In this document: positions 1-64,000 of the stretch, piece after piece
How positions within the stretch are numbered: the first letter of the stretch is position 1
Layout: every line of letters begins with the position of its first letter
From: Mytilus californianus
Taxonomy: Eukaryota
DNA: 64,000 nucleotides
Direction of reading: 5' to 3'
Assembly: GCF_021869535.1 (NCBI RefSeq)
Contig: NW_026262593.1
Location: forward strand, 39,246,001-39,310,000
Made by a program: the position numbers and the translations under genes
The notes under the pieces: generated by a model
What the model was told of the DNA's origin: nothing
What the model saw: the letters and a program-made list of their open reading frames with translations, nothing else
Databases searched by the model: none

Positions 1-222
1 CACTTCTTGCTTGAGTTTGGTAGCGAAGTTCTCATTGCCAACGGCCAAGTCTTTGTGAAGAGTAGCGATCTTCCCGTCAAGATAGGTTTTAAACAGCGAG
101 AATGTATCCACCAAGTCGTTATTACCAGTATGATGTGCAGAACTACCATCAGGCAACGAATGTACACTAGGACCAGGCAAAGATTCATGGTCAGAATCTA
201 GAAGTTTCTCGGAGTCAGACAT
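1..222 (-). CDS. N-terminus of a gag-like ORF1 of a DIRS-type retrotransposon, running off the left edge
   Basis: ATG at 222-220, 74 stop-free codons MSDSEKLLDSDHESLPGPSVHSLPDGSSAHHTGNNDLVDTFSLFKTYLDGKIATLHKDLAVGNENFATKLKQEV; low-complexity N-terminus followed by a helical segment resembling DIRS gag (recognition from memory only); higher GC than the introns. Confidence 0.5.
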   Translation of the reverse strand, partial: MSDSEKLLDSDHESLPGPSVHSLPDGSSAHHTGNNDLVDTFSLFKTYLDGKIATLHKDLAVGNENFATKLKQEV

Positions 223-1606
223 ACCACAATAACGAACTGCTGCTACGCTAACTATAGGCAAACTTCGAATAACTTTATTTTCTCAAACGAACCCCTTAAG
301 TAATACTTAATCATGCTTTTCACGAATCTCATGAGCGCATATACCCGTAAAAACCGCATTGCGGGTATATGCCATCCAATCAAATAGAACATAAACACAC
401 ACCATGTGCTTGATGTAAACACACACACGTGTTTATAGTAAACAATCACTTGACCGTAACTACGTCATGTGACCAATACCTTTAATAAATATATTTATTA
501 TAACACTTGATTATTAGTTTCCCCAAGATTGTTTCTTCGTTTTTAAACTGATCAAATAAAAAAATCATTTCGATTTTAATAACTTCTCCTTTAGATTTAA
601 TTTGAACATTATTTATCATTTTAATAACATCGGATTTATTCATCCTACATGATATGAAATACATGTTCAATATCATAATTTGGCTAACAACGGACCTAAC
701 CCTAAATATAATTTAATATACCACGGCGATCTATTTGTATTTGCCACCACCTTTAATATGTATTTTAACTTTGTGTATTAAACTCGACCTTCTGTCTTAT
801 AATCCATTCGAAAGGACATTCACACCTGGCACGGTGTGCCCTGGAGACACGGCTAAATACCGATCTGCACATTATCTTGATTTTATATCAAGCCTTCCAT
901 GGGTATTGCCAGGGAATAATACACATTGTATTAACATAGTCCTAGCGTAGAAATGTTTGCTTGAATTAAGGGTCAAAACATACCGTGACTTATTGTCCTT
1001 ACAGTTAAAGTTATATTCTTAAATTTTTTTCACCATATTCGTTGGAAAAGAAAATTTAAAAGAAGATTTATTTTTTGCGCTGTCAACATGTCAAAAATCG
1101 AAATATATACGGTAAACATAGAAAATTTTATCTCATGAATGTAAAAAGTTGCATGTCTGTTCGTTTTATTTTCTTACTATCGGATGGTAATTAGCTATCA
1201 AAATTAGTCATCGGCGCGTTAATGATTACGTTAAAATATGATTAAAGACCAAGACTTTAAATGATAGTACTTTAAATCCCGGCATGCAATACCAGGAGTT
1301 AATGCCACGTACTACAGGAAGTAGTCAATAAAACAATTATTAATTATTGATTTTCTTCTTTATTACTGCACAGATAGCTATAAAACTTTGTGAATATGTA
1401 TTTTATGTTATAATGAACATATTTAAACTAAAAAATCACAAATTTTCCCTTTAACAATAATTTAATTTTGGATGTAACGCGTCTTCCGATTGGCTGACGT
1501 TGTTTTGTTTATCAGCTCATAGACATAATTTTGTCATGTGACCTTGACGTCATCAACGTTTTTTCATGATTTACTCCGGTTTAAAATGGAATTAAGAATT
1601 AAATTA

Positions 1607-1761
1607 TAAGAAATGACTGTAATATTTTTTCTGTCTATTCGAAATAACATAAAAAATGTGGTGCACACTTTAAAATAACCCGCTACGCGGGTTACTCAGT
1701 GTGCACCACATTTTTGATGTTATTTCTTCATAGACAGAAAAAATATTACAGTCATTTCTTA
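1607..1761. repeat. near-perfect long palindrome (end of a ~1450-1761 repeat element)
   Basis: TAAGAAATGACTGTAATATTTTTTCTGTCTA..TGTGGTGCACACT / AGTGTGCACCACA..TAGACAGAAAAAATATTACAGTCATTTCTTA. Confidence 0.8.
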
Positions 1762-2022
1762 AATATATTCCCTGATTATAAAGGGATGCTTATCTTTTTT
1801 GAATTTAAAGAATAAAAACAATAGTTTCATTTTAATTATTTAAAGAAGGGCAGTCATGTACAAAATTTTGTGACTTAAGAAATTATTTCATCAATCTGAT
1901 GTGAAGCTACAATCTATATCAATTATATGTCTGACATGCTTACTATTCTGTTACTTTGATGACAAATATTTTGATAACAATAAGTTTAGTCAGAACAAAT
2001 TTCATTTGTCTGAAAAATTCAG

Positions 2023-2186
2023 ATTCAGATTAGAAGAAATAACAGTTGAGAAGATTTTCCTGTTTGATGTTAAGATCAGTGTATGTTTTGAGACGTATGG
2101 AGACTGTAGATACAAATTTGACATTTTGGACAGTGTAAGGATACCAAAACTACTTTGTTCATGGTCGGATGACTTTGTCATTCCAG
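2023..2186 (+). CDS. exon B1 of Cys-rich repeat gene
   Basis: AG|..|GT, phase 2/1; [54 protein letters not shown]. Confidence 0.85.
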
Positions 2187-5100
2187 GTCAGTAAATACTT
2201 TGAAATATATTTTTATAGCTGTATTTGAGTTAATTTTCTCACAACTCTGTGATAGCCCTTTGTTTGCAGTAGCAAGTATTTTGAGGTTGCCATGTGATCT
2301 CAAAATGACACAAGATTCTAACATATAAAATATGTATAATGTATTATATTATATGTTTGTCCATCTTTAGGCACTTAATATTTCGATGGTCATATTATAC
2401 TGTTTTGTGCATAGTGCTAATTTATATGATTTGGATGACTGCATTTATAACAAAAGCTGAATTTTATTGAAGAATTCACAAGGATGTATGAGTCAAAAGA
2501 TTCTGTTTCTTATATGTCTTTTGTACTGTGAGTTGTTGTCTCATTAACATTTCCTTTATTCACATAGTAAGGATTAGAAATATTGCCCACCATCTTGAGT
2601 TTTAAACAGAAAATTTTTTAGATACATTTGTATTTCAGGATTCAAAATAAGTAATTGGATGAGTAATAAAGGACTACTTAGCTCCTTAACACAGTTACCC
2701 TCAGTCCTTGCATCACAGCTCATGGAAGATCTGAATTTAGCTGGTTATCTGTTGAATCCAGCATGTGACCAGTCGAGTAGTAAATACAAAACTGAAAGTG
2801 GCAATGGATGGAATTCAGGTAAAAAACAATAAACAAAAAGATTAGAATATGCAATATGTATAAATAGAGGAAGAAACCAATCAGAATATCCTGGTTGTGT
2901 CTGTTTTTAAGCAAAAGACAGTTGTCTCAGAAAACCATGGTCAGCTACAATCTGTAAAAAATAGATATAATATAACTTCTGTGTGCACACATTTGAAAGA
3001 TAAGTATATATCAAAGAATGATGTGGCCTTATTATAGACTATCAATGTTTCTTCAAACAGGAGGGAGCTTCTTATCTACAATCTCATCAAGGGCGATAGC
3101 CCTGAAATAAGATGTAGCTAGAAACATCCTCTAGTTGGAAAGACCATTGATGATCTGTTTTTTCCCTATTTTCCCAGGCAACATAAATGACATAGGCTTA
3201 TGTCGTCATACATTCTCTTTTGAATGGACTGAGAAAATCCAATTTTACTAGAGTAGTGTGATGTGGTATATTATCACAAAAAAAGATCAAGGGAAATTTT
3301 GAGAAAAAAGCGATAAATATCAGTATATGTCAATTTTGATATTGCCTTAATATAATGGTCCATCGATGTCAACAAAGGTAGATTTTTTAAAAATTTTATT
3401 TCATTATATATCTGCTTATGTTATAATTTGAATTTCTTAAAAACAAGTCGAAATACTTGCTATGATGTGTTATGAATTGTAAAGTAATGTCTTGAGCATT
3501 ATTTCAACATTATTTTTTTTAGAATGCACATCAGAGGTGAACCTTCCTGACCTACCAGAATCCGTGACATGCTACTTAGATGACACTTGTACTGGGTTAA
3601 GCTGTTGTGCACACATTGGATTTATCAATAGAAATATCAATTTTTTTCTTACAATAGATCCTTGCAGTTATACATTTAACATTGGCATAGAAAAGTATCA
3701 ATATGAATTTTTTCTAATGGATTTTGAATTTGGCATTCAAAAACATTTTCATATTGGACAAGTGATTGAAATAAGGTAAGTGAGCATATGTTATCAATAA
3801 ATAAATGACAAGATTGTGAAAGATAATATTTTTGCCAAATTTCAGTTTTTTTAAATCTAACCAACCTGAATTGTTGGTAAAAACAATTATCCTACAGTTA
3901 AAATTTGACATCAGCAAGTCAGTTGTGTTTGTAGTGCATGTGCAAAAAGAAATGATCGTACCCGCTCTCTAAAACTCGGGTTTATATTACAATCCACTTG
4001 TCCTTCTGTCCATCTTTTCCACCATTCGTTCTTCCAAACATTTCTCCAAAATACTGAACAGAATGACCTCATATATGGACAGCAGCTCAAAAGTAATGAG
4101 CTCATTAGTTGTGATGTGTGAGCAAGGAGTAGGGGTATACTTAGCACGACAACAGACACATTCTTATACATGTACTGACATAAATGTCTTGTGTCTGAAT
4201 TTATAGTACAGTATCAGTTGTTTTCAGATAAAGGTTGTGATACTGATTATTGAGTTGAAAATTATAATTAACACTTAGTGGTAACAAAAAATATGGTTGA
4301 AAAGTTAAGTTGTTAAACTATTCTTTTCTCAACAGAGAATATGAATAACAAGAATCTGTAGTGTGTAATTTTATGCAAACGATAAAATGCAAGTTTATTT
4401 TTAACTTTCATGATATGCTTTCTGAAATAAAATTAAAAAAAAACAGGCTTGACTGTTTAATTGTATTTTTCAGTTACAAAATTACAGACTTCAATGGTTT
4501 ATCAGCATACTATATAGATCTGGATTTTAAAGTTTGCTTTAATGATGGAGGACCTTGTGCTTTTCAAACAACAATATTTTCCAAAACTGAATTACCAAAA
4601 GTACACTGTGGCCTGACAAAGGGGTTTAGGAATACAAGTAAGTGAATATATATTCAGAGGCCAGCAGTTCTATCAGGATAATGTTCTTTTGGTTGATTTT
4701 TTGGCTGAGCTTCCAGTTTCAAATGGTTAACAAATATTTAGAATAAAAAGTGATTGGCTCCTGTGTTTTTACAGTAAGTGTTTATGTTTTTACAATACCA
4801 GAAATTGTTAATTGACTCTTTAAAGGAGTTATTGCCCTTAAATGACAGTTTTTACTTTTTTTGTGTTTTTAACAAAAATTAAAGAAGATAGAAACTTTAA
4901 ACAGAAAAAATTATCAGCAACAAAGAGATTTTTGTCATGAACTATATTTTAATCTACAATGTTCTAGAGTGTCCATTGTTGAAGGTGCACAAAGACATAG
5001 GTGAGAAACACATTCTCTTAAATTGCCAACCTGTTACTGTTGCATTTTTGACATTAATAAAAACTTCACAATAATTTCTGAAATTACAGTATTGTATCAC

Positions 5101-8100
5101 TGAGCCAACTGCATATCCTTTTGTTTCCAGACTGGTCAATATCAGAATGGTACAGTCATATGCAGATAGACACATCAGAAAAATTGTCTACAAATGCAAT
5201 ATTGATGCTAATGGATACACTTGGTATAGCACCTTTTCTGAAGGAGAAACAATGCAGTCGACATGATCCTAGCTCTGTTTTTGCTGCCCAGTACCAGGGT
5301 TGGAGCACAGGTAATACTGAGTTTAATAATGACTTGAATTAATAGGGTGAAATATTTTTAGAAGTTCATTACAATCATTTTAACATTAATTCTATCATAA
5401 AACATGTCATAAATGAAATTATTGCTACATTATTTCATGTGTAACATTATTACATTTTTGGTTGTATTTCACAAATCACGTATCAACTTAGAGCATGTGA
5501 ATGTGAAAAGAAAAGGATTCTTATTGCGAACCCAATGAAAGTTTTCCACAGTGCCATCTCTATCTTGACCAGGTATTTAAACTTTTGCAAGTTCACCTGT
5601 CCTATTGAAAAGATACAATAGCTATTGTTCTCTGTGTAGTTTATTCTCTGAGACCTTTAAATTTCTTCGAAGAGAAATCTATCATTCATTGATTAAATAA
5701 CCTGAGTAAAAAAAATTTCTTATATATAGACAAAAATACTGTTTTTATACTCATTAACTGCATGTGATGATGTAGTTATTCAATATTAATAATGTATTTT
5801 CATTCAGTTTAATATAAACATTGATTCAATCATAAAAATTTGATTTCTGACAAAACTTTCAACATTGTTCTTTTTAAAAAAAAATTTGTTTGACATGAAT
5901 AAGAACTTGAAAATAATGATGTTTCAAATTAAGATCTTCTTAAATGTATTCTATAACTAAACAAAAAAAAATCAAATTTCAATAGGAACATTGATAAAAC
6001 TTTTGTTAGAAATCAACTTTTTATGATTGAATCAATGTTTATATTAAACTGAATGAAAATATATTATTAATATTGAATAAATACATCAGCACACGCAATT
6101 AATGAGTATAAAAAAAGTATTTTTGTCTATATATAAGAATTTTTTTTTACACAGGTAATTTAATCAATGAATGATAGATTTCTCTTAGAAGAAATTTAAA
6201 GGTCCCAGTGAATAAACTACACAGAGAAAAATAGCTATTGTATTCATTCAATAGGACAGGTGAACTTGCAAAATTTTAAATACCTGGTCAAGATAGAGAT
6301 GGCACTGTGGAAAACTTTCATTGGGTTCGCAATAATGTTTAAATGTAGTGACATCTTGAGATTTTTCACTTAGATATTTTTTTTACAGATTGTAGATCAA
6401 CATCCATTTCACTGCCTCATCTTGACACATCTGTTATAACATGTTACTTAGATGATAGTTGTAACAATGTCCAGTGCTGTCTTGATGTGGACTTAATTGA
6501 CAGATCTTTATATTTCTTTGTAAACTTTGATCCCTGCAACTATGTTTTAAAGTTTGGGATTGAGAGATAAGAGATGGATATTTTGCTGAATAGTTATCAC
6601 TGGGGTGAATGGGAAGAAATGGACCTGTATGGAGTACTGAAAATAAAGTAAAGTTCATTCAATAGGACAGGTGAACTTGCAAAATTTTAAATACCTGGTC
6701 AAGATAGAGATGGCACTGTGGAAAACTTTCATTGGGTTCGCAATAATGTTTAAATGTAGTGACATCTTGAGATTTTTCACTTAGATATTTTTTTTACAGA
6801 TTGTAGATCAACATCCATTTCACTGCCTCATCTTGACACATCTGTTATAACATGTTACTTAGATGATAGTTGTAACAATGTCCAGTGCTGTCTTGATGTG
6901 GACTTAATTGACAGATCTTTATATTTCTTTGTAAACTTTGATCCCTGCAACTATGTTTTAAAGTTTGGGATTGAGAGATTAGAGATGGATATTTTGCTGA
7001 ATAGTTATCACTGGGGTGAATGGGAAGAAATGGACCTGTATGGAGTACTGAAAATAAAGTAAAGTTTATTTTCTTTTAATAATTAACTTTTATCTTCTGA
7101 GGTCTTTAATTTAAATGAAATTTGTTGAGTTCAAAAACTAACTTTGGACTAGCTTTAGGCAGTCTCTCTTCTTCTATCAAAGGTTGTGACTTTGATCCAT
7201 ACCAAGGTCTTTCCAAAGCTATAGAATTGTTGTTTTTTTAATTCATCAGTAGCACAAAGCATTAAGAAAAAAGCTGAAGATTGGAGATAAAAAAAAATGT
7301 GTCTAGAAATGCATTTTGATCTGTTGAAATGTCTTTGTTTGAACTGTTACCTAATTTATGTAAAAGTCAAAGACTAACACACAAAGATATAAAATAAACA
7401 ATTACTGACAAGGTTCCGAACTGGGTATATGCACATGAACATGAGTGGTGAACCCATTATTTTTCAATCTCATCCCTTCTCTTTTATTTTTATTATACTT
7501 ATGATTACGTAGTACTTTTGTTCTGTTGCAAAAGACACTGAAACATTTGATAAACCAACAAGCTAGTCCTGTTGTGCTGAAGCATTTGTGGATATTATCC
7601 CTGCTCTAAATGTTATAGTTCTAAAATTGGTAGTTGTTCCTTCTCTGACAGCTAAGCAGGCAGCATGAAGGAGTAGAAGACAGGAGTCAGAATTATGTTC
7701 TTGATAAGAATGTCAAAATAATATAATAATAATAATAAATTCTTTATTTAAAGAGGGTAAACTCAGTTAGTTACAGTTAGTCATGATGTCCTGGTCATGA
7801 ATATTTATCTTATATTTGCTCACTCTAACTTGTAACTTAATACACATATTCATTATGACATGAAATTTTAAATGATATGATGCAAAGTTATGTTTTTCAA
7901 ACAGTCACTGAACATAAAATTTGATCGTGTGTAATATTAATGTTTCTGGTTAAGGTTATTCACGTGTACAGTATGATGATATATACCAAACTACGATTTT
8001 GACCATGAATTCACAATTTACTGGAAAAGGAAATTGATAGTGCGAGCAGGAACTGTTTCATTAGGACACATATTCTTGTTTATCTCATATTTAAATTGCA

Positions 8101-8116
8101 GTCTATATATATTCTA

Positions 8117-8165
<49 letters not shown>

Positions 8166-11100
8166 TCGTCAGTCCGTCAGTCCATCAGTCCTGTTTCTTG
8201 TCATCGCAACTCCTCTCAAACCACACAACAGAATTTCACGAAATCTTTTTAGATAATAAGGACATACTATGTAGTTGTGCATATCGACAGGAAATTACGA
8301 TTCAATTCTTTTTCTAGGAGTTGCGCCCCTTTGAACTTATTTACTTTAATGTACTACTGCAACAGTTTGTCATCGCAACTCCTCTCAAACCACACAACAG
8401 AATTTCATGAAACCTTTTCAGATAATAAGGACATACTACGTAGATGTGCATATCGACAGGAAATTACGATTCAATTTTTTTTCCAGGAGTTACACCCCTT
8501 TGAACTTATTTGCCCAATATACTACTGCAACCTTTTGTCATCGCAACTCCTCTCAAACCACACAACAGAATTTCATGAAACCTTTTCAGATAATAAGGAC
8601 ATACTACGTAGAAGTGCATATCGACAGGAAATTACGATTCAATTTTTTTTCCAGGAGTTACACCCCTTTGAACTTATTTGCCCAATATACTACTGCAACC
8701 TTTTGTCATCGCAACTCCTCTCAAATCACACAACAGAATTTCATGAAACTGTGTAGATAATAAGGACATACTATGTAGATGTGCATATTGACAGGAAATT
8801 ATGATTCAATTTTTTTTTCTGATACAATTTTTTTTTCTTACACTTATTTTATTTCTCCAATGACAATGTGGGGACGTGGGGTATGTGAGCGCGCTCACTA
8901 AGGTTCTTTCATTTATTTTGTAGGTATTTGATAGATGACTTTTATGCGGAACAACAATATGCCATTTCTATGGTCATTGGGTTATGTTGGGAATATAATG
9001 GGCCTTGTCAAGAATTACAGATTCTTGATAGAAGTAGAGTGCCTAAAACATTGTGTAACTGGGATAAAGGATTTAAAATACCAGGTAAAAATCTTTGAAG
9101 AAATATAATACAAAAATATATATTTGTGAATGAATATAGAAAATCTTCTTGTTTGTTAATACCCATTTTAAAGCTTTGATTTTTTTTCTCTCAGGAGAAT
9201 AAATCATAAAAATACAAGATAAAAAAGATAAACAAATTTACCATTTTGTGCCACACTGCAAATTATACCAGTATTTCAGCAAATAGTTACGAAAGTCAAG
9301 AACAAAACATTACAAAAGAATCAGAATACCGTCTAGTTAAAATGAAAGCCTCTTTTTAAAGAGTCAGATTTGCACATAGATGCAAGTTGAACAATACAGA
9401 CTTTTCATGATGAAAATGTAGGCTTAAAAACATTGTGATTTTTATGTGCAACATAATGACTGTGTGCGGCATTTGACCAAACTATGAAGGCATGATGGGG
9501 AGTTCAGGCTCATTGGAGCATCAGGTTCCTTCATTCAAAAAGTAAAACAATAAAACTTGTTGTTTTGCTTAAACATTTTCTTTTAATTAGAGACAGCTTT
9601 TTTAAATGCTTTGTTGACAATAAGATTATAGTCATTTTTTTATGGGGATATACTGGTTTACCTATGTCTGTCCACCCATCCCATGAAGTTTTTGTCCCTT
9701 ATTGTCTCGCCTTGACAGAGTCAAAAAGCGAGACATAGATATGCTGTTTTCGGCGGCGGTGTCAACAATGTATTAGTTTGTGATTAGGTCTAGTTCATGG
9801 TGAACCACTAGTGGTAGGTCAATAATATTTGGTATGCAGTTGTATAAGCATTGGCACATCTCATTACCATGGAGTTTATTTGCCCCCCACCCCCCCTCAG
9901 TCATGGTTTATTGACTTTGAAACTTTGCTTAGTTTACATGTAGTAGTTTGTGATTAGGTCAGTTTATGGGGAACCACTAGTGGTAGGTCAATGATATTTG
10001 GTATGCAATTGTATAAGCATTGGCATATCTCATTTCCATGGAAGTTATTTGGCCCCGCCCCTTCAGTCATGTTCTATTGACTTTAAAACTTTTGCTTACT
10101 TTTCATGTATTAGTTTGTGATTAGGTCAGTTTATGGGGAACCACTAGTGGTAGGTCAATGATATTTGGTATGCAATTGTATAAGCATTGGCATATCTCAT
10201 TTCCATGGAGGTTATTTGGCCCCGCACCTTCAGTCATGTTCAATTGACTTTAAAACTTTTGCTTACTTTTCATGTATTAGTTTGTGATTAGGTCAGTTTA
10301 TGGGGAACCACTAGCGGTAGGTCAATGATATTTGGTATGCAGTTGTATAAGTATTGGCATATCTTATTTCCATGGAGATTATTGGGCGCCGCCCCTTCTG
10401 TCATGGTCTTTGGACTTTGAAACTTTTGCTTAGTTTTCATGTATAAGTTTGTGATTAGGTAGTTCATGGAGAACCACTAGTGGTAGGTCAATGATATTTG
10501 GTATGCAGTTGTATAAGCATCGGCATATCTCATTTCCATGGAGATTATTTGGCCCCACCCTTCAGTCATGGTCTATTGACTTTGAAACTTTTGCTTAGTT
10601 TTCATGTATTAGTTTGAGATTAGGTCAGTTTATGGGGAACCACTAGTGGTAGGTCAATGATATTTGGTATGCAGTTGTATAAACATTGGCATATCTTATT
10701 TCCATTGAGAGTATTTGGCCCTGCCCCTTCAGTCATGGTCTATTGACTTTGAAACTTTTGCTTAGTTTACAAGTTAATGTTTGTGTTTAGGTTTCTTTAA
10801 AGGGAACGACTTATGAAAAGTCAATGGTATTTGGTATGCAGTTGTATTAGCATTGGCACATCTCATTTCCATGGAGATTGTTTAGCCCTGTACCTTTAGT
10901 CATGGTTCATTGACTTTGAATATTTGCATAGCTTACATGTTAAAGTATTGGTATTTTAATTTCAACATTTGCATTATCAAAATAACAAATAGGCGAGACA
11001 TATCTCTGTGTTAACAGTTTATTTTATAGAGAACTACAAATCAGAGCTTCGTGAAATTTCGTATCAAGCTTCACAGGACGATGCTATACTGATTGATGCC

Positions 11101-14100
11101 TTTTCATCTTGATTACTTGTCAATTTCCTTTTTACTCAATACTTATATATTCTAACACATAATGGCCATGTATGAATTTTTGTCTAATTTTTCGCAGAAA
11201 CAACAAATCAGAGATTTCTAAAATTTATTATCAAGCATAAGATATGTGATCATGCTTTACCATATGACAAGTTTTCACATCCATTGCTCATCAACTTCAT
11301 GTTTGCTAAATACTTATAGTGGGAGTATCATAATTGCTCACAGTTTATTATGTTTACTTTTGTTTTCTGCTTAACTTGTTTACTTTAGGACTAAGAGAAT
11401 GTTTTGTTGATAGTAGTTAATTTCTATTTTCATGATTTTCTCCAGATTTTTCCATTTCTGAATATATGTTGGAAAAAGGACTGACTCAGCTTAATCAGAT
11501 GACAGCATCAGATGTAGTTGAAACTCTTGGAGTATCATCTTATTTAAAGTCTCCATCTTGTGACAGATCTGCAACACCTTTTACAGTTCACAATAATGGA
11601 TGGTCAAATGGTAGTTTACTTTTTAATTGAAGATTTCATGAAAAAAATAGTGATCATGATTTAAAAGACTAATTTTTTTAATTTTTGATTTGTAATACTT
11701 CATGCAATATGTTCAGAATAAACTCATAATATATTTTTAAGGTACAAAATATTTCTTTTGAAAATTAATTCAATATTAGGTATTTTATGTTTTGTTTGAT
11801 TGGCATTGATGGTGTAGGTTATTTGACCAAACAATGCACTTGATACAATCTTACTAGCATTGTATAAGATAATAGTGTATCATTGGTAGATCCATAAGCA
11901 CAACCTTTTTGTAATGCTTGGAAAAAAGGTAAAACATTGAGATATCAGAAATATTTTATCATTTTAACTGGAGTGGTACATGTATAAAACCATTAAGGTA
12001 CTGTTACAAACGGGACATTCAAAACTCACAAGCCGAAGAAAAAATAACAATGCCACTTTAAAAAACCTTAGGTTAGTATGTGGACTGTTTAATTTGTTAT
12101 AATTTTAAGATCCATTCCGTCTTCATACTGTGGATTCATATATTTTTGTCAGCACCACATATCATTTTGTGAGGAAAAAGATGTGTTTACAAAATTACCA
12201 AAGATGTAAAGTAAATTCAAAAAGAGGGAAGTCCATAAAACTGGTAAAGAAAATTTGTTTTTTGATTGTTTACAAAAAAATAGTACCCAACATTTGATAA
12301 AGAATCCCCATGTACACATTAGCTTATGTATTATATTATTTATTTTTTTTTATGCATGTATTGAAAAGATACCAATGTATGAATTCTTCCAGATTGTTCA
12401 TCAAAAGCAACTGTTGTGTTAGAAGAACCAATCTCTAACCATACATCCTGCTACATTCCTGACAAATGCACAGCTGTATATTGTTGTACAGATACCCCAC
12501 TGCTAAACATCACAGTGAACACTGTTGTTGATCTAGATATTTGTAACTATAAACTCACTGTAACACTGGAGGAAGTGACACTGGAATATACCTTAGTTGA
12601 TTATGAATATGGATCTAGGAAGAAATTTTCACTGTATGGATTTCTTGATTTGAGGTATATTATTTCTGTGATCAGACCTTGCTCTTCTTTTAAGGACTCT
12701 TGGGCATTTGGTCAGACAAATTTGACAGACCAAAATTCAGTGGGACCAAAATTTTATGTGTCCCAATGCGTACTAAAAAAATTGAAAATATTAGGTTCAA
12801 TAGATAAATAAATGACCTAAGATTAATGTGACTATGAAGCATTGAACTATTAGTATTAAAATATATATAAAACCTTCCTCTGAATACACTTTAAGTTGTT
12901 TATTATCAATTTAATCCAAATTTGGCTTAGATTAGTCCTCTTCAGTTTCAAATTTGCTTATAATTATGATTCTACCCACAAAACCAAGATGAATGCTATT
13001 ACTTTAAAGACAAAATTTTAAATGAATCATATTCTTTGCTGTGACTGTGTTCGTCTTCTCCAAATGTAAGTAATTTCGTCCTAGGTTATCTGCTTTGAAA
13101 AAAAAATCTTAATAATTGATACCAGGGTTGGCCACTGCTGTTGTGTTTAATTTATCGAAATTCTTAATTTATCATTTGGATTAATTTGTGATTTTGGAAT
13201 TCATATGCTGATTTTGGAAAAAGATACTTTATTTTACCAAATTTTCAGCTTTGATGTGGCTTTTTCTTTCCGTTGATTGCCATCTCTTGGACCCTATGTT
13301 TATGGTTTTTAAGATGCATCATTACAGATTGAAGAATGAGCATAAGTAGACTTAAAAAATAAACAAGGAAAGTGCAGTTAAAACAGAAACATTTTGTTTT
13401 TCTATGAAAATTAGTAACTAACTTTTCTATACAAACAGATAATTGTGAATTTTGCATCCATATCAGTTTCTTGATATTAGCTTCTATATCTATGTATTTG
13501 TGGTTTTTTTTCAGTTTTATAATAGAGGATTTGACCAGTGATGGTGTAGTTGTATTCAGTGTAAATGTGTCTGTATGTTTAGAATCAGCTGCTACTTGTG
13601 AACTTGAACAAACATTAATGAAAGATGTTAGACTTCCTAAACCTGCCTGTAACTTGAATGCTGGATTTAAAATGCCAAGTGAGATTATGTTCCATAAGGG
13701 CTATTCCATTAAAATATATGTGGGAGGGTAGGAAGGGAAGTTTAATTATTGAATGTGGGTCATGGGTCTTTTTTCAGTATGCCTCTATTACCATTATGCA
13801 AAATTATCTAAAAAATGGTTCTTGGTTGTAGGGATATTTTGAAAGTCCCTTCCTACCCTCCCACATACATTTTAATGGAAAAGCCCTAAACAAATTATGT
13901 TATAATTTTTCACATTTTGTAACAATTTAACTTTTTTGCCTCATGTGTTTATACAAAAGTAATATCTCTTACAAAATTCAAGTTTTGCTAAATTAATCCA
14001 TTACTGTTGATAACATTTGAGTTAACTGTAAGAAACGGCTTTGGTATTTAAGAGTGTCAATTTTCAAACAATTAAAGGTAATGTTTAAGAGTTATGCATC

Positions 14101-17100
14101 TTTGATTTTCTTTTCTATAGAACGTTATGTAATACTTCTTTTCTGTATTGTTATAGATTTCTCACTGACAGAGGTCCTATCAGAAAAGGGAGTAACTTTT
14201 AATGGCTTACAACTTTCTACATACATAACATCAGTGCTGCTTCATGACCTTGGTGTTGCCCCCTTCTTATTGGAAAGTCAGTGTGATGTCAGTAACTTAC
14301 CTTATTTCCCAAGAAAGAATGGATGGAATATAGGTTAGTATATTGCTATAAATGAATTTTAATTTAAAATTACAAACCTTAAAATTTTTCTTCAACTATT
14401 CATTTAACTGGTTTTTTTTTATGCCCCTATCGTAGGCGACAGGGGCATTCAGTGTTACCCTTGACCTTCCATCTTTCCATCTGTCCTTTCCTCCCATTTT
14501 TTTTTCTTTGAAGCTTGAGCGGGGGCATTTGTGTCCTCAGACACATTCTTCTTTTAAAATCCTGATGCATTTCCATGCAATTAATATGCTGGCATTCACA
14601 TCTGAATTTATTGTGTTTATCTGCAGAAGTCATTCAAGATTTACCTGGGAATAATGAATGCAACAAAACTTAATTTTAAAAAGTCTTTTTTTCTATTACT
14701 GTGACTTGACTGTAAGTGTTGCTCTCCACCTATTGCAGTTTATTCAAAATTCTGACCAAATTGCAATTTATTTTATCAAACCAAACTATTCAACTGCAGA
14801 CCTGCCAACTATCCCAATTTTGGCGGTATCATCCCGATTTTCATGCCTCAACTCGAATCACAATATTGGGATCGTAAAACAAGTCAAAATCCCAATTTTC
14901 AGAAAATCTACACGAAAAAATTGTTGGTTACAGATTTTGAAGTTTTTCTGAGCATATTCTATAAATCTATAATTTTACCTGTCGACATATTTATGACAAG
15001 TTTATGACCCCAGCTAATCACTATAGGTAGTAATTTTTGAATTGCTAAAAAAAATGTCCAAATTTAAGTTTTTGAATTATTTCTAATAAAATGGTGTTTT
15101 TCTATGCATGCTACAAAGCTTTTTTTTGAATTAATTTTTAAAATACTTGGTGAAATATACTTGAAGCTTAAATATATTCTCAAGAAGTTTTAAAGGGAGA
15201 TAAGATCAATATTTCAAAAGATCAATGCTTTTTAGATTATCTCCCTTGGAAACTTATTAACAACATATTGTAATTTCACATATATTTTACTGAATATAAG
15301 ATGTTTTGATTCAAATGATGTCTGATTCTTATGAATATAGAAGACTTTCAGAAAGAAAAATAGTATAAAAGCTTAGTTTGGACATTTTTATAGCAATTCA
15401 AAAATTACTACCTATCACCTTTTGCATGACAATTACAATAAAATTTATATAGAAATTGTTAGACTGATTTTTCATAATATCAATGAAGTGGAATTAAAGT
15501 CTTATAGGAATGGAAGTATGCTATATTTATCACCTTGCACTTTTACCACTTGACTGTTTTTCTTCAGCAGTTTGATAAAATTTCTGACCAGTTGAACAGT
15601 TTGGTTTGATAAAATAAATTGCAATTTGGTCAGAATTTTATATAAACTGCAATAGGTGGACAGCAACACTTATGGTCAAGTCACAGTAGTTTTGAACATG
15701 ACAAATGCACTGGCATTGTCCTGGAATTTTATTATAGTAATAATTTATAATGTTTTTGAAAAACTTTATGAGAATGATTCTTAAGGTTTTTTTTGTTTGA
15801 AGGCTGTCAGAAAGAAATAACAATGGTAGAGCTTGACGAGTCTACTGCATGTCACCTTTATGACTACTGTACTGGAATAACTTGCTGTACAACTGTAGAA
15901 ATGATTGGCAGATCTATTAATACATATCTTACACTGGATCCCTGTAACAAAAGGATGAGTATAGGGATAGAAAAGTTCACTGTTAACATCAGTCTCTTTG
16001 ATTATGACTATGGCAAACAGGAACATATCAAACTATTTGGACTTGTGGGACTAGTGTAAGTTTGCCTAACTAATAACTAGTTTAAAGTGAGTTTTTGCAC
16101 TGTTTCTTTGCTTTTGGTTTTGGCAAGTTTATTCAGGGACTTTTGGTCATGAATTAATACACCATACATTTATTTTTACATTGTGGAAGTAATTTCTAAT
16201 CTAAAATCCTTTCTTACCAAATTTGTTTAAATTGAAAAAGAATATGTGGGGTATGCATCATTGAGACAGCAACCTAAGGATACAATAACCCAAAGATTTC
16301 TGAAGGTCAACCTACTGTCATGCATTTAAATTATACTGATATTGATATAAAAGTAGGAAATTCAGATGCATCATAATGATTTGCGTTTGCAACTTTTAAA
16401 GATCGGGTGAACAAATAAAGCCTGTCAGTATTGGCATTCATGAAAACATGATATACAGTCAAACCTGTATTAAGCAGTCACTCATGGGAGGTATCAAAAG
16501 TGACCACTCAAGGGAGGTGACCTTTTAAATGAAGTTTCCTAAAAAATTCTGATTTCGACATCGCATGTGGCCTGGATTGGTGCAAACATTTTTAGTGTTT
16601 TCAATGGGTGGAGTTACCGTGTGTGAGCAGACAATTAAAAACTGGCGGATTTCTGCGCTCTAAATTTGAAGAAAACATTCTAAATTATAAATATTCATGG
16701 AGAAATAAGTTGATGATACAGTTTTAAATGGCAAATGAAAGGAGTGGGACACGAGAAATTCACAAATTCACTTATTGCACGATCTAAGTTGCAAACGGGC
16801 TCCAATACTCATTTTGACCTCGCAATACTGAACATATTTTTCGTCATGATTATGTTTTGGTTGTTAAAAACTTGAAAATGGCCGTTGTTAAAAGTTGAAG
16901 TGACAATTTCGTGCATGAGGGTCAGTTCATCACAAATTTATGAAAGGAAAAGGTGATCTATTTATTAATAGACCACTTATAAAGGGATTCCAGATAATCC
17001 AAAAAAAAAATTCAAGTCAGAAATGAGTTTTGTAAGCAATAATATGATTATCGTTAGCTTTAGGAACTGTATTATATATATCACTAGATATTTTTGTAAT

Positions 17101-20100
17101 AAAGGATTTTTCTTTAAAATTTGACATGCAGTGGTGATAAGTACAGTTCCTATGAATAAAATAGCAGACGAAATATTCATGGAAGAGACAATTTTGGAAG
17201 TAAATGGGAGTGGGTGGGTTTACAGGACGGGCGGAATTACCGGACTCTACTGTAATCATAATTAACTTTTTCAGCCTAATGATAAAAGATTATCCAACAG
17301 AAAGACAGTTTGAAGTGACATTAGATTTGAGTATTTGTTTTGAGTCCAGTTCACCTTGTATGATATCTTTCCCAATTTTGAAAAATACCATTCTTCCTAA
17401 ATCTTTATGTGAGTGGAAAAGTGATTTCATTGATCCAAGTGAGTATTTACCACATATTTTATTGTACCAAGGGAAAAATATTTAGTCAAAAAGCAGCTAC
17501 TAAAGCAGTTTTTAATATGTTTTGCTTTCATGCAAATGTTTTAGGAGTGTTTGTAATTTATGAAAGTTTTATTTTACTGTATCAAAATGAAAATAATAAT
17601 TAAAGATGAAATTTAATGGCCATCAATATAATCTTATTGTCCATTTCCCTTTATTATCTTTTAATTTTCCAATTGTACAGTGTGTGAGTTTGTGTATGTG
17701 TTTTCAAGTTTATGTCTTAATATTGAGTAAATTGGAAATGGGGACATATATATTTTTTTTTTTGGGGGGGGGGGGGGTAGACTTTTGTAATTCTTACAAT
17801 TATTCATGTTGCTTGTATGTCACCTTTATGTCTTTAACCTCGTTTGAGATCTTATAATTAATATTTGGATATGAATCAAGGTTTACCCAACAAGAGATTT
17901 GGCTACAAGATGAAATGTGCATAAAATATCTCTTTTCGTAATAGCTTGGCTCATATCTATTTTGAGCAAAAACTATGTGTAAAATAGCCATTTCATGTCA
18001 AAGAAGTCGAGTTTTGTTTATGACACCAGGGGCCAAATAATGGATCTTATTTTACCTCCTCTATTGAAATTTGACCTTCTTCAAAAACCATGCATGAACT
18101 AAAAAAATTCACAAAGCATGAACTTTTTTGGGCATGTTGTAGGCTGGATGCATGTAATATTGTGGCATAAGTTTATTTATTTTAGTCTGTTTTCCTACTA
18201 ATCAATAACTGGTAAAATAGTATTGTTATAAATCATGTTTATGTTTTTTATGTAGATTTTTCCTACAAAACTTTTTTGAATGGAAAGGGTTTATCCTTAA
18301 ACAGTGAACTTAGTTTGAACGATATGACAGATTTGATGGACACGCTTGGCATCACAGACTTTTTACAGAAGGAGCAATGTACAACAGTTGGATGGCTAAA
18401 TGGTAAAATATAAAATTGTCTTGCAATAACCATAAGCCACAAAATCTGGCTTGATAAATTCTTCAGATGGATAAATGACTGTGTTTACAATTTTTCAATA
18501 TGAATATATAATCCCTATCATTATCCTAGCCACCAAAATCAGACTGGATATTAATGGTAAAGTGATAAACAGTTGGTTACTTAAACCACTGGAAAATGTG
18601 TATAGAGACCTCTTTATGTCAGTTTTCTCAATATTTCTAAAAAGAGGGACCATAAGGTTAATTATCTATTTTTTCCCCTCTCAACTGGCATGGATGCATG
18701 TCACTCTGTCTTCTCACTGTTTTCTTGTACCTTTTATACATTTGACTTTCTGTTTTTTTTCTAAAAATTTCTTGTAGTGGTTGGCCAATAAATTAAAATT
18801 TAGAGAAAATAATATGAAATTCTGCTTTAGAAATTGAATTGGCCTTATTTTATAGTAATGTTTCTCAAATGTTTGACAATCAAATAAGTATCTGATGATG
18901 TATAATAAAAGTGCAACTCCCATTGTAATTTGTTATATTGATAGGGAAGCAGTCAGATCATTCGATTTTCAACTTTCAACATTCGTTTTCAACATTCAAC
19001 ATTCATTTTCAACATTCGATTTTCAACTTTCAACATTCGTTTTCAACATTCGATTTTCAACTTTCAACATTCGTTTTCAACATTCAACATTAGTTTTCAA
19101 CATTCGTTTTCAACATTCAACAGTCGTTTTTAATATTCGTTTTCAACATTCAACATTCGTTTTCAACATTCGATTTTCAACTTTCAACATTCGTTTTCAA
19201 CATTCAACATTCGTTTTCAACTTTCAACATTCGTTTTCGACATTCAACATTCGTTTTCAACATTCGATTTTCAACATTCAACATTCGTTTTCAACATTCA
19301 ACATTCGATTTCAACATTCAACATTCGTTCAACAATGTTGAATATTGAACCAACTTGACATCCGTAATACCACAATGTAATTTTCTTTCTACCGAGATAC
19401 CACTACATAAAAAATGTCTACGATAAATGGCAATACCAAACTTGGACAGAAGCTTGTTTATGATCATAAGATAGTATGCAGAAGTAAATTTTGTAAAAAA
19501 AAATCCTGTTTATCCGTATTTTACTTATAAATTGACTTAGTTTTTCTGCCAGTTAACATTACATTCACTCTGTGGTTAAAGTTTTTGAAATTTTAATAAC
19601 TTTCTTAAAATATCCCTGATTTGTACCAAACTTCTTGGACATAAGCTTGTGTCTGATCAAAAGCTAGTAATTTACTTAATGTTTCAAAGTTAAATAGCTT
19701 ATCAATATTTATTGCGATTAATGAATATGAACATTTTATTTAATTGCTTTTGTATTTTACAGAGTGCAATCAATCCATGGCAGTTTTACCAAGTAACATT
19801 GAACCAGTAGGATGCCACATCGGGGATACATGTAATGCAGTACACTGTTGCATAACACTGGAGAAAATTGGCAGATCATTTGGAACTTTCATTAACATAG
19901 AGCCCTGTCTCTTCAAACTGACTGTTGCAATTGAACAACTACAGTTCAGTAAATTGTTGTTTGACTATGAATGGGGATACCCTGTCCAGGTCTGGCTGTT
20001 TGGATTCATTAGAATGGAGTATGTATTCCTTGTTTTCATACTGTTGAGTATTTTATGGGTAAAAAGAGTTGTCAATATTCAATAATTACATTACATGTAT

Positions 20101-23100
20101 GTTTCATAAGAATCCATACTTTTGATTGGCTGAAAGCAATTGCTATACATTCCAATATCAAATTGTGTTTCTCTTTAATTAAAATTCACCAATTATGACA
20201 GCATGTGCTTCTCATGACAGCTTCACAACAATGCATAGGAAAGCAAACTAAATATTTGCTATAACTCATAATTTCAGGGTTGTAGCATAGAAATGTAATT
20301 ATAAGAATTGAATGCTTTTTTCTAATTTTATAGGGTTGTAAATGCATAGATTGTGTGTGTAAAGCAAAACTCTATCCGGATGAAATATCATCTGGGGGAA
20401 AGAATGTTAGAGAAGTTGTTGATATTTTTTTATCCGGAGGAAAATATTTCACTGTGATATATTATCTATTGCCGTGAAATTCTATCTGGGAAATTAAAAT
20501 ATTGAATAGTTAATTAAAAAAACTTAATCTTTGCAAATGCTATGTACTAATAATAGTGTATTTGAATATAAGCTAAATTAGTAAATAAAAAACCAAATAA
20601 ATGTATTATAATGGGAAATAATTTCACAGATTATAATTGAAAATAATATCCTGAAATTTTAAAGTAAATATCATTCTTTTAAAAGACAAATATCATGAAA
20701 CATATGAAACAAAACCAGAAGTAATTTCACAGATCCTAATTGTGAAATAATATCACAATCAATTTAATATATAAAATAAGGTAAGTGAAATACAGGTAAA
20801 AGTGAGTTGTTTTCAGATCTCAGTACAAATAAAAAAGTAAGTAGAAATATAGTTTTTTTTTAAATCATGTTTTAAGTCATCTTTTTATATAAATTGATAT
20901 AAAAAATTAAGAATAAAGGAAAAATTTCACTATGAAATAGATTCTTGTCTCTGGAATATAATATCTGTAAAATATAAATGGCTCATAATTACCTCCCTTT
21001 GATTGATAAATTATGCAAATATGTTCTACCTTGGTGAAACATTTATAATTATGGTCAGGTATATATTGATTGCGAGTACGTTACATAGTAGACAGTGGGA
21101 CTATATTTCACAAGGTTCTGTGAAATTTGGAACGGAAAATATATACTGGTAAATACTATCCTCATAAGACAGATAGAATATCACTCCTCTGGATAAAATC
21201 TACCTGTGAAATACCATGTCTGGAAAAAAATTTCGGTGACAAATTATCCCCAGGATAAAATATCACAGAGGAAGAAATAAACCGTTACACATTTTTAGTT
21301 TGAAGCACTTCCACACTTTATACAAATTTGCTTCGATCAGTGCTTTTACCCCCCAATAAAATAACAAAAAAAGAAGCATTCAATAGAACTTATTGCTATT
21401 TGAAAATCTGCGCCGCTTGACCCGAGAATCTGCACCTCTTGAACTGTTGACGTCATACAACAATCACTTTTCCATTGTGGCGTCAGATGTTTTCTATTAT
21501 GACATCAAAATTTTACGGGAACCTTTGTGATGTCCAGTAATGGAGGACAAATAGCTATAAGGTGTATATTCTTAAGCAGAGACCTTCTGTATGGTTTCTT
21601 ATATATATTTGGGCAGTTTATGATACTTTTGATGAACGTAATATGAAGCATATTTGATTTTTGGCTGGCTGAAATATATTGATGCTTTTGTATTAAATAT
21701 AAACTACAGCTTTTGAGAATTTGCCAAAATTGACACCACAAGGCTGACAAGACAAAAAATAAGTTAATATTCAGTTAAATTTACTAAGTTGGAATTTTTG
21801 ATCAAGTAAAATTGATACAATTGTTTTGGTCCCACTATGTGATATACCTCTATCTATGAAGGCTTGAGATAATTGTACAATGACTATCAACAGTTTTTTA
21901 AGATTCCTGTTTACACAGGCTACATTCTAAACAATACCATGTAAAAAACTTTATTAAGTGTGAGAAGACATTCAATGAATCCCTATATAAATTCCTGTTC
22001 TGGAGATTTATATAAATAGTTTCTGTGAGAAAATCTTTTTTATAACAATTGTTTTTTTTTTTCACAGATTAAGTTTGGTTGATTTAACAGCAGAAGAACA
22101 TTATCTCATTGATTTGACTTTAAGTGTATGCATGGAAGCTGACAGTTCTATACCTTGTGAATTATCTATCCGGATTTTCAACAAATATAAACTGCCTAAA
22201 CAGAAATGTAACTGGAATACAGGTTTCTTTATTGAAGGTGAGCTCAATTAAATTTTTATACCCCTGCCAGCAACTCATAAACAGCAGAACTCTAGTGATG
22301 AAACTTGACCCAGTTGTAGAACACGTCTTGAGATATGCATGAAGGAATATAATCCCCATCCTACTTGTCAAAGGGGAGATAATTTAAATTACTTCATTAT
22401 TTCATTATGTTTAATAGTCTTGTAAGCACAAATCCTCCTAAATTGCCGGACAGATTGATGGAAGTTTACATATATGTATAAAGGAATAGAATTTCAGTGC
22501 AACACACTTAAAGGGAGATAAAATTTGAGGGGCTAGGGTATTCTTTTGTGAGATCACTCACAGGTTTCTTTATGCAATAATTTGTATGTAGAATTTTGTA
22601 CATGTGTAATTAACAGTCACAACTTTGTAAGAAAACATAAAAAGAAATATAAACACATGTTGGGGGTTAATGGGTGGGAAATTTGGACTGCCATTTGAAA
22701 ATGAGGGTATATTGGAAAGGGGCAGAAATTTGGCCTTGCAACAGACCACTAGGCTTTGGATTCAAGGTCCTATTCCAACGGGACATGGCTTAGAATTTAT
22801 GCCAGGAGAAGGCAAATGATGACCATATTTCTATACTAGAGTCAACACATGCTCTCAAGGACATCTTAAGTAAAGTCACCTAAATCAAACTACCTAAGCA
22901 CATGAATTAATGAAGGCTGTACAAACAGAAGATCAAACTTTTCTATTTTGATTTCAATATTTTATTTCAGACTTTTCATTGCAAAATTGGTTACTTGAGG
23001 AAGGTTTTTCCAGTGTCCCTTCATTGCCACCTTACACAGTTATTCAGTTACTGTCTGATCTGAATGTTGCTGCCTACCAGCTAGATCTACCTTGCCAAAT

Positions 23101-26100
23101 GGAAGAAGGAATTTATGAGAATGGATGGAAAAACCGTAAGTATATCTGTATAAAGTCTTTGTGATGGAAATTGGTTTTAACTATTAAAATGTAACCAAAA
23201 AAAGTATTCTTGTAATTTTTTTGCTGTTGCATTCAATCCACGAAAATTGGTATACTCTTAAAAAAATAAATGAATCCACAGTACTAACAAGAAAGTACTC
23301 AGAAACAACATTAAGAAGAATGAAAAGTGTAATATCTAAGCCTTATGTCACATTGATCTTTCCTTACTGTAACTTAAAGACCTTGTTCCTAGAACATATT
23401 TTTCATTTCAGAATGTCAGAGAGAAATATCTTTACCTGAACTACCGAACAACATTGTCTGTCAGATTTTTGAATCTTGTACAAAAATAGAATGCTGTGTA
23501 GAGATACCACTGCTAAACAAGACCACGTTTAACTTTTTCTTAGATGTAGATACTTGTCGCTCTAGTTTAACTGTTGGAATAGAACAGATGTATCATAAGT
23601 ATAGTCTGTTGGATTATACCTTTGGAGAGACAGAACATTTCAATCTGTTTGGAGTGTTGAGACTTATGTACGTATAATTCACTGTAAGAATGTTCAATTC
23701 TGAAAGCATATTTGAAATTTAGTGCTCATGGATGTAATTTTTTTTACTGTACTTCTCTTATATAAAATATTATAGTACAGTCGATTCTGGTTATTTGCAT
23801 AGCCTATTTGTCGGACAAAATTATGCAAATTATGAGGAGTATGCTTATATCCGAAATGCCAAATTACTGAGTCAAATAACATCGATAGAACAGATCAGTA
23901 AAGGAAATCCCTGAAGAAAGATGAACGTCTATAATCCACTTACAACATATTGAATGTTGATTTATTCTAATAAAAGTTATATGTCTAGTGTCATACATGT
24001 TATTTTATTTTGTATTCTTTCAATAAAGATAATCAACACATTTTTTTTTAGTTTATTTGCGTAGCGACGTTTCCTTTACAGGGATACGAAAATAAAACAA
24101 ATTGTTCTAAAAATAGATTTGTTTCTATGACCCGTATGTACAATGTACATTGTTACGCTTTGATTAAAATAAACTGTTTAACAATACTACACAGTTTATA
24201 ATCATTTTACCAATAGATGTGTAATGAACTGCTTTTAATATGCAGTATGTACAGCTTGCACAGTGAAGTAACACTGTTTATTTAACCTCGTTAGTTTCGT
24301 ATATGCAAAGCAGTAATGGGGCCCTGCACGGGTAATTTGCTGGACACGAGTGTTGAAAGTGAGAAAATATAATAATTAGAAGTAAATGCTCTTTTCATAA
24401 AATATTAAAAAATAAATGATTGATGTATAAAATTCTTTAACCATATATAAATGCCCTGTAATATTTAACATTAATGCAGATCACCCCAAGCCCAATTACG
24501 AGAGTTCACATTGGATAATGATCGATAATTAGCAGGAGCAGAGACATATTATATGTCTCTGGCAGGAGTTATTGTTTTTAAAATTCACCCCAAATGTAAT
24601 CTATGGACAATGATTGAAATCCAATCAATTATTAACACCTTTTGAGATAGAATGGTCAGTGTTTTTACAACAGTTACCTGTTTGACATTTTTGTCGAGCC
24701 TGCGACTTTTGTCGCAGAAAGCTCGACATAGGGATAGTGATCCTGCGGCGGCGGCGTTAGCTAACTTCTTAAAAGCTTTATAATTCAGAAGGTGGAAGAC
24801 CTGGATGCTTCATACTTTGTATATAGATGCCTCATGTTACGAAGTTTTTGTCAGTCACATGTCCAATGTCCTTGACCTCATTTTCATGGTTCAGTGACTA
24901 TTTGAAAAAAAAGTGCAGATTTTTTGGAATGTTAAATTCTCTCTTATTATAAGTAATAGGATAACTATATTTGGTATGTGCATACCTTGCAAGGTCCTCA
25001 TGCCCGTCAGACAGTTTTGACTTGACCTCGACCTCATTTCATTGATCAGTGAACAAGGTTAAGTTTTGGTGGTCAAGTCCATATCTGAGATACTATAAGC
25101 AATAGGTCTACTATATTTGGTGTATGTAATGATTGTAAGGTGTACATGTCCAACTGGCAGGTGTCATCTGACCTTGACCTCATTTTCCTGGTTCAGTGGT
25201 CATAGTTTAGTTTTTGTGTTTTGGTCTGTTTTTCTAATACTGTATGCAATAGGTCAACTGTATTTGGTGTATGGAAATATTTTATGATGTTCATGTCAGT
25301 CTGGCAAGTTTTATTTGACCTTGACCTCATTTTCACGGTTCATTGCTCAATGTTAAGTTTTTGTGTTTTGGTCTGTTTTTCTAATACTGTATGCAGTAGG
25401 TCAACTATATTTGGTGTATGGAAATATTTTACGATGTACATGTCAGTCTGGCATGTTTTATTTGACCTTGACCTCATTTTCAAGATTCATTACTAAATGT
25501 TGAGTTTTTGTGTTTTGGTCTGTTTTCCTAATACTGTATGCAGTAGGTCAACTATATTTGGTGTATGGAAATATTTAATGATGTACATGTCAGTCTGGCA
25601 GGTTTTATTTGACCTTGACCTCATTTTCATGGTTCATTGCTTATGTTAAGTTTTTGTGTTTTGGTCTGTTTTTCTTACACTTTAAGCAATAGGTCAACTA
25701 TATTTGGTGTATGGAATGATTGTAAGGTGTATATGTCTGTCTGGCAGGTATCATCTGACCTTCACCTCATTTTCATGGTTGATTGGTCAATGTTCAGTTT
25801 TCATGGTTAAATTTTTTTCTTAGATACCTTAAGCAATAGGTCAACTATATTTGGAATGATTTTAATGTGAACATGTCTGTCTGGCAGGGTTCAAATGACC
25901 TTGACTTCATTTTCATGGTTCATTGATCAATATAGAATTTCCATGGTTTGGTTGTTTCTTTTATACTATAAGCAATAGGTCATCTATATTCTGTGTATGG
26001 AGGGATTGTATTAAAGGTGTACATGTATTTCTTGCTTGGTTTATCTGACCTTGACCTCATTTTCTTGGATCATAAATGTTAATGTGATACTTGTAGTAAA

Positions 26101-29100
26101 ACTTTATATGTAGGACTATCAACATAAAATCAATGTTCAGTAAAGTAGGCGAGACATTTCAGCGTGTGCACTCTTGTTATGACATCGAGGCTTAAAATAG
26201 AACATGGGAAACTTTACCTGTGTAGACAACGAGGTTTATTTTTAAATCAAATTCCATCATATAAACACAAAATTTCCAGATATTGGTTGTAAACTAAGTT
26301 TTTTAGGGTTTTTTTTTTCAAACATCATCTTAAAATTTTCATATGAGGAATAGTCTACTGACAGAGAGCTCAAAATTTCCAAACAGTAGGACACTGGTGC
26401 AAACAGTCTTTCAGGTATCATTCCATTTTCAAAATATTTCAAAACTTCCTATATCTTTATTGATTAAATTTTGTTTTTCCAATCAATGCTTTAGCATTTG
26501 TTGACTTGAATTTTTCAGGTATAGCTTGGAAGATCTGAGACAGCAGGAAATGTTCATTCTTCAGTTAAAATTTAGCTTTTGTCTGGAAACAAATGGTCCA
26601 TGTGAACTGGTCATACCAATTCTAGAAGACATGGTGTTTCCCAAACCTGTGTGCCAGTCTGATACATCTTTTCAAAGCAAAGGTAAACATGTGTAGAATG
26701 GACTGATCTTTTAGCTCAAATATTCCTTCCATAGTATGGTATGCAGTTCTTTTAAATATGCTGTCAATAAGAAAAATAACTTTATCATTGTGCAACAAAT
26801 TATTGTGCATATTTGGGGTATATTTGTGTGTATTTACATCCCAACTCATTGCTATCATACTAAAGAAAATTCCACATGCTTGACCCAAAATGTTTTGAAA
26901 TATGATTTAAACAAGATAGTTCTGTTAAGCAAATGAAAACATGACACCAAAACATGACTTTATAGGTGCCATTAGTTAGTTTCATGATTGCAACAAATAT
27001 GGAAAAAACATAGGCATGTTCAAATGAAATCTAACCACCAAATAGAGAGCTATTACTGTTGTAGAAATTGTGAGCTAATAATATTTTGTTTTGATTCTTT
27101 CCTTGTAGGATTTTCCTTAGAGCAGTGGTATAGAGAAAGAACATTATCGTCTGACACCATCCTGCCTGGACACTATGTTTCAGAACTACTAGAGCAAACA
27201 GGATTGACGAGTTATCTGATTGGTGAAGCATGTAACATCAACTTAAATGATGTAGATAGCAATGGTTGGAAAAAAGGTATGGCAGTTTTGTTCAGTCACA
27301 GCTCAAAATCATTTTGATGAACTTTTTTCACAAGATCACATTTGATGAAACTATAATGTGAATTCTTGAGATAGCAAGTAGCTAGAAAATGTTTATGATT
27401 TCACATAGTAATTTGTTTTTGTCATTTAAGGGGACACGTTTAATTGTAGTCCAACTCATCTTTGGACTTTAAGCATTAACACAAAACATATCAGTCCTGA
27501 TCAATGAAAACTAACAGTTTTGATTATCTTTACAACAAAGTTCCATTGGTAGTATGTTTTCACCTGTCCATGCATCCATCAATTATCACAGCTGTATTTT
27601 GTTAAATAATGCCTTCATTTCTTGGATCTCCTCAAGTTGTGTATGAACATGTACTCTTATTCAAAACTTCAGTCAGTTTTGTCTGAGCAAATTGTAAAGG
27701 GGAAGAAGTTGAATCCAAGGAAAACTTAGTGGCCCATAAAAACATAGAGCCGTGAATAATAGTCTTGCCAGTGGAGACTTAAAGGGGGTGCTTTGGGCTT
27801 AAAAATTTTTTTTTTTTTTAAATGAAAGAAACATCAGGTCAACAGAGGTGGTGATCACATGTGCTCCTGAATGGTGAGCTGATATTGCTTCCCATGTGGC
27901 ACTGGTCTTGTTGCTCATAGTTGCCTCCAAACGAGTGATAACTTTCATTCATAACTATTTTGAATAGTCTGTATTACACCTCAACATGAATTTTAATTTC
28001 TGGGCTATTTATTAGTCCCCTACCGACGAAGTCGAAGGGGACTTTAGGTTTGCACTCTGTCTGTCTGTCTGTTTGTCTGTCCACCCATCAGTCCGGCAAA
28101 TCAGTTTTCCACACTTTTTTTCATTATGCTTGAAGATATTGATTTGATATTTGGTGTATTGTTTTATCATGACAAGTTACAGATCAAGTTCGAATTTTGT
28201 TCCAGTCTGATGATTTTTTGCAGAGTTATGGTCCTTTGACTTAGAAAATTCACTAAAATAATCAGTTTTCCACACTTTTTTTTTATCATTCTTGAAGATA
28301 TTGATTTGATAATTGATATATAGTTTTATCATGACAAGTTACAGTTCAAGTTTGAATTTTGTTCCGGTTTGATGATTTTGTGCAGAGTTATGGTCCTTGG
28401 ACTTAGAAAATTCACTATAATAATCAGTTTTCAACACTTTTTTTTCGTCATGCTTGAAGATATTGACTTGATATTTGTTATATAGTTTACACCATGACAA
28501 GTTATAGATCAAGTCAGAATTTTGTTCCAATACAATGAATTTTTAACCGGTAGGGGACTATGTATTGCCGTGCAATACTCACAGAATGCTTGTTTTATTT
28601 ATTTTACAGATTGTAGTGAAGATACTATTGTTCAAAATATAACAGCATATCCACTTGTTTGTCATTTGAAAAGCAGCTGTACAGAAATATCTTGCTGTCT
28701 CAATGTAGAGTTCCTAGAAAAAAACATTGAAGTTCATCTAAAACTTGACAATGATTTGCAGCTCCTTGAGATTGGAATAGGCAAACACCAGCTATTGTTG
28801 TCTTTGTTAGGATTCGACTTTGGTATGTATGAAAAAGTATATTTATTAAAAGGCCTCGAAAATTACGAAAAATGTCAAAACATTTTTTTAAAAAGAGTAG
28901 CTTACATAACATTTTTAACCAAGTTTATTTAAATTTTCAGTTCTTGACAATCTGCAGTTGTGTAATTTAACTGGTGTTCACTATTTAGAAATATATATCA
29001 GATGACCCAGGATTCTATACATCAGTTGACAAGCTAAATCATTGTTGATGTTTCAAAATGCTGCTGTTTTGTGTAATAACTAAATATTACAGAACAGATG

Positions 29101-32100
29101 TTTACTACAACATCAATTTTTATTTCAGGAATTGACCATGAATTTAGACTGCTAAATGTTTTCAGATTAAGGTAACTATTTATCAAAGTATTCATTTTAA
29201 TTTTTGCATATTAACAGTAATTTTTACATGGATAAGAGGTTTAATAAAAATCTTTCAGAATGTGATTACTTACAATAGCTTATAAAGTTCTTTACAGTAC
29301 ATAGATGACCTACAAGTAGTACTTGTTTGTACAAGATGACCTTTCACTCCCCTTTTGTCTTTTTCTCTTGAATCCATTTCTTTTTGCCTTTTTCTTCCCC
29401 CATTTGACAGTAATTCCTATAAACTCTCCACTGTTCACTCTTTTCATATGGAAGAAAGAAAAAAGTTTCATGTAGAATCAGTATTTTAGAAGTAATGAAC
29501 TTTGGATAATTAAGGGAAAATCACTTTGTGAACTCAAATTTTTAACTTTTCTGCAAGACAACTGAAACTGTAAATGTTGCCATGATTTATCATCATTTAT
29601 TTTGTAAATAATTGTATACTTTGTTTTGAATCGTCTGTGTAATAAAAAAAAAAAAGTAGATTTAAGATACAAAACATCATCTAAAGAAAAAAATTCAGCA
29701 TCTTTTTCAACAATTTTCTGGCATGAGTTTCATCTGATCAGTTTTTTCTCTTAAACACCTGATGATTCTTCAGATTTACTCTTGATAAAATCAAAATAGA
29801 ATAGACAAGCTGCAAAATAATTGGTTTACATATAGATGGTTCATGCTGTCAACATTTTATTTATATTTAGATACAATATATATGATTTGACAAGTCAGAA
29901 TGTATACTTGGTTACACTAGAGATATCTGTTTGCTGGGAAAGTAACAAACCATGTGTATGGTCTACCTATATACTGCAAAGTACACGACTTCCAAAGCAA
30001 CAACGAAATCTACAGAATGATTTCCGGATTACTAGTAAGTATGATACATCTCATTGGATAGTGATAGAAAATCTTTAGACATTGAGGAATTATCTGCACT
30101 TTAGTGCTCTGCTTAAAAATAATCTGTATCATAGCAAAAAATTTTCAAGTGAATTCATTTTTATGCCCCACCTAGGGGCATTATGTTTTTTGGTCTGTGC
30201 GTCCGTCCGTTCGTCCGTCTCCCGCTTCAGGTTAATGTTTTTGGTCGCTTCAGGTTAAAGTATTTGGTCAAGGTAGTTTTTTAAGAAGTTGAAGTCCAAT
30301 CAACTTGAAACTGAGTACACATGTTCCCTATGAAATGATCTTTCTAATTTTAATGCCAAATTAGAGTTTTGACCCCAATTTCACGGTCCACTGAACATAG
30401 AAAATGATAGTGCGAGTGCGGCATCCGTGTACTATGGACACATTCTTGTCTTTATTTTGATTTTCCATTCATTCCAAATCAGAACTTGTAGTTTTATTGT
30501 TTTGTATAAGAACTTTGATAAACTCTACTACCTTTACATTGGAGAGTGCAGTACATTATATAAATTTTGGATCACTTTTTATTTAGGGCAAACTTGCATG
30601 TAAATTAGAATCAAACTTTTCTTTTCCTCTGGTTCACTTTTTATGCCCCCGCCACAAGGTGAAGTGGGCATTAAGTGTTACCCTTGACCGTCCTTCCGTC
30701 CGTCCCATTTTCGTTTGAAAAGCAAGCTTGAGCAGGGGCATGCGTGTCCTCAAACACATTTTTCTTTTGTTTTTGTATATGATTGATTGATTGATGGTGT
30801 TTACTGCCACTTTCAGCACGATTGTGCTATTTTGTGGCAGTCAGTTTTTATTGGTGGAGGAAGTTTTGTATGTGTGTTGTTGACTTAAAAAAAAATAACA
30901 GAACCAATAAAGTCTGAATGAAATGAAAAACAGCAAGCCTTTATGAAAATGTGTTAAGAATTAAAATGTTGAGAGGAAGTCAGATAAGACATATTCTAGT
31001 TTTAAACAAGACAGTCATGTTCTCAATCTTGTTTAGGTTGAAATTATGAAAAAATAAAATATACTCATAATATTGATTGATTGATTGGTGTTTAACGTCA
31101 CTTTCAGCACTATTGTGCTATTTCGTGGTTTTTTTTTTATACGCCTGTCAAAATTTTGGTGTGACGTATTATGGTATACAAATGTCCGGCGTCCGACTGT
31201 CTGTCTGTCCGTCTCACCGTAACTTGAGAACGACTTATCCAAATTTCATGAAACTTAACATAGTTGTTTCTTATGATATTCAAACGATCTGTATACATTT
31301 TGGTGAAAATAAGATTAAAACTTTTTGAGTTACGGGACTTTGTAACTAAAACAGGGGGGGTGTTTTTTTTCACATTTCGTGCCGTATCTCAAAAACGATT
31401 TATGATTATTGCTTAAAACTTTACACACTTCTTAGTTATATTAATCTAAAGATCTGTATACTTTTTGGTGATGATTCATAATTTTATTTCAGAGTTATTG
31501 AGTTTTTTTGTAAGAAAAGGGGGGGGGGGGAGGTTTCACATGTCGCGCTGTTTCTCAAAAACGATTTATGATTATTGCATAAAACCTCACACACAAGACG
31601 ACGGGCGTATCATGCGCTCGTGGCGCAGTTGTTTATTAATATCTGAGATAACCATGACCTTCGGTAGAAAAATGACAATCCTAGTTAATTAAGATTGAAG
31701 TTGAACGGTGCGTGCCGAATTGGAACTCACAAACTCAGTGTTGACAGGCTAGTGATACAGTAGTTTTACTACTTAGTCCACTTTGCCGCCATAGCTCCCT
31801 ATATACTCATAATAGATTTACATTTTAAATGATTCATCCTTTTTAGATTTTGACCTGTCAGACTGGGCTACAGAGAGAAGTATTAATTCTACACAACTGA
31901 GTAATCTTGATCTGTTGAGACTATACAATGATTTGGACATTGGATGGTATCTAACAAATATTTGTGAAAACAACACAACTCAGACAGAGAGCTGGATGTC
32001 TGGTATGTACTATTTTTTTATTCCCAGTTTTTCATGTTTTTATGTCCCCTGAATTTTTTTTGCTACTAAACAGAAAGACTTCTTCTTTTGTCAGCAACTT

Positions 32101-35100
32101 GACAGTGATGAATTGTAATGTGTGTGCTTAAAGGATCTGGCATACACCTATTTCCTGTTTTCCAATACTTTGGACTTTTCAATATGTTAAATGAAAACAA
32201 ATATTTTCATCACTTTTCTCAGGAATTATTTATTGATCAGAAGGACTTAACATTTGGTCAGCAATTTGGCAGTAGTGAGTTTTAAGGTGGGTACACTTAA
32301 AGGATCTTCTAGACACCTACTTTCTGCTTGCTGATACTTTAGATATAAATTCAATGAATATTCACAGTCACAAAGCCTATAACTGTTTTCTTTTCAGAAT
32401 GTATGGAATCTATAGAATTACCAGAACTTCCACCCACAACAAAATGTCATCTGTATGAGTCGTGTACCAACAACAGTTGCTGTGTAGAGGTTCCTGTCCT
32501 GCAAAGGTCTTTCAACATATTCTTATATCTGGATACCTGTAACCTGAAGTTGTTTGTTGGGATAGAAAAACTGCAGTATGTTCAGATGTTGTTTAACTAC
32601 CAATGGGGAGCAAACAGTTCCTTTTGGTTAAATGGAATCCTTAGACTGAAGTAAGTGAATTGTAGTACAAATACTTAAATATGTTAGATTTTGTTTCTGC
32701 ATAAAATTTCGAACTTACATTAACACCAGTTTTGTATTGGAAAAACCTGAAGAAAGTGTCACTAAGTAAATGTGGAATTTATGTGTGCACAAGTTATATA
32801 TATTTGTTAAGGAGTAACATGTATGACATTTTTTGTTTGTTTTGTTTAGTAATGTATTGTTAACATCTACTGTTAATTTTGTCATTTTTGTTATGAAAAT
32901 AAGTCAATTACTCAATTTCTACTTCAAAAAAGTTATAGCATACTAAGGGGACAATCAAATTCATAACCCAAATAATGACCATTAACATAATCACCATAAA
33001 AAACAGAAAGCAGCAAAATACATCACAGAAATTATTTTTCTGGTTTGTGCATCCATTTGTGGCATTAAACACCAACAATCAATCAATTCAATGTATAAAT
33101 GATGGGACAGCCCCAACTTGATTCAAATCTTAATAAAATTTATATTTTTTTGTTATTCGTGTAATTTCTTTTTCAAATACTCTCTTCAGCTATCAGGTAC
33201 ATAATTTACGCTATGCTAAGAAGTATAGATTATCAGTGTCACTTGAAGTATGCATGTCATCAAGGGAACCATGTTTACACCATATAACAATACTTGACAA
33301 TGTTGACATGCCCAAAGAAGAATGTGATTGGAGACAGAACTACACAATACCTAGTAAGTATTACTTCATTATACCCCACGCAACACACGTCTGTCCGTCC
33401 GTCTGTCCGTCCGTCAGTCCTGTTTCTTGTCATCGCAACTCCTCTCAAACCACACAACAGAATTTAACGAAACCTTTTTAGATAATAAGGACATACTATG
33501 TAATTGTTGCATATCGACAGGAAATTACGATTTAATTTTTTTTCTAGGAGTTACGCCCCTTTGAACTTATTTACTTTAATGTACTGCTGCAACAGTTTGT
33601 CATCTCAACTCCTCTGACACCACACAACAAAATTTCATGAAACTTTGTAGATAATAAGGACATACTACGTAGATGTGCATATCGACAGGAAATTACGATT
33701 CAATTTTTTTTCCAGGAGTTACGCCCTTTGAACTTATTTGCCCAATATACTACTGCAACCTTTTGTCATCGCAACTCCTCTCAAACCACACAATAGAATT
33801 TCATGAAACCTTTTCAGATAATAAGGACATACTACGTAGATGTGCATATCGACAGGAAATTACGATTCAATTTTTTTTCTAGGAGTTACGCCCCTTTGAA
33901 CTTATTTGCTTCAATATACCTCTGCAACAGTTTGTCATCAAACTCCTCTGAACCCACACAACAGAATTTCATGAAACTTTGTAGATAATAAGGACATACT
34001 ATGTAGATGTGCATATTGACAGGAAATTATGATTCAATTTTTTTTTCTTATACAATTTTTTTTTCTTACAGTTATTTTATTTCTCCAGTGACAATGTGGG
34101 GACGTGGGGTATGTGAGCGCGCTCACTAAGGTTCTTTAATTATTTAACTATTGTAATGACAAAAAAAGACGAAGTATATTTACACACAAGTTGAGTGTTT
34201 CCAAATATTATGCAAGACAACAGTAAAATATGTCAAATTCTTTTTAATTTCTAGCAAAGTGATAATGTTATTCATCAAAAAGGCAGGTGAGTGATAAATG
34301 CTCCTTGGAGCCCTTAGTTATCCAAGTATGGTTACTGTTACATACCTGAAGACGTAAAATGTATACAGATATTGTAAGTGATAATAGCTTAACTTTTTCA
34401 AAGATTAGAAGTGAACTTCTTCAATTTTTAGATTTTGCATACAGTAATTGGCGGAATAAGAGGCTGAACCTTCACGATATTTCTGACCAAGACCTGATTT
34501 TACAGTTGAATGAGGAAACTGGGATAGGATTTTACTTAGAAGAGAACAAATGCTCAGACAGCTTAGATAACTATATCTTAGAGTCGAGTAGGTTATTTCT
34601 GTACACTTTTTTAATGACTGATGTAATAAGACATTGTTTTTCAGTCCATCATATTTTGTACTATATCTCGAGTGTGCTCCTACCAAATCTCATTAAAATA
34701 ATTCAATGTATTCTTAGAACCAATAAAATAACATGGCATTGGATTTTGAAAATTCTCTGAATAAGTTGAATGTACTTACTGTGACTTGACTGTAAGTGTT
34801 GCTCTCCACTTATTGCAACTTATTCAAAATTCTGACCAAATTGCAATTTCTTTTATAAAACCAAACTGTTCAACTGGTCAGAAATTTGAACAAACTGCTG
34901 CAGAAAACTAGTCAAGTCGTGAAAGTGCAAGTGATAATATAAAGCATACTTACAATCCTATAAGACTTTAATTTCACTTCAATGTTATTATGAAAAATCA
35001 GTCTAACAGTTTGTATAGAAATTTTATTGTTATTGTCATGCTAAAGGGGATAGGTAGTAATTTTGAATTGCTATTTTCAAAATTACTACCTAACTAAGCT

Positions 35101-38100
35101 TTCATACAATTTTTCTTTCAAAAAGTCTTCTATATTCATCAGAATCAGACATCATTTGAATTAAAACATTTTATATTCAGTAAAATATATGTGAAATTAC
35201 AATACGTTGTCAGGAAGTTTCCATGGGAGATAATCAAGTTTTCTTTCGAAAAGTCTTCTATATTCAAAAGAATAATGTTTTAGGTTATCTCCCATGGAAA
35301 CTTATTAACAACGTATTGTAATTTCACATATATTTTACTGAATGTAAGATGTTTTATTTCAAATGATGTCTGATTCTTATGAATATAGAAGACTTTTCGA
35401 AAGAAAAATTGCACAAAAGCTTAGTTTGGACATTTTTATAGCAATTCAAAATTACTACCTATCACCTTTAGCATGACAATAACAATAAAATTAATCCACA
35501 TCACTTTGAAAACGGCCCCACCCATTTCCCTCCCCCCTGTGTATGTGTATAGTGTGTATGTGTATATATGCTGTTGGAATCTAGACCAGTCTCAGATCAG
35601 ATGCATGTTAATGTCTAACTCTGATCGGAATCCAGTCAGGAAACCTGTGAATCCAGATGGTTACTAGTGTAAAACAAAGACATGTTTGGGAAAAGAACCA
35701 CAGTTTAATGCTTAAATTTCATATTAATAAAACACAAACAACAGTACAGTTTGAAAACAATACACAAATTAATTAATTAATAATCTGTGGTATTCCACTC
35801 AAGGGAATATTACATTTATAATATGAAACCAAAACTGTGTGTTCTTGTAATATAATCTACTCTACACATTTATAGAATATACAGTTAAATTAAATCAATT
35901 ATATATCTATAATTAGTTGATGAAGCAACCTAAACATCTCAATAAAAATTAAAAATAAAATAGGGTGGGTGAGGATGGGATTTTAAATTCGCTAATGCCA
36001 AATTGCAATGCGTCTGCTTCATGCAGTTGTATTATCTAGAATGCCTAAATGAGGCGCGCAGTAATTAAAACAAAAGGATGATAATTAATTAATTATCTCT
36101 GCCGATTGGATAATTTGAAATAAGGGCCTTGTTCTGATTGGTTCCCTTCCCACATCTCACAAAGCAATAATAGAGAGCGAGATGTCAAGAGTGGCCAGTA
36201 GGGAATTCCTTATATCATTGGTTGTTATTAATAGATATAAGCTGAAATAAAATACCCAATCGGCAATAAGGACAGGTAATGCATGTGCGATGATACATGT
36301 CAACATGCTGTGTATTAATAATCCATTTTTCTTGTTAATAAAAATATCACATTAATCCACATCACTTTGAAAACGGCCCCACCCATTTCCCTCCCCCCTG
36401 TGTATGTGTATAGTGTGTATGTGTATATATGCTGTTGGAATCTAGACCAGTCTCAGATCAGATGCATGTTAATGTCTAACTCTGATCGGAATCCAGTCAG
36501 GAAACCTGTGAATCCAGATGGTTACTAGTGTAAAACAAAGACATGTTTGGGAAAAGAACCACAGTTTAATGCTTAAATTTCATATTAATAAAACACAAAC
36601 AACAGTACAGTTTGAAAACAATACACAAATTAATTAATTAATAATCTGTGGTATTCCAAACTTCCCAAACATGTGTGGTGTAACCAGTAGAAGGTAGGTT
36701 AAATGGTTTATTATTTCCCCAGGGCAACTGCAAATTTGTTCATGACTTCCTGTCTGTGTGCAAAAGAAGGGTCCAAGTATGATTTGTATGCATTAGATTT
36801 CCAATCACCCTGTGATTGTATGAGATCAGCTGGAACCCCACATTCTAAGGCAAAGGAGGCCCCTCCTCTGCGAAAACTATGTCCCGAATATTTGCTGCTG
36901 TCATAACCCAACCTAGATAAGTTCTGTTTTAGCATTTTTACAAAGGCTGTATATGTAAGAGGGGTAACCTTGCCTCGTACTAAATACAGGAAGACAGGTG
37001 AGGGGGCTGACACTGCTGGCACCTGTTTAAAATTTAAAAGAAGCGCCTTAGAGGGACATAAATGAGAATTCTTCACTCTAGGAAGGGGAATTTCTAATAT
37101 ACGCTCTGAAAATTGAATTGTTTTGGTTTTGCGTACTTTTAAACAGACACCATCTGAGTGAAAATGGATTTCCTCACGAGTAAAATGTCGCAAAGGATCA
37201 AAAGCTGAAATTGAAGGGGCAAACAAATTTGACTTCCTTAAAAAGGAGAAAAAAGCCACTAAGCAGGCTGCCCAAAAACACAAGTCCTTACTACTGCTGA
37301 CTGACAGTAAAGTAAATATCTCATTCAAAATTTTTGGTGTAATAGGCAATTTTCTATGTATGGCAGCACCTAACACACGTTTAGCACCCTTGAGTACTGA
37401 CTCCATAAAAAAGGAATCTATCGGAGATGCAACTCCTGATTCTAAATGTAGCAACCGCACAATTGACAAATAATTTGTTATGGAATTAAATTGTAACCTT
37501 GAAGATAAATAGGCTACATATCTGGCTAAATTCATAGGACTTAATGGAACAAGGGTAATATTTAATCTTCTACAAAATTCTGCGTATGACTTGAAATAGT
37601 TTAAATATGTCTTTTTGGTAGATTCAGCATAAGTATGACATCTAAAGTTAGCAACAATACTATATAGTGATCTCACCTCCCTCGATACCAGTGAGCCTAA
37701 ATAAAAGAAAACGAAGGGCATTACTAGACATGTGCCTAACAAGATCCTGTAAATACAGTGGCGGTCGAACATAATCACGCAAAAATTGTTCACAGAAAGG
37801 TAGATCATGCATCCGTGAAATACAGTCTGCTAGTATATTCGTTTTGCCTGGAACATGCTTAGCTATCAAGTGAAAATTATACGTTGCTGATAACCAAAAG
37901 AGCTCACGCAAAAAGGACATCAAAATAGCATTTTTTGATGTACCTTTATTAATGCAACTTACAGTTACCGCATTATCGCAATGAACTATAATACGCTGAC
38001 CACGCCAATATGGGGCCCATCGCTTTACTGCTAACGCCACTGAGAAAGCCTCTAATTCATTTATGTGAAGTTTCAAAGCAAAGGGGTGATCTTCTGCCCA

Positions 38101-41100
38101 ATTTACATAAAACCAATCATTTTGATAGACACCCCCTCCACCTGATTTACAAGCATCAGTAGCTACAGAGGTGATAGGAACCTTTGAAAGTAAAATTGAC
38201 TTCCCATTAAAAGTTGAAATAAAGTTATGCCACCACTTTATATCTTGCAATATTTCGCCTGTCAGACGCAATTTATGCCAATCTAGCTTTAATCGCATGA
38301 TGCCGTTTATAATTCTACGGAGAAAAACTCTCCCGCCTCGAACCACAGCAGACGCCCAATTAAGCTTTCCCGCTAAAGATTGCAATTGCTTTTTTGAAGC
38401 ACGCTTACGCAATAAAAATTCAGCTAATTCTGATTTCAAATCATGCAATTTTGCAATAGGAAGTCTAGTTTCTAAAGTAGTAGAATCTATCTCAACCCCT
38501 AAAAATACAATCTGTTGGCAGGGGTCTGTTACTTTAGACCAGCTGATACAAAAACCTAACTTCCTGAGCAGCGCAATTAAAATTGCTAACGCCTGAGCGC
38601 AGCGCTTCTTTGTCTTCTCGCAAATAAAAAAATCATCTAAATATGCCACAATGGTGAAGCCTCTACGTGACATCATTCTGCGAATTGCCTGAGATAATCT
38701 ATGAAAAATACCAGGTGCTAATTTTGATCCAAACGGAAGTTTTTTATCTATGAAAGTATAATCATGACCATCAGGAAAAGTCCATGTAAGCCCAGTGACC
38801 TCTCTACTTTGTTCACTTATTTTGACAGATCTGTAAGCGGCCTTTAGGTCCACTTTTGACATATAAAAATTTTTTGAAACTAACTTGCATGCATCATCTA
38901 CTGTTTGAAATTTTTGTTTATCAAATTCTCCTGCAAAATCATTTACTGCAAAACCTATTGGTCTGCTACAATCATGAATAAAATTTCTATACAAACTGTT
39001 AGACTGAATTTTCATAATAACATTGAAGTGGAATTAAAGTCTTATGGGATTGTAAGTATGCTTTATTTTATCACCTTGCACTTTCACGACTTGACTGTGG
39101 TTTTCTACAGCAGTTTGTTCAAATTTCTGACCAGTTGAACAGTTTGGTTTTATAAAACAAATTGCAATTTGGTCAGAATTTTTGAATAAATTGCAATAGG
39201 TGGAGAGCAACACTAACAGTCAAGTCACAGTAAAACAATATTTCTTTACCTATTTCTTAAATACTACTGCATGGAATGACTTCATATTTGGTCTGCAGCT
39301 CAGTTTTATATTTTTTCAGATTGTTTAAGGTTTAGAACCACTTTTTACATTCTTCAAAACGTTTTTTTTGCAACATAACAGGCATGACTATCTTGGTGTA
39401 ATAGATTATATAATAATTTTTATTTCTTTTCAGATTGTTCAACATTTATTAGTATGGTACCATTAAATGGACCTGTCAACTGTTATATCAATGAACAGTG
39501 TAATTCTGTGGACTGTTGTGTCTATGATAAGAAGACCCTGAGAAGCTACAATGTATTCATTCATATAGATTCCTGTAATGATAATATAGATGTTGGTATC
39601 GAAGGTTATAAATTTTCAAAGTCTCTTCTTGATTTTATTTGGAGTAAGTATTTTTTTTCACTATAGTTTACAAAAATTATTCAGTCTGTATGCTCAGCTT
39701 CTCTACATTTATATCTTGAATTTTGCTGTACATGTATTTATAAATTCTGTCTTCTATAAACAATCTTCTTTGCCAATGCAATATGCGGTATACTTTTTTT
39801 TTTTTCTAAAGCTAAATTTTGAGAGAGAAAAAAAAAATCTTTACGACAAAAAAAATTATCATGAAGTTTTATTATCAAGGTACATGATACAAGCTTCTTG
39901 GAACTTCTAGTTAAAATGTTGTCACTTTCATATGGGTATACATTTCTTTCTTTTTTTTTTTAGAAAAACAGTATGATGTTTACCTTGGAGGAATATTACA
40001 ACTAAGGTGAGTTGTCTTTGCCTTATTATGCAAAATTTACTCCAAAATTAATTTCTTTTGTATATGTCTATTTTGAATCTTGTCCTGACTTCATTAAATT
40101 TCAAGTACAGATAACTCTAATCAGAAAACACATGTTTGTTTATGGTTTAGTAGCAGGATTTGTGATAAAACTTTTGAACATGCCATGAAATTTCTGACGA
40201 GTTTTGTAGAAAAAGTATTTCTGTGTCAGAGTTAATTGCAAATTTATTTGTCTTTTTGTTTGGTATAAGCTTCAAATGAAAGTAAATCATTGCATGGAAC
40301 AGAAATCAGATTTTTAGTTGATAGCTAATAATAGGGAAACATGTTTTAACCTAGCTTATTTTGGACTGAAGTTTTTGTTTCATTAGACAGTTTGAAAAGA
40401 TTGACTAAGCAAATACTTTTCATTGAAAGGATTCAGTTGTAAACAGCCTTTGGTTTAAACATTTCACTGTAAATATAAATGTTAGTATCTATTATTATTT
40501 GTAGTTTCCAACTTGAAGACTTGCCTGGAAGGAGCAGCTATATTATAAACGTGAAAATAAGCATATGTTGGGATTCTAAAACAGCTTGTGATTACAGTAC
40601 TACAGTCCTCGAAAATGTTATACTGGAGAAAAAAGTTTGTGAATGGAAGATGTTGTTCCTGAATCAAGGTATCCATACAGGTTATTCCTATGCATCTCTG
40701 TAATGTTAGATAAGATAGGCATTGTGTAGTTAGCAAGGATTTGAATATTTTATAACAAAACCATATTTTGTTTATGTTCTTCACATGCTTCACTTGAAAT
40801 ATGTCATGATGTTGTTTCTTTGTACAGAATTTTCATTGAGGAAATGGGAAACTGAGAGTGGATACCCAGCAAATTCAACTTTACATGGACAAGCTTTGAC
40901 AGATTTACTTGAAGAAATTGGTGTTTCTAAGTATTATGCAAATAACCAGTGTAATAGTAGCAGTCCTCAGTACTTACCACGGTCAACAGATGGATGGAAC
41001 AGTAGTAAGAGATATTCATATTCTGCTAATAGCTATAACAGTACTAAAACATAATGAACTTCTTCCTTATTGTTGATTTGAAATTAAAAGCAGTTTTCTA

Positions 41101-44100
41101 AGATTGTTCAAAATAAATTAGATTCATTAGAGCAAGCAGTCACTGTCAAGTCATATTCATTTGAACATAATATATGTACATAATATATGTACATAATATA
41201 TGTACATATTATATATAAAAGTGCAAAACCAATAATATATTTCATTGTATCATTTTCATGAAAAAGACTTTTTTTTTTGGATATAATTTTGACATTTAAT
41301 GCTTAAAATGTTATTTTAAGTGTCAACACAAAAATTGTCATAAAACTGAATTGATTGAAAAATGGGGATCAAAACAGATTATAATTATACTTTATTTCAT
41401 AGTAAGTTTAAAAATCAACACATACTTCAGTAGTTTGCATTAGTAGGAAGAAAACGTATTTGATATACTTAATTAATGTACATTTAAGCATGTCCTCATA
41501 GTATCAACACAGTCACAAGTTTGCCAGATAACATTGTTTGCAGTCTGTCAGATACATGTACCAGTGTAGATTGTTGTATGGATGTTGAAGTACTGGACAA
41601 ATCATTCCACATTTCCTTGGATATTGATCCATGTTACCATAGACTGACAGTTGGTATCGAAAAGATGCAGTTTAACAGAAGTCTGCAAGACTGTAGTTGG
41701 GGTAAGAGATATACTAATTATCTCCAAAGCAATTTTTTATTTTCATAATTTGGTATAATGTAGTTTTTGACTTGTCAGTCAGTCTGTTAGTCATTTTGGT
41801 TTCTAGATACTGACTCAAATACTTTTTGTCAATTTGCAACCTTACTTGAATAACTGGTCATTTATAATGAGAGGTAGATCCCTATTGATTTTGAGGTCAA
41901 TTTCTCCAATGTCGAAGTTATTAAAAAAAAAAAATTTGCTGGAAGTTTTTTCTGGATGCTAAATTAAATACTATTTCTGGGGTTGTAAACCTGATCTTGG
42001 ATATATGGTCACATATATTAAAAAAAAAATAGATATTGCCATTCATTGATAAAATACATCAAATGAGACAATTATATATGCACATCTAAGACAAACTAGT
42101 TATGTGAGTTCTCAATCTAATCCCGTTTAAATTGATCAGTGGAATAAGGCTGATAACACAATGTTCAGACAGGATACTAGAAGGTCAATTAACTGCTGTT
42201 TACTTCTTTATGTTAATATATTATCTTTTTAAAATCATGGCATTTCATTAATATTATTTCAAACCTTCTATGACTTTAGAAAAAAAATAATTATGTTTTA
42301 GTTTAAACAATATTTTATTCAGATAACAAGCAAACATTGCTTTTATTAATCTGTCTCCTAGTAAGCAAATACATTTCTTATATGGTCATAATAATGTAAG
42401 TATGGCATGTTCTGAATTAGTCAGTTTGTAAGAAAAAAAATGTAAGATATTGAAGTTTCATTAAAAAAAAAAAAAAATACTGAATAAACGTGATAAATAG
42501 TATAGAGTGTTGTGTGCAGAATGAAATGCTTAGGTTTTATAAAGTTTTAGTGTGCTATTATAAATGCTTTATGAAATGAATAACTTTCTTCCATATATTA
42601 TTTAACTAATTAATTTTATGTTCTATCTTTTCAGGTACAACTTTAACTGTATCTTTGATGGGAATCATTAATATGTAGTAGGTTTTTTTCTAATATTTTT
42701 TAAAACTCAAAAGCAAAATCAATTTTCAAAGTGTTTTGAACTTTTTATTTCCAAATGAAAGAAAATGTCACAATGACAGTTATTGCAGTGGACAATAAGA
42801 ATTGAAATCACTTTTCTTACATTTTATTTATACATTGAGTAATTGAAAATATATTTCTTTCAAAGTTTTACAATAGATGATTTGCCAGATGACAAGATGT
42901 TTATCGTCAGTATGAATGTGTCAGTTTGTTTTGATGCTAACAGTACTTGTGATGAAGAAATTGTGAATATTCTAAATGATGCTCTGTTACCAAAACAACA
43001 ATGTGAATTCCCTGAAGACTTTATTGTAAGAGGTGAGACACATGAATTATGTATTAAAACTTGTTAATTGAATTGGAAGATTCTGTGTTTAATGTGAATA
43101 AAAGAAAGGGATCATGGGACGAATAAATTGTTCTTTTTTCACCCTTGTAACTTGTCTTCATATAATTCTGATCTTTTCTCTTAGATGATTTTCAGAGCAA
43201 AAAATCATGGCACACATTTTTACACTCATTTTTGCATTCATGACATGCAGGGTTTTCCTTGGATTAATTTTCGTGTTCGCCACCTCTTTCCTCAAAACAA
43301 TATATTTTTCGCCACTTTCAATTTTTTTCGCCAACTCACATAAACATATTTTTCGTTTAAAATGTTCCTTCTTTCTTACATAAAAAAATCAGAATGCTGC
43401 ACTGTTTTGTTTATTATAATTCTACATATCTGTTTATTAATTTACATTGTAATAAATAAACACTCAATAATAGCAAACATTTACTTTTTAAAAGATATGT
43501 AAAATTGCAACATAAGATCATAAAATCATCATTTTTGACTTCTAGGAACACAGGATTAATCTTCAATAAGTTTATCCGATACTTCCTGTCTAGTTGAAGG
43601 ATAAAGACTAAAGTCCGAGATTTTTCTTACTTTTGAATATATTTCAACAGTTTTCTCTTCCGGACCATTCTTAAAAGAAAAAGTCAAGACATAAAACTGC
43701 TTCATACACGTGCGTCACTAAAATGCTAAAACGATTGTTAAGGTGGTACCTAACACTACAGGGAGATAACTCTGTAAAAATCAGCTAAACGTTTTAATTA
43801 CGTTGTATTGTTAAGGAAATATTAAGCTTCCCAATGATCAAAATTAGTGTTTGTCAAATTGCTATATAACCAAAGAAATTTTTCTGATAAAGTGGTTGGT
43901 TCAAATTTTTTGAAATTTTTATATTTTTGTCAAAGGGTCAAGGTAAACATTTTGTCAAAATTTTATGAAAATTAAACGAGCCAAATTAATATTAGTCAAG
44001 GTGTTGGGTACCACCTTAAGTACCCACTTCAAAACAATTATTTCTATCAAAGTTAAAGGATAAAGTTTAAAGTCAGAGATTTTTTTACTTTTGAACATTT

Positions 44101-47100
44101 TTCGTCATAACAACAGTTTTCTTTCCCATACCATCGTTAAAAGACTATGCTTCAGACACGTGAGTCGCTAAAATGATTGGGAAGTAAAACAATTATTTCT
44201 ATCGAAGTTGTAAATAAAATGATAAGGTGACATGTGATGCCATTTAACCACACCAATTCATTAATACCTTTATTAATTAGTCCATTGTTGCCGATAGCTA
44301 TAAAATGCTATCAGCTGATAATTATTATACCCCTGCTTTAAAAAAGTGGGGGTATACTGTTTTACCTCTGTCTGTCCGTCCGTCCGCTATACCGTGTGAT
44401 GCATTTTCAGATTCATCACTCAACAACTTCCTGTTTACCGAACACTTACATCATTTTAGAAATGAGTAGCCAAGTTGAAAATTTTTGTCACATTTTTCTC
44501 AGGAACTACAATACAAGGATTTCTGAAATTTGGTTTCATAGTTTATATAAGTCAGCTATACCATGTGATGCTTTTTCTGATTCATCACTCAACAACTTCC
44601 TGTTTACCGAAATATTTGGGCGTGGTATCATCAATGAGCAGTAGCTCGCAGTTTCACTTGTTGAATTTCTGTCAAAATCTAAACGAGTTCAGCATTGTCT
44701 GATCAGGGAAAAAATCTATGAAACCTGAAAAAAAGTAAACAAGATGGACGAAGTCGAACCGTTATATTTCTTTTGCCAAATTCTTTCGCCAATATTGAAT
44801 TTTAATCGCCACAATTTTTATTTTTTTGCAAAATGCGAAAATGGCAACCACCAGTGGAAACCCTGATGACATGACTTTTCATTGCCAGTGGTTGACAAAT
44901 ATGTCTTTTATAGCCGTTCTTCATGATTCAAAGTCACAGTAAGGCTGCCTTCAACATGTAGCAAAAACTCACCTAAGTACAAGTTTCAAGATTTTTTCAA
45001 TATACTTGATGAAATTCCTTGATGTTACTTTTTATCATATTGCAGACTTTTCTCTAACCAAATGGATGTCGGATAGAGATATAATTCTAACAGATGTGTT
45101 AAAAGAGTATATGATTTATCAGATTCTTGAAGAGCTTGATGTTTCATCTTTTTTGAATGAATATTCATGTGATAGATTGAATTCACCATGGGGACCAACA
45201 AGTGATGGTTGGGTAAAAGGTAAGGATATAATGTACCTTTGGAAGGTTAAAAAGAGCAGCATGTGAATTATAAAATACATCCTACACAACTCTCTATACT
45301 AGCAATAGTCAATCAATCATACATCTTTATAGAATATATAGAAATTTGTATATGCTTAGACCAAAAATTTACAGCATGGAAGAATGATTTACTATTGAAT
45401 AAATTAACAACAGAATCAACTGTTTTCTCTTTTGGAAAAAGGGGGAGCAGTTATATGTCTTGCAGACACAGAAAATATCACAAAAGGGGGAGGGGTATCA
45501 TATGAGGATACTTGCAGGCAGAAAACAAAATTATAAATCATTTAGAATTTGTGATCAAAGGCTATTGTTTTTGTGTTTATTTTTTGTGATATTGGGTAAC
45601 TGTTGTATTGATGTATACCCCACATCTTGTATTCATTATTATTTATTTTAAACAATTTAAAGATATGTCTTAAGAATGTCCAGAAAAAAATGTTAGATAC
45701 ATAAATAAATTGCAGAAACATGTATATATATGTTAGGTTGTTGCCTCATTAATGTTTTTCCACATTTCCTTTTATTCATATCTATCAACATTTTACATCT
45801 GTAGATGATTAAAGCTATATATAAGCTTCATGTAGCAGGAATATAATACATAAAGCAAGAAAAACTTTTTGCATCTTTTTGCCTGTCACATATTTTTCTT
45901 GAAGATGGGATCAAATTACTTGGCATAAATACCTCTTTTTGTATTTCAGAATGCCCTAAGTATTTAACACTTCCATACTTGAATGGTGCAGAGAGTACAT
46001 GTATTATCATGGATACATGTACAGGAATAAAGTGTTGTGTGGAAGCACTATCTCTTGGAAGATCATTTGACTTCTCTTTTGAACTTGATGCGTGCAACTT
46101 CCAGTTAATCATTCGTATTGAGAAGTTTGTTTACAATGAAACCCTTGTAAATTATGTCTATGGTAAGAATATTCAGTAAATACAGTAAAATAACAGATGC
46201 AGCATTTTAGCTTTGTGTAAAAAAAAAATTCTTTAAATTTGCAATAAATGATGACATGGAAGACAAAATTGGAATAACCAATTAAAATGTTAATTATTTT
46301 GATTTCTAAATCAAATGAAATTGTACCAATTGATTTTTATGATGCTTTTACTTTTTCCAGGAACACAGCATCAACTTTATTTGAAAGGAGTTTTCTTAGT
46401 CCAGTAAGTTTTTTATAAACACATTCTCCTTTGTGTTTAATATAGCATTTTGAGACTACATTGGCAGGTGGATAATCTCTTTCACAATTTATCAGGGACT
46501 TTTGGGGTTTAACAGAGAAGTAAAAATGAAAATGTATGTATGTACATGAGCTTCATGAAGGTTAGCTACACTATAAAACCAATTTTCACACCTGACACAC
46601 ATTTCCATTCTGTTTACTGAATACAACTGGTGGTATTTAAGCTACACTTTTGGACTTATTTTCAAACCAATCTCTTAGATATTGACTTAAAATAAAAAGT
46701 CTATAGTTTAAGAACATATGTTGAATTGTAGATGTCATTTGTGGTTTTAAACTGCTGTCTCTGGTCTTAAACCAACATATCTCCTTTTAGCCATGATCAA
46801 AGTCAGGTTTAGACCATATACTGATCTTCTATCTTTTAAGGTCAAATTCCATTCATTGTTTATTAGACTTCTTTGCACAACATAGGAAAGCTGATCACTT
46901 GTGATGAAAAAAAGTCATGATTTTCAATGTCTAGGAAACTTTGTCATTTTGCAATTGAATTATATTTTCAAGGGATGGTTAATGCAGGGTTAATATAATA
47001 TTTTTATAAAAAAAATTCTAAAATATGCATTTTTTAGAAGTTAAGTATCATTCAACTGTTTGCTTCATTGTTTTTTGCTTTGACAATTCATAACATGCCA

Positions 47101-49645
47101 GTATAATATAGAAGTAAATATTTCACACATACACTTATTGTATGATAAGTACATTTTCATCTACATTTAGGTATATCATTGATGAGTTACCAGCTTCAGA
47201 TGAGTATATAGTGTCTCTAAGTCTTGGTGTATGCTTGGAACCTACAGAACCCCATTGTATGATAAAAAGAGTTGTAGCAGATAAAACAAGCTTACCTAAG
47301 CCATCTTGTGATTGGGACCAAGGATATGCAATTAAGAGTAAATAACTTATGATTATGATGTTGACTTTTAATTTGACCTGTACCTGTAATTTGAAAATAT
47401 TGATTTTGATAATTATAAGGTTGTAACAAATCTGTTTAACGAAGGAATTTTTGTATGGGGTTCTCCTTGACACAAGAGCCCTATGGGGTACTGTTTTGGT
47501 GTCAATCATCTGGTGTCATAAACTTTTTCATAAATATTCTCCTAAACTACTTGGGCAATTGGAACAAAGCATGGGCTGCACCATTCTTAATGGGTATACT
47601 TTGAAATTTATGTATGAGGTCTCTGCTGTTAAACTGACATGGTGGCTATTGATAAAAATAATACAATATGGTAAGATAAACAAAATTCAATTAAACAAAC
47701 TAAAAATCCTGTATTTGACAAATTTTTAGCAAATGATGCATTTGTATAAATGCCAATGAGGTAACTACCCACCAGAGATCAAAGGACATGGATATAAGCA
47801 ACTAAATGTCACCATCAGGCTTTCAACAATGAGCAAACCCATACCTTATAGTAAGTTATCAAAGGCCCAGGCATGACAATGTGAAAAAAAGTTCAAACAA
47901 AAAAATCAAGTCAGATTTATTGAAACCTATTGTCTTAATAGTGGCTATTGTTGCTGAAAACAGAACATATACTAGTAGATAGATAAAAAAGGATAAAGAT
48001 ATTTAAAAAAAATTCTGAACAATCCTGAAACAGACTAATTGCTTTAAAACTAAAAAGAAAAGATAAGTGATCCCCTTTAATATTTATGGCAAATGACCCC
48101 TTAGTATATATTGCTATATTTTTTGTAGACTTTTCACTTGAAAATTGGGCACATGTAAGAGGCTTAGATTTTGATAATCTCACAGAGCTGGCAATTTTAA
48201 AAGTTTTGAGAGACCTTGGAATATCCAAGTTCCTGAGGAATCCTTCATGTGACAGAAATGGCTCATCTTTTCAGCCTGAAATGAATGGTTGGAAAAAAGG
48301 TAAAATAAATACTTGAGCAATAAAAATATGCACAATGTTTGTTGTTTATCATGTTCATATGCAGCCTATTAAAAAAGTCGACATAATGTGTTTTCGTATT
48401 AATTTTGAGTACAATTCAGTACATCCCCAGTACAACAGATTACAAATAGTATATGATTAAAGTATATACAAGTTAGATTAAGTGAGGTGTCAGCTTTTTA
48501 AACCTTCAAAGTTGGAGATATTCCCATCTGGAAAATGTGTTATTGATGTTAAAATATGCATGAAACGTTTTAATAAACTGATTTCAAATTATATTTTCAG
48601 ATTGTCCTATAACAACAACACTTCCTAATCTTCATCCAGGAATGACTTGTGTACTGTTATCATCCTGTACTACAGTAGACTGTTGTTTTGATGTCAATAT
48701 AATAAATCACTCATTCAATGTTAAATTACAGCTAGATCCTTGTAATAAAAATCTCGTGGTTGGCATTGAAGACTTTGCAATTGCCATCTCTCTTTATGAT
48801 TTTGAATGGGGTAAGTTACCATAATTCAAATTATTTTAATGTATAAAACACAAACTGAAGATCATGGTACAACTATTTTCTAGAACTATTGGTGGAGATG
48901 TAACAGTGGTTTGATTCCGCCAGTGTACTTTATTTGGAGGATGAAAATTCCTAGTGTTTTTTATCCATCAACAAAAATTCACTAGGTTTTTTCATCTGGG
49001 TCCAGTATATAAATAACACATAGCTGAGAGGGTGATAGAGCAGATTGTTACCCCGAGAAAACATTGTCAACTGAGGCGAAGCCAAGGTTGACAATGTCTT
49101 TTCGAGGGGTAACAATCTGCTCTATCACCCTCTCAGATATGTGTTATTTAATTTATTATACTGAATGTTCTGTTATTACTGTCTATTAAATTTCAAATTC
49201 AAAGTAATAAACTATGACGTCTTGTACATAACAACCATCCGTATTTAATAAAGCGCACACTTGATCAAGCGTCTCCGTGAAGGGTTATAGAGTATTTACC
49301 ATAGGATAGAGTAAATTGTCTCCCTCGTATTAACCAATCAAAATCTGGCATTTTGACATGAAGTATAATAATGTAAAATATCCACCACCCATCTTAAGAT
49401 TCTAAAGAGGATTTTTTGAAGGGGAAAGATATAAAAAATGGGGCTTTATATTTTTTGGGGGTATTTGAATTAACTAAAACTTGCATAGTTGATTTATGTA
49501 AAAAAAAAAAATGGACAAAGTAAACTAGTGTTTTTCATCCAAGGAATGTTCACACAAATGTTTTTGAACAAGGAATGATTACACTAGTGCTTTGGTACCA
49601 GGAATGATTACACAAGAGATTTTGATCCAGGAATGCTTACACTAG

Positions 49646-49692
<47 letters not shown>

Positions 49693-52600
49693 ACGTCCGT
49701 CTGTCCGTCCGTCCATCAGTCCGTCAGTCCTATTTCTTGTCATCGCAACTCCTCTCAAACCACACAACAGAATTTCACGAAACCTTTTTAGATAATAAGG
49801 ACATACTATGTAGTTGTGCATATCGACAGGAAATTACGATTCAATTCTTTTTCTAGGAGTTATGCTCCTTTGAACTTATTTACTTTAATGTACTACTGCA
49901 ACAGTTTGTCATCGCAACTCCTCTCAAACCACACAACAGAATTTCATGAAACCTTTTCAGATAATAAGGACATGCTAAGTAGATGTGCATATCGACAGGA
50001 AATTACGATTCAATTTTTTTTCCAGGAGTTACGCCCCTTTGAACTTATTTGCCTAATATACTACTGCAACCTTTTGTCATCGCAACTCCTCTCAAACCAC
50101 ACAACAGAATTTCATGAAACCTTTTCAGATAATAAGGACATACTACGTAGATGTGCATATCGACAAGAAATTACGATTCAATTTTTTTCCAGGAGTTACG
50201 CCCCTTTGAACTTATTTGCCCAATATACTACTGCAACCTTTTGTCATCGCAACTCCTCTCAAACCACACAACAGAATTTCATGAAACTGTGTAGATAATA
50301 AGGACATACTATGTAGATGGCATATTGACAGAAATTATGATTCAATTTTTTTTTCTTGGACTTATTTTATTTCTCCAATGACAATGTGGGGACGTGGGGT
50401 ATGTGAGCGCGCTCACTAAGGTTCTTTCATTTTGAACCGGGATTGATTACACTAGTGGTTTAGATCCAAACATTGATGAAGTGTTTAGTACTAATTTTGA
50501 ACACATGATAACACAATAATGCTTTATTCACAATTTAGATTTAAATAAATTGTTACTAATTGTAATATTCCTATATACTTGATTGCCGAAGTTTTTCTAT
50601 GCATTTGCGTTTTGGTCGACTTGGAGATAAAATCATTTTCACTTGAATCTTCATGATATTTTAATCATCCATTTCAGAAGTTAGTGCGAATACCCCGTCA
50701 AATTATATTATATGTTGTACGACTTTTAATACTTTTAATACTATATCATAAAATGCTAGATTGATGAACTGGTTCCTTGAAAATTTTATTAATTGTAACC
50801 CATTAATTTATGTAAACAATAAACTGGTCTTATATAAACAAAAAAACGATATCAAGATCAACGCTTTCACACTATTTACATCCATTATATTCTCTAGTGA
50901 AAAACAGGTACCCGGAATATATACACGGTGGAATGAATTTACGCTTACAGAGACAGCATGTTAACTTAAACATTAATTCAGTAGTTATTGAAAATACATT
51001 TAAAGCATGTGGAAAAGGTGGGCAATTTGTTCTCAAATCCAATGTCAACACCAAACCACCCAAATTCAAAAATACAGATTGCAAACATTTTAATTCAGTT
51101 GAAGGATTGAAAGAAGTATCATTTAAATGTATTATTTGACAGTAGAATTGATCTAGATATAAGCTTAAAAACATTTGTAGGTCATGATTTTTATATTTTT
51201 TGTCTTGGTGGGTTTTCTAAGCAAACAATTTACTGCCAATTGAGTATATTCTTGAAATGTCATTTATCATGTTTATTGAATAAGCTGAGGGGAAGAAAAT
51301 TCCTTTCGTAAATTTTCAAAAGGAATAATGTCACTTGTTTGAAAAACATTCTTTCACCTCTGAAAAATCCAATTTTGAGGGAAGAAACATAATTCTGCAA
51401 GCTTTCTCCTCCTTTTCGACAGTCTGGGAAAAAAAAGAAATTAGTTCGTAGTGGCCTTTTGAAAACATTTGTCTGAATTTTTTTGTTTTCAGTGCTTTTT
51501 GTATGTGAAATTTGGATTTGGATTGTACATGATTACAATTTTACTATCACAAATTACTATTGCAGGGAGAATTGTTTTTCTTGACAATCTTTATTAATTA
51601 TTTTTTTTTAAATTCAAATTGCATGGTTTAGCTAATGTACAGAATTGGAGGAATTTCTGATCAATTATTAAGACAACATTAAATATTTAAAAAAAAAAGT
51701 GTTCATGCTTTGATAATTTTTAAATTAAAATGTAAACTGAAATTTTATAAGGAAATTTAATAAAGAGTCAATAAGAAATCATACATTTCAGAAAACATTT
51801 CTTCCACACTTTAAACTTAAAAAGTATTGATGATTTCATGAAAAGTTCCACTTTTATAGTATTTCTTATGTTCTATACATTCATTATGCAGAATTTTATT
51901 GACATAGATTCAAAAGTTAATCAATAATTTGTTCATCTGTAAATAATGAAATTGATATTCATACATTCAGTTGGATTTATTTCAGTAGACTAATAAATTA
52001 TAAATTTTCTTTATATTTTAGGAGTCAAACAGAATCTGTATATGAAAAATGTTGTCCGTATTGAGTAAGTAATAATATTTGGTATATAACATTTGTTTGA
52101 CATGCCTTGAAATCAGTAATGGCTATTTCTGTTATGGGCTATTTTTCATTTGCTCCAGATGTTCCGATATGGATAAAAGAATATGTGGGTTATACTTCTA
52201 TGAGACAGTGACCCAAAGAATGATTTGACAAAAAACTTCTAGAGGGCAATATACATGCAATTTTCAACAGTAGACAGATGTTGAACTGGAGTGATAAGGT
52301 CATAATCATATAAACCAATAAAAATAAATTGAGTTTGCTTGGGTGATTTACTTTACACATTGGAATAGGAACATAACACACGGTTTGATTAAAAAGCATT
52401 TCTCATATGTTATTCCAGAGTTTTTACTGCCTTGGAGGTCTTGTGTAGCATGTTTGCCTTGAGTGTAGAAGGTATAGAAGGTTGTGGGTATGAACCCTGG
52501 TCTGGTCAAACCACCAAAGACATAAAAATTGCACTGCTAAGCATGTAGCATTTAGGAGTAAGAGTAAAGACTCATTGTCAGAGTAATGTGTCTGGGTAGG

Positions 52601-55600
52601 GTGACATGATTTCCTGCAGACTTAGCGCATTAAAAATCAGGCTATACACTTGCTATAATTTGCCACTTGATGTTAAACAGCCATCCATCCATCATTCCAT
52701 AGTTATGGGACTTTGACCATCGATAAATGAAGGGCATTTTTTAAATGTCATGCATTAGCCCTAGTATACTTGGAAACTAATGAAAAAGGAAAGTATGCTA
52801 GATACACTTACTGGAAATGTGAAGATATGGTTGAAGCTTTAAATTTTTTCCTGGACAACATATATGTACGTTTCGGCGATAGAGTGTATCGACAAGTAGT
52901 AGGTATTCCTATGGGCACTAACTGCGCCCCTTTAATAGCAGATTTATTCCTGTATTGCTATGAATCTCAGTTTATGACCAAACTCAGTAAAGACACGTCA
53001 TTGTTACATTTGGTTGATACATTCAACAATACCTTCCGTTATCTAGATGATATTTTTTCGTTAAATAATCCAGAGTTCTCTAAATATACTACTGAAATTT
53101 ACCCAATAGAACTTACTTTAACTAAATCTAACATAAACAGCAGTAGTTGTCCTTTTCTGGATTTGGACATTTCAATCTCTAAAGGAAAACTCCATACGAA
53201 AATTTACGACAAAAGAGACGATTTTTTATTCCCTATTGTTAATTTTCCTTTTTTAGACGGCGATGTTCCTTTGGCTCCATCATACGGTGTTTATATATCC
53301 CAACTAGTTCGTTATGCCCGTGTGTGTAGTGATGTCATAGATTTTAACGAACGTAATCAATGTATCACTGGTAAATTATTAAATCAAGGATTTGGTTACC
53401 ATAAATTACGTAAAACTTTTGCTAAGTTCTTTCATAGATACAAAGATTTGATTAGTAAATTTGGCTGTACTTGTAGAAAACTGATTAAAAACGGTATTTC
53501 ACATCCTTAATTTTACGGTAATATTGTACTTAAAGCGCGGAAATCACTATGTGATCCGTGTAAACTCATCGAACCTTTAAACAAACTTATTAGTAAAGGT
53601 TATCTTACCAATGTTGTAATTAGATCTTTGAATATAGTTTACATTGGCACTAATATCGATTTTGTCATCAGCAAATTAAAACATAACTAAATTTGTATTT
53701 TTTTCAAGCGGGATGTATAAAGACACACCCACGTTCGTTTAGATCTATAAAGAGGTTAAACTCCTAACTATTCTACTGTCTGTCGATACATTTATTTTTG
53801 GCATTGCACTAGTCATGTCTTCTTTGACTGTCCATGACGTTAAAATACTAAATCCCTAGGATGTGTTTTAGTTGATTTTAGTCTCTGATGCATGATTTTT
53901 TATTATTAATTGTTTTGGCTTTTAACTAGCTGTCAGTAACTGCGAGTACTCTCAAATCGTACTTTCTTGTTTATTTGACCTGTTGATACTAATTGTATTG
54001 CTTTTTAGCTCACCTGACCTGAAAGGTCAAGTGAGCTTTTCTCATCACTTTGCGTCCGTCGTCCGTAAACTTTTACAAAAATCTTCTCCTCTGAAACTAC
54101 TGGGCCAAATGCACCCAAACTTAAACACAATCATCATTCAAGTATCTAGTTTAAAAAATGTGTCCGATGACCTCGCCAACCAACCAAGATGGCATCATGG
54201 CTAAAAATAGAACATAGGGGTAAAATGTAGATTTTGGCTTATATCTCTGAAACCAAAGCATTTAGAGTAAATCTGACAAGGGGAAAACCGATTATCAGGC
54301 CAAGATCTATCTGCCTTGAAATTTTCAGACAAATCTGACAACCTCTTGTTGGGTTGCTGCCCCTGAATTGGTAATTTTAAGGAAATTTTGCAGTTTTTGG
54401 TTATTATCTTGAATATTATTATAGATAGAGATAAACTGTAAACAGCAATAATGTTCAGCAAAGTAAGATCTACAAATAAGTTGTCATGACCAAAATTGTC
54501 AGTCGACCCCTTTAGGAGTTATTGCCCTTAATAGTCAATTTTTAACAATTTTTTGTAAATTTTTGTAATCTTTTACAAAAGTCTTCTTCTCTGAAACTAC
54601 TGAGACAAATTTAACCATACTTGGCCATAATCATTATTAGGGTATCTAGTTTAAAAAATTTGTCCGATGACCCTGCCTTCCAACCATCATGGCTGACTTG
54701 GTTAAAAATAGAACATAGGGGAAAATGCAGTTTTTGGTTTATATCTCTGAAACTAAAGCATTTAGAGCAAATCTGACAGGTGGCAAAAATGTTCATCAGA
54801 TTTAGATTTATCTGCCCTGAAATTTTCAGACGAATCCAACAACCTGTTGTTGGGTTGCTGCCCCTGAGTTAGTAATTTTACAAAAATTTTGCAGTTTTTT
54901 GTTATTATCTTAGATATCATTATAATATCTAATATCTAATACTATTAATTATGATTTTAACCTTATTTTACATGATTTCCAAAGCATCAGTAAATACAGG
55001 TGAGCGACACAGGCTCTTGAGAGCCTCTAGTTTGTTATTTAATGTTATTCAGGGTTATATCTGGTCTATATACCATCTTTGATAAGTGTTTGGTATAACT
55101 ATAAATTTTCACTTCGTACTATGAACATCAAAATTATTTATTTTGTAAAAATATTCCCTTTCTCTATTGGTACTGTACACGTATACCTAACAACAAAATT
55201 ATTTTCATTTACCTGTGTTTAAAGTTATTACAAATGGCTGATATTATTGTTCGAGCATATTGTTTTTCTTTAATTGTTTAACATTTCTTACCGATATAAC
55301 ATGTTACTTTTATTATTCTACCCTTAGTTTATTTATTTTGTATTTACATTGTGTCTTAGGTCAAATTTATTTGTTCAGTGTATGTTCAATGGTGTTAATA
55401 TGTCCTTTAATTGAGTTAAGCTATTTCAGTTGATATTTTATAGTGTGTCTTTCTATGTTGTGATGTTACACTACTGTTTCAGAAAAAGGGTGAAGGTTTG
55501 GTACCATTGAAATGTTTAAACCCGCTGCATTTGTTTGCACCTGTCCTAAGTCAGGAATCTGATGTTCAGTAGTTGTCGTTTGTTGATGTGGTTCATAAGT

Positions 55601-58600
55601 GTTTCTCGTTTCTCGTTTTTGTCGAGCCTTCGACTTTTGTCGAAAAGGTGAGACATAGCGATCCTACATTCCGTCAGCGTCGGCGGCGTCCACAAATATT
55701 CACTCTGTGGTTAAAGTTTTTGAAATTTTAATAACACTCTCAAACTATCCTAGATTTCTACCAAACTTGGACAGAAGCTTGTTTATGATCATAAGATAAT
55801 ATTCAAAAGTAAATTTTGTAAAAAAAAAATCCATTTTTTCCATATTTTACTTATAAATGGACTTAGTTTTTCTGCCAGTTTACATTACATTCACTCTGTG
55901 GTTAAAGTTTTTGAAATTTTAATAACTTTCTTAAACTATCTTGGATTTGTACCAAACATGGACAGAAGCTTGTTCATGATCAAAAGCTAGTATCTAGAAG
56001 GAAATTTTGTTAAAATCTTGTTCAATTTTTTCCGTATTTTACTTATAAATGGACTTCGTTTTTTCTTCCAGTTAACATTACATACAGTCTGCAGTTTTAA
56101 GTTTTTAAAACATTTTTTAGAATCATAAACTATCCTGGATTTTTACCAAACTTGGACAGAAGCTACTTACAATCAAAAGATAGTATGGAGAGGAATATAT
56201 TTTATTAATTTTTCTCCTTATTTTTGTTGAGCCTGCGATTAACAGCAAAAGTAGGCGAGACACTGGGTTCGGCGGAACCCTTACAAATTTTTTATATAGA
56301 TTAGGCCGTTGGTTTTCCCGTTTGAATGGTTTTTCACTAGTAATTTTTTGGGGCCCTTTATAGCTTACTTTTCGGTGTGAGCCAAGGCTCCGTGTTGAAG
56401 ACCGTACTGTGACCTATAACGGTTTACTTTTATAAATTTTGACTTGGATGGAGAGTTGTCTCATTGGCACTCATACCACATCTTCTTATATCTATTGGAT
56501 ACTTTTTTTTCTATGAAATACAAATTTTTGGTCCTTTTTATTCACCAGTCCTGCAGTTTATTTACTTTTTTTTAATTTATTTTCACCAGCTTTTTGATAT
56601 ATGATCTGGAGAGTGATGGTACTTACTTGGTCAATATGAATGTCAGTATTTGTTTTGAATCTTCCAAGCCTTGTTTGTTTGATCAGATTATCTTCAATAA
56701 TACTAAACTGACGAAAAAACCATGCAAGTGGCAGACAGGATTTAAAAATTCAAGTAGGTTTCTTTGTATTTGTTATTGAACTAATAATCTGTAAAAAAAA
56801 CAGTTACATGTATGTTCTAAATGGATGCTTTTTCCCGTACATTAATAAAGAGAGCATGGGAGAAGAAGCAGCAGCTGCTGGCTTATACTCATGGATCCCA
56901 ACTGCAGCAACTAAGTTTAAGAGAAAATCATAGTTTCTAAAAATACCCTCAGTGGACACAAGTTTTCTTCATTTCTAAGATAGCTGTGCTAAATTTACAT
57001 TTGTGACATAGGATGGGAGCAGTAATTAGACGTTAAAAAAAATGCACCAACCAGTCAAATTTCCTTTCATATAAGTTATAATATGACTCATCTATGCCTT
57101 TTACTAATATTAAATATATCTGCTTAAATTCTACAATTTTTTTCATGTGTTTAATTATTTTGGATGTATTTTGACGTGTAAATCACAGTGAGCTCGAGAA
57201 GTTATTTTTTTTACCTCTTACAGGGTTACAGTTTTTAAAAGTACATTATTACATTGTATGTTGTACATGTATGTACAGATTTGATATAAGTCTAAAATAA
57301 CCCAATTTCTTTATATTTGAAGATTTTTCTTTATCCTCATGGAAGTCATCAGTAGGAATTGAGCCATCACAATCACTCACTGTGGTAGAGATTAGAAAGC
57401 TTGAAGAAATACTAGGAATAGCTCCATTCCTTCTGGACAGTCCTTGTCAGAGATACAGCTGGCCATATGTTCCACCAACCAATGGATGGAGATCAGGTAA
57501 CTATAGAAAAATTATTATCTTTTAACTAGTTTAATTTCTGTAGAGAGCTTTTATTTGTGATGACCTACCTCCATTTGTAAAAAGGCTGTAATTGTCTAAT
57601 GGCTACAAACATTACAGATCAATATACTGTTATTTCCATTAAGAATTACAGAGATGCTGAAAAGCTACATATATGATAGATAGTGTTTCTAAAAACAGAA
57701 AATTTGGATCTAAAAAAAATTTAATTATTACCCAGCTTTATTACACCGTTTTACCTCTGTCTGTCTGTCCATCCATCCGTCAGTCCATCTGTCCGTCAGT
57801 CCAACCATCCGTCCTATTAATATTTTCGTCGCATCTTTCTCAGGAACTACATTACAAAGATTTCTGAAATTTGGTTTCAGGGTTAATATAAGTCAGCTAT
57901 ACTGTGTGATGCCTGTTTACCGAACACTTGTATCATTTTACACATGATAGCGAAGTTGAAAATTTTCGTCACATTTTTCTCAGGAACTACAATACAAGGA
58001 TTTCTGAAATTGGTTTCAGGGTTTATATAAGTCATCTATAGTTTCACTTGTTCTAAATTTTTGCATGGTATTTGTACATATCACCAGCTTGTGTCATATA
58101 TATTCTACCGCATCACTCATTAATATATATTCTACCAGACAGCTGATTATTATGATTTTTATTCACTCACCATAGTCACATTTTCAAACACTAAAATAGA
58201 ATGCTTCCATGCATTTTAAAATTCGAATATTAAACTTTCCAGAGTAAATAAATATATTGTAGTCGATGATCAACAGTTGCTGTTATGAGTTAATGGCAAA
58301 AGCAATGTTTCCAATATATATGGAGGGTTATAGCATGAGACAAATTTAATCGGCTTGTTGTTTATCAGAATTTATCAAGCTAGTCAGAAATAGTTCAAAT
58401 TGCATATAAAATAAGAGACAACAAATTTGGCTTTTTCTTAGTCAAAGGTGGTGTTGATTTTTAAATTATTTCTAATCCAAATCTTTTCAAATAATGTGTT
58501 GGTACATTATATGCATTCTAAAAAAACAACTTATGATGTCTGTAGAATTGACCATTTAATATATTAGTATATATCTTTATGTTTAGAATTTTTTTTATAG

Positions 58601-61600
58601 ATTGTCCACAAGAGATGAGGAATCTACCATCACTCCTGAGTAATATGAACTGTTACATTGATCAGTCCTGTACAGCAGTTCAGTGTTGTATGGATGTCAA
58701 CGAACTTGGAAAGTCTTTAGAGATAGGAATTAAGATTGATCCATGTGACTTCAGGTTGACAGTCAGGATAGAGAAATTAAGCTTTGACGTTACATTGTAT
58801 GACTATGTGTGGGGTAAGTCTGATTGATCCATATAACTTCAGGTTGACAGTCAGGATAGAGAAATTGAGCTTTGACGTTACATTGTATGATTATGTGTGG
58901 GGTAAGTCTGATTGATCCATGTGACTTCAGGTTAACAGTCAGGATAGAGAAATTGAGCTTTGATGTTACATTGTATGATTATGTGTGGGGTAAGTCTGAT
59001 TGATCCATATAACTTCAGGTTGACAGTCAGGATAGAGAAATTGAGCTTTGACGTTACATTGTATGATTATGTGTGGGGTAAGTCTGATTGATCCATGTGA
59101 CTTCAGGTTGACAGTGGGGATAGAGAAATTGAGCTTTGATGTTACATTGTATGACTATCTGTGGGGTAAGTCTGATTGATCCATGTGACTTCAGGTTGAC
59201 AGTGGGGATAGAGAAATTGAGCTTTGATGTTACATTGTATGACTATCTGTGGGGTAAGTCTGATTGATCCATGTGACTTCAGGTTGACAGTCAGGATAGA
59301 GAAATTGAGCTTTGACGTTACATTGTATGATTATGTATGGGGTAAGTCTGATTGATCCATGTGACTTCAGGTTGACAGTGGGGATAGAGAAATTGAGCTT
59401 TGATGTTACATTGTATGACTATCTGTGGGGTAAGTCTGATTGATCCATGTGACTTCAGGTTAACAGTCAGGATAGAGAAATTGAGCTTTGATGTTACATT
59501 GTATTATTATGTATGGGGTAAGTCTGATTGATCCATATAACTTCAGGTTGACAGTCAGGATAGAGAAATTGAGCTTTGATGTTACATTGTATGATTGTGT
59601 GGGGTAAGTCTGATTGATCCATGTGACTTCAGGTTGACAGTCAGGATAGAGAAATTGAGCTTTGATGTTACATTGTATTATTATGTATGGGGTAAGTCTG
59701 ATTGATCCATGTGACTTCAGGTTGACAGTCAGGATAGAGAAATTGAGCTTTGATGTTACATTGTATGATTATGTGTGGGGTAAGTCTGATTGATCCATAT
59801 AACTTCAGGTTGACAGTCAGGATAGAGAAATTGAGCTTTGATGTTACATTGTATGATTGTGTGGGGTAAGTCTGATTGATCCATGTGACTTCAGGTTGAC
59901 AGTGGGGATAGAGAAATTGAGCTTTGATGTTACATTGTATGATTGTGTGGGGTAAGTCTGATTGATCCATATAACTTCAGGTTGACAGTCAGGATAGAGA
60001 AATTGAGCTTTGATGTTACATTGTATGATTATGTGTGGGGTAAGCTTAATTCACAAACATAAAAGTGAAACTGTTTGATTTCATATAGTTTTAAAGATTA
60101 GTGCATTTATTTTTATGTGTCAACTATATTTCACATCCAATATTTTATGGTAATATTCTTCTCAAAGCACAAAAATGTCGGCATTCACCTCAAAAGCTAA
60201 CCAAACCTTTAAACAGACTTATTCGGAAAGGATATAGTTACGATACTGTTGTCAAGTCATTAAGGATTGCATATTTTGGTATTAATATTGATTCACTCAT
60301 AGGGTCTTTGCATTGGAAATAAACACATTTATTCTAAAACCAGTTATTGGCATGATACAGGTTATGTTCTTCTCATATATTTTATGATGGTATGATACTA
60401 AACCCCTTATGGGAGGGATTGTACTTGATTTTCATATGATGAAGACATTATCCTTCAATCAGTTTAATTGAGGTCTGGAGCTGGCATGTCAGTAACTGCT
60501 AGTAGTCCTTTGTTCATTTATGTATCATTGTCATTTTGCTTAGTTTCTTTTGTTACCTATTCTGACATCGGACTTGGACTTCTTTTGAACTGAGTTTTAC
60601 TGTGCGTATTGCTATATGTTTCTTTATTCTACATTGGCTAGAGGTATAGGGGGAGGGTTGAGATCTCACAAAACATGTTTAACCCCGCCTCTTTTTTGCG
60701 CCTGTCCCAAGTCAGGAGCCTCTGGCCTTTGTTAGTCTTGTATGTTTTTTTTTATTTTAGTTCATTTTTATGTTTTGTAGTTTAGTGTGACTTCCATTTT
60801 CACTGAACTAGTACACAATTTTATTTAGGGGCCAGCTGAGGACCACCTCCGGTGCGGGAATTTCTCGCTGCGTTGAAGACCCATTGGTGGCCTTCGGCTG
60901 TTGTCTGCTCTTTGGTCGGGTTGTTGTCTCTTTGACATATTCCCCATTTCCATTCTCTATTTTATTAAGGATGTATTTTTGGCCCACACAAAATCTATAC
61001 CTCTTTTTTGGGATTCCCTGCACGTTGTAAAAGATGGACAAGAAAAAAACCTGTTGAATGCAGGTCACCCTACTAAGGGATCCAAATTAACACTTTAAAA
61101 ATTGTAAGTCAGTCTAGTGTTTGATAGAAATATCTTTTTAATGTGAAATACATTACAGACTTAATCCAATATTTATCTTCCAAGCCAAAATAATACAGCA
61201 AATCGCCCCAATTGAGTTTGATCTAGACATGTTATTTATGATACTAGACGGTAATTTTGTGCATGCTACTTTAAGTAAACAAAATGTATAGCAGGTCTCA
61301 TCGAAACTTAAACCTATAAAGTCTAATCACTTTCAATACCAAAATCGGAAGCTTTAATCATATCAAAATAGACCACTATTACAGGACCTACCTATTGTAT
61401 TTATTGTTTTTGGAAAGTTTGCTATAACAAAAACTTTCCTAAGGCATTGGCCTCAAATCGGAAGTGACAGACTATCTTACTTTAGGATGTGTGTTCCACT
61501 CCTAGATAATGTAGTACTGGCGTTTGACAACTAATTCTAGGAAGATGCTTTTGAAATTTTGAGTTACTTCTATTTTGATTAGCTTACAGTTTGAATTAAA

Positions 61601-62602
61601 ATGTACTGAATGTTCATTGATAATTCAAATAATTCAACTTCATTTTGAAGCTATAGCTATCACAAACACTACTTCGCGGATCTGCGCTGCGCGGTAAGTA
61701 AAATCAATACACATCTACACGAGACAGAAGTTTCTACATTATGCTTTTATCGGTATTCCCCAGACATGCGTGAGATCTATATCAACGGGAGTACTATAAT
61801 CCCGGTTTCAGGGGTTTCCTCCCGTCCTCCGGTTGAAGAGAAAATAAATACAGTGTTTAAAATATTTCATGAATGAACATTTTTCGACGCTTACTACGAT
61901 TTTTACAATGTTATTAAAGACGTAAAAGCCTGAATGTATCGAAAGTATCCCGGTATCTCATCTCGGCCCACAACAAACTCGGACTATAATAAACTCGGCC
62001 TATTACATAATCGGCATCAGAAAATCGGACTATAACAAAATTCGTAATTATACCACTTGCTGTTAAGTCTCCCAAACAAAGTTTGGAGACTTATTGTTTT
62101 GCTCATTCTTATTATTTTTCTTCTTGAGGTCTATTTAGGGTTATTTTGAGTGGCCAACAGAAGGGAGGGATTTACTATAGAACCCTATGGGATTTATTTT
62201 TTTTTAATTTTCAAATGACTATAACTTGAAAACAGTTAGTGATAAACACACACGGTTTTCAGTAATGATCACAGGATCATAAAACAAATCAAATGAAATA
62301 TAGCGGGAGTCCCTCTGGATCAGCCCCACCCCTCCTGTTTGAGAACTTGTAAACGGTTGAGATCCCCACCCCTAAACCATATATATTCTTGTATGGGACA
62401 TTAAAACAAGTCAAATGAAATATAGGGGGAGTCCCTGGGTGTCACCCCCACCCCATCCTGTTTTGGGAACTTGTAAACGGTCAAGATCCCGACCCTGAAA
62501 CCATATATATTCTTGTACGGGACAATAAAACAAATCAAATGAAATAAAAGGTGAGTCCCCTGGGGTCACTCCCACCCCCTTCCTGTTTAAGAACTTGTAA
62601 AC

Positions 62603-62633
<31 letters not shown>

Positions 62634-63907
62634 TTCTTGAATGGGACAATAAAACAGATCAAATGAAATATAGAGGAAGTCCACAGGGGTCAACCCACCC
62701 CCCTTCTTTTTGAAAACTTGTAAACGGTCGAGATCCCCACCCTTAAACCATATATATTCTTGTATGGGACAATAAAACAAATCAAATGAAATAAAAGGCG
62801 ATTCCCCTGGGGTCACTCCCTCTCCCTTCCTGGGAATGACTAATTATGGGAGACTTCGTAACAGCATCATGTTACAATTATTTCTTGTATTAAGTAATTT
62901 TTTTTTAAAGTCAGAAAAAAAAGTTAAACACCCAATCTACACATTTACAACCTATTTGAAATATTACACATCTACCGTTGCAAACTTTCCACAGGTGCTA
63001 TCCAGCACTTTGATTTGTTCAAGTACCAAAAATTCATGTAATATTTCCTACTGGATTTTAAGCAAACTGCAATTAATCGATTATGTATTTATTGTTAATT
63101 TGTTCTGGTTCTGAGCATACCTGAAATATTTTCCACTGGGAATAAAGCAAACAACAATCAATAATATCAAATCAAGTCATTTCTGTCATTGCTTAAGTTT
63201 TTATTTATAGGTTAATTTTGTGTGCTTTGAACTATTCGTCATCTTTTCAACGGGGCCTCGGTGGCCGAGTGGTCTAAGTAGTTACTACTGTAATCACTAG
63301 CCAGTCAACACTGAGGTTGTGAGTTCGAACCCCGCTCGTGCAGGTGCACTTGACTGCAATTTTAATTGACTAGGATTGTCAGTTTTCCTATCAAAGGTCG
63401 TGGTTTTCTCCGGGCACTCCGGCTTCCTCCACCAATAAAAACTGGCCGCCACGAAATAGCCCAAAAGCGGTGCTTAAAAGTGGCGTTAAAACACCAAAAA
63501 TCAAATCATCTTTTCATATTCACATTTTAGAATAAAATAAAATGCAGCGTTTTTGTACATCAAATGTCTGGATGGTTGATTTTTTTTAAATGTAAATCAA
63601 ATACTGCATGTGAGTTTGTGAAAAAAAGAACCAAAACTGACGTTTCGACACAAATAAGGCATAACTAAGTGGTCATTACTTCGTAATTTTTAATGTGAGG
63701 TGACAATAAGAAGTTATTTTGTAATAATAGTAATATCTCAACTTTCTTTAAGTGAAATTTGTAGTATTTTTTGCCTGGGCCATTTTAAGCCCTTAGTGAA
63801 CCTCCTCCTTTGTGAATAAATCCTTTTTAATTTGTACAAACCATTTTCATTTTTATTTTTTTAGGATCGCAGAAAGTTTTAGATCTGTATGGTGTTATGC
63901 AGATATC
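2023..63907 (+). CDS. Partial giant multi-exon gene encoding tandem ~195-aa Cys-rich modules (45 exons, ~2550 aa in window; start and stop lie outside the window); probably secreted/extracellular
   Basis: Recurring exon types A (C..C..C..CC..DPC..IEK..[WYF]G), B (I.DL..VC..C..LPK..C.W..F) and C (FSL..W..LG...FL..C..GW) occur in fixed order. All have AG/GT boundaries with consistent phases (C/A=1, A/B=2, B/C=1). Each complete module is a multiple of 3 nt (564-603) and no junction creates a stop. Many N-x-S/T sequons. Confidence 0.9.
2639..2818 (+). CDS. exon C1
   Basis: phase 1/1; [59 protein letters not shown]. Confidence 0.85.
3523..3775 (+). CDS. exon A2
   Basis: phase 1/2; [83 protein letters not shown]. 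Confidence 0.9.
4474..4637 (+). CDS. exon B2
   Basis: [54 protein letters not shown]. Confidence 0.9.
5131..5310 (+). CDS. exon C2
   Basis: [59 protein letters not shown]. Confidence 0.9.
5524..6332. mobile_element. ~810-bp foldback MITE, TA TSD (Tc1/mariner-type signature)
   Basis: TA|TTGCGAACCCAATGAAAG ... CTTTCATTGGGTTCGCAA|TA, inverted arms ~350 bp. Confidence 0.85.
6389..6647 (+). pseudogene. duplicated pseudo-exon A3' with premature stop
   Basis: Copy of exon 6800-7058 with intact splice sites, but TAA at 6568-6570 where the downstream copy has TTA (6979-6981). Confidence 0.8.
6800..7058 (+). CDS. exon A3 (intact copy)
   Basis: [85 protein letters not shown]. Confidence 0.88.
8118..8909 (+). 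mobile_element. Helentron-type non-autonomous element (HINE/DINE-1-like) family A with 168-bp tandem array
   Basis: 5' subTIR ATACCCCACG within a hairpin, GTCC/GTCA microsatellite, monomers at 8200/8369/8537/8705, 3' subTIR CGTGGGGTAT plus palindrome GTGAGCGCGCTCAC, T-rich flanks. Confidence 0.85.
8924..9084 (+). CDS. exon B3
   Basis: [53 protein letters not shown]. Confidence 0.88.
9699..11020 (+). mobile_element. HINE with ~7 x 167-bp tandem array, nested in an older HINE (~9630-9698 plus 11020-11355)
   Basis: subTIR TGTCTCGCC / GGCGAGACA; GGC microsatellite; period 167 (9944, 10111, 10278). Confidence 0.8.
11446..11610 (+). CDS. exon C3
   Basis: [54 protein letters not shown]. Confidence 0.88.
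12393..12654 (+). CDS. exon A4
   Basis: [86 protein letters not shown]. Confidence 0.9.
13515..13678 (+). CDS. exon B4
   Basis: [54 protein letters not shown]. Confidence 0.9.
13698..13886. mobile_element. PIF/Harbinger-type MITE
   Basis: TAA|GGGCTATTCCATTAAAAT..GGGAGGGTAGGAAGG ... CCTTCCTACCCTCCC..ATTTTAATGGAAAAGCCC|TAA. Confidence 0.75.
14157..14333 (+). CDS. exon C4
   Basis: [58 protein letters not shown]. Confidence 0.9.
14418..14552 (+). mobile_element. short HINE
   Basis: ATGCCCC..GGGGCAT hairpin, pyrimidine microsatellite, 3' GGGGCAT..GTGTC..GACAC; related copy at 30639-30766. Confidence 0.65.
14699..15686. mobile_element. second copy of the same foldback MITE family, with a different internal segment at ~14800-15000
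   Basis: TA|CTGTGACTTGAC ... GTCAAGTCACAG|TA; similar to 34779-35492 and 38986-39230. Confidence 0.8.
15803..16055 (+). CDS. exon A5
   Basis: [83 protein letters not shown]. Confidence 0.9.
17275..17438 (+). CDS. exon B5
   Basis: [54 protein letters not shown]. Confidence 0.9.
18256..18402 (+). CDS. exon C5
   Basis: [48 protein letters not shown]. Confidence 0.87.
18961..19342. repeat. compound micro/minisatellite of TTCAACA / TTTTCAACATTCG words
   Basis: Direct inspection; ends in the palindrome TTCAACAATGTTGAA. Confidence 0.85.
19763..20018 (+). CDS. exon A6
   Basis: [84 protein letters not shown]. Confidence 0.9.
22068..22237 (+). CDS. exon B6
   Basis: [56 protein letters not shown]. 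Confidence 0.88.
22256..22571 (+). mobile_element. degenerate HINE
   Basis: TTATACCC start; 3' AGGGTAT plus GTGAG..CTCAC hairpin. Confidence 0.55.
22971..23135 (+). CDS. exon C6
   Basis: [54 protein letters not shown]. Confidence 0.88.
23412..23667 (+). CDS. exon A7
   Basis: [84 protein letters not shown]. Confidence 0.9.
24688..26178 (+). mobile_element. HINE with 147-bp tandem array
   Basis: 5' hairpin TGTCGAGC..GCTCGACA, GGC repeat, monomers at 25170/25317/25464/25611, 3' GGCGAGACA..CTCTTGTT. Confidence 0.8.
26519..26682 (+). CDS. exon B7
   Basis: [54 protein letters not shown]. Confidence 0.88.
27109..27276 (+). CDS. exon C7
   Basis: [55 protein letters not shown]. Confidence 0.9.
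28008..28594 (+). mobile_element. HINE with ~161-bp repeats
   Basis: subTIR AGTCCCCTA / TAGGGGACT, CTGT microsatellite, 3' hairpin GTATTGC..GCAATAC. Confidence 0.8.
28610..28822 (+). CDS. exon A8a
   Basis: phase 1/1; [70 protein letters not shown]. Confidence 0.88.
29129..29171 (+). CDS. 43-nt exon A8b
   Basis: phase 1/2; [14 protein letters not shown]; restores the A-to-B frame. Confidence 0.8.
29871..30034 (+). CDS. exon B8
   Basis: [54 protein letters not shown]. Confidence 0.88.
30159..30450 (+). mobile_element. HINE
   Basis: ATGCCCC..GGGGCAT, GTCC microsatellite, 3' GGCATCCGTGTACTATGGACACATTCTTGT. Confidence 0.7.
30639..30766 (+). mobile_element. short HINE
   Basis: Same family as 14418-14552. 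Confidence 0.65.
31072..31799 (-). mobile_element. older copy of the same SINE family, split by HINE 31137-31633
   Basis: Reverse complement of 31634-31799 matches the SINE head and 31072-31136 matches the tail; another tail fragment at ~30780-30865. Confidence 0.7.
31137..31633 (+). mobile_element. HINE inserted into a SINE
   Basis: ATACGCC / GGGCGTAT subTIR, CTGT microsatellite, 3' hairpin TGCGC..GCGCA. Confidence 0.75.
31847..32002 (+). CDS. exon C8
   Basis: [51 protein letters not shown]. Confidence 0.85.
32398..32650 (+). CDS. exon A9
   Basis: [83 protein letters not shown]. Confidence 0.9.
33190..33353 (+). CDS. exon B9
   Basis: [54 protein letters not shown]. Confidence 0.88.
33369..34137 (+). 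mobile_element. HINE family A copy 2 (5' hairpin partly deleted)
   Basis: Same termini and monomers as 8118-8909. Confidence 0.85.
34432..34587 (+). CDS. exon C9
   Basis: [51 protein letters not shown]; lacks the GW motif, so the donor position is less certain. Confidence 0.75.
35490..35797 (-). repeat. terminal direct repeat B2 (308 bp)
   Basis: Identical by eye to 36351-36658 (offset 861). Confidence 0.9.
36351..36658 (-). repeat. internal direct repeat B1 (308 bp)
   Basis: Begins ~50 bp after the YR stop; identical to 35490-35797. Confidence 0.9.
36711..37808 (-). CDS. tyrosine recombinase (YR) of the DIRS/Ngaro element
   Basis: [10 protein letters not shown] (catalytic R), [13 protein letters not shown] (HxxR), [11 protein letters not shown] (W..Y); overlaps RT-RH by ~150 bp; true start codon uncertain. 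Confidence 0.93.
   Translation of the reverse strand: MIYLSVNNFCVIMFDRHCIYRILLGTCLVMPFVFFYLGSLVSREVRSLYSIVANFRCHTYAESTKKTYLNYFKSYAEFCRRLNITLVPLSPMNLARYVAYLSSRLQFNSITNYLSIVRLLHLESGVASPIDSFFMESVLKGAKRVLGAAIHRKLPITPKILNEIFTLLSVSSSKDLCFWAACLVAFFSFLRKSNLFAPSISAFDPLRHFTREEIHFHSDGVCLKVRKTKTIQFSERILEIPLPRVKNSHLCPSKALLLNFKQVPAVSAPSPVFLYLVRGKVTPLTYTAFVKMLKQNLSRLGYDSSKYSGHSFRRGGASFALECGVPADLIQSQGDWKSNAYKSYLDPSFAHRQEVMNKFAVALGK
37660..38985 (-). CDS. DIRS-group reverse transcriptase-RNase H (N-terminally truncated)
   Basis: [32 protein letters not shown]; RNase H motifs [24 protein letters not shown]. The ORF-track N-terminus [11 protein letters not shown] comes from the flanking MITE. Confidence 0.93.
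   Translation of the reverse strand, partial: NFIHDCSRPIGFAVNDFAGEFDKQKFQTVDDACKLVSKNFYMSKVDLKAAYRSVKISEQSREVTGLTWTFPDGHDYTFIDKKLPFGSKLAPGIFHRLSQAIRRMMSRRGFTIVAYLDDFFICEKTKKRCAQALAILIALLRKLGFCISWSKVTDPCQQIVFLGVEIDSTTLETRLPIAKLHDLKSELAEFLLRKRASKKQLQSLAGKLNWASAVVRGGRVFLRRIINGIMRLKLDWHKLRLTGEILQDIKWWHNFISTFNGKSILLSKVPITSVATDACKSGGGGVYQNDWFYVNWAEDHPFALKLHINELEAFSVALAVKRWAPYWRGQRIIVHCDNAVTVSCINKGTSKNAILMSFLRELFWLSATYNFHLIAKHVPGKTNILADCISRMHDLPFCEQFLRDYVRPPLYLQDLVRHMSSNALRFLLFRLTGIEGGEITI
39434..39643 (+). CDS. exon A10a
   Basis: [69 protein letters not shown]. Confidence 0.88.
39964..40006 (+). CDS. 43-nt exon A10b
   Basis: [14 protein letters not shown], phase 1/2. Confidence 0.8.
40505..40668 (+). 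CDS. exon B10
   Basis: [54 protein letters not shown]. Confidence 0.88.
40828..41004 (+). CDS. exon C10
   Basis: [58 protein letters not shown]. Confidence 0.88.
41489..41701 (+). CDS. exon A11a
   Basis: [70 protein letters not shown]. Confidence 0.87.
42635..42677 (+). CDS. 43-nt exon A11b
   Basis: [14 protein letters not shown], phase 1/2. Confidence 0.75.
42866..43032 (+). CDS. exon B11
   Basis: [55 protein letters not shown]. Confidence 0.88.
43742..44015. mobile_element. TTAA-TSD MITE (Kolobok-like purine termini), nested in the hAT element
   Basis: TTAA|GGTGGTACCTAACAC ... GTGTTGGGTACCACC|TTAA. Confidence 0.78.
44325..44662 (+). mobile_element. HINE nested in the hAT element
   Basis: ATACCCC..GGGGGTAT hairpin, GTCC microsatellite, 3' GAGC..GCTC..TTTCACTTGTT; degenerate relative at ~57727-58052. 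Confidence 0.75.
45046..45219 (+). CDS. exon C11
   Basis: [57 protein letters not shown]. Confidence 0.9.
45950..46162 (+). CDS. exon A12a
   Basis: [70 protein letters not shown]. Confidence 0.9.
46361..46403 (+). CDS. 43-nt exon A12b
   Basis: [14 protein letters not shown], phase 1/2. Confidence 0.82.
47171..47337 (+). CDS. exon B12
   Basis: [55 protein letters not shown]. Confidence 0.88.
48129..48299 (+). CDS. exon C12
   Basis: [56 protein letters not shown]. Confidence 0.9.
48601..48810 (+). CDS. exon A13a
   Basis: [69 protein letters not shown]. Confidence 0.9.
49011..49149. repeat. near-perfect long palindrome
   Basis: AAATAACACA..GAGAGGGTGATAGAGCAGATTGTTACCCC..CATTGTCAAC / GTTGACAATG..GGGGTAACAATCTGCTCTATCACCCTCTC..TGTGTTATTT. 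Confidence 0.85.
49649..50427 (+). mobile_element. HINE family A copy 3
   Basis: Same termini and monomers; interrupts a short ~30-bp tandem repeat (AGGAATGATTACACTAG..). Confidence 0.85.
52022..52064 (+). CDS. 43-nt exon A13b
   Basis: [14 protein letters not shown], phase 1/2. Confidence 0.8.
52440..52698 (+). mobile_element. degenerate tRNA-type SINE (different family)
   Basis: Decayed A/B boxes, TAAAGACT..TAATGTGTC..GACATG core, CCAT tail. Confidence 0.45.
52701..53690 (+). pseudogene. 5'-truncated Penelope-like retroelement RT/thumb (domain order consistent with the Naiad/Chlamys clade)
   Basis: [52 protein letters not shown]; nonsense TAA at 53508-53510, frame continues to TAA 53688-53690; in-frame TGA at 52728-52730; no GIY-YIG after the thumb. 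Confidence 0.85.
53826..53883 (+). promoter_or_regulatory. type II SECIS-like hairpin in the Penelope-like element 3' UTR
   Basis: GACT..ATGAC-GTTAAAATAC-T-AAA-TCC(CTA)GGA-T-GTGTTTTAGT-TGAT..AGTC; helix II pairs 10/10 with G.U pairs allowed. Confidence 0.75.
54002..55033 (+). mobile_element. HINE inserted in the Penelope-like 3' region
   Basis: subTIR GCTCACCT / AGGTGAGC, CGTC microsatellite, 3' hairpin AGGCTC..GAGCCT. Confidence 0.8.
55617..56292 (+). mobile_element. HINE inserted in a retroelement-derived 3' repeat
   Basis: 5' TGTCGAGCC hairpin, GGC repeat, ~190-bp internal repeats, 3' GGCGAGACA plus GGGTTC..GAACCC; fragment also at ~19430-19680. Confidence 0.8.
56590..56753 (+). CDS. exon B13
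   Basis: [54 protein letters not shown]. Confidence 0.88.
57323..57496 (+). CDS. exon C13
   Basis: [57 protein letters not shown]. Confidence 0.9.
58601..58813 (+). CDS. exon A14a
   Basis: [70 protein letters not shown]; only the first donor (58814) keeps the frame open. Confidence 0.88.
58735..60044 (+). repeat. exon-derived minisatellite, 15 units of 88 bp (three of 86 bp)
   Basis: Unit starts 58735, 58823, 58911, 58999, 59087, 59175, 59263, 59351, 59439, 59527, 59613, 59701, 59789, 59875, 59961; each unit ends with GGG|GTAAG. Confidence 0.95.
60122..60966 (+). mobile_element. 3' fragment of a second, diverged Penelope-like family
   Basis: [38 protein letters not shown] aligns with the end of the 52701-53690 frame; long 3' tail; 5' boundary approximate. 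Confidence 0.75.
60374..60438 (+). promoter_or_regulatory. second type II SECIS-like hairpin
   Basis: CATAT..ATGAT-GGTATGATAC-T-AAA-CCCC(TTAT)GGG-AG-GGATTGTACT-TGAT..ATATG; helix II pairs 9/10. Confidence 0.7.
62063..62888 (+). mobile_element. HINE with ~123-bp tandem array
   Basis: subTIR AAGTCTCCC / GGGAGACTT, monomers at 62281/62403/62527/62651/62774, 3' hairpin GTAACA..TGTTAC. Confidence 0.8.
63250..63505 (+). mobile_element. full-length tRNA-derived SINE with V-domain-like core
   Basis: A box TGGCCGAGTGG (63262-63272), B box GTTCGAACCC (63323-63332), core GGTTTTCTCCGGGCACTCCGGCTTCCTCC, AAATC tail, 11-bp TSD TCATCTTTTCA (63239-63249 / 63506-63516). Confidence 0.85.
63865..63907 (+). CDS. 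43-nt exon A14b
   Basis: [14 protein letters not shown], long polypyrimidine acceptor, GTAAGT donor, phase 1/2. Confidence 0.8.
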
Positions 63908-64000
63908 GTAAGTTTTTGAATTTAGTTTAAGAGGATTAAAGCAAATTGAGGGCAAGGCTCTACTTAATTATTGGTCCATTTTCATCAGAAAAATCAATCT

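Follow-up and report, generated by a model that had tools for sequence, protein, structure and literature searches.

We conclude that a 64,000-nucleotide stretch of the Mytilus californianus genome, referred to here as the window, probably holds the middle and distal part of a very large gene for a secreted glycoprotein, which would belong to an undescribed and ancient branch of the large lipid transfer proteins. The window encodes a tandem array of a ∼200-residue, 10-cysteine domain that is absent from Pfam and from PDB sequences, and the same domain follows a Vitellogenin_N head in full-length-like gene models from different phyla.

The window corresponds to approximately positions 39,246,001 to 39,310,000 of JAKFGE010000011.1 (M. 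californianus, GCA_021869535.1); it is AT-rich (30 to 36% GC) and has no N. In simple motif scans, the three classes of coding motif, A, B, and C, were confined to the plus strand. Iterated profile searches of every stretch without a stop in the six frames, seeded with one exon per class, recovered 13 intact A, 13 B, and 13 C exons with E values of 1e-10 to 1e-41, all on the plus strand and in the strict order B-C-A. The additional A-profile matches were to a stop-bearing duplicate of exon A3 and to copies of an 88-bp repeat. These searches found no A, B, or C exons on the minus strand and, at relaxed thresholds, no further ones in the window. A single phase rule applies at homologous splice positions: phase 1 from C to A, phase 2 from A to B, and phase 1 from B to C. 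In modules 8 and 10 to 14, the A exon stops 43 nt early, in phase 1, and six mini exons of 43 nt with the expected peptide pattern, each in the next intron, finish these modules.

Joined together, the 45 exons (2023 to 63907, plus strand) form a sequence of 7,653 nt whose 2,550 codons include no stop, whereas the alternative frames contain 254 and 208 stops. All introns are GT..AG, and exon sizes range from 43 to 262 nt. The original prediction had proposed 45 exons in one stop-free frame of ∼2550 amino acids, and our independent rebuild gave the same figures and the same end coordinates; the 45-exon observation is thus confirmed as real, and chance is excluded. It had also proposed that the gene runs off both edges, and the exon ends agree: exon B1 begins with a phase-2 acceptor and has no start codon, so the gene extends upstream of the window, and mini exon a14 ends in a GT donor, so the gene extends downstream as well. 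The 4.8 kb that precede the window contain no A exon, and none lies within 6.8 kb upstream of exon B1. As for the predicted minimum of 14 modules, 14 are present, but just 12 are complete, because the window edges cut the outermost modules, B1-C1 and A14-a14, which are thus partial.

The first exons of the model, B1 (2023 to 2186), C1 (2639 to 2818), A2 in its long form (3523 to 3775), B2 (4474 to 4637), and C2 (5131 to 5310), rest on the profile and the splice model. RefSeq protein XP_052083604.1 includes C2 and, among the exons placed by the splice model, A3 (6800 to 7058, the second copy of a tandem duplication), B3 (8924 to 9084), C3 (11446 to 11610), A4 (12393 to 12654), B4 (13515 to 13678), C4 (14157 to 14333), A5 (15803 to 16055), and B5 (17275 to 17438). 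Exons C5 (18256 to 18402), A6 (19763 to 20018), B6 (22068 to 22237), and C6 (22971 to 23135) come from the splice model. So do A7 (23412 to 23667), B7 (26519 to 26682), and C7 (27109 to 27276), which are also present in XP_052083605.1. In module 8, the splice model gives a short A8 (28610 to 28822), B8 (29871 to 30034), and C8 (31847 to 32002), and mini exon a8 (29129 to 29171) is supported by M. galloprovincialis protein VDI23778.1, in which 36 of 37 residues are identical and the alignment is ungapped over both junctions. A9 (32398 to 32650), B9 (33190 to 33353), and C9 (34432 to 34587) follow, each from the splice model and each with a few RNA reads.

From module 10 on, the splice model supplies A10 in its short form (39434 to 39643), mini exon a10 (39964 to 40006), B10 (40505 to 40668), C10 (40828 to 41004), A11 (41489 to 41701), B11 (42866 to 43032), C11 (45046 to 45219), A12 (45950 to 46162), B12 (47171 to 47337), C12 (48129 to 48299), A13 (48601 to 48810), mini exon a13 (52022 to 52064), B13 (56590 to 56753), C13 (57323 to 57496), and A14 (58601 to 58813). 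Mini exon a11 (42635 to 42677) is matched without gaps, at 31 to 32 of 37 residues, in three Mytilus gene models, and a12 (46361 to 46403) is matched without gaps at 26 of 29 residues in VDI23778.1. The last exon in the window is mini exon a14 (63865 to 63907).

The predicted protein has a mass of 292 kDa, an acidic pI of 4.6, and 129 cysteines (5%). The motifs and the 10 cysteines per unit are as originally described, and the marked divergence between modules is borne out by pairwise identities of 24 to 35%. No membrane-like stretch was found in the 2,550-residue model, which, together with the acidic pI, the cysteine content, and the signal-peptide-like leaders of relatives, supports the proposal of a very large secreted protein. 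N-x-S/T sequons, which had been called frequent, number 31; the enrichment is mild, with 22.5 ± 4.3 in shuffled sequences.

At 6243 to 7070, exon A3 occurs twice, within a 411-bp sequence duplicated in tandem (2.0 copies at 99% identity), and the upstream copy of the exon (∼6388 to 6648) has an in-frame stop after ...GIER. Use of the upstream acceptor would yield a truncated transcript; the duplication could be an assembly or allelic variant. At 58734 to 60044, adjoining exon A14, 15 copies of an 88-bp minisatellite (94% matches) repeat the last ∼80 nt of this exon together with its GTAAGT donor and so offer 15 possible 5′ splice sites in a row, only some of which would keep the frame, as 88 is not divisible by 3. 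A satellite unit of ∼168 bp occurs in three introns, with 3.7 copies in each (8198 to 8817, 33427 to 34045, and 49737 to 50353), and tandem arrays with 167-, 147-, and 124-bp periods are likewise intronic (9765 to 10940, 25090 to 26073, and 62279 to 62832). Two C exons, C5 and C9, have a shortened Cys...GW loop; C9, whose donor is CGA|GTAGGT, lacks GW altogether. Between the C cysteine and the first A cysteine of the unit that follows, the loop has ∼9 to 20 residues. On the minus strand, ∼0.5 kb before the window begins, a called product of 254 amino acids (flank coordinates 4299 to 5063) has a weak zf-CCHC match; it is probably what remains of a retroelement gag gene within the intron that precedes exon B1.

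Independent gene models cover much of the array. RefSeq splits the gene into fragments that are built from the modeled exons (loci LOC127720904 and LOC127720905): XP_052083604.1 (599 amino acids) equals residues 264 to 855 of our model at 99% identity, and XP_052083605.1 equals residues 1083 to 1290 at 100%. In M. galloprovincialis, residues 2094 to 4242 of VDI23778.1 (P0154; 4,242 amino acids) match model residues 1 to 2107 at 77% identity, and the alignment is ungapped over mini exons a8, a11 (32 of 37 residues identical), and a12. RNA data came from sequencing runs selected because they contain 13 to 20% of the window's words. Their signal comes from intronic transposon and satellite sequence, with depth in the thousands at 30000 to 31800 and 33400 to 34200; the ∼168-bp satellite and the intronic repeats at 30000 to 31800 draw very high RNA and contig depth, which makes the runs appear to cover the locus. 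Exon depth in these runs is ∼1 to 5×, at few exons, and no splice joints are listed. Exons A9, B9, and C9 have strand-consistent RNA-seq depth of ∼0.3 to 1.5×, and module 8 has none. The exon-covering contigs are ∼92% identical to the exons, which points to an origin in a sister species or a paralogue. The chromosome that includes the window also encodes a paralogue, XP_052081234.1.

The repeated unit, which the original prediction left unnamed, has stayed so. With hmmscan, no recurring Pfam family was found in 94 modules searched singly, in 10 single-module proteins, or in several multi-module proteins, and the module profile had no match among PDB sequences at E ≤ 10; nor was there a convincing fold match. 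Single exons likewise had no Pfam match, as expected because each is part of a domain. The register of the unit, on the other hand, differs from the A-B-C module first proposed. AlphaFold2 predictions in the register A-B-C, from the 94-module alignment, had a pLDDT of 83.3 and a pTM of 0.61, and in them the linker between B and C was disordered and the tail badly ordered, whereas the register C-A-B, from a 91-sequence alignment, gave a pLDDT of 88.8 and a pTM of 0.83, with the C tail ordered. On this evidence, the structural domain is C-A-B, bounded by the phase-1 introns between B and C. The predicted fold is a two-helix hairpin, encoded by exon C, followed by an antiparallel beta part of 9 to 10 strands, encoded by A and B.

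The 10 cysteines of each domain would form five disulfides. We surveyed cysteine loss in A-B pairs of the longer proteins of the family (with 297 A and 237 B elements identified) and found that cysteines vanish pairwise: A-C2 with A-C4 in seven cases, B-C1 with B-C2 in six, and A-C6 with B-C3 in five, at least three of which were counted as independent. These losses imply three of the five disulfides, A-C2/A-C4, A-C6/B-C3, and B-C1/B-C2. Module 8 of the window (28610 to 30034) is one of the A-C6/B-C3 cases: its sixth A cysteine is gone (DPC to DND) and so is its third B cysteine (C to R), and the fact that unionid mussels and a different Mytilus locus show the same paired loss supports the A-C6/B-C3 bond. 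For a possible bond between the single C-exon cysteine and the first A cysteine, few losses were informative, and several of them resemble gene-model artifacts.

Foldseek searches with the predicted domain returned no solved structure at E ≤ 1e-3. An exhaustive structural aligner returned one chain at Z ≥ 5, the N-terminal domain of FAIM (FAIM-NTD), followed by the C-terminal domain of FAIM (2kw1) at Z 3.7, in both cases against the A+B beta part. FAIM-NTD (3mx7) is the best solved analogue, with Z scores of 5.6 to 6.0 that are below the level the tool treats as meaningful and possibly reflect just a common arrangement; the alignment covers 87 to 88 of 90 residues at an rmsd of 3.5 to 3.8, with a TM score of 0.52 by target and 6 to 9% identity. 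FAIM differs from the module in that it lacks a helical hairpin; it is cytosolic and free of disulfides. Mucins and VWF, abalone VERL, and SEA-repeat proteins are likewise built of tandem, disulfide-stabilized, glycosylated units of ∼150 to 200 amino acids encoded by symmetric-phase exons, but the module has no Pfam match to their domains, and VWD and ZP structures reach Z scores of just 2.5 to 4.7.

The module belongs to a large family. Among 1.84 billion proteins, the exon-A profile matched 808 representative clusters at E ≤ 1e-3 and 536 at 1e-10. Its taxa span bivalves and gastropods (Mytilus spp., Potamilus, Sinanodonta, in which members reach 6,862 amino acids, Mya, Mercenaria, and Patella), a flatworm (Macrostomum), and amphioxus (Branchiostoma). 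The named members are all "uncharacterized" or "hypothetical," and we found no published description of the family, the module, or the architecture; the family thus seems to be undescribed, its sequences public only as fragmented, unnamed predictions.

Full-length-like models are available from different phyla: amphioxus XP_078664147.1 (P0153; 3,594 amino acids) and Potamilus KAK3589057.1 (P0004; 3,134 amino acids). Both start with a signal-like leader, continue with Vitellogenin_N and HEAT-like helices, a weak Peptidase_M23-like region, and SAP motifs, and end in the A-B-C array. From the leader to the first module, the two proteins are colinear over 1,375 amino acids at 32% identity. Vitellogenin_N scores 44.3 bits in P0153, 34 bits in P0004, and 26 bits in M. 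edulis P0162 (the Pfam cutoff is 24), and homologues from oyster, snail, and lancelet carry a precomputed Vitellogenin_N (PF01347) assignment. The M. edulis protein has Vitellogenin_N, the M23-like region, and SAP, and M. coruscus P0163 has the same type of head. The original suspicion that such repeats occur in vitellogenin- or apolipoprotein-like proteins is thus supported by the Vitellogenin_N domain that precedes the modules in the amphioxus and Potamilus proteins. The full-length relatives, which carry from 10 to more than 30 copies of the ∼200-residue domain, share Vitellogenin_N, a signal-like leader, HEAT-like helices, and giant secreted size with vitellogenin, apolipophorin, apoB, and MTP. 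Unlike the described lipid transfer proteins, they have the M23-like region, the SAP-like motifs, and the cysteine-rich domain array, and neither the lipid-cavity beta-sheet domains DUF1943 and DUF1081 nor the C-terminal vWD of vitellogenin and apolipophorin had a Pfam match in P0153, P0004, P0154, P0162, or P0164. The amphioxus head had no match among PDB sequences.

In the heads, the weak Peptidase_M23 (LytM-type) match lies at residues 1048 to 1150 of P0004, ∼1040 to 1140 of P0153, and 186 to 286 of P0159. The Potamilus sequence has H-x-x-x-D and H-x-H, whereas in amphioxus the first His is missing and in the M. californianus model this stretch contains no H-x-H; the region may be a degenerate zinc-peptidase domain within the lipoprotein-like head. 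Two SAP-like motifs (KPC..P....D..L..EL..RGL.T.GSR..I.RL....C) occur at residues 1136 to 1193 and 1384 to 1434 of P0164, with equivalents in 20 proteins; they occupy exactly the place that C elements would take, directly ahead of the first and the second A element. SAP is normally a nuclear DNA-binding motif, and here it is found in a secreted protein. We considered whether exon C is itself a degenerate SAP motif (PF02037) and rejected the idea: the hhalign probability was 2%, none of the 94 modules had a SAP match, and the two agree in position and helix-loop-helix form only.

The head that would belong to the window lies outside it. LOC127720901 of M. californianus, with a gene span of 191 kb on the same 74.79-Mb chromosome as the window, encodes P0164 (1,794 amino acids), which is colinear with the P0004 and P0153 heads at 31 to 43% identity; the Vitellogenin_N profile had no scoring match on this N-terminally truncated model. 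Over its C-terminal 390 residues, P0164 matches the beginning of VDI23778.1 at 87 to 90%. VDI23778.1 itself continues without a break from the SAP motif, past ∼10 earlier modules, to the region that corresponds to the window; this protein is a gene prediction, and predictors can merge tandem genes. The consecutive locus numbers LOC127720901, LOC127720904, and LOC127720905 hint at adjacency. From the chain that leads from P0164 through VDI23778.1 to the window model, we infer a single gene whose coding sequence probably exceeds 5,800 codons, and on these sequence matches the array and the LOC127720901 head would share one transcript.

A different reading of the same loci is that the window array is a stand-alone, headless tandem paralogue that encodes a secreted matrix, mucus, or adhesive repeat protein. 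We think this unlikely. RefSeq does have separate loci, LOC127720904 and LOC127720905, in the window, the databases contain many module-only entries (e.g., P0001, P0002, and P0003), and the module is found at other loci of the M. californianus genome. However, the module-only entries both begin and end in the middle of a module and are therefore fragments, which counts against a stand-alone gene. So do the phase-2 start of exon B1, its lack of a start codon, and the lack of an A exon within 6.8 kb upstream, and the M. galloprovincialis model is continuous from the SAP motif into the window-matching part. Much less probable still is that the array is a decaying, nonfunctional relic such as a pseudogene. 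The very low RNA depth, the exon duplicate with a stop, the minisatellite that multiplies a splice donor, and the fact that RefSeq built fragments only could all be read in this way. Against it stand 2,550 stop-free codons over 45 exons in a genome of 31% GC, splice sites that are all intact, cysteines that are conserved despite the low identity between modules, and an orthologue that is 77% identical. One very large secreted protein with a lipid-transfer head is our preferred reading of the locus.

Two further proposals concern the module itself. It may be a very divergent, tandemly amplified form of DUF4773 (PF15998), a family of ∼190-amino-acid, uncharacterized, secreted proteins of arthropods and molluscs; we regard this as possible, if doubtful. 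By language-model features, no named family is closer than DUF4773 (scores of 0.78 to 0.81, with 165 to 172 shared features); it recurs in both shape searches (TM scores of 0.38 to 0.42 over 106 to 108 residues), and its size is like that of the module. With feature scores under 0.9 and TM scores under 0.5, the tools grade these matches as leads only. Yet hmmscan against Pfam, including PF15998, found no DUF4773 match in the 94 modules at E ≤ 10 and none at E ≤ 0.1 in the 10 single-module or the multi-module proteins, and DUF4773 proteins have a single domain, whereas the module forms tandem arrays. A very distant relationship between the two is possible. The other proposal, to which we give little credence, is that each module is a unit that binds lipid or another small ligand, with a helix-turn-helix lid on an up-and-down beta sheet like that of FABP/calycin proteins, so that the array would be a modular counterpart of the apoB beta-belt and coat or carry lipid, not serve as a passive stalk. 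The protein would be in a lipid-transfer superfamily; two helices followed by 9 to 10 antiparallel strands resemble the FABP topology; the top Foldseek rows are mostly CRABP/FABP, lipocalin, nitrobindin, and OlmO; and the lipid-binding sheets of MTP align over 121 residues. These matches are nonsignificant, however (E values of at least 0.03, TM scores of 0.16 to 0.27, and Z ≤ 5.4, with an rmsd of 8 to 12 Å for FABP and calycin barrels), and the best-fitting solved structure, FAIM-NTD, is not a barrel. Five disulfides per unit together with glycosylation sites suggest discrete globular domains.

By analogy, we picture the full protein, with its signal peptide, Vitellogenin_N head, M23-like region, two SAP-like motifs, and domain array, as follows. 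After secretion, the array may form a long, rigidified extracellular stalk, a string of beads stapled by disulfides, which could display the lipid-loading head or bind ligands multivalently. Such a protein might act as a lipoprotein-like carrier in hemolymph, yolk, or mucus, or as a clotting or recognition scaffold, roles that are known from other large lipid transfer proteins. A broader idea, which we offer as speculation and consider rather unlikely, is that these proteins represent an ancient bilaterian class of lipoprotein-like molecules, found in spiralians and amphioxus, in which dozens of new-fold, five-disulfide domains that hold lipid or hydrophobic cargo or bind microbes replace the amphipathic belt behind a vitellogenin-type head, with DUF4773 proteins as their single-domain relatives. 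Such an array would be a modular way to build very large extracellular lipid or recognition particles.

If our preferred reading of the window as part of one giant lipid-transfer-like gene is correct, the ∼200-residue, 10-cysteine domain, composed of a hairpin and a beta part, would be a new domain family without a counterpart in Pfam or the PDB, abundant in molluscs and also found in amphioxus and a flatworm. Public annotation would then break up a single gene, probably for more than 5,800 residues, among entries labeled "uncharacterized" as if they were unrelated. The combination of head and array would be a new architecture in the large lipid transfer protein superfamily and would bear on the diversification of vitellogenin-, apolipophorin-, and apoB-type carriers before the protostome-deuterostome split.
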